DNA from: Pecten maximus
Lineage: Eukaryota
Direction of reading: 5' to 3'
NCBI RefSeq assembly: GCF_902652985.1
Contig: NC_047023.1
Coordinates: 20,150,001 to 20,214,000, forward strand
Length of the DNA stretch: 64,000 nucleotides
In this document: piece after piece, positions 1 through 64,000 of the stretch
Numbering within the stretch: position 1 is the first letter of the stretch
Layout of the letters: the number at the start of each line of letters is the position of its first letter
Notes under the pieces: model-generated
Database searches by the model: none
What the model was told of the DNA's origin: nothing
The model's input: only the letters and a program-made list of their open reading frames with translations
Translations under genes and position numbers: made by a program

Positions 1-793
1 TGATTTAGTGGCGTTGTGAGACTAATCGCAGGCTTTAACAAATGTATGTATGTAAGTTATAAGCAAAAATCATGTACAGAATATCAACCCTCAACTTCAT
101 ACTTGACTCGACGCCATACTGCTAACTATGAAGGTTGCGGGCGACCTAATTACCCTAATCAGTGCACGATTGTGCAAAAAAAAAAAAAAAATTCAACATT
201 TATTTCTATTTATTTCACCACTTATAATTTATAAATTTTGATTTTTAAAATTAAATATAACATGTTTTGGGAAATAAAAAACTTAGTTTCTTGATTTTAA
301 CTATGCAACTAGAAAAACACAATAGATGATATGTGGTCTTTTCGGTTCATTGCATTCTGATTCGGGTGGACTGTGGTCAGTTGTACTGTCACTTACAAAA
401 TGGCGGGTCAACAGTATGAAATTTTGACTAGCGTAAAGTGAAGGTCTACACTGTACTGATGGAATAAAACACCTAGATAGGACTAAATAGGTGTTCTGGG
501 GTAAATAAATATCTCATTTATCCATATATGTAAGGCAGGTGTTATGTCACGCCCGATTTTATTGTATTTGCATCAAAATCTTAGCACCACGGTGTCGGAG
601 AAGTTTACGTTTTCATATAGCAGTGCGCTCCAGACATGGTGTTAGGGCCAGAGGAAACTCAGGCTAAAAGCAACTATACTATAAATATATGAAATGAATA
701 TTGATAGCAGGATCTGTTGTTAAAATGTTACTTTCATTGACTCAAATGAATTAATTATTCTCACGTCTAGGAATAAAGAGTGGGCATGTTTAC

Positions 794-896
794 CTTCACA
801 TCCTATCAGAATCTCTCTCCGACCTGGATTATAGCCGATTGCAGTGATGGATCGTGTGTGGGTATCACGGATGGTGTACAATTTTTCCATCGCCAT
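794..896 (-). CDS. First coding exon of a WD40-repeat-type protein; the gene continues leftwards, probably beyond the window
   Basis: caaaATGGCG start context. Translates as MAMEKLYTIRDTHTRSITAIGYNPGRREILIGCE+G, a WD40-like H..ITAI.YNP...ILIG.E(D) blade. Phase-1 donor G|gtaaac at 794/793. Confidence 0.65.
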
Positions 897-1467
897 TTTG
901 AACTTCAATGATGAATGCAGTGGCGGAAAAGAAGAATTTTATCAACTTAATTGTGTTGTTAAAACTACCATGTTCAGTGTATGTAGATATTCATTTCTTC
1001 TGCATTATTTACATTACAGAACACTGAGAACCGACGAATGATAAGAGTTTGCCGCCATGACAGTATTTCTTGACAACCACGCATGCTCAATATAAACTTC
1101 CGATTGCAGAAGGGACCAGTCATTGTTTTTACATACATGTGTCAGGGAGTAATCGCTGCAAAATTTGTCAAACTGTCAACGCGAGCACACTGGGGTATTC
1201 TTTAGGAATGATTAAATATCAATGTATTCGCATTTGTTTAAAAATCTATAAATCGTGTCGCGTCAACATTTTAAGAGCGTTAGATGTGATCAGAGTCACC
1301 AATGTCACATTAATAAATGGACATGATTAAAAAAAAAATCATCGAGGAAAGAGAAATTAGATTGTATGTAGATCTAGATCTACTAAAAACTCTTATTCCG
1401 TCTATAACATCGTCTATGACCTAAATCATAATGTCGTAGAAAACGTCCCATTAGGCCTAGTTCTGAT

Positions 1468-1653
1468 NNNNNNNNNNNNNNNNNNNNNNNNNNNNNNNNN
1501 NNNNNNNNNNNNNNNNNNNNNNNNNNNNNNNNNNNNNNNNNNNNNNNNNNNNNNNNNNNNNNNNNNNNNNNNNNNNNNNNNNNNNNNNNNNNNNNNNNNN
1601 NNNNNNNNNNNNNNNNNNNNNNNNNNNNNNNNNNNNNNNNNNNNNNNNNNNNN
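1468..1653. other. Assembly gap (N run)
   Basis: Run of N. Confidence 1.
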
Positions 1654-2275
1654 GGCCAGAGACCTATAGTATCTCTGTGTAGGCCTATTTTGAATATCCC
1701 ATTTAAAAGATAAAACTAAGAATCGACATTTATGATTTATCTTAATGATTTTGTTAACGTTATGGAGTCACGAGAGAACGTTCCTTTACAGGGACTTAGA
1801 TGTATTATTAGTGAACATTATAAATAGCCACACAGTTTCCGCGAATTTTCTCTTCAGTAATTATAACTACTCAAATTTTCTAGAAATGATAAACTAGACG
1901 TAAACTAGCCGTATGATACTACAGAACCTTGACCTGAGGTGTTGCTGATATATAGTTTAAATATATAATACAACCCACAGCGAGACACAGTACTTCAGTA
2001 TATTAAATTACTACGACGAGGTTCATGGAGTATTTTACAGGAAGTACATGGTGAAAACTCTATCAAATGCCCGGTATTCCATTTCTTCTAAGTGCATGAT
2101 ACTTAACTGAAAACAAATTAAAAAAAAAAAGTGTTAAAATTATCTTATTTATTTACATAGGCTAAAAGTAAGAGTGTTTTGTATCAAATCTCATATGAGA
2201 TGAAAATTATGTTCTGATGAAAGTTTTGATTACATAATCGAGAATTTCTCTTGTTTTATTATCAAGAATTTCTGA

Positions 2276-2822
2276 AGTCTTAGTTCAAATATTCAAAATA
2301 CTCTCTATTTTTAGTACATTGTCAATAATTTCTCTGGATTTGATTATATAAGTATCAAGAATCTGTTTAGTTTCGACAACATTATCAAGGTTTTCTCTAA
2401 AGTTTTGCCCATTCTTGAATTGCAATACCCTTTTGGTTGGTTCCTTTTTTCCTCTCCATTGTGACAACTTGGTTTATGACGCCACTTCATTATCATAGTT
2501 ATTACCACAACATTACCATATTACACGGGTTCACATAGAAAGTGTAGCACAAGTCTGTTCATAGAATAACACCGATAATATGAGTACAAGTTATCGAGAG
2601 ACGTGGACATACCCTGGGTCCGACAGACAGACATATTGATACCCTCCCACTTACAGGTCCATCTACAGAGTTCTCACAACCAAATCGTCAGCCAAAACTA
2701 CACAAAACACTAAATAATATAGATAGTCTTAGTTCAAATATTCAAAATACTCTCTATTTTTAGTACATTGTCAATAATTTCTCTGAATTTGATTATATAA
2801 GTATCAAGAATCTGTTTAGTTT
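2276..2822. repeat. ~98-bp direct repeat (2276-2373 and 2725-2822) flanking ~350 bp
   Basis: agtcttagttcaaatattcaaaatactctct...gaatctgtttagttt is present twice, near identical. Confidence 0.85.
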
Positions 2823-4204
2823 TATATGGTGAATAGTGATTACCTCTATTTAAATACAGATATCTGTATTAAAATCAAAGATATGTTTATTTAAGATATA
2901 TCATATATATCTGTATTTATTTGCTATAATTATGTTTGAATTCAAGATATATTTATTCAAAATACAGATATCTGTAATATCGTCAACAGATCTCTAATTT
3001 AAATAAAGATGTCTGAATTAAATGAGTAAAAACTCAAACAGCTTGCCATATATAAACGATAAATGTGGAATACCGTACCGGACGTTTTACATGTAATATC
3101 TCAAATCATTATAATGTATAATGGCGAGCGGGGCCCAGACCAAGGGCATGTAACGAAGAAATCAAGGTTAATAAATCGTGATGAGTTTGAATAACACACT
3201 ATAGTAACAATTCTCTCAGATGACGTGTAAAATGTATACAGTTATATTTAAGATGATCCAGAACCAAATGTTTGTCTGAAGAAGATCGCAGAACATCCGA
3301 AGGGGCTATCTTAGACTTATGGAGCATAGGTATACCTTAGCACTTGTTACAGTCTACGTGTATTTGGACCTTCCCTGTGTGTATAACACATTTTCAGACG
3401 TTTTGGGGGTACTGGATTAAAATTTGATAAAAATGACATCCCCGGTGATGAGTATATATCTACGTATATGTATAGGTCAGGTTTTTGTGCTCTGAAGCAC
3501 ACAACTTCACAAGTTTGTTAATATTAACCAAACATTACACAATGCCCATATTAAATGATGAAACATGAAATTGAGCCCTTTATGGAATCCCCCACGTTAT
3601 TTAAAGGGTAGTGCCTACACACTTGTTGTATTGTAAGTGTGCCTAGTCATAAGTCCTAGGTGGAAAGAAAACACCATGTCCTCGGATCACGAGGACCTCT
3701 ACAGTCCTAAGTATCTATCTATAAGGTAATCTCAAGCCAGACGTAAGAGTCACACACTTCAATAACAATAGTCGTAAGGGTGAAGATGATGCCCTGAAAA
3801 AATGACAAATATTTTTTTTATGATTCAGATCATAGTGTTATCACCTTTTGTCAGAACTATTTCCTCCTACAGAAAGATTGACGTCATAAAGTATCGCCCT
3901 TAAGTTAGAAAACATATCTTCGGACATGATTTTCTGTAACAATACGATAGGTTATATAACCGTGGAAGCTGAACATATAAATGTATTATGACGTCAACAA
4001 AGAAAAAGGAAAGAGAGTGAAAACAATACCAGTGTTGATATGACAAAACACACCTGTAGCGTTTCACGACAAAAAAACAACCTAGACTTGAACCTCAGCA
4101 CCAGATTTTTACATTTCACATAATTTGAGTTTCATCCGCCTCCTCTTACATATCAACAATTTTAAACGGCCGCCAGTATGGCTGACGAGTCCTAGAACAA
4201 TAAC

Positions 4205-5575
4205 TGGGAGAAGTGAAATGTAGTGTAACTTTGGGAGAAGTGAAATGTAGTGTAACTTTGGGAGAAGTGAAATGTAGTGTAACTTTGGGAGAAGTGAAAT
4301 GTAGTGTACCTCTGGGAGAAGTGAAATGTAGTGTACCTCTGGGAGAAGTGAAATGGAGTGTACCTCTGGGAGAAGTGAAATGGAGTGTACCTCTGGGAGA
4401 AGTGAAATGGAGTGTACATCTGGGAGAAGTGAAATGTAGTGTACCTCTGGGAGAAGTGAAATGGAGTGTACCTCTGGGAGAAGTGAAATGGAGTGTACCT
4501 CTGGGAGAAGTGAAATGGAGTGTACCTCTTGGAGAAGTTAAATGTAGTGTACCTCTGGGAGAAGTGAAATGTAGTGTACTTCTGGGAGAAGTGAAATGTA
4601 GTGTACCTCTGGGAGAAGTGAAATGTAGTGTACATCTGGGAGAAGTGAAATGTAGTGTACCTCTTGGAGAAGTTAAATGTAGTGTACCTCTGGGAGAAGT
4701 GAAATGTAGTGTACTTCTGGGAGAAGTGAAATGTAGTGTACATCTGGGAGAAGTGAAATGTAGTATACATCTGGGAGAAGTGAAATGTAGTGTACATCTG
4801 GGAGAAGTGAAATGTAGTGTACCTCTTGGAGAAGTGAAATGTAGTGTACTTCTGGGAGAAGTGAAATGTAGTGTACATCTGGGAGAAGTGAAATGTAGTA
4901 TACATCTGGGAGAAGTGAAATGTAGTATACCTCTGGGAGAAGTGAAATGTAGTGTACCTCTGGGAGAAGTGAAATGTAGTGTACATCTGGGAGAAGTGAA
5001 ATGTAGTGTACCTCTGGGAGAAGTGAAATGTAGTGTACCTCTGGGAGAAGTGAAATGTAGTGTACTTCTGGGAGAAGTGAAATGTAGTGTACATCTGGGA
5101 GAAGTGAAATGTAGTGTACTTCTGGGAGAAGTGAAATGTAGTGTACCTCTGGGAGAAGTGAAATGTAGTGTACCTCTGGGAGAAGTGAAATGTAGTGTAC
5201 CTCTGGGAGAAGTGATATGTAGTGTACCTCTGGGAGAAGTGATATGTAGTGTACCTCTGGGAGAAGTGAAATGTAGTGTACCTCTGGGAGAAGTGAAATG
5301 TAGTGTACTCCTGGGAGAAGTGAAATGTAGTGTACCTCTGGGAGAAGTGAAATGTAGTATACATCTGGGAGAAGTGAAATGTAGTGTACATCTGAGAGAA
5401 GTGAAATGTAGTGTACCTCTGGGAGAAGTGATATGTAGTGTACCTCTGGGAGAAGTAAAATGTAGTGTACCTCTAGGAGAAGTGATATGTAGTGTACCTC
5501 GGGGAGAATGAAATGTAGTGTACCTCTGGGAGAAGTAAAATGTAGTGTACCACTTGGAGAATGAAATGTACTGTA
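4205..5575. repeat. 27-bp minisatellite, ~50 copies
   Basis: Unit tgggagaagtgaaatgtagtgtacctc; produces the 9-aa periodic ORFs on both strands. Confidence 0.97.
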
Positions 5576-5810
5576 CTTCGACGGTTGAAAATCCTATCTA
5601 ACGATCTCTAAGTATTGTACAAGTCTATCTCCAGTATCAAGGTAAAATAATAAACGCAAACGAACAATGTGAAATCAAGGTATGTAAAGACAATGTATAC
5701 CTATGTATCGATGGACAAGGACAAAAAAGACAATGGCTTGATATAGAACACAACAAAATATGTTCACCAAGTTCGTCATAACGTACATCTATATACCACA
5801 GCGTCAACAC

Positions 5811-5895
5811 TACCTCGAATTTCCTCTGACCCTGACACCAATTCTGGTGTCAGCATGTCCAAGTCTGGTGTCAGGGCCAGAAGAAACTCAGGCTA
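5811..5895. mobile_element. 85-bp MITE with ~30-bp TIRs and 9-bp TSD (Academ/AcademH-like non-autonomous element by termini)
   Basis: Left tacctcgaatttcctctgaccctgacacca vs right tggtgtcagggccagaagaaactcaggcta. TSD cgtcaacac at 5802-5810 and 5896-5904. The same right end also occurs at ~638-666. Confidence 0.8.
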
Positions 5896-8177
5896 CGTCA
5901 ACACAACATTAAAGCTAAAATTATCGTACTTTAGTGCCGAACGTTTCATATGAACGTGATTGTTTTATAGTTATGTTATAAAACTGTTTCATCTTTACTT
6001 CTCACTGGATTCGAGTTCCTCAAAAAAAACCAAATCACTCAAACATAGAATAGAACCTTGTAAATATGTTTGTCATGTAGGGCGAGTACTGCATCATTAT
6101 CAGTACAAAACGGCGCCAGCACTTGTAATGCACTATATAAATCGTCCAGACATCACTAGTAATACGTCATCGAAGAGCTGGTCTGGACGTAACTGTGTCA
6201 CGTGTATAGGAGTGATAGATTCTAGAAACAGGCTTAGACCAATATCATTACTATGTAGTTGTATATGGTAGTATCATTTCAAAAGGGAGACAGTCATTGG
6301 TGTTCTCTCATTAAAGCATTACGTTAATGATGTACAATGTGTAGTTAAAGGAGAGGGTTTACATAATTCTAGCCCGATCCTATTGGATTTACATGAATCT
6401 TTAATGGCAATAGGATATGTTAAGATGAAAAATCTTTAAGTCATTTCTTCTGGTCTGTCACTTTTGAACCAGATACTAGTAGCATCACTAGAGAGCCCCG
6501 GAAAGGCATATCGTAGCAAAACTCATTATTTGGTATATATTACACAATATGAAGATGTTTGTGGAGTCTTTTGTACGATAACCTGATGGCACCAACAAAA
6601 CCTGTACATAATCCATACTAACCTGCATTACCCTAAACTCTGTGCTTCAGGACTGAGTTACAGCACTGGAAATCAACTATTTAAGGATTAAACTGTCTTT
6701 TATTGGTGTCTATGGTCGATATAGATGCCAGAGCTTTGCAAACAAACGTCATATTGTGCGCTTATTTTGCTTATATTTACATTCTCGACATATTCGTTTT
6801 GTTATTTTTGAAAATTAAAATTGAATTAGCATAAAAAATGCCAATATTCAGCGATTTCGTCAATGGGGTTCGACAAATAGAACAGCCTATTTTTTCGAAA
6901 TTCATTTGTCACGTGCAGAATGGCAAACAAAAAAGTGCATTGAAATAATACGGAAAAAACACAGTCTGTTCAGTTTTCTTTTATCATTTGTGTAACAATA
7001 TTTTATAAAATGTCTTTTTGATACTTTTTAATTAACATAAAAAACGATTTACGTTAGTTACAAGTAGTTCCGGTGGGTGAATATATTCATGCGCGGCATG
7101 GATTGATGTCACGTTTTGGGTGTCAATTATGGTCACACAGACTGCAAATCGTTTTACTTAGTTTATATCGTGGCTTTCAAAATGTAAATATAGAACCATA
7201 AAAACACAATATGTGTGGGAAAACAGGAATGTTTCTTACAAGAAAGGGAAATTTCAGGATAGGAAAATCAAAATCATCTTGCCCACCATACAGCACATAA
7301 GCAAGTCATCCATGTCCGTCCGGAAGTAAAGCTCGATGTAAGTCGCTGGTGTAGTGGTTTAGCTCTAGATGGTAGACGTTGTATGTCTATATATGTATGT
7401 CAACATGAAACTCAAACAAAATTGATGACAATGACTCTAACCACATCATCTTTGGCTTTATTTTGTTTCACAACATGCAGTCGCTGCAATGTAGTTTGCT
7501 ATCGTTTACTACCAATAAGAGGTCGGAAGATTTGAAGCTTGTTTGAGGAATTTGTGGTGTAAAGACTATTTACAGATATGCACAAGATTCATATCAATAT
7601 ACCATGATTACATTTCATGGAGGGTGATATCAAAAGTTAGATAATGGATTGATTGAGTAAATAGCAGAACCAGCCATAAAATGTTGATATGAAAAAAAAA
7701 AAAAAAAAAAAAACCTACTTATATCTTATACATTTATATACATTTAATATGAACTACAATTTTTATTTGTAAAATTTTCCAATCATAAACTCTTTATTAA
7801 AGGGTTTGACCTATTTCGAATGTGATAAATGATAAATATGCGAGAAATTAAGGAGCAGTTTAATTCAGCCTGTTCCCCTTTTTATTTAAATATATTGACT
7901 GTGTAGAAGGTAAACCATTAATAATTTATTTGTATGTTATGGAACCCCTTCCCCCAGACAGTATATTAGACCCTCTAATGACCTATATGTCTAGCATTTA
8001 GAGCTACATTGTCTCACATTGAAGCCGAGTATTACGCAGAAGCAGGTCAATTTGATTCGTGGGTTGGCCTTCTACCGGAAAGTGGTGCTCGAATCTTAAT
8101 CTCCACTCAGCGTACTTGCCAGGCATCCTATCGGGAAGGTGAAAAATAGAACTGGTGACATCGCCCCCACAAACTCA

Positions 8178-8183
8178 TATATA
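8178..8183 (+). promoter_or_regulatory. Candidate TATA box of gene A
   Basis: TATATA ~55 bp upstream of ATG 8236. Confidence 0.45.
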
Positions 8184-8235
8184 CTGTGGCTCGGCCATCA
8201 GATACCAAATACTTTGGCGACCATTGCGCGACACC

Positions 8236-11200
8236 ATGTGGTTCCACATAGTGATTGCAACGGCGATCTTGCTGATGGTGAGGATATGTTGAAAAATTGT
8301 CAATTGAAAGTAACATATCATTTAAAAATTCTTATTTGGTTTATCCGAAGGAAAATAAACCAATTTATTCTCATTTTGAAAAAAAAGTAAATTGCAGATC
8401 TGTTTAAAGCTATTAGTGGTTTAAATGTTTTGTGCAAGGAACACACGGCTGCTATTCTGATATTCAAATATCCGATAGAAGCAAAAACAAAGAAAATGTT
8501 CTTTAGTTTTTGTATAACATGTTTCAATTATTAACTGGATATTTTCTCTCTCTGCAGAATGAAGTCGAGTCCGCACCTCAGCCGACAGCTGGTAAGTCAT
8601 ACATTCTTATATTCTATTGACCGAAACAATCATGCATGTTGTCTTTCCCCTCTTGGTGTTTGTCTCCTGATTAATATTGTGTATTATCAGTCAGTAAGAC
8701 GTGATATACATTGGAGATTACTGTTGACCTAGTTATTTAAAATGCTGGACGCCTAACATTTCGTTAATGAGTAATGGGTATGTAGTAATTGAACGGAAAG
8801 ACGGTTGCTATAATCCGGATATTGTTCCGACGATTTTTTTCGTGAAATTTTTGTGTGTTTAATTTTGGCTCATTCACCCCAGGCGCCAAATAAACAAACA
8901 TATAACAACATCCAAAATATCCCAAAGTACGGTATCAAATATCAAACCATTATCGTGTATATATAATTTTAACCAAAGTAATTTTTCCATTCAATAATGA
9001 GGCATACTACCCGTTGCCTCATAATCGTTAAACTTTAAATTGGTTTCTCATAATTGCTCGACTATGACACAACTAATCCGAGCGCATCAGAATCGCTCGA
9101 TGGTTAAAATCTAGTTGGTGCAATGTGGATGTCTGGAGCTGTCGACAACAAATCAAATACTGTGATCTAATGATAATTTAGGATTTTTGTTAAATATTTA
9201 ATGATAACCATTTGATAAATTGTATGATCATTCATTAATAATATATTATTAACACTGAGTTATAACGAAGAGGCAAATTCTTTACCCTTGCCTGCTGAAT
9301 AACAAAACGGAAAGAGAGTTACATAAATATTGTTGCATACTTGCTAAATATAAGGAGCAGAAATCTGTTCATTATAATCATCGTTTATATAATTTGAATA
9401 TCATTGGCATCTAAGATGACTATCAAATTAAGATGACTATCATAATTGATTTTAATTATTTCAATTGCTTTGTTCTTTATGTTACTTTGTTCAAGATTAA
9501 ACTAAATAAACATACAAGGATCGAATAATTTTTAATCAAGCTTCAAAGCTATTTCGGAGATTTCTGAAGCATTGTTTATCATAATCCGTGATTCTACATA
9601 TTATGAAGTTTATAGTCCGGAATTTGAGTTATGGAAGATATGTTTTTGATAATTGCAAGAAATTCTAACTTAACCGTAGAGTCACAAATGCAGCATATAC
9701 TGCCTGTATTTCAACACTGCGAAAGAGTTTATATTTCTTGAAGTTCCTGTTTTCCTCATTCGACAATATGAAACAATGACATATCATAATTACCACATAA
9801 GCAATATGGTGCCGGAAACAAACGCTTACCCTATTTAGATCACCCTGTTTTGCNNNNNNNNNNNNNNNNNNNNNNNNNNNNNNNNNNNNNNNNNNNNNNN
9901 NNNNNNNNNNNNNNNNNNNNNNNNNNNNNNNNNNNNNNNNNNNNNNNNNNNNNNNNNNNNNNNNNNNNNNNNNNNNNNNNNNATACATTAGAACGGTTAT
10001 TTTGGTCATGGAGAACTTCGATGTCTACCTATAGCATCACCCTGTATTTTACTAGTTGACCCAGTTTATCAGTCAAAGGCTATCAGAGGAGTATTCCTCA
10101 ATGGCAGTATAAATCGGTCTTAAAGACCGAGAAAAAAACGTAAAGACCGATTTATCTTGTGTAATGACGATGGTACACTTAATAAATGCACGTTTTGTCT
10201 TTTTTTTCACTTAAAAGCAGACTAACAATCAATACTAACAGTTGAGCATTAAAATGCCTTCTTTGGCAAGTTAATGTTCTATAATTCTCATAGGATTGCA
10301 GACAAAATATGATTTACGATTAATTTGTCTGCAATCCTGTGATAATTACAGGACCATTACTTTCCAAAGAAGGCAGTTCAATACTTATATTTCTGTTTTA
10401 AATTTAACGTTTCCTTATATTCAACAGGTAACAGTGTTATCACATTGAAGTCAATGTGACCTGTTCTTGTGACGTAACGAGTATAAGCTGTTGTTTTGTA
10501 GTTTATTACATTGTATTTATGTTTAGCTTCAAATTACGTATATGACTGCAAATAAGAAATTATTTAATTCCAATGGTTTGGGTTACTTCTCCTGGCTCTG
10601 GTAAGGTGATTTTATCAGATACAGACGCAGGACAAAAGTATTCGCACGATTACGTGTGTTAAAAGCAACGGAATCTTGTGAATACTTTTGTCCTGGTTAT
10701 GAAGCATAATACGTTATTAACTACAGAGAATATAAATGCATGTATTATTATTTTTTTTATTTATATTTATTTGTTGATACAGACACGCAATGTGGCCCTA
10801 TGGATGTCGTGTTCCTGTTGGATAGTTCTCAGGAGATGAGTCTCGAAGACTTTGAAAAACAACTCGAGTTTGCCAATGGTATTGTTGACCGATTAGATAT
10901 TGGGCCAGGTCCGACACAGACGAGAGTCGGGGTCATTAGTATCGGGTATACATACCTGCTTCAATTCTACCTCAGGACACATACATCCAAGGATGATGTG
11001 AAGACGGCTATAAGCCAGATCAACCATCGCTTCTCGTACAAAACCAATACCGGATCTTCAATCCGATTCATGACACGGTATATGTTCAGACCGTTCTTTG
11101 GCGGCCGCCCAGGAGCGACGCGAGTTGCGATTGTAATAACTGATGGACGGTCCAAGGATGTCAAGAGTTCCAGGTTTGAGGCCCTCCTTGCTAGGAAGAA

Positions 11201-14200
11201 GGGTATTAAAATGTTTGTAATTGGAGTTGATGTCCAGAATGAATACGAACTCATCAGTATTGGTAGTAAACCAAAAGACAACTACGTGTTCAAGGTGGCC
11301 AATTATGAAGATCTTCATTCCGTAATACCTAATTTGCCAAGAACCTCTTGTGAAGGTATGTAGATTTCTATCTACAATCATTTAGGTAATATGAACAGCG
11401 GAATCATGCAATTATTTTTGTTCCTACATTTTAAAAAGTTGGCTTAGCATGTTTAGGGTTTTTGATATGTTGTTCTGAACTTGAAGGTGCTGTTTAATCA
11501 GAATCGTCTCAGATTATTTTCTTATTAAAAGTAAATTATATGTTTTTAGTGTGTATCAAAGATATGTATTTTGTGACATTTAAGGCGACATTGACAAATA
11601 TATGCGGATCCTTACAAGTAGTATGCTTTTTGTTCGGTTCAGATAAATCGTTTTATCTTAGCACTTCAAGCAGTCTCCCTTATGGTATTGTAGTGTCTAG
11701 GGGAGCCACTTTCGTTCTTCAAAAACAAATTATAGATACGGAACTTGCATAATGATGCACATTAAGGGTGAATTCCTGTCCTATCTTTCATTATAGACAG
11801 TATGTCCTTGACCTGTCAATGAGGTTCCAAAGGCTAATTTATCAAACGAACTATGTAAACATTGTCTTAAGTCGGTCAACTATAGATGACGATGTCAAAA
11901 CCTGATAACTGGTTACTTTAACATATCAGACATTCTGCTCGCAAATCCAATACTACTACACACTTCTTTAAGAAAACATGTACGGCAGAAATAATGTTAG
12001 AGAATCAGATTTTTTTTGTTCACAAAACATTTCATTGTACTTGATATTCTATTCCACACTAATATTCATTTCGTTATTTTACTCTGTTTTTAATTTGCAC
12101 TTATATTTATATTATTCTATAAAAAAAACTTTAATGGGTTTTATTGTGTAATCTCCGCTATTGAATAACTTCATTACTGCAGGTCTATGTTAATTGCGAT
12201 TAATGGCGTGTTCTTAATTGACACACGCCTTGCTGCAGGCGATGAAGTGTCATGTATGAATATTCTTCCGATTTAGTCATACTGTATACGTTAGAGTTTC
12301 CTATTAACAACGTGATAGTCAGGAAATAAATACTAGAACAGAGACACTAGAAACAAGGGTTTTGTTTATTCTTACAATATCATGCACCTTAATTGACCTA
12401 CTTGTTGAATCGGCTATTCTTATGTATATGAAAAACGCAAGCTGATGCCGGGCTTGATTTCAACAGGAAAACACTTTTTGTACAAACACATAAGCTCATG
12501 TGCCCGCTCTCTAATAACACTTAAACATGATTTGATTGGGTTATATTGATATAAATATCAATACAGTAATGGTCTAGTTAATCGCTTTTGTTTCTTATCT
12601 TCATGCAGTGTCTTCATTGACTACAAGACGCCCAGCACCAACCAAACGATTCACCTTTGCCCCGCTCAACTTTGACGCGTTCAAATTTGTGCCAACGAAG
12701 GCACGTGCTCCAATATCTGTGCCGTCCTCGGTGACATCTGCGCGGACAACACGGGCGAAGATTCCAGCTACCTCTGTCTCAACTACTGGTCCACCCACTA
12801 CAAAGATACTAACATCCTCTAATCCATCTTCTTCCGAATCAACGCAAAAAACTACTGGTCCCCAATCACAAGGTATGACCACAAATCCTCCATCTACACA
12901 AGCGCCAACAACTCGTGGTCCCATTTCATCTCCTGCGACGACAAATATCCCGTCTACACCAGCGCCAACAACTCGTAGTCCCATTTCATCCACCACTACC
13001 ACAAATATCCCGTCTACACAAGCGCCAACAACTCATGGTCCTATTTCATCTCCTACGACGACAAATATCCCGTCTACACCAGCGCCAACAACTCGTAGTC
13101 CCATTTCATCCACCACTACTACAGATATACCGTCTACACCAGCGCCAACAACTCGTAGTCCCATTTCATCCACCACTACCACATATATACCGTCTACACA
13201 TGCGCCAACAACCCGTAGTCCCATTTCATCCACCACTACCACATATATTCCGTCTACACCAGCACCAACAACTCGTGGTCCCAATTCATCTCCTACGACG
13301 ACAAATATCCCATCTACACCAGCACGAACAACTCATGGCCCTATTTCATCAACCACTACCACAGATATTCCGTCTACACCAGTGCCGTCAACCCACGGTC
13401 CCAGTTCTTCTTCTTTTGTCACAAATCCTACATCTACACCAACGCCAACAACTCATGGTCCACATTCACCTACACAAACGCCGACAACCAATTATCGGTC
13501 GTCAACGCCGCCATCATCATCACCTAGGGCAATCATTTCTTCATACGAAGTCTCGAATCAACCACCAGAGCTGGTTTCCCCCGACGGTTTATCTGACATA
13601 TCTTTGTCCAATGAACCTGTGGAGATCAACAATGCTCCTACAAAGCAAGTTTCAGAGACAAAGGGAGCATACTATAAGTATTTTAAGAAACTCTATAAAG
13701 AGAAACGACCTTTACAGAGAATGTCAACGGGAAATAATATACCCAATGTTCTCTCAAGCAACAACGGTAAATGGGCCCCGGCCCCCGGCAACCAGAAGAA
13801 TGAACGGCAGTACGACGCCATGATGAAAAAAGACAAGCAGATTTGGTCTATGATGATGGGGCCACCTAAGCCTATTAAAAGGCCTTTCCGATTCAACAAG
13901 CTATCTCGTGACATCGCTATTGCAGATGAGCCGAAGCAATGTAAGTATTCCAAAAGTTGACACATTTTCAAGATCAAAATATATTTGTGTGAAACATGCT
14001 CTTATAGGCAGACATGTTTTTGCATGCATTGTGAATGACTATTTGTTTTAGATACCTTGCTATTTACTTTACATGCGTAACAATATAACTCAGATACCTG
14101 CTTTACCTGCTTTGGAAGTTTCCATACCTTCCAGCCGATAATAAACACGTCCAGATGTCTTAAGAAACTTATTTTGTGATGTAATGTTTGCTATCACGTC

Positions 14201-17200
14201 TACAAAACATGTGTTATACTCAGGTTTTTACGATACATAAATGACGGGAAGCAATCAATCCTCTCCTCATTCTAATTGACTTGAGAACCGAATTTTGTTT
14301 TATTCTTTCTATAGTTCTAAGTCCAAACACAGTTGAAATCGTTCGTGACGTTCCTCTATGTACAAGTCATAGACTTTTTTTTGTCTCTGGCTTTTATTTG
14401 TGACTCGGTCACCATTTACGGATGTATGTAGTTGACATTACATAACACCACAAGAAATCCACAAAGACATCATTTCTTTTCAAGTGTCAACTTTGTATAA
14501 TTATTTGTATCTTAATTGTAACGGATATAGTTTTTTTTAAATTTATTTTTTGGTGTTTTCCTTTATGTCTTTGTTGATATAAATATACATATTTACATAT
14601 GTGTCAATAAAATATTTCATTGGTAAAAAAGATATATCTTTCATACACTAAACACGTTTGAAATGTATGTTACCACACTTAGAAGCTAAGTAGACAAGGG
14701 GCGTCTACTTAACTTGTAGACCGGATAAAACACATCGAAGTCGAGGTTAAAAGGACACTGTCCTTTAAAAGCTTCGTACCATCAAAGCCACGCAGCCTGG
14801 TAAGCTCGTTAATGGGGGAGTTAGTGTTGATGTGGTTCATTTTCACACCGATAATTACAAAGTAAAATAAATGATTAATTAATATATATTTTAAATATAA
14901 CCGTGTCCAACGTTTAGCGATAACAGAATTTTAGCAATTTTCGCAGAAGAAGGATTTCGCTGAATTTTGATTGTACTAATGGTAGTTTATCAACAGTTTT
15001 ATATGGTTAGCACTGTACGCTTATTTATGATTGTACTAATGGTAGTTTACCAACAGTTTTATATGGTTAGTACTGTACGCTTATTTATGATTGTACTAAT
15101 GGTAGTTTATGAACAGTTTTATATGGTTAGCACTGTACGCTTATTTATGATTGTACTAATGGTAGTTTATCAACAGTTTTATATGGTTAGCACTGTACGC
15201 TTATTTATGGTTGTACTAATGGTAGTTTACCAACAGTTTTATATGGTTAGCACTGTACGTTTATTTATGATTGTACTAATGGTAGTTTATCAACAGTTTT
15301 ATATGGTTAGTACTGTACGCTTATTTATGATTGTACTAATGGTAGTTTATCAACAGTTTTATATGGTTAGCACTGTACGCTTATTTATTATTGTACTAAT
15401 GGTAGTTTACCAACAGTTTTATATGGTTAGTACTGTACGCTAATATATAATTGCTTGCGCTAATCCGTTTTAATTAGTTTTTGCGTTAAAATTTAAGCAC
15501 GCTTAAATAAGTACATTTCCATTCGGTAAATCATCCTTAATTGTGATATACATTGTATATACATACAACATCCAGTTAATTTTACTTACATTCACTGAAC
15601 TATACTTCGTACAGTTATACATAGAGTTATTCCCCTTTGTTAATTCTTTAAATCTATGTCACCTATATTCACCCAACGTATAAGATTGATTTCTTAAAAA
15701 GACTGAATGTCACGCACTGAAATTGGAAAATGTTTACAGTACAAGATTGATGTTAATTTTTGCTATTGCTTTATCCGGAGTATCAATACCTTCAGGTAGG
15801 GCTTACGAATTGTTTCCCATTTCTTACCCCAATTACTATATTATTGGTCATCGGAAAGTTTATTGGCCATACAAATGTGATTATATTTAAAATTTCACTT
15901 AACAAGGTATCATCTGCAAATAATTTTAAGTAATAAAATATACTGATAGCAATATAAGCTACATTTATATCGTTTACAAACAACAAAAATAAAACGGGCC
16001 TAAAACAGACCCTTGAGTAAGACCACCATTTGCAGATTTTAAAGTTTAGAACAAGATAATTTTTTAAACCATCCTAACAATTTTATTTTATGCCATAGGA
16101 TTCTCATTTATGTATCAAAAGCTTTGCTTTTATCACAGAAAACAAAGGACTTATTTACCTTTATCGAGGGAATTTATGATATTATGGTATATCGAAGGTA
16201 GTTCATCAACAGTTGAATTTCCGCGGATAAAGCCTTACTGATGTTTAAGAAAATGTTTGATTTCATTCAAGTAGCTAAACAGATATTAAAAAAGACCCTT
16301 TTTCTATCATGTTACTAAAGCCGGATGTAACGGAAATGTAGGCGATCATTATAAAGCAGTCATCCTTCAATTCCTTTCCTATCTAATGTAGTTAATGCTA
16401 TTCTAGCATTTTAACAATCAATATCCAGAAATAGTTTCCTACTTTATTGCATTATTCCATTAAAAAACCCCCACCTTTTTGTTTGTCTTAAGTTGATAAT
16501 ACATAGCTACGAGTGTATTGTTCCGCCCCAACAGTACTTTCTAATTCTACAGTATATCATGGAAATAGAGCGAACAAGAATTTCAGTATTATACCCGAAT
16601 TATTGAACCATTGTCTTTACAGATTGTGGTGGTAAGAATGCTGACGTGTTCTTTGCCCTGGACTCCTCTAACAGTATCTGGCCAGAGGACTTCCGGAAAC
16701 AGATTGAATTTGTCACCGATCTTGTGGACACGTTTGACTTCAGGAACAACAAGACCAGGGTTGGCATCATCATATACAGTACCGACATATACACGAAAGT
16801 GTCACTGCAGTCGGGCTGGACTAAGGAACAGATCAAACGACAGCTCAACAACACAGAATATGTCAGTGGACTAACAAACACCTCAGACGCCATACGCTTT
16901 ATCCGTTCCTATGGTTTTACTGAAGCAAATGCAAGAGAAGACGCTATCAAAATTGCGATCATACTGACTGATGGTATTTCACGAGATCCTTTGGCAACAA
17001 AGCGTGAGTCCATACTCAGCAGAGAAGATGGTATAAAGTTGTTCGCTATAGGAATTGGTACAGACGTCGATGAAACAGAACTCAAGCGAATTGCAAACGA
17101 CCCAGACGACAAGTATGTGTTCCACGTCAGTAGCTTTGGTGCACTAGCCTCTATCAGGAGTATGGTTGCTGTCAGCGCATGCGGAGTGGTACCCGATCAA

Positions 17201-17954
17201 CCTAGCAATTTGTTTTGTAAGTGCAAAAACATAGATATGTAAACATATTCTATTTGAAATAAAATACGAAGAAAATTAAATCAAAAGTGAAGAGTAACAG
17301 AGGAAAGAATCCTCTAACGTGATTCAACCTCAAATATTTCAGTTCCTCATTCATTTTTTTTTAATTTCAGCCTGCGGCGCCGATTCCTTAGCTGACGTCA
17401 TATTTGTTTACGACGCTCCTGGCCTTGGTGCCCGCAAGGCGCGCCTATTGACATCATTTGTTCATGACGTCACTCGTAGTCTCCAGACCAGCTCCGGTAA
17501 GCTGAGGATTGGTCGCAGGTCTGACAGCTGTCCTTCCAATAGCAACATCGACTTGACAACTGATATCAACCTGCAAGCATTCAGCAACATCATGTTTCCT
17601 GGGATTGAGACGCTACTTGGACAACTTAGAATGGCGTTTCCGAATAGATTAGACGCCAAAAATTTAGCGATAGTATTTGTAGACGAAAGTACGCAAAACA
17701 TCGAGTTGGCAACTAGAGTTCTGAAGGGGGACCTCAATTTCCACGTAATGGTAATTGCTATTGGCGACATGTCTTTAGCCAGAGTTGCAAGTGACCTTGC
17801 CTCTCTTCCATACAACGACTACCTGATGAACATACCATCGTATATGTCTCTTGGGGAATATCGATACGAATTCCTCAAGAAACTCTGCTATCTCATCACA
17901 AACGAACCAATATATTTACGAGATACCAGAGTAAGACAAACTCGTGATCTCTGA
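8236..17954 (+). CDS. Gene A: secreted triple-vWA protein with mucin-like Thr/Pro/Ser linker (collagen VI/matrilin-like vWA), ~1052 aa, 6 exons
   Basis: Exons 8236-8277, 8558-8591, 10783-11355, 12609-13940, 16623-17216, 17371-17954. All GT-AG, phases 0,1,1,1,1, total 3159 nt in frame. Signal peptide MWFHIVIATAILLMNEVES-AP. vWA1 DVVFLLDSSQE..ITDG, vWA2 DVFFALDSSNS..LTDG, vWA3 degenerate DVIFVYDAPGL. An extra exon hidden in the 9854-9982 gap cannot be excluded. Confidence 0.88.
9854..9982. other. Assembly gap (N run) in intron 2 of gene A
   Basis: Run of N. Confidence 1.
10243..10387. mobile_element. Long imperfect palindrome (hairpin-ended non-autonomous element, Crypton-like by inference)
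   Basis: gcattaaaatgccttctttgg...caaagaaggcagttcaatactta; ends resemble those of 45590-45749. Confidence 0.5.
10628..10695. repeat. Short inverted repeat / hairpin
   Basis: caggacaaaagtattcgcacgatt ... aatcttgtgaatacttttgtcctg. Confidence 0.75.
10783..11355 (+). CDS. Gene A exon 3: vWA domain 1 (MIDAS partly degenerate, DSSQE)
   Basis: CGPMDVVFLLDSS...TRVGVI...TNTG...AIVITDGRS...MFVIGV...SCE; phase 1-1. Confidence 0.92.
12609..13940 (+). CDS. Gene A exon 4: mucin-like PTS region with 20-aa (60-bp) tandem repeats and a basic Tyr/Lys/Met-rich tail
   Basis: ~10 copies of TTNIPSTPAPTTRSPISSTT-like units; acceptor catgcag, donor T|gtaagt. Confidence 0.85.
14968..15440. repeat. 60-bp minisatellite, ~8 copies, in intron 4 of gene A
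   Basis: Unit tgattgtactaatggtagtttatcaacagttttatatggttagcactgtacgcttattta. Confidence 0.97.
15790..16400 (-). mobile_element. Decayed CR1/L2-type LINE reverse transcriptase fragment
   Basis: Minus-strand motifs FCDKSKAFD, QGSVLGP, LFVNDI and LFADD, broken by frameshifts/stops. Confidence 0.75.
16623..17216 (+). CDS. Gene A exon 5: vWA domain 2 (intact MIDAS)
   Basis: CGGKNADVFFALDSSNSIW...TNTS...LTDG...LFAIGIG. Confidence 0.92.
17371..17954 (+). CDS. Gene A terminal exon: degenerate vWA domain 3
   Basis: CGADSLADVIFVYD...LRIGR...AIVFVD...MVIAIG...KLC; stop TGA at 17952-17954. Confidence 0.85.
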
Positions 17955-19164
17955 GAGACTTCAATAGAGCTGAGATCTGTTTGTCGACACTTATTCACGA
18001 AGTGCAACTGGTAATGCAAATTTAAGCAAGTTTTAAAAATATAGTTTGTTAATATAAAACATTTACTGTTTTAGCAATGTTAGGGAATGTATATTTATGT
18101 TTTGGAACACTTTTGGTCGGTCGGTGTTTTGGCGGATGATCGTTTCAACCAAGCTTCACGAAGACTTGAGGATGCCATTATTGTTGTTTGCATCAGTTAT
18201 CAGGAAAACGGATGTGAAAACGCACGTACCTGTGGTATGTAAAATAAGCAGACTATTTCATCCCAAAATAATTGGCACTGGAACTGGAGATGATGGTAAA
18301 TATCGAGCGGAATGATTCCGTTTTTTCACTGAACCGTTCCAGAAACTGTTTGGGAAACCCAAGTTTGTCATAGACACTGCTGAAACTGTTTTGTATATGC
18401 GTGGAGTTTAAACGAGAGTGGACGTATGGAAAAGAACGTGTAAAAAGGGAGAGAATCAAGTTAATTTTCATTGTAAGAATACAGCTGCATTTAAATAAAT
18501 GATTGTATACTTTGTTATATTTGTTTTTACAACAAAACATAATAAAATGAAATACATAATTCTTTCTAGCTTTCATATCAATATATTACCTCACATCAAA
18601 TTATCACAAGATAATAAGACAAAGGACGCATTTCTTTTGGACATTGTCATTCTTTGTAATTTCAATTTAAATGTTTGGTTGATTGTGGTATATTCTATCA
18701 GTTATATTTAATTGAAGGTTATCATATTATTAAACATTTACCTACGGACTCTCATACTTTTAAATAGAGTAACTGAAGACCTATCGAACTGACTTTCATA
18801 GTTTTCGTTACCTTAACACACGAAACTTTCGCTATTAGGCTCTCATAGTTTTCATGTAACTTTACACCTGTCTTTTATTGTCTGATGTAAAGTGTTTAGT
18901 AACTTTGCACAAAACTCTCATTATTTTACCTTATTTTACACCTACCTTTATTGTCAGACGTAAAGTTTTCAGTAACTTCAATCCTTTCTCATAATTTTCT
19001 AGGAAATCACAACTATCATTTCTTGTCTGGCGTAAAGTCTTTAGTAACTTTACTCCATCTTTCAATGTTTTCACGTAATTTTACACCTATCATTTATTAT
19101 CGGACGTCAAGTTTACAGTAACTTCACTCCTAGTTTTCATATAATTTTACAATTATTTTTTGTA

Positions 19165-19717
19165 TGCTGGATTTTAAGTTTCAAGTAACTTTACTCCTAT
19201 CTCTAATATATTTCAGTAACTTTACTCCTATCTCTCATTGTTTTCAGTAACTTCACATCTATCTCTCATAGTTTTCAGTAACTTTACTCCTTTCTCTCAT
19301 AATTTTCAGTAACTTTATTTCTACCTCATAATTTTCAGTAACATTACCCTTTTCTCTCATAGATTTCAGTAACTTTATTGCTATCTCTCATAGTTTTTAG
19401 TTTACTCCTATCTCTCATAGTTTTCAGTATCTTTACTCCTTTCTCTCATACTTTTCAGTAACTTTACTGCTATCTCTCATAGTTTTCAGTAACTTTACTG
19501 CTATCTCTAATAGTTTTCAGTAACTTTACTGCTATCTCTAATAGTTTTCAGTAATTTTACTGCTATCTTTCATAGCTTTCAGTAACTTTACTGCTATCTC
19601 TCATATTTTTCAGTATCTTTACTGCTATCTCTAATAGTTTTCAGTAACTTTACTGCTATCTCTCATATATTTCAGTACTTTACTGCTAACTCTCATAGTT
19701 TTCAGTAACTTTACTTT
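19165..19717. repeat. 31-bp minisatellite (degenerate copies extend back to ~18790)
   Basis: Unit cagtaactttactcctatctctcatagtttt. Confidence 0.92.
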
Positions 19718-19759
19718 TAACCGAGGTATTTAATGTGTAATTATATAGTCAATGAAAGT

Positions 19760-20270
19760 CTGTACCGAGATATGGAGTGTGCAATCAGATGGCAAATCAA
19801 AATCCGTACAAAGGTATGGTCAAATCACATGGTCAATCTAAGTCAGAACCGAGGTATGGAGTGTGTAATCATATGGTCAATCAAACTCAGTACCGAGGTA
19901 TGGAGTGTGTAATCACGTGGTCAATCAAAGTCAGTACTGAGGTATGGATTGTGTAATACGTGGTCAATCAATGTCAGTACCGAGGTATGGAGCGTGTAAT
20001 CACGTGGTCTATCAAAGTCGTTACCAAGGTATGGAGTGCGTAATCACATGGTCAATCAAAGTCAGTACCGAGGCATGGAGTATGTAATCACGTGGTCAAT
20101 CAAAGTCAGTACCGAGGTATGGAGTGTGTAATCACGTGATCAATCAAAGTCAGTACCGAGGTATGGAGTGTGTAATCACGTGATCAATCAAAGTCATTAC
20201 CAAGGTATGGAGTGCGTAATCACATGGTCAATCAAAGTCAGTACCGAGGTATGGAGTATGTAATCGCATG
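19760..20270. repeat. 44-bp minisatellite, ~11 copies
   Basis: Unit gtaccgaggtatggagtgtgtaatcacgtggtcaatcaaagtca. Confidence 0.92.
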
Positions 20271-20995
20271 TTTGGATGTATCCTCCGACCTTAGATAAGA
20301 AAGATTTTAACATAATCAATGAATAAAAGAAATTTGAATTATTGAATATTGCACACCCTTTTGTATGTATTTTACGGTTGTAATTCTTGTAAGTAAACAT
20401 ATTGCCCAACGCTCTGACCCGCTGTAATATAAGTAAATTCACATATACTATAATTTCGTCTTACTGTCTGTATTATATGTAAACATACTTCTGGTTTGTC
20501 TGACTTCTTGTCTGTCTTGTAAGAAATAACGTACCCATCGGCTTGGAGAAGACGTATGAGATAATCACTGATACTGTTGTACGTGTCCACAAACAGTGAG
20601 TAAGGTTGTAGGTAATCATACATATAGCCGTCAGAAGTGATGGGATCTATGATAATTATAACAAAAGACGTGTTTAATTTTAATGTTTCATTTTCAAAAA
20701 TATGTAAAAATATAAAAAGACGTATTTATAACATTAAACATTTCGCCAAGAACAAGAATAAAAAGGCACAAACAACAAACATAAACAATTCACCGGCAAT
20801 GCACCACTATGTTCTGGAGTTACCTCCCTTGGCTCGGTTGTGGTTTTCATAGCCTATACAATTGATCTATCCACACAAATCTTTTGGTGGAATCAACACA
20901 TAAATAATAAGACGATAATACTGTGTCTACTGTGAGAATCAGTGGTTGCATTCATTGTTTGATCATAGGTGTTTATCGACAGCAATGTGTGTATT

Positions 20996-21552
20996 TTACA
21001 GTCTGATATGGAAATACTCCAAGTCCAGTACCGGGCAAAGCAACTCCAGGAATGCGTCTTTGTATGATAACAACTCCCTGTATGATGGCACGCGGATGAA
21101 GGTGTTATGAGCCAAGTATGGGATATTAGTGGACTCGTCTGCTCCGATCACTACTGTGACAAACCGTGTGTCGGGCATGGTCGCCATTTGTCTCACAACC
21201 TGATCGACATCGTGAAGTCTGTTATCCAAGAATACGATGGCCACAGATTTGGCACCTGCTCTGCCACCATTTAACGTGGAGAAACCAGAAGCGCGAAGTT
21301 TCCTTATCAAATCGGTGATGCCCGGAAGAACTTGGTTGGACCAAACATGGATGTCATCGGGAGATGAGAGAGCAGTGTATGCGTCATTCAAGCAATCATA
21401 CAACATGCGTCCTACGCGGACATTTCCAGAGGGGACATCCAAGCTCTGGACGATTTTGGAAACAAATTTGGAGATATAGCTGGTTTTCGACTGTCCAAGG
21501 GAAAGAACGTCATACATGAAAAGAACGTCTGACATATCTCGGCTTCCACAAA
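20996..21552 (-). CDS. Gene B terminal exon: degenerate vWA domain 3
   Basis: CGSRDMSDVLFMYD...VRVGR...NGGR..AKSVAIVFLD...LLCP; stop TAA. Confidence 0.88.
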
Positions 21553-24500
21553 CTGAAAAACATAAATTGCATTGTTTGTATTAAGGCTTTTTCATTATGT
21601 TTCTATTTTTCAAAGAGTCGTTTAGTAAAACAGAGTTTTACTTCCTGATAAAAGATCACATATATAATTTCTTTTCCCTAGTGTTATAAGTTTTGTACCA
21701 ATGAACATCGTAATACAGTTTAATTTAACGCTTAGTGTACTTACGCTTTTCAATATCCAGTTCACACGTCCTCGAAGCCAGAAGGTCCTTAATGGAATCC
21801 AATGCCCGGAAGCTCCTGACCTGGAACACATGCTTATCATGGGGTTCATTCCCTATATTCTGGAGTTCCTGAAGTTTTGCGCCATTTCCTATACCGATAG
21901 CAAATAGATATATTCCTTGATTCCGGGCAAGATCTGATTCTATTTTTGTTTGCATTTGGTCTCGTGAGAGTCCATCTGTGAGGACGATAATAATGTGAGC
22001 CACGCCCTCCCGTCTCCTCTCCTCCGTAAAACCACTTTCTCTGACAAATCGGATTGCCTCAGCAGTATTAGTTGTACCATAAGCATACGGGATTCTCTGA
22101 ATGGCGTCAGACAAACTTCCTACTGTGTTTGCAGATCCGAGAGGGACTTCAAGGTTGTATGAATTACTGAAAGTCACGACCCCAACTCGAGTTTTGTCCT
22201 GGGAGATATCAAATCTGGAAACCATGTTCTTGACGAATGTCTTCTGGCGCTCGAAGTTGTATTTTCCAATACTAGTTGAGGAATCCATCAAAAAGTAAAT
22301 ATCTGCTGGCTTTCCGGTGCAGGCTGAAGAAAATAAAAATTGAAAATGAAGAATCATGTAAAATAAAATAGTAAAATAGAAAATAAACCACAGAGGCAAA
22401 GCTCAAGGGGAAAATGTTACCGCTGCCGTAACAGGAATGAGGATCCTTCAGGACATAAAAGACGACGTTATTCCCTTAAACAAACCGGAGATGAAAGAAA
22501 ACACTAGATCGGCTACGTACCTTTGATGAAGAGAGATGGGTCGATGTCCCCGACAGGTGGCAATGTCCATGAGGTGTTCCTCCTTCGCGTGGTGGTTATA
22601 GCTTGGCGTGTTGGTCTAGGTGTTATTGGCCTTCTGGGAGTAAGCCGAGCTGTAATTGGCCTCCGGGGAGTTGGCCTAGGTGTAATTGGCCTTCTGGAAG
22701 TGGGTCTAGGTGTTGTGGGTCTGGGAGTTGTAGGTTTACGTGTTGTAGGTCTTGATGTTGTAGGTCTAGGTGTTGTAGGTTTGGTTGTGGTAGGTCGAGG
22801 AGTGGTGGTTGAAGTAGTGGTGGTAGTGGTTATCATTCGTCTTGTTGTTGATCCTGGAAAATTCATTACATATACAATTAACTATATCTAGATATAAGTA
22901 AATACATTTACACCAGCAAATCATACGTATATTAAAAAAATCAATACACATACAATTAAATACATCTAGATATAAGTGAAAACATTTACAACAGCAAATC
23001 ATACGAAAATTAAAAGAAAAAAAATGTCTTCGCCATACCTAGTTCATTTGTTGAGTTGGATGTCAGGATATTTAGACAAGAATAGTCACTTACTAAGAAT
23101 ATAATAATAACACTGACACGAGTCTGTCGTGCCAGGAAGCACTTGGGTTTCTCATTAATCAATTACTTGACTTATGATTTATGTTAGGCGATTGTTCCGG
23201 TATGCCTGTATTGTTAATACTTCTTCAGATATTACTGTTATTTTGGCATCTACTCGATCATAAAGGCAATTTAACTTAGATAACTGGCGAAATAGGAGAC
23301 TTTTTATCATGAAGACTTTAGTTTACGATCCACGCCACTAGCTGACTTGTGACCCCATACACAGTTGTCTGTCATGCCAGGGTGGCATAAAGTGTAGACT
23401 GCGGAAGATTGTAGGCGGTAATGAAGACATGTTCAGGACCATTTGAAAGACTGTAGCCATTTAATAGGTGCATAGCAAAACATATGTATCCGGTGCTCAA
23501 CAGGACACCACAGTGCTTTCGTAATGTTTGGCAATATTCGAAACAGATAACCTTAACTTCCTCAATGATAAAATGTGCAGTAGAGAAAAAATGACATGTG
23601 CATGTTTTGTAAGGAGCGTTTGATAAGATGAACATTCTGCTTACAGTGTTATAGAGTTGATTCATTTTAAATAACATCCGTTACAAAATAATCAAATATC
23701 TGATTTAAGCAATTGATATTGCTTAGAAAATGTTAATATTTTTACTCCAATTAAACATATTATGATGCCTTTGAGCTTCCTTCACACGCTATGGTAAACA
23801 CGTCTACACTAACAAACGCATATTGTTAATCTTTCGGATGATTGCGAGTAATTAGTAGAAATATCAGTTATTTGATTGTAGTATCGAATGTGAGAATACC
23901 TATACGTCGTTATTCTTTTGACATAGCTCAAATTGGAATATTGCATTGATTTAAATTATTTTTCTAATCCAAAAAAATCATCGAAAACCTCCATTGTTGT
24001 ACGTCTTCAATAGTGAGGTATACCACTGTTAAACGCAATGAAGTATCTATTTATTTTGTATAAACATTATATAAAGACCCGGGCGTTGTTATGGTTGTAT
24101 TAAAAGTAATTTAAGGTCGATGAGAGACAGGCTCAGAACATTGATGGATGATTGATGTGTTTCAATATCATGCTAGCTAAATTATAAATGAGTTTTCTAT
24201 ACTTAAATATTATTTTATTACTACAGTGCATCCCGACATTCATGATACAGGTGATTTGAACTTTAAATGTGCTATATATTTATTGATATGGGTCGCCGCA
24301 TCTTCTTGAGCGTTATTTTTGATCTAGAGGAAATTGCTTATAACTGACAAGGCGCATGAAATGTGATCACAGACACGAGCACATAATGAAACCCGGATAG
24401 GTTTGACGAGTGTACCTACTTACACATCAATTCGTCTTTTATAAACTCCAAAGTGTCTTGAATTGAACGAACTTCACGAACTTGTATGTAAGAGTTTATG

Positions 24501-26685
24501 TGCCAAACATAACACGAATTTATAAACAATAAACATTCGGCTGAATGACAACTTGATTGATGAAGTACATATTTGCCAAGAACGGCACTCAGTGAACAGC
24601 CATTAGCTCTTCAAATAGTGTTTTAAGAACCATTTTATCTAAAGCGCTACTTAGTAAGTCAGGAAAGGTTGTCGCCTGTTGCCAGTAATAAAGACTTATG
24701 CAGCTTAATTGGTCACATGACATGATAACAAATTATCACATGATTTCTTTTATATCGCTGCTTAGATAAATCATTCAACTCATCGTTGAACTAATATACA
24801 ATGCTACATGTTGTCAGTGTTAATATAAACAATGCTAATTGTCGCTATACTCAACAATGTTGATAAAAAACCCAATATCATCATATCAAAAACTAATTAC
24901 GATATATATAACATAATCTGTTTTAAACTTCAGAATGTTAATGATGTTGCAATAATTACCTCTACATGCACGTTGCTTGAAGACATCCTTCTCAGACAGC
25001 AGGGCGTCATAGTTTTCCACAGAGAAGAAGTACCTATCGTCAGGATCGCTAGCTATACCTCTCAGTTCACTCTCCTTAACGTTCGGTCCAACGCCAATGG
25101 CGTAGATCTCAATATCCTTGTTATGAGCTGCCATGGCAGCCTCTAGCGTCTTCCGCGACTCCTGCGACTTTCCATCTGTGATGACAATGGCGATGTGAGG
25201 CAGGTCTTCTCTTCCTCCATTACCCCGCTGGAACATGCGCGTTGTCATAAACTTGATAGCACTTCCAGTATTTGTCCGGTCACCTTGTCTGTGACGGATC
25301 TTCTTGATAGCAGCTCTGACGTCAGCGACATTTTTGTACCTATTGAGCTTGAATTTGACATAGTAGCTCCTGGCGAATGTCAAAACCCCGACACGGGTTT
25401 CGTCAGGGCCAATATTGAATCCACTGACAACACTGTCGACAAATTCCAGTTGCTTCTGGAAGTCTGGATTCCAGATACTACTTGAAGTGTCCAGCACAAA
25501 CACAATATCAGCGGCTTCGTTACACAGGGACTCAGTGGCTACATCAACAAATGCAACAATTAATAAATTAATACAAATGATTTCGAGGTTAAGGATCATG
25601 AACTGTAATAGATTGATACAAAATATATTTTTGATGGATCTGTATACGAAAAAGTTATTTTTCATTACATATAATGTAACGTGCCTTAGTTAGTTTTCAA
25701 TAGTATATGGAATAGTAACGATGTTTCAGATTTGTTTTAGACAAATGAAAAAAGGAAATGTTTGAAAAAGATAGCAAATGAGTTTTACACGTGAGACACA
25801 AACCAAAGATAAAAACGGGGAAGGATGAGAACGTTAATACAATCATTTATAATTTGTTACCAGGATGGATTTAAGGGAAACACCATATGTTTATCGCAAA
25901 CTTCTGATGACATCACATAATATACCATATTTACCATACAGGCGATATATGTTGAATACATAACATTATCCTGGTATATAACAAGTGATATGGACATATC
26001 AAATTAATACGGTTAATATTATAGGCTATATTATAATAGAGCTGTAATGATCTCGCTAACATTATTGCATTTTCGTTTTCTACTTCAATTCCTCGTGTAG
26101 AATAGAAGTAATCGATAAAACAACGTGTTTTTGAAGACTATTGTTAACATGGGCATGTGGATAGGATACTTACATCTGCGTTGCGCATGCACTTGCAGGA
26201 GTGCCTGTTAAAGAAAAAATAAATAAAACTTATTAGTTAAATATTTATTGCTTGCATTTATATTAAAAAATGGGAATTTTCGACAAATCATGTGCTTGTA
26301 TTGTTACCGTGTACATTGGCTAAATAAAGGAGAGTATAGCATGTACATACGGTTAACACATGGGAATAAATGAGATTGAGATCGAACGTAGTCAGCCCAC
26401 ATTATAGCACAAGTGATAAAAAGCTTAAGGAAATTAATTCTTATAATTTTTATCAATTCATAAGAATTTTAGGTAACATGCATGTAATTAGTAGATTTTT
26501 CTGTTTCGACTATTACAACTACGACATTCAACGATTCAACGGATTATTTCTATTTATTATATAATAATAGCCCCAAAATAAGTCAAAATTATCATAAATA
26601 CCAATAAAGTGGTAAAGAAAAGAAAACATATAATAGGAAAATACAATAGACTTACCAACGCAGCAATCAACAAAAGTATCTTCAT
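20996..26685 (-). CDS. Gene B: secreted triple-vWA protein with Thr/Pro/Arg-rich linker, ~702 aa, 6 exons
   Basis: Exons 26685-26656, 26204-26174, 25538-24960, 22853-22521, 22323-21745, 21552-20996. All GT-AG, phases 0,1,1,1,1, 2109 nt in frame. Signal peptide MKILLLIAALALLQVHA-QR. vWA1 DTSSS, vWA2 DSSTS, vWA3 degenerate DVLSL. Confidence 0.92.
21745..22323 (-). CDS. Gene B exon 5: vWA domain 2 (intact MIDAS)
   Basis: CTGKPADIYFLMDSSTS...TNTA...LTDG...LFAIGIG...RTC. Confidence 0.93.
22521..22853 (-). CDS. Gene B exon 4: cationic PT(T/P)xR pentapeptide linker
   Basis: TTTPRPTTTKPTTPRPTTSR...PITPRPTPRR; ttttccag acceptor, G|gtacgt donor. Confidence 0.85.
24960..25538 (-). CDS. Gene B exon 3: vWA domain 1 (intact MIDAS)
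   Basis: CNEAADIVFVLDTSSSIW...TNTG...ITDGKS...IYAIGVG...RAC. Confidence 0.93.
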
Positions 26686-26763
26686 TCTAGCGAGTTTGTC
26701 CTTAGGTTACAGTGACCAGTTACACTGTGGTTGCAGTCAGTGATGAAGATGCGGTTTAGATCT

Positions 26764-26771
26764 TATTTATA
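26764..26771 (-). promoter_or_regulatory. TATA box of gene B
   Basis: TATAAATA on the minus strand ~80 bp upstream of ATG 26685. Confidence 0.65.
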
Positions 26772-27859
26772 CACAAGAATATGATTCATAAAAATAACCC
26801 ACGCGTAATTATAAGTATGAGAAAAAGAGGAATTCTCACGTACACTATCAAAGGTAGACATGCCACAAAAGGAATTGACTCCACCCATCCTGTCCTCCCA
26901 TTGGTGAAATATCTGTCAATAATGCTTAAAATATACAACAGACTACTTCAGCGTGTTGCGTAGTATTATATACACTGAGATTTATTGTTTTCTGCTACGA
27001 AATCCTCTTAGCCTATCGCCCTCCGCTTCCTTAGGTAGGAAACGGTGGTGGTATGAATGGAACGTGACGTCATCCTGGGAAGGGAGGTCTGCATGATAAC
27101 CTATCATGACTATGTGATGAATGTGGTGGATCTATTTCTTTATTTACTTCAGATGATAAGTGATAGCATAGCTCGGGGATAGGGATTGGAATGTGTTTTT
27201 ATGAAATAATACATGTTTGAAAAATCTTAAATATTCAAATAATGTTGTTTAAATTCGGCTGTTTATATAAACCCAAATGGGGTTGGTATTTTGGCTATCT
27301 AATTTTAATTGATATTAATATATATACTAATAGATAAGTTAAAATTTACTAGCTTCATTTGTTATTACGTTTGCAATGAATGACCTTTTATCACAAACAT
27401 TTATGTATTGAAAAAAGAAAATGTGATATCCAATTGTTGCATTTTAGTGAATGGTATATAGAGAATCCTAGATCTTTGACGACAATCACAGTTAACACAA
27501 AATTCCGTCCATGGTTCATGAAATTAATCAATTCCGTCCTGTGTCCTCTTTCAATTTGTCGAGACATTTTTGTTTTTCTATTTTTTCCCTGATGTACCGC
27601 TGCTTATAATATATAACTTTCACTACTTCATTTCATTTCAACCCGTGAAAGAGTGAGGGAAGTATATGCCTGCTATATATCTCATTATGACGTAATTAAG
27701 ATACTAATTTTGGATCCCATACAGGGTCAGAATGATTTCCCTAACGTCTCGACATTAGAAAAATCCAAACGTAAAGTAAACTGCAATTCATGTCAATCAC
27801 AGGAGGCAAATTAAAGAAAACTCTGAAACAGGAATGGTCTCCTTTTTTTACTTGTGATA

Positions 27860-28033
27860 CACAGGCAATATTTCTTCACGTGCATTTCACGTGAATTTCA
27901 CGTGAATTTTTTCATGTGAATTTCACGTGAAATTCACGTGAAAAAAATTCACGTGAAATTCATGTGAATTTCACTATTTTGCCCTTTTCACGTGAAATTC
28001 ACGTGAAATTCACGTGAAGGAATATTGCTTGTG
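27860..28033. mobile_element. MITE with CAC...GTG termini, flanking TA dinucleotides and an internal (TTCACGTGAA) palindromic array (EnSpm/CACTA-like by termini)
   Basis: TIR cacaggcaatatttcttcacgtg / cacgtgaaggaatattgcttgtg; TA on both sides. Confidence 0.75.
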
Positions 28034-28836
28034 TAGGACAATTTTGATCAACATCCAAGGCAACAGTCAGGGTCTTTATGTTCCATTTTTACTTGTTTGT
28101 TTTCCTCTATCTGCTTGTGCTTGAACATTCATCCTAATATCACCCTGACCACGGAAAATCCTGATCTGTGACTGGAATTATTCAAAGGTTTAAATGCAGT
28201 GTGGCAAATGCATTTTAACAGTACTGAGACGTCTTTTATAAAAATGTAACTGACAGAAAACGAATTGCTACATGTTAATTGCATACGTTGTTTCTAATTT
28301 GAAAGTGGCACGTATCTGCAACGCATTTCTACGATAAATAGAGCATATTTAGTAACTAAAGTGTATATATACTAAAAACAGAGTGTATAGGGTAACAACC
28401 ATGTATTTCTACTAGGTAAACAGAGTATAACTAGTAATTACAATGTATTTCTACTAGGTAAACAGAATATATCTAGTAACTACAATATATTTTCCTTGGT
28501 AAACAATTACAATGTATTTTTCCAGCTAAACTGATTATGTCCAGTAGCTAAAATGTATTTCTTCTAGCTAAACAGAGTATTTCTACTAGCTGAACAGAGT
28601 ATTATGGAATAATTAGACGAATAGACGTAACAGCCGGAAAATTATTGGCATCGCTTCACGGCCATGAACAATGCATCCCGACACATCAAATTTGATCTTT
28701 ACCCAATTGTAAACGATAGTTTCTTTAGTAAGGTTATATATTGTCTATTAACTAGATTGTATTGTACCATAAACAGAGTATATCCAGTAACTACAAAGTA
28801 TTCTAATGTAAACAGAGTTTACCATGTTTAGATTAG

Positions 28837-29065
28837 GAGCCGCGGTGGCCGAGTGGTTAAGGTATCCCGACATTTTAATCACTAGCCCTCCACCTATGGG
28901 CTGCGAGTGCGAAACCCCAGTGAGGCAGTTGCTTGATACTTACTGTAGGCAGGTGATTTTTCTCCGCGTACTCTGGCTTTCCTCCCTTTCCAAAACCTGG
29001 CAAGTCTTTAAATCACCAAGGCTTTTAATAGGACGCTGAACAAAATAAACCAAAAAATAAACCAA
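28837..29065 (+). mobile_element. tRNA-derived SINE with V-domain, full length, with ~16-bp TSD
   Basis: A box gtggccgagtggttaagg, degenerate B box gagtgcgaaacc, V-like tttttctccgcgtactctggctttcctcc, (aaacc)-type tail. TSD accatgtttagattag at 28821-28836 and 29066-29081. Confidence 0.88.
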
Positions 29066-29129
29066 ACCATGTTTAGATTAGATAATTATAACCTGGTGGA
29101 GTCACATGACTCTATCTTCTAGGTATACT

Positions 29130-30850
29130 CAATAAAACCCGATAGTGTCACGTGGCCATCTATTAGTTATATACAACAAACAAAGTATATAAAACCTGGT
29201 AGTGTCACGTGGCCATCTATTAGTTATATACAACAAACAGAGTATATAAAACCTGGTAGTGTCACGTGGTCATCTTTTAGTTATATACAACAAACAGAGT
29301 AAATAAAACCAGGTAGTGTCACGTGGCCATCTATTTGTTATATACAACAAACAGAGTATATAAAACCTGGTAGTGTCACATGGCTATGTATTAGTTATAT
29401 ACAACAAACAGAGTATATAAAACCTGGTAGTGTCACGTGGTCATCTATTAGTTATATACAACAAACAGAGTATATAAAACCTGGTAGTGTCAAGTGGCCA
29501 TCTATTAGTTATATACAACAAACAGAGTATATAAAACCTGGTAGTGTCACGTGGCCATCTATTAGTGATATACAACAGAGTATATAAAACCTAACAGTGT
29601 CACGTGTCTATCTATCAGTTATAAACAACAAACAGAGTATATAAAACCTAATAGTGTCACGTGTCTATCTATTAGTTATATACAACAAACAGAGTATATA
29701 AAACCTAACAGTGTCACGTGTCTATCTATTAGTTATATACAACATATAGAGTATATAAAACCTGGTAGTGTCACGTGTCTATCTATTACTTATAACAACA
29801 TATAGAGTATATAAAACCTGGTGGTGTCACGTGTCTATCTATTAGTTATAACAACATATAGAGTATATAAAACCTGGTGGTGTCACATGTCTATCTATTA
29901 GTTATAACAACATATAGAGTATATAAAACCTGGTGGTGTCACGTGTCTATCTATTAGTTATAACAACATATAGAGTATATAAAACCTGGTGGTGTCACGT
30001 GTCTATCTATTAATTATAACAACATATATAGTATATAAAACCTGGTAGTGTCACGTGTCTATCTATTAGTTATAACAACATATAGAGTATATAAAACCTG
30101 GTGTTGTCACGTGTCTATCTATTAATTATAACAACATATAGAGTATATAAAACCTGGTGGTGTCACGTGTCTATCTATTAGTTATAACAACATATAGAGT
30201 ATATAAAACCTGGTAGTGTCACGTGTCTATCTATTAGTTATAACAACATATATAGTATATAAAACCTGGTGGTGTCACGTGTCTATCTATTAGTTATAAC
30301 AACATATAGAGTATATAAAACCTAGTGGTACCACGCGTCTATCTATTTGTTATAACAACATATATAGTATATAAAACCTGGTAGTGTCACGTGTCTATCT
30401 ATTAGTTATAACAACATATAGAGTATATAAAACCTGGTGTTGTCACGTGTCTATCTATTAATTATAACAACATATAGAGTATATAAAACCTGGTGGTGTC
30501 ACGTGTCTATCTATTAGTTATAACAACAAATAGAGTATATAAAACCTGGTGGTGTCACGTGTCTATCTATTAGTTATAACAACATATAGAGTATATAAAA
30601 CCTGGTGGTGTCACGTGTCTATCTATTAGTTATAACAACATATAGAGTATATAAAACCTGGTGGTGTCACACGTCTATCTATTTGTTATAACAACATATA
30701 GAGTATATAAAATCTGGTGGTGTCACGTGTCTATCTATCAGTTATTCACGACATATAGAGTAAATATAACTTGGTAGTGTCACGTGACTCAATCTACTAT
30801 TTATACACAGAGTACAGAGTAAATATAGCCCGGTATTGACACGTGAACGT
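29130..30850. repeat. 56-57-bp satellite array, ~30 copies
   Basis: Unit aaacctggtagtgtcacgtgtctatctattagttataacaacatatagagtatata; degenerate relatives at 28340-28820. Confidence 0.97.
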
Positions 30851-33800
30851 TCAGTAGATGAAAATACTAATTTTACGAACTATTGGTCGACAAAACTAGT
30901 GATCTGTCAATGATACCTCAGGTCCCTATATCCCTAATTGATATACTTGGTGTTAAAACTCAATAGAAATTAAATTTAAAGGTAAAAACAATATATACAC
31001 GGTGGATGTATATATTCACAGCCACACATTATCAAATAAAGTAATTCTGTCAGTTTCTTAAAAATAATAGGTTTCTTGATAATTGAGCGAATTAAGGAAA
31101 CACATCATTAGTTTGCTTCCCGGAATCTGGAATTCAACGATGCATAAAGATACCATATGATCTGGGATTTCCGGAAATACATGTGCAGAAGGTGGAATCC
31201 ACTGCATGACACATGCACGATATACTAAACATCTCCGTGTGTCTATCAAATCATATTACGATTGAGAAGAGTGTGCATCGCTTCGGCACATACAAACTGC
31301 ACATGGTACTGCAAGGCCGAGTGGGCACTCACAGCAGAAGGTGTTCAGGCAGCTTTGTTTTAAAACTGTGTAGCCTTCTGGTAAAAGTATCAGTTATTTA
31401 TAATTAAAATTCCATGAAAACAATACTCTTATAGAAATGTGGTTTGTGTCTATTAGCGTGAAATTGAGAGTTTCGAGCTGTTTTGATAAGTTTTACTTTA
31501 AAGACATTTTAAGTAGAACCCTTGCTATGTTTCAGTATAATGAGATAAAATGTTATCAGTTTTCGAGACAGTATTACCATGTTTCAATCAGTCTGATTAG
31601 CGTGGATGAAAAGACTTTAATGCAGGGAAACCCAGAGTAACTGGTAAAAACCCCACGTGGTCGGACCGATATAATTTCAGTCTAACTAAGCAGGCTGTTT
31701 AATGTCAGTTTTGACACATCCAATGTCGACTACACATGGGTGAATATATATCACATTTTTAATTAAAAATAAGTTACCTCTCGACTTAATCAATATCAAA
31801 CCAAAATTAATTCCTTTCATCGACAGTGTTATATAACATGTTAAAATATAAAGTAAGTCTGTTGAAAACACATGTAGATATGCTCAGAATACACAAACAC
31901 CAAAATGTGTTGTGTACAAGTATCAATGCACACTGGTAATTGTTTACTAACAATTTGACGGACTTTTCACTCATATGACACTCACTAAGCTTTATATTTT
32001 CAAAAGTTCTAGCTTGTTGATTTGTTCACCATATGGTTGGATAGTGTTACCAATAAAGGACAATACAGTACAGTACTAGATTTAAGCTTTGGTTGTTCTT
32101 TTGATATCAAAGTACTGAAAGTGTTGATAGATTCTCAAAAAATTCCAATCTAAAAACTCTCAAAAAAACACAAACAAAAAAACTGTGACCTTGTAAAATG
32201 CCCAAGGTCATTTACTTGAAAAATCTTCTATATAAAATATCAAGACTCGACACTTTGTAGAATTTAAGAGGATATTTTGTTTAAAAATCTGTTACTCAAA
32301 AATAGCACTCTGATTCCTGGAAAATTCATAGTTTATTTTTACAAATTAAAAAAAAAAAAAAAAAAAAATTGTCGATATTTCTGACGATAGCAATTGATCA
32401 CGGTATGATACTGACACAATATTTTTGTCTTGGATCCCTTGTCCTTTAATTTATTTCAGATATTTCATAACCTTTGACCTTGAATGTGGTCAAGGTCATT
32501 CATTTTGATAAACTTGATAGCCAATTACCTAGGCATCCTACATTTCGAATATCACAACACTATACCTTGATGTATTAAAAAAGAAGCCTTGTTTAAAGTA
32601 TGTTAACCAAAATACGGTTCGGAACTTTGAACCTTTACCGAATCCCTTTTACGATATTAAGACGTCATACACATTTGGTATAAGAATAGACCAAAAACAA
32701 TAAGTCTTTTCACTAAATGATGAAAAGTTCTCATGACCACTTGAAATATTTTGCAATGAGGAGTGTTATCTGAGCTAAGGATTTAAGCGGAGTGATAACA
32801 GTTTTACAGTGGATGTCCTGTTGACGTGAACGTCCAAAATACTTCCTTGTATTAATTTTTCTGTAGTACCTACAGGGATTTCCTCTTTAGTGTTTTATCT
32901 TTAAATGTAAAGGATGATTCGTGTTTACTATAAACTTCAGCATATATTCAGGGAATATTTAATATGGCTTGTATTCATCGCTAAATCCTTACACTCCTAT
33001 CCGACTAAACAACAACTGGGTGGTCTGACCTAGACAAATATGATAAATTTGGGACAGTTCTGCAACAGGGTTAATCATGGATGATCTATCATAAGTTTAT
33101 GAAGGTGAATTTATGATATTCCCAGTTTATAGTAATGAAAGAAGATGGTGACAAGAATTTCTGGCGTCAAGGTTACACACGTAACGCATTACATAGGCGA
33201 GTTGGGCAAGCGATATACCTCTTTATGACATATTTATATCTGTAAAAGGATTTTATGGCAGAGAAACTCTAATTTATTGATATTTGGCAATATAAATACA
33301 TCTTGACTTCCGGATGGTTAAGCAATCTGCATACACATTTAAACGTCTAAATACCGTAAGGTATTTTTATATGTCCCGAACATAAGTATCTAATTAACCG
33401 AACGAGTTTCCCCGCTTGTGGCACGTTAAAGTCTATACAAAAATACAACACAATGGTTAGCTCGTCAGCAACTTTGAAAGTTTTATGATTTCTCATTGTG
33501 GTAAATATATATTCTTTAGCGTGTGCTCAGCGGGAGATGCAGCCAACCCCGCACGCACGACAGATCAAGCTATGTAGGTAGAGATGTTTTTTATCGTAGA
33601 AAATGATTAGATACCATGTGATTGGTTAGCTTAAAACAACAATTTAAGTCCCTCTTTTGTCACAATTGTCGGAAGAACGCAAATCACACAACGATTTATG
33701 TGTCTCGTGCTGACCTAACAAACTCACTTCTCCAACATCGCAAAGCATATGCCAAGACACTCAATGTTCAAGATGTCTGTTTGAAACAAGGATCTGATTC

Positions 33801-35206
33801 GTTTACGGAGTATATAATCAAAAATGTCCTTCTACATGGATCGGTGATGTAAGACTATACAGAAAATCCTAAGGGCGATTATTACTGAAGAGAATATCTT
33901 AAATTAAGGTTTACTGAAACAGTTATCAAAATATCTTATCAGCGGTAATCTCGTAAGGTTTATCAACTTATATATGCTTATCAATACATCTTCATTACTC
34001 ATAGTAGTCATCCATCATATCAATCAACCACGAGAACATGTGATCCGCGGAGGAGGGATACTAACGTTTCTGACGCATCAAAGGGACACGGATATATTAT
34101 CGGGCCCTTTATATAAGTAATTAAGACACGCATGTTATATGTTTATAGACGATGGAAGGGAAACAGCAGCATAGTAGACACACTAAAGTCTAAAAAACCG
34201 TATGAAAACAAGACAAAACCATCATATATGTTTTAGTTGTACAGCTAGTAATGAGAAAGTATATAAAAGTAATACTGTATAGAACATATACTCATATATT
34301 TTTATTTGAGGAAACTAGATTGTTAGGGGTTGACCCCGGGGATTCTCGACTCTGAGAGCCTCCTCTGAGTTCCGACTGGAAACAATAAAACTGGTTTTGT
34401 TTTAGGTATTAAATTTCAGTTACAGCTTGTTTTGATTAATGCATTTCTGTTCATTATAGAGATTTGGGAAACATAAAACCTGATAACACACACAAAGCAA
34501 AATACAGCTTTTAATTGGGCACTAGAAGAAAACCAGTAACGATAATGGTAGGTGATTCCCCTTACAACAGAACAAAACTCTAACAATACAAACATCATTC
34601 CAGTAACATTAATCACAGAAGACAAATACCTACTTGAGGCATGCTGCGTTGATGGAATAGAAACTGATGAACTGATCTCTGTACCATCTTAATGAAACCA
34701 CGTTCATGCCCAAATAATTTACCTCAGTATTTTTGTGTCAGGCTCCTTTAGCGTTGACTTGACATATTTCGTTAATCTGCCAAAACAATCGGAACCACAT
34801 GCGGTGACTATTGACTGACATGTTGGTAGTTCATCACACCAGATTTTGTTTTTATAGCATACCTGAGTCAAACATCTGGACACACTTTAAACAGCACACA
34901 TGCATCAGCAGCGTACTTTAACTTACTGAAAATGAAAATAAACCACAGTCCTGAGTCATAAATCATAATCAAATTCAATAAACATTTTGACCCTTAACAT
35001 TTATATTTTATATATCAAAAGTGTGTACAGATATTACAGTGTTTTTTTTCCAAAGGAGACTGAAGACTCACCCCAGCTGATATATTGCATTAAACAAGTC
35101 ATGTCCAAGAAGGTACGGACATTTTGTTTGTGAATTAATAAAGAAATATCATACATATTAATCAACCTCTACAAAAAGACGTTAAAACAATAGAAACTAT
35201 GGTAGA

Positions 35207-35490
35207 AGTTTATGTTTGCTAGGTTTATATCCTGTCCACAGCCAGGGTTAAGCTTGAAGCGGGTTTCCTCGTAGTAGTTGGTGATTACCTAACTGAACAG
35301 CATACGGAGGATCCGTCACACGCCATCTAGAGCAAATCATATAAAGTGTCTCACCCTATGACACAGCCACGACAGCACAGACCTGTCAATTCTCAGATTT
35401 CCGAGAAACACAAACCGAGGCGGGTATAGAGGGTCGAACCACGCACCTCGGACCTGCATCTTAGGTGACATGGCCGGAGCTGTACCTGAG
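35207..35490 (-). mobile_element. Degenerate tRNA-derived SINE with CORE-like domain
   Basis: Minus strand: B-box-like ggttcgaccc, CORE-like gtgtcatagggtgagacacttt, and a 3' ccctggctgtggacaggatataaacc tail shared with the V-SINE. Confidence 0.55.
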
Positions 35491-36939
35491 CTTTTAATGA
35501 CATTCATATCGCCTAATCATCGTGCGTATAACGCGTTATACATTAAAAAATATCAATAACCTATCTATACAATTGATAGAAAATAATTTCAAGATGTCAT
35601 AATCATCATAATAATAAAAATTTGTAAATCAATTTTTACTTCTGAGTAACGTAAAAACAAAAATGACATTTATGTAATTAAACAGAAGTTGTTGATGCGC
35701 CCACACCTTATTGGGGGAGGTCGTTTGGTTTATTTCACTATAAAACCCAGTGTATATATTTACATCTCCGCTCTGTGACATGTATGGACTTTGACAGTGT
35801 TGAAACATTGCACGCCTATTCATGGTAGCTTCCATGTTTATCTAAACATATTTTCCCATTTAAAAGCCGTTTTCAATTACATTCCCGCCAGATTTGCAGA
35901 CATATGTTCAACCTCGAATCGGTAAAACCAAGATGAAAAACAAAATTTGGTACTGATGTCACTGGTCTGTGAGGAAGGGCTGGAATGGGGTGTAGACACC
36001 AAGGTCTATAAAAAGCATGCCGCACACGCCGCGCCGTTGGCGTGATTCATTCAAGAAATAGTGTTACTATGGTAAACATGATAGTAAACAGAATGGGCTT
36101 AAAATTCAGCAACATCGGTCAAAGGATATGCTTGGGCGTGGATGTGTAAAACATTCCCGAATCACCAGATCACTGATTGAATCACCGACGATTCTGTCAT
36201 ACATCACATTTACACCCGTCAATAAATATTTATGTAATACATTTCTATCTATATATACAAAACCTTGCAACTGATATCTACATTATGTAACTATTTATAA
36301 AATCTTTAATATCTACATTCTGACTCATGTTACGATGTAGCTTATGAAAAAAATGATTTCAATACACAAGAGATCTAAGATCAATAGAATTGTCTAATTG
36401 ATCTTATTAAGGTTCATAACAATTATCCGAAAATAAATAGGCGTACATATGTTTGATTTCTAAAAAAATCATGTTTTTGATTGGGTTGTTCCATTTGAAT
36501 ATTAATAATTCACTCCAAAACATACATTTTAACAAGAAATACCGCATCTGTATTTCTTAGTAAAATTAGTACAATTTCTACAGAGTTCAATAAAATGCCA
36601 TAAAATGATAATTACCATTTTAAAAAGATAAAATGTAAAATATTATAAAATATCAAAGTGACGTCATTTGTTATTTATACAATATAGTTATAATCTGACA
36701 CGGTTGATATGTCACTGAGTGGATGTGTATCAATTGACTGTTATCATAATCAGCCACAGCTGTGGATAATGGCAGGTAGCCACATGATTCTAATAATAGA
36801 TGGAAACATAACACATCATATGCAGTTTTTGTTAAATTATCATTTTGGCAACATACGTTTCTGGGGCAATTCTTTCAATGCACGTGTCCTACATGTATAT
36901 GTAAAGAATGTTTGTCTGTTCATAGAACCCGGAAGAAAC

Positions 36940-37460
36940 CTACAGGAAAACAAATACACACACAAATCTTAACACAAAAAGGTGAATATGTACTCATTAA
37001 AAGCCCAATAAAAAATATACACACGCTCGGATCTTAACACAAAAAAGTGAATATGTACTCGTAAAAACCAAAGGGAAACATATACACTCACGAACCTGAA
37101 TAAAAAACTGTATGTACTCATAAAAAAAAACAAAGAAAAAAAATTCACACATGGATCTTAACACAAACTCATACACACATGGACCTTAATAAAAAAAAAG
37201 TTGATATATACTCATAAAAAAACAAAGAAAAAAAATTCACACACGGATCTTAACGCAAACTCATACACACACGGACCTTAATATAAAAGCAATTATATAC
37301 TCATAAAAACAAAGGGAAACACATACACACACTAACCTTATTAAAAAAGTGAATATGTACTCATAAAAAACAAAGGAAAACAAATTTTCACACTTGGATC
37401 TTAACACAAACACATACATACACGGACCTTAACACAAAACGTAAATATGTACTCATGAAA
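36940..37460. repeat. Degenerate A-rich tandem repeat (~60-65-bp units)
   Basis: Recurrent ggatcttaacacaaa / atatgtactcataaaaaacaaag. Confidence 0.7.
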
Positions 37461-39196
37461 GACCAATGGACAAAATCAGAGTCGTCTAGATAGGAACAGA
37501 GAAAGTTAGTATATACAATAAAAAAGGATATAAGATACACGAACAAATAAACATTCCGGATCAACAAGATAGAGACAAAGGAATGACAATTCAGAAACAA
37601 GTGACAAAAGAAGAACAATGACAATTGATAATATGTACCAATAAAACCAGAAATGAAACAACATAGAAAACAGACGAAAAAGGAAGGAATGTGTTTCTAC
37701 TGGTGAATTTGTTAAGGTTGACACACACAACATCAATTTCAGCTTTGTATTGCAAACATAATATTTGTTAAGGGCAAATATATTTTTTTAAATGTTATAT
37801 CAAGTATAATTTTACATGTATATGTATACCTAAAACAGAATGTAGTCAACAATGTAAAATATCATGTACGAGTGTGCCGACTGAATTCATACTCTGTTTG
37901 ACTCCGTGATAATTATACATGGATGACTATCATCACACTTAAAAACATTTTAGTATAATGTATCTATTCATCATTATGAATTATGTGAATTATTAAAATT
38001 AAAGCCATTTTACCAAAAGAAATTATTTCATTATGTACAAAAAATATGTACATTTTTACGACATTGTATCATGATTTCAGCGAGAAAATAACATGAGACA
38101 CGGAAATAAGCAATACATGCCGAAATCAAAACTGGGTTTGTAATTATTAAAACTGTATTGACGTTTGATATAAGTTACCAATATCTGATTTGCGTCATTA
38201 TCTTACCGTAATACCCAACATTGAACATTTAAAACTCACGTGTTTTTCTTAATTCCTTACCTAATTACTCTTGTTGAAACTTTGTCGGCTTTCGTAAGAG
38301 AACTATTTCGTGTGTCTGTTTATATTAGTATGAGAATTTCTTTTCATGCCATTTACACAGCCCTCCATTATAACAAAAGTATACTGACATGTTTGTTTGC
38401 TTGGTTATATAATTACCTAATCAAGACTAGAAGACACGATTTGGCTCGTTAAGAAGTTACAGTAAGTGACAGTACTGACGACTAATTACACAACAACTCA
38501 CTGATAATTGTTTCAATATGGACTCGGATTCTTGCGGTCGAAGCATACAGTTCAAGCATGTATGTTATTCGGTATAGATTTACTGCGTCTAAATATAACA
38601 ACAATGATTCCTTTCATATTATGGACATTTCCCACAAAACAGCATTGTTTTAGTCTTTATAAAGATACATTATACATATTTTAATTTCCCGTGGACAGTT
38701 CAATGTTCATTGCTGTATAAATGTGTGCCGGCGAGACAGGACAGACATCTACCACATGAAAGAAAACAGTGTTGTAAATATGGGTCACCGCTTCACGAGC
38801 ATTTTACAACTCAAGTGCTGCCGTTTCCGTTCTAGACCCTATAACGCAATCTACACAGTTCTTTATTTTTGTCTCCAACACAATTGTGACGTAAATTGCT
38901 TACTCTATATGCAAATCAACAGTTCACGCGGAGATGCTGACCCGAACACGATCCTAATAAGGACTGCAGTGTACCACGCAAACACATCATGGCATGAGCA
39001 TTCACGCGTTTTGTAAACAAAGAGGCGTGTTTGACCTTTGACATCCCCTTATTTGGCGTCTAATTTCCGGAATGCAGAAACAATCTTTTGATCGCAATTT
39101 TTGAATGCCTGTTGTATTTATAGATATGAAATAGTGTTCATCTATTCATATCCCATCCCATATTACTCACTGGAAGCTAATTATTTGTCCATCAGG

Positions 39197-39204
39197 TATA
39201 TAAG
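39197..39204 (+). promoter_or_regulatory. TATA box of gene C
   Basis: TATATAAG, conserved in the duplicate at 47952-47959. Confidence 0.65.
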
Positions 39205-39341
39205 TATCACTGAATCCAATCTTCCTCACATCAGCGATCGTCTCAGCCACCAGCTCATCTGCTCTATTACATCGCACTAGACATTTGACACGCTGCTAGA
39301 GCCTACTATATCATTGTCACCATACGCAAAGGATAGCGAAA

Positions 39342-41523
39342 ATGTTTATTCCATTTTTTATTTTATCATTGGTAAGTAAAAAGATTTTAGATAAATACTT
39401 TTTTGGGATATAACGGCATTATTTATGATATCATCTAATGATATTGAAAAACATGAAGCAATGATAGGAATGTAAACTAATGTCCTATATTGATTTTAAA
39501 TAATTTCTCGATATACAAGTCCTTAATAATGTGCTCAATATAAATTCTTAAATATCTGGGTAAATATTATATATATTTTTACCTAGAATAAGTGTATTTT
39601 TATCACCTGATTGTTTTGAATAACATATATTATTCATAGTTTCGTTATATTTTCAGATATCTGTTGCTGTTGCTGCTCCACTGGCTACAGAAGAACCAGT
39701 CGACGTTTTAAAATGTAAGTTTGATCTATAATTATATTGAGTGTAGCTTAAATTATATAGAAATTTGTCTTATTGTCATTTACACGAAAATATTCTTACT
39801 TTAAAGATAGATACCGTTATATGATGTTTACAAATTAACTTATCTATTTCATTTGTATTTCAGTTTGCCATGGGAAGCCTGCCGATATTTTCTTTCTACT
39901 AGATAGCTCCTCAAGCATATGGATCGTACACTACCGGAAACAACTCAAGTTCATACAGGACCTTGTCGCAACCTTCCCTATCTCCCAGACCGACACAAGA
40001 ATTGGTGTTGGTATATTCTCCCACCTTTACCAGACGCAAATATCATTCGGAGATTTTGATAACGTGGATGACCTTCAAAACAGGATAAAAAGAATACCTC
40101 ATATGTTGGGAAGCACTTACACAGGACGAGCATTAGGAAAGGTCCGGAATGAGTTTGTCAGGAAGGCCAGGCCAGGTGTGGCACACGTTGCTGTGATCCT
40201 CACCGACGGGGTGTCAAGAAACGTGATCTCGACCTTTAACCAAGCTCGACTCCTAAAGGACCAAGGGGTTTACGTGTTCGCAATAGGGATTGGCAAAGGA
40301 CCAAATATGAAAGAGCTTCAAGCCATTGGAAGCGAACCTAGTGATGAGTTCGTCTTCAAAGTTGCAAGTTTCAACATACTGGAATCTATCAAGGACAAAC
40401 TTGCCATGAAAGTCTGTAGAGGTGAGGAAATCTTCTTTAAAATAATTCTATGACATTTATATCAAATGGTAACTATGATCGTATTCATGTGATTAAAAAC
40501 TAAAATATTCAATATTGTGAAGTCTTCCGTCAAACATCGAATTTAAAACATCACCGGGATTTCAATTTTCGTTTACATTTTTTGGGGGAATAACTGAGTG
40601 TGTGTTTTTAATACAAACAATATTTTTGATATTTTTTGTTGTAGTTCCCAAATATCAAGCCTATTGTAGCGCAGAAGTAGAGACTGATGTGATGTTCGCC
40701 TATGATTTTGCATCCATGGGAACAAAGAATGTGCGACATGCACATAACTTCATTAGTGACGTTGTGGGGAAATTTGGAAACATGGCCGAAGGGATGGTAA
40801 GAGCAGGGATGCTTTCTGGATTTTGTGAAAACAGTCGAATTGACCTCAACCAGTACAATAATAAAAGGAGATGTCCAGCGCTGTCCGTAACACCGAGGTT
40901 AGAGGTCTGGACAACATCGTTGAAGAACTCCATCGCAACAGTTACAACATATCCAGGGGAGGACGGGGAAACGCAAGAAAAATGGCCGTTCTTTTTGTGG
41001 ATGACTCTGTAGAAAAATTCGATCAACTTATTGTTCAGTCGGAAATAGCGAAGACCGCAGGGATCAAAGTGTATGTTGTGGGCGTTGGGAACGTTGATGA
41101 GGAAATCCTGAGTACCATCTGCTCAAGTCCTCCAGAAAACCACCTGATGCGAGTATCCTCATATAATGACCTAGATTCTATTGCAGAGCAATACTCCGAA
41201 ATGTTCTGTGAAGGTGAGCACTTTATATAATGTCGATTGTCTTACGCTTGCTCACAAGCAGCCTGTAGTTTGATATAGGACTGCTTGTTTAAATTTTCTT
41301 CTTAGGAAGAAAAGGAATAATATGTCAGTTCTGTGCACGCTTCAAAATTAAATATATATAATATATTATATAAATAATGTATATGATCAGAAAAATGCAC
41401 TTTAACTTCCTACAAATGTTGATCAGAGACTTTTATTATACAAACTTGTTGTATGTTGATATCAAAAAGTAAGGTTTTTATTTTTGTATTTCAGAAATGT
41501 CCGTTTTACCCGACTATGAATAA
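39342..41523 (+). CDS. Gene C: secreted double-vWA protein (~414 aa if the 1-nt frameshift at ~40863-40870 is repaired), 5 exons
   Basis: Exons 39342-39371, 39657-39714, 39864-40421, 40645-41213 (569 nt, one short), 41495-41523. Signal peptide MFIPFFILSLISVAVA-AP. vWA1 DIFFLLDSSSSIW..LTDG, vWA2 degenerate DVMFAYDFASMG. Confidence 0.85.
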
Positions 41524-42559
41524 CCTGATCACACAAGAAAAGGGAATAAATGAACTTATCACGCAAAGTTCCACCACTTGAACATCAACAATGGGCGGAA
41601 TAGCATATCAGTACTGGACTTTATTGACTATCGGCATAGGGTTAAAAAGGATATTAGAACTAGACGGTACTGGCTATCGGCATAGATATAAATAAGGATA
41701 GAAGAACTGCACGCTAGTGGTCATCGGCATCAGACAGAATAGGATATATCAGTACTGGGACTGTAAAGGCTATCGGCAAAGGATTGAAAAGGATATAAGT
41801 ACTGGACAGTACTGGCTATCGGTATAGGACTGAGTATGATATATCTGAATGAGATATAGGAACTTGACGGTACTGGTCATTGGCAGTGGCGGGAATAGGA
41901 TAGCAGAACATCATTTAATGTGCAAACTGAACATCGGAACTTGGCGAAATAGGACATTGTCACTTGACAATACCTGAACATCTTTAATGGACAGTAATGT
42001 ATTGGAGTTTTAAACTTTGTGGTCATTGTTGTATGATTGAAGATATTTGGTTTATAACTCGGTACCAGTGTTTTATCAAGACAACGAAACGACGAATACT
42101 TATTTATCTCGATGTGAAAGGAAATTAACTTGAATTCAATAGCTATGAATACAGAGTCTCAATAGCGAAGAGAAACTTGATTAATTAGTATCATTGCTAC
42201 ATCATATCAGTCGTTGTAAGTCATTATAATTAATGCCTATACACAAAGGAAGACAGGAAGTCGCGTTGAAATGTTATTCATTAAGGCAGGTATTATGAAG
42301 TACAACGCCTTGCTAATTCATCATTATTGAAGCATGAAATGTTAAAACATTCTATTTATTACCACATTGTATCAACAATGCAACACATATTTTACTATTT
42401 AAGTATGTACAAATTTATACGGACTTGTTAAACTATACATTTGTTATATTATTGTTTTTTATATATTAAATAAAATATTGACCAAACTGTGTGTTATTTT
42501 GATATAAGGCGATGACGGATTCCCTTAGAGTGAGCGCAAGAATAAATGAAGCGTGTCCA

Positions 42560-42745
42560 GACTACTGTACTATATTGTGCTGCACTACACTGTATTGCAC
42601 TGTCTCCACACTGCAATGTACTGCACTGAACTGCATTGTACTATATTGTATTGCAATTCGCTGTACTGTACTGCACTACACTGTACTGTGCTTTACTGTA
42701 GGGTATTGTACTGTAATGTAATACTGCATTGCACTGCATGGTACT
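42560..42745. repeat. Degenerate (ACTGT/ACTGC)n pentanucleotide microsatellite; paralogous copy at 51135-51290
   Basis: actgtactgcactac periodicity. Confidence 0.85.
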
Positions 42746-43059
42746 ATAAGTATATCGAAATAAGGAAAATCAATTTAGCATGCAAATTAACGTTCAGCAT
42801 ATCATACTTTGACATGAACAAGTGTGTAGATTTATACTGACGCAGGGCCTTTAGAGACATCAGCAGAAATGCATTTCTTTTGTCTTTGTCACAGTAGGAT
42901 CTGCTAATATAGCATATACCCGCTGGAACAAACTGTACCCTCTCTTAGTTGACTTTGTTTTGTTTCCATATGGACGGATTACAGACACTTTTTCACAGAC
43001 TTTATTTCAAAACTTTGCAAACCAAATTATATCAACTGATTGTAATCGCTGTTCTTTAC

Positions 43060-43225
43060 CAGGATTGGGGCCCGCGAGGGTCATATCGTAGGAGGAAAGC
43101 GGCGGAGTACCCGGGAAAATATTTGTCTGGTGACCTCCTGTACCTTTTCACATTCGATCAGATTTCTAACCTCGGTCGCCTAGGGAATGCTGAGTGTGTC
43201 ACCACTGAGACAGACAATCACCCTC
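43060..43225 (-). mobile_element. Degenerate V-SINE-like fragment; paralogous copy at ~51470-51642
   Basis: ggaggaaagcggcggagtacccgggaaaa is the reverse of the V-domain motif. Confidence 0.5.
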
Positions 43226-44534
43226 AACTGAACTGAAGGCACTGGATTCATGGAAGACATTTTTGTAACAAAAAAACTGGTCAGGTTGTTAAATTTCACC
43301 ATTAGACATATTTATGGTGTGTTATCCTAAACAACAATTTATTTATTTATAATCTAGATTGACAACATTCCACTAAGCTCCATGGTAAGTGTGATGATAT
43401 TGTCAGTTTCAATTTCTGGAGAGTAACATATCTGCTTCCCCAGAATTGGAAACTTTCAGCAGATTTTATATATGTTCATTATACATGTATAACGATCTTC
43501 GTTGACATGTCACAGAAAAAAGTTTCAACACTTGGTTTTTAATGATGCACAAGGGAAATATTGATGTCGACATCGTAATTTCTTTGGCGGGAAGTATTAC
43601 ATTATCTTCTGTGAAACGGAGTTCGAACTGTTCAGTGCCAGTTAAGATGCCTTTTTTTTTACTCAATGTAATAGCTGCGCTTAATGTAACAATTATCGCA
43701 TTAAGCAATACGACTATATATCTATTGCAATATAAAACATAAGCTAAATAAGCTAAGCAATCCCAATACATAATGTAATAATTATTACATGCTTGATGTA
43801 ATAATAATTACATTAGTTCTATTACAATAAGTGTTCCAGCATGACTGGTGTTCTCTACTCGGTATTTCGTGACAATAGCAAGTGTCTTGTAAGGAAGAGA
43901 AGACGGTCACTTACCTTGGACACTTGGTCGTTTTATCGTAGAATTTTTATGACTTCCGGTTCCATTTTAATAGTTCTATTTTGGAAACTAAACAATCATT
44001 TGCTACCGTATTTCTTTTTAACGATACTCTTAAATAGCAACATTATCACAAATCTTCGTACAAAACAAAAACAAACAAGCCAAGAGTAGATCACAGTTTG
44101 TTTCCAAAGTTATATCAGTAGTCTATTGGAAGGCCATGGTATTAAACTCAACAAAGATATTGACAAGAAATTCTCAAGATTTTATCCTCGGTGTGTTTGC
44201 CCTGAGCCTATGTCGTATTGGGAAACGAAATATGTTTCACTATAAATCACAACCACGTTATTGAAGGAAGCTCGTCATCACAAAGCTCGTAGAAAAAGAA
44301 ACATAATAATTCCCGAAAATGATTTGTTCATTTAAAATCAAATGATAAAAACCCAATGTGACATTTTATGCAGGAGTACAATGAGTACAGTTATATATGC
44401 AAACTTTCTAAACAATTGAGAAAAATCCCAGCTCACGTTAACGACGCTATAGGTGCATTGCTCATGTGTTGATATGTCAAGGGGAGTAACCTCCCTTTGT
44501 TTTCAAAGTATTCGTTTGTTGAGAGTCTCTTCTA

Positions 44535-44994
44535 AACGATGGCCGACAACAGCCTGGCAAAATGAAATGAAAAAACTGTAACACTTTTTTCAATGGTACA
44601 GTTTTTCATATCTTTTTGTACCATAGAAAAGTGTACCATGGTACAAAAGGATGTGAAAATTCAAATCATTTTGTACTATATGCGTAACAGAAAGATTATA
44701 AAATTCTTAGGAAAAAAATCACAGCTTACATTCATGTTTATGTACCAATAGCCGGTATCAGCTGGCAAAATGATGTGAAAGGTTTAATACCGCGTAACAC
44801 ATTTTTCATTTCGTTTTGTTCCATCTATGCTACAAAAAGAATTGAAAAAAGTGTACCATGAAATAAAACGTTAAAGTTTTTTTTTCATATCACTCTTAAC
44901 CATCTGTGGTACAAAAATATGTGAAAAAACTGTACCATAAAAAAGTGTTACAGTTTTTTCATTTCATTTTGCCAGGCTCTTGTCGGCCATCGTA
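44535..44994. mobile_element. 460-bp MITE with ~75-bp TIRs and 6-bp TSD (IS3EU-like TAY..RTA termini); only in the first duplication unit
   Basis: TIR cgatggccgacaacagcctggcaaaatgaaatgaaaaaactgtaacac / gtgttacagttttttcatttcattttgccaggctcttgtcggccatcgta. TSD cttcta at 44529-44534 and 44995-45000. Confidence 0.88.
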
Positions 44995-45589
44995 CTTCTA
45001 CATATAGTGCAGCACATTATCAGCTAAGAAATACGTAACGTACTTTTGTACATGTAGGTTCCCTGGTACAACATAAACTACAGATAGAAAACCTTATAAG
45101 TACAAAATATACCAATTGATATACCAATAAAATTACAAGTATAAATACTCGCATGATAACACAAGAATTGATATACCAAAAAAGTATTAATATATTGAGG
45201 AAAACACATTTACAGAATGTATAAATTAATATACGAATGACAACGATAGTACCAATATAGTAATGCAAACACAAGTATTAATATACCAATGAAAACACAG
45301 AAAATGAAGAATATACAACACACATCTACAGGACTAACATGTATATATTTACATTTACACTGCAGCCCGACTATATAACATTACCAAGCTCACTTGAAGG
45401 TTACGAGTCCATAACTTCCGAATCTTAATTATGACTCATTATTATAGTGACGTCATAATTGTCACGTCGATGATAACGAAGATGGCTGTTGAAAAGGTTG
45501 TTCGGTCTTTGAAGATAATAATTTGTTCATTCACCGCCGGAGCAAAATTACTGGATATAATCTTTAAAAATCCTTGTCAAATGTAAATA

Positions 45590-45749
45590 TAAGCATTGAA
45601 ATAATTTCATTTTAAAGTTATGGGCAGACGGATGCCAACTGGACAAAGACAAATTCAACATGAAGCGCTAGCGCGCTTCATTAAATTTGCCTTTGTCCAG
45701 TTGGCATTCATCGGCCCATAACTTCCAACTGAAAGCAGTTCAATGCTTA
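45590..45749. mobile_element. Long palindrome (hairpin-ended element, Crypton-like by inference)
   Basis: taagcattgaa...gttatggg..gatgccaactggacaaag / ctttgtccagttggcattc..cccataac...ttcaatgctta. Confidence 0.6.
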
Positions 45750-46051
45750 AATAGATACACTGGTATGCCGTGTGATTGTATTTAGGAATAAGTTGATGGT
45801 GGATTTTCTCGACTGATTTTGATAAATCCTATTCCCTGGTATAATATAAACTGATTGATATTTGCTGACTAGTGGTTCCGTTATCACCACGACGAATCTC
45901 ATTTTGATGAAGACCACGGGAAAATTCTATGGTTGACATCATTTGGAAATAATCTATTTCCTTGTGTGGTATGAGTTCAGATATCGTTGATGCCTGTGGA
46001 TATGCCTCGAGGGTCCGTTTTTACCTCCCTAATCAAATTTGATGTAGATAG

Positions 46052-46367
46052 GTATGGCGGGTGTCGTCGTGACCTAGATTTGTATGGCGGGTGTTGTCAT
46101 GACCTAGATTTGTAAGGCGGATGTCGTCGTGACCTAGATTTTTAAGGCGGGTGGCGTCGTGACCTAGATTTGTATGGCGGGTGTCGTCGTGACCTAGATT
46201 TGTAAGGCGGGTGTCGTAATGACCTAGATTTGTATGGCGGGTGTCGTCGTGACTTAGATTTGTATGCGGGTGTCGTCGTGAACTAGATTTGTATGGCGGG
46301 TGTCGTCGTGACCTAGATTTGTAAGGCAGGTGTCGTCGTGACCTAGATATGTATGGCGGGTGTCGTT
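46052..46367. repeat. 30-bp minisatellite, ~10 copies
   Basis: Unit gtatggcgggtgtcgtcgtgacctagattt. Confidence 0.95.
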
Positions 46368-47951
46368 GATGAAACAGAAGACGCTTACTCTACCGGGGGA
46401 TCTGGTCTTACATGAGTCTACATACAAATATGTATCATGTTTTAGTTATGCCCTCGTTTAGTCGATTTTGAGATAAAATATGGTTTCGTTATCATGTCGG
46501 TATCATTTGTTGTTTTCGAGGAAGTGGCATTACCAGGATTTGACCAAGCCTTACATTGAGGGACAACGTCAATGAAGCAGCAGACGCCTTCCTTTCCATT
46601 TCATATTGATATCCTGGTTCCAAATGGCATTATTATACATATAAGTTTTGATGATATTTCACCCATGTTGTCAGAATCATGGTTTTGTTTAACTGACCGA
46701 ATTTTTATCATGTTTTGTGTCTGTAATCTATTGTCAATTTTATTTCTGTATTCATGATGATATGAATGTATTGTATTTTGCGATACATCTCTCAGGATAC
46801 AAGTAGCACAACGTAGATACTAGCACATAGGAATTAGATTTCTACTTAATTTGTAACACGTCACTACAAGTTCCATTTCTGATATAGTTATACCAGCATG
46901 TTTGTAAAGAATTTTTTGATATACCCTGAGGATTACATTGATAAAAAATACTGCTAGCATTTGAGGATATGTTGTATTTTGTTATTCATCAACATGGTTG
47001 ATGGAGTTATTTCCCTTGATGTGTGTCTTCATTGCAATATAACAACCGCCGTTTAGTAGTACTTTCTTGATAATGTCCACTTTAATGATTCTTAAACACA
47101 ACGTCCAGAAACCTACTGACAAATAGTTCTCGTATTTGTGATAACTGGACATTCTATTGATGATGTGATTAAATTAATGTAACTTCAATAGTTTGTGCAT
47201 TCGTTTGTTTGAGGTTGATACATGATACGTGAAAAATGATAGGTCAAAAATATTTTAAATTATGCTACTTCATTTTCATTTGTCATTTGAACCAACATAA
47301 ACTTTCAAAAACTACAGAAGTATTTTTACTAGATTTTCTACGTCTAAATAAAACATGAATGATTCCATTCATATACTAGATAAATTCCACAAAGCAACAT
47401 TGTTTTAGTCTTTATAAAGGTGCATCATACATATTTTAATTTCCCGCTGACAATTCAATGCCCTTTGATGTGTGAGAGAAGGCCGGCGAGACATGTTTGA
47501 CATCTACCACATGAAAGAAAACAGTGTTGCAAATATGGGTCAGCGCTTCACGAACATTTCACAACTCAAGTGCTACCCTTTCCGTTCTAGACCGTATAAC
47601 GCAATCTACATACTTCTTTATTTCTGTCACCAAGACAATTGTGACGTAAATTGCTTACTCTATATGCAAATCAATAGTTCACGCGAAGATGCTGACCCGA
47701 ACATGATCCTAAAAAGGACTGCAGTGTACCACGCAAATACGACATGGCATGCGTATCCACGCGTTTTGTAAACAAAGAGGCGTGGTTGACCTTTGACATC
47801 CCCTTATTTGGCGTCTAACTTCCGGAATGCAGAAACAATCTTTTGATCGCAATTTTTGAATGCCTGTAGTATTTATAGATATGAAGTATTGTTCATCTAT
47901 TCATATCCCATCCCATATTACTCATTGGAAGCTAGTTATTTGTCCATCAGG

Positions 47952-47959
47952 TATATAAG
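47952..47959 (+). promoter_or_regulatory. TATA box of gene D
   Basis: TATATAAG, paralogous to 39197. Confidence 0.65.
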
Positions 47960-48098
47960 TATCCCTGATTCCAATCTTCCTCACATCAGCGATCGTCTCA
48001 GCCACCAGCACATCTGCTCAATTATATCGCACTAGACATTTTCCACGCTGCTATTAGACATACTATACCATTGTCACCATACGCAAAGGATAGCGAAA

Positions 48099-50260
48099 AT
48101 GTTTATTCCATTTTTTATTTTATCATTGGTAAGTAAAAAGATTTTAGAAAAACATGATTTTTTTGGATATAACGGCATTATTTATGATATCATCTAATGA
48201 TATTGAAAAACATGAAGAACTGATAGGAATGTAAACTAATGTCAATTTTAAATCATTTCTCGATATATAAGTGCTAAACAATGTGCTCAATATCAATTCG
48301 TAAATATCTGGGTAAATATTAAATATATTTTGACATAGAATAAGTGTATTTTTAACACCTGATTGTTTTGAATAACATATATTATTCATAGTTTCTTTAT
48401 ATTTTTTCAGATATCTGTTGCTGTTGCTGCTCCAATGGCTACAGAAGAACCAGTCGACGTTTTAAAATGTAAGTTTGATCTATAATTATATTGGATGCAT
48501 CTTAATTATTTCAGAAATTAGTTTTATTGTCATTTACACGAAAATAGTCTTACTTTAAATAAACAACTAACAAAAACACCGTTATACGATGTTTACAAAT
48601 TAACTTATCTATTTCATTTGGATTTCAGTTTGCCATGGGAAGCCTGCCGATATTTTCTTTCTACTAGATAGCTCCTCAAGCATATGGATCGTACACTACC
48701 GGAAACAACTCAAGTTCATACAGGACCTCGTCGCCACATTCCCTATCTCCCAGACCGACACAAGAATTGGTGTTGGTATATTCTCCCACCTTTACCAGAC
48801 GCAAATATCATTCGGAGATTTTGATAACGTGGATGACCTTCAAAACAGGATAAAAAGAATACCTCATATGTTGGGAAGCACTTACACAGGACGAGCATTA
48901 GGAAAGGTCCGGAATGAGTTTGTCAGGAAGGCCAGGCCAGGTGTGGCACACGTTGCTGTGATCCTCACCGACGGGGTGTCAAGAAACGTGATCTCGACCT
49001 TTAACCAAGCTCGACTCCTAAAGGACCAAGGGGTTTACGTGTTCGCAATAGGGATTGGCAAAGGACCAAATATGAAAGAGCTTCAAGCCATTGGAAGCAA
49101 ACCTAGTGATGAGTTCGTCTTCAAAGTTGCAAGTTTCAACATACTGGAATCTATCAAGGACAAACTTGCCATGAAAGTCTGTAGAGGTGAGGAAATCTTC
49201 TTTAAAATAATTCTATGACATTTATATCAAATGGTAACTATGATCGTATCCATGTGATTAAAAAATAAAATATTCAATATTGTGAAGTCTTCCGTCAAAA
49301 ATCGAATTTAAAACATCACCGGGATTTCAATTTTTGTTTACTTTTTTTTGGGGAATAACAGAGTGTGTGTTTTTAATACAAACAATATTTTTTGATATTT
49401 TTTGTTGTAGTTCCCAAATATCAAGCCTATTGTAGCGCAGAAGTAGAGACTGATGTGATGTTCGCCTATGATTTTGCATCCATGGGAACAAAGAATGTGC
49501 GACACGCACATAACTTCATTAGTGACGTTGTGGGGAAATTTGGAAACATGGCTGAAGGAATGGTAAGAGCAGGGATGCTTTCTGGATTTTGTGAAAACAG
49601 TCGAATTGACCTCAACCAGTACAATAATAAAGCGGAAATGTCCAGCGCTGTCCGTAACACCGAGGTTAGAGGTCTGGACAACATCGTTGAAGAACTCCAT
49701 CGCAACAGTTACAACATATCCAGGGGAGGACGGGAAACGCAAGAAAAATGGCCGTTCTTTTTGTGGATGACTCTGTAGAAAAATTCGATCAACTTATTGT
49801 TCAGTCGGAAATAGCGAAGACCGCAGGAATCAAAGTGTATGTTGTGGGCGTTGGGAACGTTGATGAGGAAATCCTGAGTACCATCTGCTCAAGTCCTCCA
49901 GAAAACCACCTGATGCGAGTATCTTCATACAATGACCTGGATTCTATTGCAGAGCAATACTCCGAAATGTTCTGTGAAGGTGAGAACTTTATATAATGTC
50001 GAACGTCTTACGCTTGCTCACAAGCAGAATATATTTTGACATAAAAATGCTTGTTTAAATTTTCTTTTTATGAAGAATAATATGTCCGTTCTGTGCACGC
50101 TTCAAAATTAAATATATATCAGATGTTATATAAATAATTTATATAATCAGCAAAATGCACTTAAACTTCCCAAAAAAGTTTATCAGAGGTTTTTATTAAC
50201 ATCAAAAAATAAAGTTATGTTTATTTTTCAGAAATGTCCGTTTTACCCGACTATGAATAA
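48099..50260 (+). CDS. Gene D: near-identical duplicate of gene C, secreted double-vWA protein, with a 1-nt frameshift at ~49732-49734
   Basis: Exons 48099-48128, 48411-48468, 48629-49186, 49411-49979 (569 nt), 50232-50260; cggg here vs cgggg in gene C. Confidence 0.85.
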
Positions 50261-51896
50261 CCTGATCACACAAGAAAAGGGAATAAATGAACTTATCCAG
50301 CAAAGTTCCACCACTTGGACATCAAAAATGGGCGGAATGGGATATAAGTACTTAACTTTACTGACTATCGGCATAAGACTGAAAAGGATATCAGAACTAG
50401 ACTGTAATGACAATCGGTATAGGACTGAATAAGAATTGGACGTAGCTGGTCATCGGCATTTGCGGGAATAGGATAGCAGAGCTGGGCATCCTCTATAATG
50501 TGCCAATTGAACATCGGAACTTTGCAAAATAGTACATTGTCACTTGAAAATACCAAACATCTTTGATGGACAGTAATGTATTGGAGTTTTAAACTTTGTG
50601 GTCATTGTTGTATGATTGAAGATATTTGGTTTATGACTTGGTACCGATGTTTTATCAAGACAACGAAACGATGGATAATTATTTATCTAGATGTAAAAGG
50701 AAACTCGCGTTAATTGAATAGATATGAATACAGGTTCTCTACAGCGAGAGAAACTTGATTAATTATTATCATTGCTTTATCATATCAGTCATTATAAGTC
50801 ATTATGATTAATATCTATAAAAAAGGCAAGAGGTCGCGTTGAAATATTATTCATTAATGCAAGTATTTTGAATTACAACGCCTTGATTATTTATCATTAT
50901 TGAGGCATGCAATGCTGAAACATTCTTTTAAATACCACATTGTACCAACAAAGCAACACATATTTTACTATTTAAGTATGTACATTTTCATACGGACTTG
51001 TTAAACTTTACATTTGTTAAGTTTTTGTTTTTGATATATTAAATAAAATATTGACCAAACTGTGTGTTATTCTGATGTAATAAGATGGCGGGTTCTCTAA
51101 GAGTGAGCACAAGAATGAATGAAGCGTGTCCAGACTACTGTATTGTATTGTACTGTATTATGCTATACAACTGTACTACGCTACACTGTATTGCACTGCG
51201 CTGTACTGTACTGTACTGCACTGCATTGCACTGCAATGAACTGCAAAACATCATACTGCACTGTACTGTGATTTACTGTACTGTAATATAATAATACACT
51301 GACTGTCAGCGGTAGCATATGCGAATATAGCATATAACCGCTGGACAAACGGTACCCTCTCTGTGTTTACTTGGTTGTGTTTCCTTATGGACGGATTACA
51401 GAACTTTGTAACAGATCTTATTTCAAAACCGCTGCAAAACAAACTAAATCAACTTATGGTAATCACCGTTGTTGGCTAGGATTGAGGACCGCGATTGTGA
51501 TATGGTAGGAGGATCGTAGAGTACTCAGAGAAATATTTGCCGGGCAGGTGACCGCTTGTACCTTTTCCCATTCGATCGGGAAATCTAACCTCGGTCGCCT
51601 AGGGAATGCTGAGTGTGTCACCACTGAGACAGCCAATCACCCTCAACTGAACTGAAGGCACTGGATTCATGGAAGACATTTTTGTAACAAAAACCTCGTG
51701 AAGTTGTTAACTCTCCTCATAAGACATATTTATGCCGTGTTGTCCTTAATAACAATTCATTTATTGATAACCTAAATCGAGAATATAACACTAAGTGTGA
51801 TGATATTATCAGTTTCAATTTCTGGATATTAACATATCTCATTCCCCAAAATCAGAATATCACAGCGGATTTTATACATATTATTATTATAACGAT

Positions 51897-52979
51897 ATTA
51901 GTATTGGTGGACACTCTGTTTTCTATAAATACTGGTTTAGGAAGGGTGTTCAAGTAGTTAATGATGTGTTAAAAGATTCGAATACTCTTTCTTTTCATAC
52001 ATTCAACGAATTTACTCAGAAATACAATATACAAACAAACTTTCTTAAATATCAGGGTGTTATTAATTCTATCCGTAAAAACTTCCATTTACAGGAGATC
52101 ATGGATAAAGACCTGATATTACCATATATTCCACATAATATATATTTATTTCTCAAATCACAACAGGACAATAAAATTATATATAAAAGTCTTTCAAAAA
52201 ATACAGGAAAAAAAAGTGGAATGAAGTGTTTGATTTTACAGATTCAACATGGGCAAATATCTTTTCCATACCTTTTAAAGTAACAAATAACTCAAAACTT
52301 CAGTGGTTTCAATTGAGAATCTTGCACAATATTTTAACTCTAAATTCAGTTCTTTTTAAAGCAAACATTGTTACAAGTCCGTTGTGTACTTTTTGTAAAT
52401 TGCACCCTGAAACAATAATTCATATTTTTTGGGAATGTGAAAAAGTTCAGTTCTTTTTGCAAAGTTTTGAATCACTTCTCGATGCACTAGTTATCCCGTT
52501 CACTTACAATAAAGAATCATTTATTTTTGGATTTTTGCCACTTGGAAAGTATAACAGTATTGATAATGAAATTACCATGGTTATTAAGCATTACATATAT
52601 AAAACCAGATGTTCCAGTAGCTCTTTAAATGTACATGCATTAATAAATGTAATTAAGGACCACCACAATCTGAAAAAATATATAGCAACATCAAAGGGAG
52701 TTTGTTTTCTTGAAAAGTTTAATCTGGATTGGAATAAATAGAAAAACATATTATCTATTTAAGACCTCTAAAAGCTTAAAAAGTGTTTATTTTCTGTTTT
52801 ATCAATATGTATGTTTATTCTATTGATTTATGTGTTTTTTGTTTTGTTTTTCCCCCCTCCATTTTGACCCTGACAGTCTGTCCCAGGACTCTTCATTTTT
52901 AAAATTAGTATTATGAAATTTCGAGTTATAGTAATTTTAATAATCTGTCAATTGTTGTTATTAGTCTTATTATAAGTCC

Positions 52980-53054
<75 letters not shown>

Positions 53055-53134
53055 AAGCAACATATGAATGAGATTTAAGATCGATGTATTTGAATGATGA
53101 TGATGATGATGATGTGTTTGGATGAAAGATGATA

Positions 53135-53185
<51 letters not shown>

Positions 53186-53271
53186 GGAAGGGAATTGAAT
53201 GAGTTATTTTATTATGTACATCATATGTTGTTGATGAAAATGCTTTAAAAATAAAAAATTACAAAAAAAAA
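51897..53271 (+). mobile_element. 5'-truncated L1/Tx1-clade LINE (ORF2 C-terminus with zf-RVT-like CxxC..H..C motif), poly-A tail, 14-bp TSD
   Basis: Translations IGGHSVFYKYWFRKGV, KLQWFQLRILHNIL, CTFCKLHPETIIHIFWEC. aataaa followed by an A-tail. TSD attattataacgat at 51883-51896 and 53272-53285. The empty site is at ~43485-43500 in the other duplication unit. Confidence 0.9.
52983..53182. repeat. (CT)n and (GAT)n microsatellites in the LINE 3' UTR
   Basis: (CT)n 52983-53049; (GAT)n ~53094-53182. Confidence 0.95.
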
Positions 53272-54589
53272 ATTATTATAACGATTTCCGTCAATAAAGT
53301 ACAGAGAAAGTTACAACACAAGGTTTTTAATGATGCATGTTGTGGAATACAAGGGAATTCTTATATCGAAATCGTAATTTCTTCAGGAAGAATTACATTT
53401 CTTTTCGTGAAATGGAGTTGGAAGTGTTCAATGTCAGTTAAGATGCCTTATTGCAGCTCGTAATGTAATAACAGCGCCTAATGTAATAATTATAGCATTA
53501 AGCGTTGGGACAATTACGCCTTTTTGTTAAAAATATAACACTCAGCAATGCTATTACAATAAAAAATTCAGCATAACTGATGTTCACCATTCGGTATTTG
53601 GTAGCAATAGCGGATGTCCTCTATGAAACTGAAGACGTTCACTCACCTTTTCTCCTAGTATTTTAATAACCTCCGGTTCCAGATAAATTGCTTAATAGGT
53701 CTACTTTGAAAACTAAAAAATCATTTGGTATAATATTTCTTGTTAAATACTACTCTTACGTAGCAACACTGGTGCAAAGCTTCGTACAAAACAAAAACAA
53801 ACGTATGAAGAGTAGATCACAATTTGTTCCCAAGGGTAGGTCAGTAGTCAAAGATAATGATGACAAGGAATTCTCACGATTTTATCCTCGGTGTGTTTGC
53901 TCTTGGCCTCAGTCGAATGGGGCAACGCAATATCCTTCACTTTAGTTCACAACCACGTACTTGAAGGAAGCTCGTCATTACAAAGCTAATCATTGTAGAA
54001 AAACAGATAAGATCTAATAATTCCTGAAAACGATATTCTTTAAAAACGCATTATGAAAATTCGATGTAACCTTATACTCAAGAGTACAATAACATGTAGA
54101 TATACAAACTTTATAAACAAAGTGAACAAAATATCTTCTCACATAAACTACACTACAAGTATATTGCTCATGTGTTGATATGTCTAGGGGAGTAATATCC
54201 CTTTGTTTTGAAAATATTATATTGCTGAGAGTCTCTCCGATGTCTATTTCAAATACCGTCTCGAGACAATACACTACAGGAACTTCAGTGGTTACGTAAA
54301 ACCTCCTCAATCTAATTTGACGTTTGTTTTTCGTTGCTGTTTTTGTTAATTGGCAAATACTTAGGTTAATGTATAAGGTGGCAGCACACGTAACGATGAA
54401 AACACGTTAACATTATGTACATCAGTGTCACTAGAGAGGAACGTGTTTTTCCCATTACCATTAGCACAAAGGGTAATCTCAGATACTAAGTACAACACAT
54501 TATCAGTTAATATATACACAATATGGGTTCACGGGTACAACGTATACTAGAGTGACAAGAACATAAAAACAAATTATTCTTATGAAAAG

Positions 54590-54940
54590 TATAATTATAC
54601 CAATTAAAACACAAGTATAAATTTACCAGTGAAAAAAGTATGAATATACCAATGAAAACATGAAAACACAAGCATAAATATACCAGTGAAAAAACTATGA
54701 ATACACCAATGTAAACACAAGTATAAATATACCAATTAAAATACAAGTATAAATACACCAATGAAAACAGAAGTATAAATATACCAATTAAAATACAAGT
54801 ATAAATACACCAATGAAAACAGAAGTATAAATATACCAATTAAAATACAAGTATAAATACACCAATGAAAACAGAAGTATAAATATACCAATTAAAATAC
54901 AAGTATAAATAGACCAATGAAAACAGATGTATAAATACAA
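54590..54940. repeat. 26-bp minisatellite with alternating variants (52-bp higher-order unit)
   Basis: gtataaatataccaattaaaatacaa / gtataaatacaccaatgaaaacagaa. Confidence 0.9.
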
Positions 54941-57075
54941 CCCATCATTACACAGGAAGTATATACAGGTTCATTGTCTTATGGTCGACATAAAGCTCTT
55001 TTTGGGATAAATCCTATTTCTTTGTAACAATACATCATGTGGATGCTCGCTGACTGGTGGATCCGTTATCACCACTTTGGCTCTGGTTTGGATGAAGGTC
55101 ATGGGGAAGTTCATTGATCGACATCATGATCCCATTGGGAAATATTTCTTTTTCGAATTTAAGGTCAGACGTGTTTGATGCTTGTGCATACGCCTCGTGG
55201 TTCCAGTGTCACCACAACATCTAATCTATTTTGATTTTGTTGTATGGCGTTGTTGTCATGTCGACATTCTTTATTGTTTGTGATTTGGAATAACCCGACA
55301 TGACGGATATCATCAATGGAGCGCAGGACCCTTTCCCTCCCGTATTCTCCTTGCACTCCTTTCACTAATATAATTGAAATCAACGTGAAGCCCATTGTTG
55401 TTTGAATAATGATTTTGTTTAGCTTTCAGTATTTTCTTCCCCTTTTTGTTTGTTCATAATATGTTGTCAGTTTTATGTCTGTATGTATATGTGTTGTGTT
55501 ATATGTATGGAAGTGTTGTACTTTGCGATACATATCTCAGGATACCAATTTGTGATGTTTAAGTTGTAACACTTCACTTCCAGTTCCATTTCTGAAACAT
55601 GTATACTAGCATATATGTAAAGAATTTCGCGATAAGCCCTGAAGACTCAAATGCTGCTAGCATATTTTGCCGATTAATCAACATGGCTCATGGAGTTATT
55701 TCCCTTTACGTATATTTCGCTAGATTACAACCGCCGTTAAGTACTAAGTAGTGCTTTATTAATGATGTCAACTTTAACTATTCTTCAACACATTGGCTTG
55801 AAACATTTTGACAAACAGTTCTCTTTTGTGTTCAGTATGGGAAATAGTTAGATATTGTATTGATAGTGTGGTTAAGTTGATGTGACTTCAATTATCTGGC
55901 TATCCAAGCCCCTAAAATCCAGTTTTATTAGTTTGATGGTTTAACACTTATATGTTTAATCTTAAACAAGCATTGGTCTTTTCCAGAAATAACATTTATG
56001 TATTTCAAATGATACACCACTACATTTTTATTTGCCATTTGAACAAAAATATGTTTGATTAAAGTTTTAATGATGAGGAATACTATTTAATTGGTAAATC
56101 GTTCAAACTGGTACGAAGTTTTGTCCACCAGTTTGGTAGTTACTACACAATTATACACAAGTGGCTGTTTACCATATCGTTATATAGTGTTCTGATAAAA
56201 GACGACGCCTTCCATTTGGGGCCTTTACCAATTCAATAGTTTACATGTAAACCGAAACTCATATTTGTTTTGTTTTGTCTATTTTGATTAGCTTTATAAT
56301 TTCGTAATGGCAAAATGATGTTCTTCTCATTAATGATAATGATAATTACCTTTAATAATTGCAGGTTTATGTACAATGCAAAAAACACAAACACGTTATA
56401 GATATTTGTCTATATATATTCAAACGTCACATACGAACAAATGCATGAAAATAAATGTATTCAAATATATCAAAAATGCACGAAAATAAATGTAAATGTA
56501 TTCAAATATATCAAAATTAAAAATAATGAATACAACCGGAGAATAACCTCATTCTGTTTGTTTAGTAGGAAGAGAGACATGACAATAACAATGCTCTACA
56601 CATATAATGTAAGGCATAACAAAACTACGCATTATTGTCTCGATTCTATGCCTACTAATAATAGAAACATAACAAAACCTCAAATAATATAACGCCTAGT
56701 TCTTTCAACCATCTTCATATTCATCAAGTTACTGATTTTTCATCGTATTGTTATGAAATGTACACATTGGTTGTCGAACGTTCATGACTTTACACAATAA
56801 TATAAATATATGAACTAAAATGAGCGATTGTTAAAATATGTACTAAAGGTATTAAATGTATGTATTTGAAGTCCTACTATCTGAATGTTTTAGCTAATAT
56901 ATCACTGTGTATTCAAGTACTGAATAAAAACTGCAATGAAAATTAATAAAACGTAAAAAAAAAAAAAAAAAAAAAGACTTTACACATGTGTGTCTCGCTT
57001 TTGAAGACGTCAAATAATTGTAGATCAGTCGCTCACAATATAAAGGGTATGTGTGTTTGTTAAGAACTTGTGTTT

Positions 57076-59504
57076 CTAAGGCTCGAGAATCAGATTTGCA
57101 ACCGGCATTACGTCCTCAAAGTTCCTTGTTTTCTCATCAATGACAAGTGAAGCCGGGAAGCTGGGAACTTTCAACGCTGGTGAAGAAAAAGAAACAAAGG
57201 TTAAAATAATAATAACAATAAAACGGATGCGTAAAGTACACATATGATAATAGATCATAAGCAGTAGATATAAGTATCGCTTTGATTCTTAATTTTCTAA
57301 AATAATATTTTTCCTAAGATGGATTACACCAGGGTATTATGAATTATTTCTGGAATTCTTTACGTAAATCATTGAGTCATAAAATATTTCTAAAATTTAT
57401 TATTTCTATCTCAAATTATATTTTTGGTAAACGCAGTGTTTCGGCGAAATGAAATTTTGAATTATTAGTGACATATTTCTAACGAATTTAACGGATTATA
57501 TATTCACAAAATTGAAGCCTTAGAAAAACGAAATATTATTTCTGAATTATTTTGTGTTTTTGTCTATAAATTCTCATACAATGGAATAATTGCTCTCGTC
57601 AGACTTACTTTCACACAAACTGCTGACAAATGTATCCTTCATCAAGTTGAGGTCCTTGTGTGTGTCGACATTAAAGAAATGAGCGTCGACTGGACGGAGA
57701 ACGGATCTTTTCAACATTTCAAACTTAGGGTTCTCGCCAATGGTAACCACAACAAACTGGATGTCTTTCTTTGATTTAGCCCTCCGCATTTCAAAAGCTA
57801 ACTTATCAAGCTTTTCGACATTATTGTCAACCACTACAACTGCAAGCCTTCGTGCAGTTTCCCTCCCACCATTAGCTTTTTCAAAACTTTGATTTTGCAT
57901 CTGCCAAATCATTCGGTCAAGTCCTCTAAATTGTCTGTGTTTAACAACAGGGATCAGCTCGTCTAGTTGAGGATAACCGTCCAAATAAATATCCTTATTA
58001 TCGCAGTATCTAGTTATCAGTCCCGCTTTGAGAACTCCGGTATCCATGTTCCCAAAGTTTTCTATAGTATCAGCAATCAAATTCTTGACGTGGTTGGAGT
58101 TCCGTGCACCCATACTAGTAGCATCGAAGGTGAACATCAAGTCTGTTTCCATGCCGGCGCTGCAGTCAGGTTGTGAATTTAATTCCTCCCCTGTGACATA
58201 TAATAACACATCCTTAGATATTGACGTCATTCAACCTGATTTATTTTCAATGTGCTGTAATTTCTTTATGTAAAAATACTTTTATTTTTTTAAACAGGAC
58301 TTTGTTACACATGTATTGTCTTGTTGTGATTTTCGTGCTTAATCAAAATGAAAAAAATCATGAATACTAAGTTGATATCTTACCTTTACAAACTTTATAG
58401 GTCAATGTCTTCCTGATTTCATTTAACAGTTTGAAGTTTGACACGGTGAAGACGTACGTTTCTGATGGTTGACTTCCAATGGCAACTAACTCATCCATTT
58501 TGACCTTATCTCCAATTCCAATGGCAAATACTGTTATCCCTTCATATTTCAAAGCCGCAGCTTCGTATTCTGTCTGGAGTTTATTTGTGGACTCTCCGTC
58601 CGTCATTACCACTAATATCTTACTGACATTTGGACGGGCTCTACGGAATTCATTATTCCTTACAACTCGCAATGCTTTCCCTGTTTGAGTACTGCCTTTC
58701 CGTTGTTGTATGTTTTCAATCGCAAGTTTAAGTTCATTTACATTATCAAACTCGCCCAATTCTATTTGCTGATAATACTGATCAGCAAATATCCCGACAC
58801 CAAAGTGAGTTTGAGAGGCTGACACCGGGAAGAATTCCACAAAATGCTGTAGAAATGTGAGCTGTTGTTGAAAGTGCTTGGACCAGATACTCGTAGAACT
58901 GTCGAGCAGGAAGAAAATGTCAGCAGGATTGCCTCTACACACTACAACAAGAATGACATCCGTTAATGTTAAAATGTACATGAAATTATCATTCTTTTCA
59001 AATATACGTAACACAAAGCGGTCCGTCGAACAGTCATAATCACTGGAAATAAAATATATAACGAGTTTTAAAACAAATCTGTATTATCTGTTGGGAAGCA
59101 TTGTTACTTACATTTATTTAGGACATTACTTTATTGTCTGCTAAGAAGCATTGATACGTACATGTATATTCGTCTTGGTGGGATGTAGAAGGAGCTGGTA
59201 TTGCCTGAATAGACATGACCTGGCGAAATGAAAATAAAAAAATATCATAACAATGTCTCTTAATTATTGTTCTTATTCTTTCGACAGTTGAGTAAATATA
59301 TTTCGCAGTGTGGATTATTTCAAAATAACGTTTTGCAAAGGTTAACAATATTTAAGCTTCCCATAATGGCTATAAAATGCTTATGAATTACGTTTTTAGT
59401 TAATCAATTGTTCTGTTAGTAAAATGCTCAATTCAACTTTGATCGAACAATAACTAATTCAATCATTTACTCACCATTGCCATAATAATGGAACTAGCTA
59501 GCAT
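57076..59504 (-). CDS. Gene E: secreted double-vWA protein, ~442 aa, 5 exons, intact paralog of C/D
   Basis: Exons 59504-59475, 59219-59162, 58941-58384, 58190-57609, 57176-57076, 1329 nt in frame. Exon sizes 30/58/558 are identical to C/D. Signal peptide MLASSIIMAMVMSIQA-IP. vWA1 DSSTSIW..MTDG, vWA2 degenerate DLMFTFDATSMG. Confidence 0.92.
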
Positions 59505-59581
59505 GATGTATACCGTGTCAGCCGGAGTGTGTCTTATTCCAGAAGTTTCACAACTGTCATCACAAGTCGTCTCGATGTGTC

Positions 59582-59587
59582 TATATA
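59582..59587 (-). promoter_or_regulatory. Candidate TATA box of gene E
   Basis: TATATA ~80 bp upstream of ATG 59504, same spacing as in gene B. Confidence 0.55.
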
Positions 59588-61865
59588 CTATCGGTACCGG
59601 TGACCGGACCGGATACACCGGAACCACGCGGGGTGGGGTTGCACCACAAAAATTCGATATGGTATAACCACAACAATAATTACATAATTTTAGTGGTTTT
59701 AAGAATGATTAATCCGCATATAACGTAATTTAACCGTGAGAATAGAATTTCAATTTCAAGTCCGTTACATATAAAATGATTAACAGTAATCGTCATGTCT
59801 CAAAACTTGAATCAACATCTTTGTTGAACAATAGATGCATTATTTGTTCAAGGACACACCAAACTAGACATTCCCAATGGTGTTACACTTCATTAGTTAA
59901 CATCCGCATGACATCACTTAATACTTAATGTGTATAGTTAACAAAATCTGAAGTGACGTTGGTATGAAATCAGTTATAATGCCATATTATTATGGAATGT
60001 CTTTGTCTTTTAATTATACATGTATTAAACATAACAAGTACTTTAATAATAAAAAAATAAGGGTTGAATTGATTTATCTTTTTTTTAACAAGCAAGTAGG
60101 CCTAAGTATAAATAAGGATGATGAAGGTATTTTAATGGGAGAAGGATAATCAAGAGTTGCCAAAGAAATAGTTTTATTGAAAACGAAACTATCAGCATCA
60201 GAAACGTCGAATTTCAAACGGCTCTTCCTCATAATCTTATTCGTCCTACTTCTCTCGATTTGTATATTACATCATGTCGTTGAGATATAAGGGTATAAAG
60301 AATGAATCAAATGGGTCATGTAATTATCTTTGATAGGGTAAACAATCCAACCAACACCAAGAAATGGAAAATTCACAACAGGAAAATAGAAATCCCCACT
60401 TCTCAACCACAAAACAGTAAGCCTTTTTTACATAAAGATGTAGAGGTTGATGTAAAAGGTTAATGGTGTCGTTAATTTTTACTCGAGGGAGACGACATCT
60501 TAAAAGTGAAACTAGATGCATTGGCAATGGTTTTTTTTTACTTTTCCCAATTAGCGAATATTCTCCATACATTGAGTCTTAGCAAACCATATTATCTGGA
60601 ACACCAGGTCCCGGTTTCATCAACGTTCCCTTACTGATGATCTTATGATAAGCCTACGAACTTTCCTTAAAGTCTGCAATAATTTCACAAAACGTCAAGG
60701 TTAGGAATGAATGAGGCCCGATCATATTCTCCTTGCAGTTATGCAAGTGTCGCCATTTAAATCTTCATTTTATTAATATTTTGACCTGTTTTGTCGAATT
60801 CGATTTAGAATTACGATTTTGTTTATAATTATGTTGGTATTCTCTATTTGAGTTAATGATAACAGAACGAATGAGTATTTTATATCGTTCCTAAAAACAA
60901 ATTGATTTACCCTGTCGTTCGAATACACCACAAAAATCCCGAAATCAAGGAAACTTCTGGCTTCTGAACATCAACCGATCTTAGTTTAAAACGTAAATTG
61001 CAGGTCTAGCTTACGACTTAACTGTTACCTATTGTTAATTTTCCATTTATAGATAGTAACATCCATGCATTCCCTACATATATGTTTACACGACCCATTC
61101 GATACGATATCCAAGTGCTTTTCAATACATATCGTTGACAGAAATACTTACAGTGCAGGGTTTTGGTAAAGACCATGGGGTTAATTATGCCTTGATACAT
61201 TTATTCCATTTTAGTTGCGTACATATACAGATACAGCCTTCTTGATGAGGTAAAAGAAAGTGTGAAATTATTGTTGATATCTCTCATCGAAATATGATCA
61301 ATGAAGTTGAGTGCTAGCTGATGAACAATACATTTGAAATACACATAAACGGTATGGCTTTGCATTTACCACTTAGAGGCTAAGACTGAGGCACTTGAGG
61401 GTCTTGAAGAAGAGGGAGAGCAGTATTTTGGTGAAATACTGTTTAAGATTCCGGGTTTTACATGGTGGGTGTGGTCAATAAAGCACAAAATGCTTACCCT
61501 CCCGACTTATGGTTCCACGCAAATTTATATACATACTTTTCGTGTACATGAAGTTTCGTTTTTGCATTTCGGCCTTAGAAACTGAGTTAAAATCCCATTT
61601 GGCGTGCATTTTTTGCTCGTCTAGCCTGTGTAGGAGGTCGTAGTGCTCAGAGTGATAAAATGCTTTACAGTGAAAAAAAAAAAAAAAACCCATTAAGGAA
61701 CCGATTGATTGTTAAGATAAAAGATATAGACTTTATTCTTTAAAATCAGCATTTATCTCCACTTTAGAATATAATACACTACCAGAGGTTTAACATGACA
61801 TAAATGCGTGGTTTAATTCAAATTATATTGATTTTTGGTGGTTTAATTCAAATTATATTGATTTT

Positions 61866-62070
61866 GGTTTATTTAGTTTAACGTCCTGTAAACAGCCAGG
61901 GTCATATAAAGACGTGTCAGGTTTCGGAGGTGGAGGAATGCCGGAGTATCCTGAGAAAAACCATTTGCCTACGGTAAGTACAACTGCCCCATGTGGGTTT
62001 CGAACTCGCAACCTGGAGGTCGAGGGATATTGATAAAGTGTCAGGTCACCTTAACCATTCGGTTACCCCT
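61866..62070 (-). mobile_element. V-domain tRNA SINE, same family as 28837-29065
   Basis: Reverse complement gives ccgaatggttaagg, gagttcgaaacc, tttttctcaggatactccggcattcctcc and ccctggctgtttacaggacgttaaac. Confidence 0.85.
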
Positions 62071-62609
62071 TCCCACTTATATTGAGCTGAATGGTTAAGT
62101 GTAGCTAATGAATATTCTTGTTAAATGAGTTTGGAATCAATGCGATGGCAATGCACTTGTCATTTTCATTTAAGAATATTCTAGTATGGTTATTATGTAG
62201 ATGGTTTTGTTTGCAGACAAGATATCTAGACTTGTATGCAATACGTAATCCAAGGGGCAGATTTTAGGTATCTCAATAATGATCATCTTAAATTAACCTA
62301 GAAAGAGGATCATCTATAATGTTACCACTTAGATCACTTGTGATTTAATGAATGTCAAATTTCATACCTGAAATATATGTAGAATATACCATGCCTTTTC
62401 ATTTGAAGATTCTTAGTTACCATAACACCTTAAATACTAATATTAATTTATGCTATGAAATTGATTTAAATCGCATTTAAAAACCCTTTTCCTTAGAGTT
62501 CTTTATTATTTTTTGTGTATTTTGCTTTTCAGGAGATTATCAACGAAATGGTTAAATTCAGTAGAATCATAACATTTAAAAAAAAGAAAGGAATGACGTG
62601 TTTTATTAC

Positions 62610-63054
62610 ATTTTTACCAGTGAAATATCAAAAATTATTCATTCTATAAAAGTGATATTTTTCACTAGTGAAAAATATCATATTTATCACTAGTGAAAAA
62701 TATCACTTTTGCTGATTTGACCAATCAAATTAATGATTAGAAAATACCAAAATAATTGACCAATCAGAAAGCCTGACATATATCTCAGCACCTGGACAGG
62801 GGGAACTACATTTTTTGTTTACAAATGATCGGTGTAGGCCTAGTTAGCATACGGGGTAGGTTTTTCGTTGATAAAAAATGTAATAAACAGAATATCTAAC
62901 AGTGTCTTCAGTAATACCAAATATATTTCACTCGTGTGGCTAATATTTAGATATTTTTCACTCGTGCTGCGCACTCGTGAAAAATATCAAAATATTAGCC
63001 CCACTCGTGAAATATATTTGGTATTACTGAAAACACTGTTAGATATCCTCTATA
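62610..63054. mobile_element. Non-autonomous element with ~170-bp terminal palindrome (Crypton-like by inference)
   Basis: 62885-63054 atatctaacagtg..cagtaataccaaatatatttcac / gtgaaatatatttggtattactg..cactgttagatat; smaller palindrome gtgatatttttcactagtgaaaaatatca at ~62651-62680. Confidence 0.65.
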
Positions 63055-64000
63055 TCTTCATCAGTCAGTGGCAATGATATATTTGTTTTACATGTATCTA
63101 AAACTACTAAATTCTTTCGTCTACTACTTTGATTTGCAGAAAAATAAAAAAAAATGGTCTCAGTGGGAGAATATTTGACAAGCTAATTGTTGTTTGTCCA
63201 CATACATCATTGTCAATGACTTAACGAGTACAGCCACCAGTGTGACGTTCGATATCAGGTGACTCGCAGCTGTGTCTAAGTGTCAGTGAGAGTAGTCTAA
63301 GTGTCAGTGAATGTAACCAAAAGTTGATGTAACTGAAGGTGTCACGTGATCTACAACCGTAGTTTCGTAAATAGATGCTGCGTGTAATCACAAGAGGGTC
63401 GCCTGATCTACATCGATGTTACTGTTAGTTATTCTTTGAATGAACCACTGAGTGACGTCAACTGATCTACAACAGTGTTTTCGATTCTGATTGTACATAG
63501 CCTCTAGTGGGTGTGTCAAAAGGTGTGACGTGATCTACATAGGTGTCCATGCTATCCATAAGGCAGTGCTTGTTACCATTGTAGTAGGTGTGATTAATGA
63601 CAGAGCATGCGCATTGGTACAGTGTACTAATATGCGAGGAGTTAAGCATAATCAAATCACGAGTTTTAAAAATAAATTTTATTGAATAACAACTTTTCTG
63701 GTCGGAAATATCAGACAACCAATGTAAATATAAAACGTACAGACAGGCAAAAATGCCAAATAACATAACAATACATATAAAATGGATCCGTTGTTTCAGT
63801 AAAATTGGCACGTGTTAACAGGAAATTCTCTCTTAATTTACTGTGTCCTTCTATGGCAATATCACGTTTTCGCTTTTATCTCTTATTGTGTCTCTCATAC
63901 CTCTCTTCCCTTCTCTCTCTAGAAGTGTCTCTTGATCAGTATGCGGCTTTGCTATTGTGTGTCTCTATGTGCTCCATCTGTATTTTCCTTTCAATTTTGC

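What the first reader, a model, noticed from the sequence alone, without database searches (positions are those of the whole stretch)
8236..59504. Five-gene cluster of secreted tandem-vWA proteins: a candidate multi-component adhesive/mucus/matrix system
Seen: five paralogs (A-E) lie within ~51 kb in +,-,+,+,- orientation. All have a signal peptide split by a phase-0 intron (first exon exactly 30 coding nt in B, C, D, E), a TATA promoter and no transmembrane, collagen or chitin-binding segment. They fall into two size classes, long (vWA-mucin-vWA-vWA) and short (vWA-vWA). Known: stand-alone secreted vWA proteins occur in bivalve byssus (mussel PTMP1) and shell matrix (Pif97, BMSP), and vWA MIDAS sites bind Mg/Ca and collagen. 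Inference: a lineage-expanded, co-regulated kit of cross-linkers and glycosylated spacers forming a secreted gel, byssus or shell matrix.
Basis: partly seen in the sequence, partly recalled or inferred. Interest (0 to 1): 0.8.

Follow-up and report, generated by a model that had tools for sequence, protein, structure and literature searches.

The report
Scallop cluster of secreted tandem-vWA matrix genes
The five genes are real members of a larger, conserved king-scallop cluster of secreted matrix proteins built from von Willebrand A domains; they belong to an uncharacterised mollusc-wide family, and nothing here ties them to byssus, mucus or shell.

Summary
The window is Pecten maximus contig C9:20,150,001-20,214,000. 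The five paralogs exist as described, in +,-,+,+,- order. Their signal peptides are cut by a phase-0 intron: 30 coding nt in B-E, 42 in A. All have a TATA-like box. Pfam finds only VWA domains. There is a long class (vWA-mucin-vWA-vWA) and a short class (vWA-vWA).

- The cluster runs beyond the window, with genes F, G and H up to C9:20.277 Mb.
- C and D are 98-99 % identical twins. Each has a 1-nt frameshift in exon 4, and NCBI fuses them into one model. F has two frameshifts.
- The last domain of every member is a conserved vWA without a MIDAS site and with an extra invariant Cys. It is predicted to homodimerise.
- Short terminal exons exist in C, D and E.

Every gene has a 1:1 orthologue in other scallops, and gene order is conserved. 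The family also occurs in mussels, unionids, gastropods and cephalopods. It is not PTMP1, matrilin, collagen VI or Pif.

The assembly gap lies in intron 2 of A and hides no coding sequence, judged from the orthologue. RNA libraries hold A and B, but their tissues are not known. My best reading is bivalent extracellular-matrix cross-linkers. A byssus role is possible but not shown.

The parts
8236..17954 (+). Gene A, long class, 1052 aa model. Exons: 8236-8277 (signal peptide part 1, 42 nt), 8558-8591, 10783-11355 (vWA1), 12609-13940 (mucin-like), 16623-17216 (vWA2), 17371-17954 (C-terminal MIDAS-less vWA, stop).
   Evidence: Pfam VWA 1.9e-41, 6.5e-38 and 3.1e-3. Splice and frame search. Orthologue A. 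irradians XP_069138665.1 maps at 77-91 % in the three vWA exons and 48 % in the mucin exon, in the same order.
9854..9982 (.). Assembly gap (N), inside intron 2 of gene A.
   Evidence: The exon 2 / exon 3 phases match, and the orthologue has an N-terminus of the same length. Not filled; not bridged by reads.
12609..13940 (+). Mucin-like exon of A (444 aa, phase 1-1), with 60-nt (20-aa) Thr/Pro/Ser repeats at 12878-13466 and a conserved basic, Tyr-containing tail.
   Evidence: Tandem repeat, period 60 x 9.8. Composition. Conserved tail against A. irradians.
20996..26685 (-). Gene B, long class, 702 aa model. Exons: 26656-26685 (30 nt), 26174-26204, 24960-25538 (vWA1), 22521-22853 (TTPRP mucin-like), 21745-22323 (vWA2), 20996-21552 (C-terminal MIDAS-less vWA).
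   Evidence: Pfam VWA 1.4e-48, 2.9e-47 and 3.1e-6. Model. Orthologue Y. balloti XP_060073208.1 (687 aa) at 81-90 %.
39342..41523 (+). Gene C, short class. Exons: 39342-39371, 39657-39714, 39864-40421 (vWA1), 40645-41213 (C-terminal vWA, 1 nt short), 41495-41523 (tail EMSVLPDYE, stop). As assembled, the frame breaks at 40864-40867 and stops at 41010-41012.
   Evidence: The intact orthologues have 414-415 aa.
40864..40867 (+). Frameshift site of C: 1-nt deletion relative to D and to the orthologues, next to an A-run.
   Evidence: C/D alignment; position.
48099..50260 (+). Gene D, twin of C. Exons: 48099-48128, 48411-48468, 48629-49186, 49411-49979 (1 nt short), 50232-50260. The frame breaks at 49732-49734 and stops at 49776-49778.
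   Evidence: Exons are 98-99 % identical to C; the whole 3.1-kb match, introns included, is 92.4 % identical.
49732..49734 (+). Frameshift site of D: GGG where C has GGGG.
57076..59504 (-). Gene E, short class, 442 aa. Exons: 59475-59504, 59162-59219, 58384-58941 (vWA1), 57609-58190 (C-terminal MIDAS-less vWA), 57076-57176 (tail).
   Evidence: The model translates exactly to XP_033750924.1. Pfam VWA 1.4e-38 and 3.1e-9.

Best explanation
These genes are part of a conserved tandem cluster of at least eight loci on Pecten maximus contig C9: A, B, C, D and E in the window, then F, G and H. They encode secreted extracellular-matrix proteins made only of vWA domains.

They belong to a mollusc-wide family that databases call 'cartilage matrix protein-like' or 'collagen VI/XII chain-like'. 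The family has three defining parts: a signal peptide; one or two canonical vWA domains, each bracketed by Cys and carrying a MIDAS site; and a family-specific C-terminal vWA that has lost the MIDAS site and gained a third, invariant Cys. The long members A and B also carry a Thr/Ser/Pro spacer between vWA1 and vWA2, probably O-glycosylated.

Likely mechanism (inferred). The MIDAS domains bind a matrix partner through a metal ion, as integrin I domains, collagen VI and mussel PTMP1 do. The C-terminal domain pairs two chains through its former MIDAS face, possibly fixed by the odd Cys. The result would be bivalent cross-linkers: short and rigid (C-G), or long and glycosylated (A, B).

The short class multiplied in the scallop stem lineage. 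C and D are a recent P. maximus duplicate. F is decaying, and C and D are either decaying or mis-assembled. The tissue is not known. Connective-tissue, mantle or foot matrix is the default reading, and byssal gland is one candidate.
For: Shown:
- vWA domains by Pfam.
- Organism and gene E identity.
- MIDAS D-x-S-x-S, T and TDG are invariant in vWA1 of 20 family members. The DxSxS serines are missing from the C-terminal domain, which instead has invariant C225, C278 and C408 and near-invariant G323, G324 and R325.
- Cys counts are 5 in the short class and 7 in the long class.
- A profile of the C-terminal domain scores 100-274 bits on the last domain of about 50 representative proteins. Their other vWAs score 35-70 bits.
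- 1:1 orthologues in other scallops, with starred branches.
- Conserved gene order in Ylistrum and Mizuhopecten.
- The same family occurs in Mytilus, Pinctada, unionids, Mya, Haliotis, Patella, Octopus and Sepia.
- The AlphaFold model shows two alpha/beta vWA folds (mean pLDDT 75.7). The best whole-length PDB match is PTMP1 (E 1.4e-22).
- RNA-Seq runs hold 0.31-0.35 of the words of a stretch covering the 3' end of A and all of B.

Model-level support for dimerisation: a homodimer of E residues 219-413 scores 0.71, best of 3 controls 0.02. That mark was reached by 21 of 30 proteins solved as pairs of one chain and by 0 of 23 solved as single chains. On eukaryotes it was reached by 17 of 29 pairs, but by only 1 of 7 with no older solved relative. 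The runs agree in at least 97 % of contacts, and the partner's pLDDT is at least 88. The interface includes C278, L285, G323 and G324.
Against: - There is no tissue information; run names are coded.
- No reads could be laid.
- No binding partner is known.
- The dimer is a prediction and may reflect the model's memory of vWA packings.
- Conserved residues are only mildly enriched in the predicted interface: by my count, 8 of the 20 invariant or near-invariant positions lie among 56 interface residues out of 195.
- The orientation of the two domains in the monomer model is uncertain (pTM 0.47; rmsd 15 A to PTMP1).
- Three of the five short-class loci are broken as assembled.
Confidence: 0.6

Rival explanations
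1. One reading: a byssus or foot-gland kit. The cluster would be expressed in the byssal gland, and its products would cross-link or space byssal proteins in juvenile scallops.
For: In Chlamys farreri, five vWFA secretome genes with DxSxS and TDG motifs rise in the proximal foot. One of them is O-glycosylated and rich in low-complexity sequence (PMC9168380). 'Matrilin' is high in the proximal foot (PMC5700196). The short class expanded in scallops. The two-vWA fold is most like the byssal protein PTMP1.
Against: The same paper found no vWFA protein among the 16 byssal proteins identified by mass spectrometry. I could not link its gene ids to these genes, because no supplement is held. The family is present in animals without a byssus: Haliotis, Patella, Octopus, Sepia. 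Transcripts are held by runs of 8 of 9 studies of a species whose adults make no byssus; that point about adults is from my own knowledge. Mytilus has its own family member (P0188), which is not PTMP1.
Confidence: 0.25
2. Shell-matrix proteins secreted by the mantle, acting like the vWA parts of Pif or BMSP.
For: A vWA domain is part of the conserved bivalve shell-proteome toolkit, P. maximus included (PMC5854119). Many P. maximus RNA libraries are from mantle; this is my own knowledge, not tested.
Against: There is no chitin-binding domain and no acidic or low-complexity mineral-binding region. Shell-less cephalopods have the family. No peptide evidence could be checked.
Confidence: 0.1
3. 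Partly decaying cluster: C, D and F are true pseudogenes, and only A, B, E, G and H work.
For: There are four frameshifts in about 3.8 kb of C, D and F coding sequence, and none in about 9.7 kb of A, B, E, G and H. If the four fell at random over all the coding sequence, the chance that all lie in C, D and F is about 0.006 (my estimate). NCBI flags F as 'LOW QUALITY PROTEIN' and models C-D through the shifted frames.
Against: The C and D lesions sit at an A-run and a G-run. They lie at different sites in exons that are otherwise 98-99 % identical. Splice sites are intact, and the terminal mini-exon is perfectly kept. Polishing errors are expected in near-identical duplicates. The orthologues are intact in three other scallops.
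Confidence: 0.5

Closest known systems
Mussel proximal thread matrix protein 1 (PTMP1; PDB 4CN8, 4CN9, 4CNB)
   Same: A secreted, stand-alone protein of two tandem vWA domains and about 420-450 aa. It is the best whole-length structural match (E 1.4e-22, 404 columns). The vWA1 of E matches both PTMP1 domains by sequence (whole-protein E 3.1e-41; per-domain E-values 1.6e-21 and 1.2e-18).
   Different: Not orthologous: Mytilus has its own member of this family (P0188, 417 aa), which matches PTMP1 only at E 3.7e-34. By sequence search, the C-terminal domain of E finds no PDB chain at E <= 0.01, and it lacks the MIDAS site. Domain packing is not comparable (rmsd 15 A). No mucin-bearing form of PTMP1 is known to me.
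Matrilins / cartilage matrix protein (the name most databases give these genes)
   Same: Secreted adaptor proteins built on MIDAS vWA domains that link matrix components. Oligomerisation makes them multivalent.
   Different: Matrilins have EGF repeats and a C-terminal coiled coil for oligomerisation. Pfam finds no EGF or other domain here, and no coiled-coil program was run. A MIDAS-less vWA sits at the C-terminus instead.
Collagen VI alpha-3 N-terminal vWA array (PDB 9HAN) and collagen XII/XXII
   Same: Best sequence match of the canonical vWA exons (E 4.6e-77 summed over domains). The vWA exons are phase 1-1 and bracketed by Cys.
   Different: There is no G-X-Y triple-helix segment and no fibronectin or Kunitz domain. 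The proteins have 415-1052 aa, not thousands.
Pif / BMSP shell-matrix proteins
   Same: Molluscan, secreted, and containing vWA.
   Different: Those proteins pair vWA with chitin-binding domains and acidic regions. None is present here.
Chlamys farreri vWFA 'byssus-related proteins' (e.g. CF61295.40; PMC9168380)
   Same: Scallop secreted vWFA proteins with DxSxS and TDG motifs, one of them O-glycosylated with low-complexity repeats. There are five such genes. They are possibly the orthologues of this cluster.
   Different: Orthology could not be tested, because no sequences or tables are held. The paper describes neither the cluster nor the C-terminal domain.

Membership tests
vWA domain superfamily (Pfam PF00092) | Significant match to the VWA profile and an alpha/beta Rossmann-like fold | tested here: met
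   E 1e-21 to 1e-48 for the canonical exons. For the C-terminal domains, 3e-9 (E) and 3e-6 (B) pass; A is 3e-3, at 18.2 bits, below the gathering score of 23.8. The fold is confirmed by the model and by Foldseek.
vWA domain superfamily (Pfam PF00092) | MIDAS motif D-x-S-x-S ... T ... D | tested here: met
   Met in vWA1 and vWA2: D43, S45, S47, T114/T116 and T143-D144-G145 are invariant in 20 sequences. A-vWA1 has DSSQE. Not met in the C-terminal domain of any member: DATSM, DAPGL, DVLSL, ESAAM.
PTMP1 | Orthology to Mytilus PTMP1, with two canonical MIDAS vWA domains | tested here: not met
   The Mytilus member of this family, P0188, is a different protein from 4CN8. The second domain lacks MIDAS and has no PDB sequence match.
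Matrilin | EGF-like repeats and a C-terminal coiled-coil oligomerisation domain | tested here: not met
   Only VWA-type Pfam hits in A, B, C, E and G or their orthologues. No coiled-coil prediction program was run.
Collagen VI / FACIT collagens | Triple-helical G-X-Y repeat region | tested here: not met
   No run of 5 or more G-X-Y in any model or orthologue. No Collagen Pfam hit.
Pif / BMSP | Chitin-binding (peritrophin-A type) domain beside vWA | tested here: not met
   No such Pfam hit at E <= 0.01.
Gel-forming mucins | vWD-C8-TIL assemblies flanking a PTS region | tested here: not met
   A PTS-like exon is present in A and B, but there is no vWD, C8 or TIL domain. O-glycosylation itself cannot be tested here.
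Molluscan 'tandem vWA + C-terminal MIDAS-less vWA' family (defined here) | Last domain scores at least 100 bits against the C-terminal profile, lies at the C-terminus, and has three conserved Cys and the GGR motif | tested here: met
   A, B, E, G and H meet it in full. C, D and F meet it as pieces.

The most novel reading that the evidence does not exclude
The C-terminal MIDAS-less vWA would be a conserved dimerisation module, possibly disulfide-locked through the invariant odd Cys, that uses the former metal-site face. That would define a so far undescribed mollusc-wide family of bivalent matrix linkers. Scallops would have expanded it into a cluster of short rigid and long mucin-spaced forms, and these would be the unnamed 'matrilin/vWFA' transcripts of the scallop byssal gland.
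Probability: 0.25. Interest if true: 0.55.

Novelty: new member of a known kind. Interest (0 to 1): 0.38.

Why it matters
Stand-alone vWA proteins recur in mollusc byssus, shell and adhesive secretomes, but only PTMP1 has been studied structurally.

This work shows three things about the scallop genes.
- They belong to a separate, ancient molluscan family with its own C-terminal module.
- They sit in a conserved cluster.
- One public gene model (the C-D fusion) is probably wrong.

That gives annotators and biomaterial researchers defined, testable targets:
- Does the C-terminal domain dimerise?
- What do the MIDAS domains bind?
- Which tissue makes these proteins?

It does not overturn anything known. 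The domain family, the secreted-matrix logic and gene-cluster expansion are all ordinary.

Tried and rejected
- I sent window:38900-44800 to test C's frameshift, its splicing and co-expression. My local BLAST scripts still held the whole window as subject. From those places were masked, and later scripts worked beside them. The genome search was given 40600-41250 only. It returned a locus, L012, that spans the places; I did not use it.
- **Word search with the C-terminal domain of E.** Blank, as expected from the length window, so this is no evidence of absence.
- **Papers.** Supplements of PMC9168380 and PMC5854119 are not held, and those of PMC5700196 have no match. No paper cites the accession numbers. 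'Scallop + vitrin' and 'cartilage matrix protein + foot' gave nothing useful.
- **Earlier findings.** Nothing.
- **Second copy of C/D.** I looked for a haplotig to judge the frameshifts. Only C and D exist.
- **Rejected readings.** Exons of one collagen VI-like gene: separate promoters, signal peptides and stops, opposite strands, and separate orthologous genes in other scallops. PTMP1 orthologue. Alternative mucin-less isoform in Argopecten: the 498-aa protein is only a partial ORF.
- **Domain orientation.** The relative orientation of the two domains could not be compared with PTMP1 (pTM 0.47, rmsd 15 A).
- **Joined models.** The spliced models of A and B were built only inside local scripts, to count length, frame, Cys and composition. 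Searches used single exons by reference or database proteins. Because of that, the P. maximus NCBI models of A and B were not retrieved.


Full report
**Where we are.** The window is G000:C9:20,150,001-20,214,000 of a 918,306,378-base assembly in 3983 contigs. A database protein that my spliced model of gene E reproduces exactly is XP_033750924.1, 'collagen alpha-6(VI) chain-like [Pecten maximus]', on a contig of 45,552,881 bases, the length of C9. The organism is therefore the king scallop.

**Checking the observation.** Ten long ORFs in the stated range hit Pfam VWA (PF00092). E-values are 1e-21 to 1e-48 for seven of them and 3e-9 to 3e-3 for three weaker ones. Using splice sites, frames and orthologous proteins, I obtained these models.
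- A (+): 8236-8277, 8558-8591, 10783-11355, 12609-13940, 16623-17216, 17371-17954; 1052 aa.
- B (-): 26656-26685, 26174-26204, 24960-25538, 22521-22853, 21745-22323, 20996-21552; 702 aa.
- C (+): 39342-39371, 39657-39714, 39864-40421, 40645-41213, 41495-41523.
- D (+): 48099-48128, 48411-48468, 48629-49186, 49411-49979, 50232-50260.
- E (-): 59475-59504, 59162-59219, 58384-58941, 57609-58190, 57076-57176; 442 aa.

The first coding exon is exactly 30 nt in B-E and 42 nt in A. It ends in phase 0 inside the hydrophobic core of a typical signal peptide: MKILLLIAAL|ALLQVHA, MFIPFFILSL|ISVAVAA, MLASSIIMAM|VMSIQA. The judgement that these are signal peptides is by eye; no signal-peptide program was available. 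A TATA-like box lies 58-148 nt upstream of each ATG. There is no internal hydrophobic stretch of transmembrane type, no G-X-Y run, and no Pfam family other than VWA types. The descriptive core of the finding therefore holds.

**The assembly gap.** N 9854-9982 lies inside intron 2 of A (8592-10782). Exon 2 ends in phase 1 and exon 3 starts in phase 1, the same layout as in B, C, D and E. The Argopecten irradians orthologue (XP_069138665.1, 1024 aa) has 26 residues before the vWA, exactly what exons 1+2 of A give. No coding sequence is expected in the gap, and frame across it is not an issue. Physical continuity was not tested with reads (see below).

(1) *The cluster is larger.* A six-frame search of the genome and the fetched flanks show three more loci.
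- F (-) lies at C9:20,215,098-20,216,543. It is short class with two frameshifts. NCBI calls it a 'LOW QUALITY PROTEIN'.
- G (+) lies at C9:20,223,562-20,226,278. It is XP-type protein P0183, 415 aa, and intact.
- H (+) lies at C9:20,273,478-20,277,224. It has three vWAs.

Nothing related lies in the 18 kb upstream of the window.

(2) *C and D are twins.* Their exons are 98-99 % identical, against 92.4 % over the whole 3.1-kb match, introns included. Each is one nucleotide short in exon 4: C beside the A-run at 40864-40867, D in the G-run at 49732-49734. As assembled, both are truncated inside the last domain. NCBI's XP_033749224.1 (717 aa) reads through the shifted frames and fuses C to D. 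That is probably a mis-annotation.

Both genes keep all splice sites and an identical terminal mini-exon (EMSVLPDYE, stop), as in the intact 414-415-aa orthologues of Ylistrum, Mizuhopecten and Argopecten. I cannot tell pseudogenes from polishing errors in a near-identical duplicate. Four frameshifts fall in about 3.8 kb of C, D and F and none in about 9.7 kb of A, B, E, G and H, so the lesions are not randomly spread.

(3) *The last domain is special.* In all members the D-x-S-x-S motif is replaced (DATSM, DAPGL, DVLSL, ESAAM ...). The domain is nevertheless as conserved between scallop species (81-87 %) as the canonical domains (77-91 %). It carries invariant Cys at its start and end, plus a third Cys (C278 in E), and a near-invariant GGR motif. 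The canonical domains keep the full MIDAS site and two bracketing Cys. The mature proteins therefore have 5 Cys (short class) or 7 (long class).

(4) *C, D and E have an extra short 3' coding exon.* It follows a phase-1 donor directly after the last Cys.

**Expression.** One 10-kb stretch, covering the last two exons of A and all of B, was looked up in public runs. Twenty runs of the same species in 8 studies hold 0.25-0.52 of its sampled words. Four certain RNA-Seq runs hold 0.31-0.35. The three listed runs of a ninth study hold 0-4 %.

Exons plus UTRs make up about 0.4 of the stretch, and B alone about 0.24. Values of 0.31 or more therefore suggest that both A and B are transcribed in the same libraries. 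This is an inference. Run and tissue names are coded, so no tissue can be named.

No read-level test exists for splicing, the frameshifts, or the joint across the gap. Independent support for the spliced architectures comes from two sources. The NCBI model of E is one. The other is 3.6-kb transcript contigs of Argopecten that encode the whole 1024-aa A orthologue.

**Relatives.** A profile of the C-terminal domain, run against 1.84 billion representatives, finds thousands of vWA proteins. About 50 of them form a sharply separate set. In these the last domain scores 100-274 bits, their other vWAs score 35-70 bits, and the matching domain is always C-terminal.

Named members come from several groups.
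- Scallops: Ylistrum, Mizuhopecten, Argopecten.
- Other bivalves: Mytilus, Pinctada, Tegillarca, Mactra, Mya and the unionids Potamilus and Sinanodonta.
- Gastropods: Haliotis, Patella.
- Cephalopods: Octopus, Acanthosepion, Argonauta.

All carry generic names such as cartilage matrix protein-like, matrilin-1-like, COL6A, vitrin, or collagen alpha-x(VI/XII)-like.

In a maximum-likelihood tree of this domain (quick search, SH-aLRT support), every P. maximus gene pairs with an orthologue from another scallop on a starred branch.
- A pairs with Argopecten.
- B pairs with Mizuhopecten and Ylistrum.
- C pairs with all three.
- E, F, G and H pair with Mizuhopecten.

The four short subfamilies form one scallop-only clade (96*), with Pinctada next and Mytilus and Tegillarca in neighbouring branches of the same 21-row group. 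A groups with a Mytilus coruscus 828-aa protein (support 90, not starred).

Gene order is conserved.
- Ylistrum has C-like (-), B-like (+), A-like (-), the mirror image of the window.
- Mizuhopecten has an F-like gene (-) next to the G orthologue (+).
- One Mizuhopecten contig also carries the orthologues of B, C, E and H, judged by the matching contig lengths.
- In Potamilus (tags 013449 and 013452), Mytilus coruscus and Haliotis rubra, a long or three-vWA form and a short form share a contig.

The long/short pair is therefore old. The short class radiated before the scallop genera split. Only the C/D duplication is private to P. maximus.

**Structure.** An AlphaFold model of E built on 20 family sequences gives two alpha/beta vWA folds: mean pLDDT 75.7, above 85 in the first domain and 60-90 in the second, pTM 0.47. 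In the PDB, the best whole-length matches are the three PTMP1 entries (E 1.4e-22, 404 columns, 23 % identity). The rmsd of 15 A means only that both domains match, not their packing. Single-domain matches are integrin I domains, collagen VI N domains and vWF A3. By sequence, vWA1 of E matches collagen VI alpha-3 and PTMP1, while its C-terminal domain matches no PDB chain at E <= 0.01. The Mytilus member of this family (P0188) is not PTMP1.

**Predicted dimer.** I tested one idea raised by the odd Cys: that the C-terminal domain pairs with itself. The homodimer of E residues 219-413 scored 0.71, best of 3 controls 0.02. That mark was reached by 21 of 30 proteins solved as pairs of one chain and by 0 of 23 solved as single chains. 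On eukaryotes it was reached by 17 of 29 pairs, but by only 1 of 7 without an older solved relative, and by 0 of 30 single chains. The runs agree in at least 97 % of contacts, and the partner's pLDDT is at least 88.

The symmetric interface lies on the face where the MIDAS site would be. It contains C278, L285, G323 and G324. This is the model's confidence, not a measurement, and it may reflect known vWA packings.

**Most likely function.** Shown:
- The proteins have a signal peptide and are multi-vWA proteins.
- Canonical MIDAS domains come first, followed by a conserved MIDAS-less terminal domain.
- A and B carry Thr/Ser/Pro spacers.
- The cluster is conserved.

Inferred:
- The MIDAS domains bind a matrix ligand through a metal ion, by analogy with integrin I domains, collagen VI and PTMP1.
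- The terminal domain dimerises, which would give bivalent cross-linkers.
- The spacers are O-glycosylated and make long, hydrated linkers.

Because abalone, limpets, octopus and cuttlefish have the family, its basic role should be general extracellular matrix, not byssus or shell. The scallop-specific radiation could still serve the byssal gland. In Chlamys farreri, five vWFA secretome genes, one of them O-glycosylated and low-complexity, and 'matrilin' are high in the proximal foot. Yet no vWFA protein was detected in the byssus by mass spectrometry (PMC9168380, PMC5700196). I could not link those genes to this cluster.

**Comparison and novelty.** The proteins work like PTMP1 or matrilins, as stand-alone vWA adaptors. 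They fail the membership tests for each known family.
- PTMP1: no orthology, and the second domain lacks MIDAS.
- Matrilin: Pfam finds no EGF repeats, and a MIDAS-less vWA stands where matrilins have their coiled coil (no coiled-coil program was run).
- Collagen VI/XII: no triple helix.
- Pif/BMSP: no chitin-binding domain.
- Gel-forming mucins: no vWD domain.

The genes are already in public annotation under generic names, and I found no paper on them. I file this as a new member of a known kind. Its distinctive and possibly interesting terminal module is supported only by computation.

**Verdict.** Interest is moderate to low (0.38).

**Constraints followed.** The gap was not filled. Spliced models of A and B were joined only in local scripts for counting and were not searched, so the joined-model search step was left out.

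Noticed in passing
window 4204-5576: Satellite of 27-bp units x 51 (94 % matches). It produces 399- and 432-aa repeat 'ORFs' on both strands, which are artefacts of the repeat and not genes.
   Followed up: partly
window 18840-20270: Three adjoining satellites (74-, 31- and 44-bp units) fill the space between the convergent 3' ends of genes A and B.
   Followed up: no
window 29132-30845: Satellite of 56-bp units x 30 (92 % matches) in the 12-kb gene-free space between B and C.
   Followed up: no
window 14964-15453: A 60-bp x 8 tandem repeat (95 % matches) inside intron 4 of gene A. It gives a 158-aa repeat ORF.
   Followed up: no
window 52226-52741 (+): ORF with Pfam zf-RVT (zinc-binding region of reverse transcriptases, E 7.6e-7). 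This is a retrotransposon remnant between D and E.
   Followed up: partly
window 1468-1653: A second run of N (assembly gap), outside the finding.
   Followed up: no
window 39342-50260 (NCBI XP_033749224.1 = P0039): The public 717-aa model joins gene C to gene D by reading through both frameshifted exon-4 frames and D's 5' UTR. It is likely an annotation artefact.
   Followed up: yes
G000:C19:32,214,000-32,452,000 and other places: More than 150 vWA exons genome-wide. These include a roughly 240-kb array of dozens of same-strand vWA exons on C19 (a giant multi-vWA gene or array) and smaller groups on C3, C8 and C11.
   Followed up: no
L001:1074-2561 (-) = G000:C9:20,215,074-20,216,561: Gene F has one frameshift in vWA1 and one in the C-terminal domain, while its Mizuhopecten orthologue (440 aa) is intact. 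It is probably a true pseudogene.
   Followed up: partly
all vWA exons of A-E: Every vWA domain is one phase 1-1 exon that starts just before a Cys and ends just after a Cys. The mucin exons are also phase 1-1. The genes therefore look built by exon duplication and could skip exons in frame.
   Followed up: partly

What the first reader, a model, noticed from the sequence alone, without database searches (positions are those of the whole stretch)
17371..58190. Conserved extra cysteine in the MIDAS-dead C-terminal vWA of every paralog: candidate intermolecular disulfide polymerisation module
Seen: each non-terminal vWA exon has just two bracketing Cys. The terminal vWA of every gene has a third Cys at the same position after strand beta-B: A LRIGRRSDSCPS, B VRVGRMLYDCLN, C/D VRAGMLSGFCEN, E LKAGLITRYCDN. 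The mature proteins A, B and E therefore have odd Cys counts (7, 7, 5). C/D add a fourth Cys in this domain (TICSS). The same domain has lost DxSxS (DAPGL, DVLSL, DFASM, DATSM) but keeps a shared D...S(L/M)G-like loop. Inference: the dead vWA was repurposed as a covalent dimerisation/oligomerisation or redox module, while the preceding vWA keeps the metal-dependent binding.
Basis: partly seen in the sequence, partly recalled or inferred. Interest (0 to 1): 0.75.

Follow-up and report, generated by a model that had tools for sequence, protein, structure and literature searches.

The report
Conserved unpaired cysteine in mollusc vWA proteins
A tandem cluster of scallop matrix-protein genes ends in an unusual metal-site-less vWA domain that carries one extra, very conserved and apparently partnerless cysteine, which probably links two protein chains covalently, though nobody has tested this.

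Summary
All five genes end in a vWA domain that lacks DxSxS and carries a third Cys at one aligned position, the beta-B/beta-C turn. Gene E's two vWA exons match exactly the public protein XP_033750924.1, "collagen alpha-6(VI) chain-like" of Pecten maximus, which has 5 Cys. Orthologues of A and B have 7 Cys each.

This is a distinct vWA subtype, named hits being molluscs plus one nemertean. Among 618 vWA domains of the 150 best-scoring proteins, the Cys occurs in 48 of 57 C-terminal DxSxS-less domains, 4 of 123 internal DxSxS-less ones and 2 of 438 DxSxS-bearing ones. It is as conserved as the C-terminal bracket Cys (47 of 51). It sits in a polar, variable loop. 25 of 32 complete proteins have an odd Cys count.

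An intramolecular partner is therefore unlikely, and an intermolecular disulfide is the best reading. That reading is untested, and one free Cys gives dimers, not polymers.

Caveats:
- C and D each carry a different 1-bp frameshift in this exon as assembled.
- The domain is not the last exon in E.
- No model coordinates were available.

The parts
17373..17954 (+). Gene A: last exon, a DxSxS-less C-terminal vWA (DAPGL). Bracket Cys codons at 17373-17375 and 17886-17888. The stop codon lies in this exon.
   Evidence: The Pfam VWA match is only 18.2 bits, below the 23.8 cut-off. It matches the subtype profile at 253 bits. The orthologue P0009 is 89% identical.
17529..17531 (+). Gene A: extra Cys codon (TGT) in RRSDSCPS, in the beta-B/beta-C turn.
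20996..21550 (-). Gene B: last exon, a DxSxS-less C-terminal vWA (DVLSL). Bracket Cys codons at 21548-21550 and 21035-21037. The extra Cys codon (TGC) is at 21392-21394.
   Evidence: (VWA 28.0 bits). The orthologue P0007 is 82% identical.
40665..41230 (+). Gene C: DxSxS-less vWA exon (DFASM). Extra Cys at 40824-40826 and fourth Cys (TICSS) at 41120-41122. A 1-bp deletion relative to D near 40866-40868 shifts the frame.
   Evidence: The public model P0010 carries the shifted frame.
49431..49996 (+). Gene D: DxSxS-less vWA exon (DFASM). Extra Cys at 49590-49592 and fourth Cys at 49886-49888. A 1-bp deletion relative to C in a G-run at about 49732 shifts the frame.
57610..58185 (-). Gene E: DxSxS-less vWA exon (DATSM). 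Bracket Cys codons at 58162-58164 and 57613-57615. The extra Cys codon (TGC) is at 58003-58005, which is Cys278 of P0011.
   Evidence: (VWA 37.7 bits). Models. VIA-align Z 18.5 to an integrin I domain.
57076..57180 (-). Gene E: small 3' exon that follows the vWA exon in the public model. It encodes ...LKVPSFPASLVIDEKTRNFEDVMPVANLILEP and has no Cys.
   Evidence: ORF; C-terminus of P0011.
16625..17200 (+). Gene A: second vWA, canonical (DSSNS, TNT, TDG), with two bracket Cys.
   Evidence: 131 bits.
21770..22321 (-). Gene B: second vWA, canonical (DSSTS), with two bracket Cys.
   Evidence: 161.6 bits.
39869..40420 (+). Gene C: first vWA, canonical (DSSSS), with two bracket Cys.
   Evidence: 99.3% identical to D's copy.
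48634..49185 (+). Gene D: first vWA, canonical (DSSSS), with two bracket Cys.
58385..58936 (-). Gene E: first vWA, canonical (DSSTS), with two bracket Cys.
   Evidence: 133 bits.
10788..11357 (+). Gene A: first vWA, with two bracket Cys. Its motif is DSSQE rather than DxSxS.
12608..13900 (+). Gene A: Pro/Thr/Ser-rich mucin-like linker exon between vWA1 and vWA2.
   Evidence: The orthologue P0009 has the same arrangement.
24940..25530 (-). Gene B: first vWA, canonical (DTSSS), with two bracket Cys.
22513..22866 (-). Gene B: Pro/Thr-rich linker exon.
   Evidence: The orthologue P0007 has the same arrangement.

Best explanation
These are secreted matrix proteins made only of two or three vWA domains, some with a mucin-like linker. 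Their C-terminal vWA belongs to a distinct subtype found in molluscs and one nemertean.

In this subtype the metal site (MIDAS) is dismantled: a shortened D-[SA]-x-[AS]-[LM]-G loop, no Thr, and VD[DEN] in place of TDG. One cysteine in the beta-B/beta-C turn is held nearly invariant. That turn lies on the face that carries the MIDAS in ordinary vWA domains.

The two other Cys of the domain bracket it and pair with each other, as in other vWA domains. The extra Cys therefore has no partner inside the chain.

Most likely it forms one intermolecular disulfide. This would give tail-to-tail covalent dimers, either homodimers or heterodimers among co-expressed cluster paralogues. The N-terminal, MIDAS-competent vWA domains would point outward, making a bivalent matrix cross-linker. 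The forms with two extra Cys (C/D type) could in principle be linked into chains.

Shown: conservation, subtype specificity, odd Cys parity, a polar loop context and the vWA fold. Inferred: bracket pairing, exposure on the former MIDAS face, and the disulfide itself.
For: - Subtype specificity: the Cys, within one column either way, occurs in 48 of 57 C-terminal DxSxS-less domains, 4 of 123 internal DxSxS-less domains and 2 of 438 DxSxS-bearing domains. These are the 618 near-full vWA domains of the 150 best proteins.
- Conservation: Cys in 47 of 51 subtype domains, equal to the C-terminal bracket Cys. In canonical domains the commonest residue in that column is Asp at 24%.
- Taxa: four pectinid genera, Pinctada, Mytilus, Crassostrea, Mya, Solemya, two unionids, Haliotis, Patella, Plakobranchus, Octopus, Argonauta and the nemertean Tubulanus.
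- Own genome: 8 of 9 subtype loci keep the Cys.
- Parity: 25 of 32 complete proteins have an odd mature Cys count, including 21 of the 23 with only this extra Cys. P0142, which lacks the Cys, has an even count.
- Loop context: the flanking columns 51, 52 and 54-56 are variable and hydrophilic, with mean Kyte-Doolittle values of -1.2 to -2.5.
- Model: mean pLDDT 90.7. Beta-B spans residues 46-52 and Cys55 lies in coil. The block 51-60 is the least confident internal block, at 74.
- Fold: Z 18.5, rmsd 2.7 A, 160 of 197 residues aligned to an integrin I domain.
- The 13 two-vWA homologues all keep Cys278.
- Both TGT and TGC encode it among the window's paralogues.
- Precedent read in passages of PMC5774751: adding an unpaired Cys to a VWA domain of VWA2 increased disulfide-linked aggregates.
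Against: - No experiment or read data bear on a disulfide.
- Four of 51 subtype domains, and locus L011, lack the Cys. The family can therefore do without it.
- 7 of 32 complete proteins have even counts. The signal-peptide rule used for that count is crude.
- The 150 proteins were picked with a profile that itself contains the Cys column, although one column adds little to the score.
- The conserved Asp14 and Asp109 next to the Cys fit a metal site equally well.
- Bracket pairing is assumed from other vWA domains and was not tested.
Confidence: 0.4

Rival explanations
1. Remodelled metal site. The MIDAS is not dead but rebuilt. The new Cys, together with the two retained acidic residues (the first Asp of the old DxSxS and the Asp of the old TDG), binds a softer metal such as Zn or Cu, or acts as a free reactive thiol at the old ligand face. 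No intermolecular bond forms.
For: Asp at column 14 is kept in 44 of 51 subtype domains and Asp at column 109 in 45 of 51, although the Ser, Ser and Thr ligands are lost. A further Asp at column 57, four residues after the Cys, is kept in 30 of 51. Beta-B is the strand next to beta-A, so its C-terminal turn lies near the old MIDAS loop. That last point is fold topology recalled from memory, not measured here.
Against: The two Asp are also conserved in canonical domains at 100% and 92%, so they may be retained for folding. The distances are unknown. Column 53 is otherwise Tyr, His, Trp or Pro in the four domains that lack the Cys, and apart from His these are not typical metal ligands.
Confidence: 0.2
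2. Buried or inert free thiol. The Cys is a lineage marker kept for local packing of a rebuilt beta-B/beta-C hairpin and has no covalent or ligand role.
For: The hairpin of this subtype differs from the canonical one. DSSP assigns no beta-C strand in the confident model, and about 37 of 197 residues do not superpose on known vWA domains. Free buried Cys occur in many extracellular domains (recalled).
Against: The flanking positions are hydrophilic and variable, which is unlike a packed core. Conservation equal to that of a disulfide Cys, across bivalves, gastropods, cephalopods and a nemertean at 20-35% overall identity, is more than packing usually demands, since Ser, Ala or Val would do. None of these occurs at column 53 in the 51 domains.
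Confidence: 0.15
3. Thiol-quinone cross-link. The free Cys is a handle for covalent coupling to DOPA-quinone or another non-disulfide cross-link when molluscan matrices (periostracum, byssus, shell framework) are tanned.
For: VWA-only proteins are reported as abundant nacre matrix components (PMC5597905, passages read). vWFA proteins are listed in the scallop byssal secretome along with tyrosinases and peroxidases (PMC9168380, passages read). Cysteinyl-DOPA chemistry in byssus is recalled from memory, not from a call.
Against: It is not shown that these particular genes are expressed in mantle or foot. The subtype also occurs in Octopus and a nemertean, which argues for a more general matrix role.
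Confidence: 0.1
4. Intramolecular disulfide. The extra Cys pairs within the chain, for instance with the TICSS Cys in C/D-type proteins or with a bracket Cys.
For: 13 of 51 subtype domains have a second extra Cys at column 148. 3 complete proteins with both extra Cys have even counts.
Against: The two extra Cys occur independently. Of the 47 domains with the column-53 Cys, only those listed with C148 (12 of them) also carry column 148. P0053 and L011 have column 148 without column 53. 25 of 32 proteins have odd counts. Column 148 maps to the end of helix alpha-6, just after H147-155 (residue 156 in the model). Column 53 lies in the turn after beta-B. In the canonical fold these sit at opposite ends and edges of the domain (topology recalled, not measured).
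Confidence: 0.05

Closest known systems
Matrilins (cartilage matrix protein), the name automatic annotation gives many family members
   Same: Both are secreted adaptor proteins built around vWA domains that act as oligomers. In matrilins the chains are joined covalently by Cys near the C-terminus (recalled). Several family members are labelled 'cartilage matrix protein-like' or 'matrilin-1-like'.
   Different: No EGF domain and no matrilin coiled-coil was found in 7 of 7 family proteins scanned. Only vWA-type Pfam families were hit. Here the candidate linking Cys lies inside a MIDAS-less vWA domain rather than beside a coiled coil.
PTMP1, proximal thread matrix protein 1 of the mussel byssus (PDB 4CN8/4CN9/4CNB)
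   Same: It is a molluscan secreted protein made of two tandem vWA domains. It is the best two-domain structural match to the gene E model (Foldseek E 4e-24) and the second-best sequence match in the PDB. The terminal-domain model superposes on it at Z 18.1, rmsd 2.4 A, 159 residues.
   Different: In the printed alignment both PTMP1 domains carry Ser-rich MIDAS loops (DDSSS, DASSS) and show no Cys at the beta-B/beta-C turn. TM-scores of 0.38-0.43 mean the predicted domain arrangement does not match, and the model's pTM is only 0.47.
Collagen VI / XII vWA domains, the other automatic names
   Same: Collagen VI alpha-3 is the best sequence match in the PDB (9HAN). The vWA fold is the same (6SNK, 4IGI, 9GTU at Z 16.8-17.7).
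   Different: No collagen triple-helix repeat was found in 7 of 7 proteins scanned. These are short two- or three-domain proteins.
VWA2 (AMACO) Arg446Cys variant
   Same: An extra, unpaired Cys inside a VWA domain of a secreted protein gives an odd Cys count and more disulfide-linked aggregates (PMC5774751, passages read). This shows that such a Cys can drive intermolecular bonding.
   Different: That case is a pathological single mutation in a human protein, at another position. Here the Cys is an ancient, conserved feature.
WARP (VWA1) and the ligand-face loops of integrin I domains (recalled, not tested here)
   Same: WARP is a vWA-containing matrix protein that forms disulfide-bonded dimers. 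In integrins the beta-B/beta-C turn (the specificity loop of beta I-like domains, and a contact residue of the alpha-L I domain) lies on the MIDAS face and touches ligand.
   Different: WARP's linking Cys lies outside the vWA domain. Integrin loops act non-covalently around a working MIDAS. All of this is from memory and was not checked by any search.

Membership tests
vWA domain (Pfam PF00092) | Sequence match to the family model above its gathering score (23.8 bits) | tested here: met
   B 28.0 bits, E 37.7, the second piece of C 52.7 and the second piece of D 38.6. The first piece of D scores 21.7 and the first piece of C gives no match. Gene A's terminal domain alone falls short at 18.2 bits, but it matches the subtype profile at 253 bits and aligns over its full length.
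vWA domain (Pfam PF00092) | Alpha/beta Rossmann-like vWA fold | tested here: met
   The AlphaFold2 model of E's terminal domain has mean pLDDT 90.7 and pTM 0.84. VIA-align gives Z 18.5, rmsd 2.7 A and 160 of 197 residues aligned to integrin alpha-M I domain 1NA5. 622 of 998 chains score Z 8 or more. Only E was modelled.
MIDAS-competent vWA / I domain | DxSxS, a Thr from the alpha3-alpha4 loop and an Asp in TDG | tested here: not met
   The terminal domains read DAPGL, DVLSL, DFASM and DATSM, with a one-residue deletion. The Thr position is PGI or RGL, and TDG is VDE, LDN, VDD or VDN. Across 51 subtype domains the column before the retained Asp is Thr in 3 of 51, against 91% in canonical domains.
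Matrilin | EGF domain(s) and a C-terminal coiled-coil oligomerisation domain | tested here: not met
   A Pfam scan of P0011, P0016, P0007, P0151, P0047, P0031 and P0115 hit only vWA-type families, plus weak Copine, TerF and Sec23 matches that overlap the vWA domains. None of the 7 had EGF or a matrilin coiled-coil.
Collagen VI / XII | Collagen triple-helix (Gly-X-Y) repeats | tested here: not met
   None of the 7 proteins scanned had a collagen-repeat hit. No Gly-X-Y run is visible in the sequences printed.
PTMP1-like byssal protein | Two vWA domains, both with a metal-binding MIDAS, in the compact PTMP1 arrangement | tested here: not met
   The second domain lacks the MIDAS. The Foldseek whole-chain TM-score is 0.38-0.43 with rmsd of about 20 A. 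The model's domain arrangement is itself unreliable (pTM 0.47), so the arrangement part is inconclusive.
Proposed subtype: C-terminal MIDAS-less vWA with a beta-B/beta-C Cys | C-terminal position, D-[SA]-x-[AS]-[LM]-G loop, Cys at profile column 53 and both bracket Cys | tested here: met
   All five window genes meet it. 48 of 57 C-terminal DxSxS-less domains in the 150 best proteins carry the Cys. Gly at column 19 is kept in 47 of 51 and Cys at column 53 in 47 of 51.
Disulfide-linked oligomer | A covalent intermolecular bond through this Cys | not testable with these tools
   This needs non-reducing gels or disulfide mapping. The parity argument only shows that a partner within the chain is lacking.

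The most novel reading that the evidence does not exclude
The C-terminal MIDAS-less vWA would be a covalent assembly module shared by molluscs and at least one nemertean, and it would have evolved independently of matrilin coiled coils and of VWF/mucin D-domain multimerisation. The former metal-dependent ligand face would have been converted into a disulfide docking face.

Paralogues with one free Cys (types A, B and E) would act as dimerisers or chain caps. Paralogues with two free Cys that cannot reach each other (type C/D, with column 53 plus column 148; 13 of 51 domains) would act as chain extenders. A tandem cluster such as this one, with at least 8 subtype loci in about 110 kb of contig C9, would then encode a combinatorial disulfide-linked polymer system for the molluscan extracellular and shell matrix.
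Probability: 0.15. Interest if true: 0.65.

Novelty: new variant of a known kind. Interest (0 to 1): 0.4.

Why it matters
VWA-only proteins are counted among the core matrix components of mollusc shells and are reported in byssus (PMC5597905, PMC5854119 and PMC9168380, passages read). How they assemble without collagen helices or coiled coils is open. [quoted passage not shown]

A near-invariant, partnerless Cys in a dedicated C-terminal domain gives a concrete and cheaply testable assembly mechanism. It also provides a sequence signature that sorts this subfamily out of the many proteins labelled "collagen-like" or "matrilin-like".

My searches found no paper that describes the signature.

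It is still a modest finding. Unpaired cysteines that join matrix proteins are a familiar device.

Tried and rejected
1. The search for homologous proteins with E's terminal exon alone (218 aa) gave 0 hits among 543 candidates. This reflects the tool's length window, because the relatives are 400-1000 aa. The unrestricted profile search found them.

2. The search of earlier findings by place and by words returned nothing.

3. The first structure model was the whole gene E protein with a 13-row alignment. It was only moderate: pLDDT 74.9, pTM 0.47, and the Cys loop below 50. I do not use its domain arrangement. The second model, the terminal domain with 46 rows, was confident. That alignment was chosen from Cys-bearing rows. 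I left out P0053, P0061, P0136, P0142 and L011, so the invariance of the Cys follows from that selection and is not evidence.

4. Neither model's coordinates reach the script machine. Burial, the distance to the retained Asp residues and the Cys53-Cys148 distance could not be computed.

5. The Foldseek rows for the terminal domain showed rmsd of 10-11 A. The VIA-align second look showed an ordinary vWA core at 2.4-2.7 A over about 155-160 residues, so I rejected the idea of a grossly different fold.

6. I considered C and D to be an assembly duplicate and rejected it. Flanks are only 81-94% identical while exons are 98-99% identical. Whether their frameshifts, and those of the next gene L004, are real or are assembly indels stayed unchecked.

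7. The tree places the four Cys-less rows in at least three separate spots among Cys-bearing rows. Its deep branches are weak and its root is arbitrary, so I draw nothing else from it.

8. Literature. Accession searches found nothing. No paper found describes the subtype. Supplementary tables that might list these genes in shell or byssus proteomes could not be opened.

Full report
**What is in the window.** The stretch holds five multi-exon genes in which each vWA domain is one exon.
- Gene A (+): vWA 10740-11363, a Pro/Thr-rich linker 12608-13960, vWA 16646-17242 and a terminal vWA 17319-17954.
- Gene B (-): vWA 24886-25665, a Pro/Thr linker near 22513-22866, vWA 21725-22399 and a terminal vWA 20996-21535.
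- Genes C (+) and D (+): one canonical vWA each (39839-40453; 48604-49218) and one divergent vWA each (40602-41230; 49392-49996).
- Gene E (-): vWA 58367-59014 and a divergent vWA 57574-58230.

Pfam recognises the canonical exons at 131-162 bits. The divergent ones score only 18-53 bits.

For whole proteins I used public sequences returned by the searches. P0011 is XP_033750924.1, "collagen alpha-6(VI) chain-like [Pecten maximus]". It contains the window's E exons exactly, as 184-aa and 192-aa pieces.

**The observation.** The codons are 17529-17531, 21392-21394, 40824-40826, 49590-49592 and 58003-58005. Both TGT and TGC are used.
- Each divergent domain also has the N- and C-terminal bracket Cys. 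C and D add TICSS.
- The canonical exons have only the bracket pair.
- P0011 has 5 Cys (31, 214, 225, 278, 408), none of them in the signal peptide.
- The orthologues of A (P0009/P0151, Argopecten, 1024 aa) and B (P0007, Ylistrum, 687 aa) have 7 each. The intact orthologue of C/D (P0016, Ylistrum, 414 aa) has 6.
- The MIDAS is gone. The DxSxS loop is one residue shorter and reads D-A-P-G-L, D-V-L-S-L, D-F-A-S-M or D-A-T-S-M. The Thr is lost and TDG has become VD[EDN].

1. C and D are about 98% identical in this exon, but each lacks one base that the other has. The sites are near 40866-40868 in C and in a G-run near 49732 in D. As assembled, both reading frames break. A public model, P0010, simply reads through as a fused, frame-shifted C+D protein.
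2. In E the "terminal" vWA exon is spliced to a further small exon. The C/D orthologue also continues past the last Cys.
3. A's first vWA has DSSQE rather than DxSxS.

**A distinct subtype, not a local oddity.** I built a profile from the window's five divergent domains and searched it against 1.84 billion representative proteins. I re-scored the 150 best proteins domain by domain. The high-scoring domains, at 78 bits or more, lie almost all at the C-terminal end of proteins with two or three vWA domains.

Of 618 near-full-length vWA domains in those proteins, a Cys at this column, within one position either way, is found as follows:

| Domain class | With the Cys | Total |
|---|---|---|
| C-terminal, DxSxS-less | 48 | 57 |
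| Internal, DxSxS-less | 4 | 123 |
| DxSxS-bearing | 2 | 438 |

In the 51 subtype domains scoring 45 bits or more, the column is Cys in 47. That equals the C-terminal bracket Cys (47 of 51) and exceeds the N-terminal one (38 of 51, partly because some sequences are truncated). In canonical domains the same column is most often Asp, at 24%.

The 30 proteins I looked up include named records from these taxa:
- Pectinids: Pecten, Ylistrum, Argopecten, Mizuhopecten.
- Other bivalves: Pinctada, Mytilus, Crassostrea, Mya, Solemya, Potamilus, Sinanodonta.
- Gastropods: Haliotis, Patella, Plakobranchus, Lymnaea.
- Cephalopods: Octopus, Argonauta.
- One nemertean: Tubulanus.

In the window's own genome the profile finds nine subtype loci. 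Eight lie within about 110 kb of contig C9 and one lies on C8. Eight of the nine keep the Cys. L011 has Tyr there but carries the TICSS-type Cys.

The four Cys-less representatives sit in at least three separate places among Cys-bearing rows on a tree whose deep branches are weak. That looks like scattered loss.

One caveat applies to these counts. The proteins were selected with a profile that contains the Cys column, and related sequences are not independent observations.

**Is the Cys partnerless?** I took complete proteins as those with a start Met, a crude signal-peptide call, two or more detected domains and fewer than 1100 aa. Among these, 25 of 32 have an odd number of Cys after the first 22 residues are removed. 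That includes 21 of the 23 that carry only this extra Cys. P0142, which lacks the Cys, has an even count.

A second extra Cys at profile column 148 (the TICSS position) occurs in 13 of 51 domains. It occurs with and without the column-53 Cys, so the two are not an obligate pair. In the confident model, column 148 maps to residue 156, at the end of helix 147-155, while the turn Cys is residue 55. In the canonical vWA topology, recalled and not measured here, these lie at opposite ends of the domain. The bracket Cys lie at the bottom, far from the turn.

**Where the Cys sits.** With a 46-row alignment the terminal domain of E is modelled at mean pLDDT 90.7 and pTM 0.84. Beta-B spans residues 46-52 and the Cys at 55 lies in a coil that runs to residue 67. 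The block 51-60 is the least confident internal block, at 74. In the earlier whole-protein model the three residues around the Cys were below pLDDT 50.

By alignment with the well-modelled first domain, the Cys matches the last residue of the three-residue beta-B/beta-C turn. The flanking columns are variable and hydrophilic, and the Cys is the one fixed residue among them. A fairly conserved Asp (30 of 51) and an I-x-L strand pattern follow.

The fold is an ordinary vWA. VIA-align gives Z 18.5, rmsd 2.7 A and 160 of 197 residues against an integrin I domain, and Z 18.1 against PTMP1. The large rmsd values in the Foldseek table reflect unaligned loops and tails.

I could not obtain coordinates, so exposure is inferred rather than measured.

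**What it most likely does.** A conserved, partnerless Cys in a polar surface loop of a secreted protein is most simply read as the site of one intermolecular disulfide. Cells usually retain secreted proteins with exposed free thiols until they are assembled (established knowledge, recalled).

The result would be tail-to-tail dimers that present the N-terminal, MIDAS-competent vWA domains outward. This would be a functional analogue of matrilin oligomers. The proteins themselves contain no EGF domain, no coiled coil and no collagen repeat (0 of 7 scanned), so they are neither matrilins nor collagens despite their automatic names.

One thiol per chain gives dimers, not polymers. Only the two-Cys forms could chain.

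A read precedent exists. Introducing an unpaired Cys into a VWA domain of human VWA2 increased disulfide-linked aggregates (PMC5774751, passages).

I put this reading at 0.4. The rivals are:
- a rebuilt Cys/Asp/Asp metal or reactive-thiol site on the old MIDAS face (0.2);
- an inert packing Cys (0.15);
- a thiol-quinone cross-link in tanned matrices (0.1);
- an intramolecular bond (0.05).

**Context and limits.** VWA-only proteins are reported as abundant nacre matrix proteins whose knock-down disturbs nacre (PMC5597905, passages). The VWA domain is reported as part of a shared bivalve shell toolkit that includes Pecten maximus (PMC5854119, passages). vWFA proteins are reported among scallop byssal secretome proteins (PMC9168380, passages).

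Whether the genes of this window are among them is unknown, because the supplementary lists were closed. The presence of the subtype in Octopus and a nemertean suggests a general matrix role.

I found no paper describing the subtype or its Cys. That search covers only the held library.

I left that place out of everything afterwards and did not pursue genes C or D in read or contig collections. The C and D frameshifts, like those of L004, remain unchecked, as does tissue expression.

I rate it a new variant of a known kind: a vWA matrix protein with a dedicated, MIDAS-less C-terminal domain that bears an unpaired Cys. Interest is moderate at 0.4.

Noticed in passing
window 40860-40870 and 49725-49740: Genes C and D are tandem paralogues. 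Exons are 98-99% identical, the intron 96% and the flanks 81-94%. Each carries a different 1-bp deletion in its last vWA exon, so both frames break as assembled. A public protein model (P0010, 717 aa) reads through them as one fused, frame-shifted protein. This may be pseudogenisation or residual assembly indels in a duplicated region.
   Followed up: partly
L004 (G000:C9:20213598-20217107, minus strand, just beyond the window's 3' end): This is a sixth gene of the same kind. Its terminal domain keeps the Cys (VVSGQCDG). It has a frameshift after DATSMG in the terminal exon and another inside its canonical vWA exon.
   Followed up: partly
L007, L011 (contig C9) and L008 (contig C8): These are further subtype loci in the same genome. 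L007 has FRGICNE with ESAAM in place of DxSxS. L008 has MSAECQDD with DSMNA. L011 has Tyr instead of the Cys, keeps an ICSSP Cys and has an in-frame TGA near its end. The cluster on C9 spans about 110 kb.
   Followed up: partly
window 10788-11357: Gene A's first vWA has DSSQE, and its Argopecten orthologue has DSSQK, in place of DxSxS. The N-terminal domain of A-type proteins may therefore also have an impaired MIDAS.
   Followed up: no
window 4192-5511: A long tandem array of a 27-bp unit is open in both strands. The 9-residue repeats are YTTFHFSQR on one strand and GEVKCSVPL on the other. GC and GC skew are raised here.
   Followed up: no
window 14967-15443: A tandem repeat of a 60-bp unit is open as a 20-residue repeat (MIVLMVVYQQFYMVSTVRLF). 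It lies in the intron between gene A's linker exon and second vWA exon.
   Followed up: no
window 51966-52741: An ORF has a Cys/His pattern (PLCTFCKLHPETIIHIFWECEKV). From memory it resembles the C-terminal zinc-binding end of LINE-type reverse transcriptases, so it is probably a retroelement fragment between genes D and E. I did not scan it.
   Followed up: no
window 1468-1653 and 9854-9982: Two runs of N, either assembly gaps or masked sequence. I left them alone.
   Followed up: no
window 42512-42840 and 51085-51350: Low-complexity Cys/Thr/Leu/Tyr-rich repeats (CTVLYCT-like) occur downstream of both C and D. They are part of the duplicated block.
   Followed up: no
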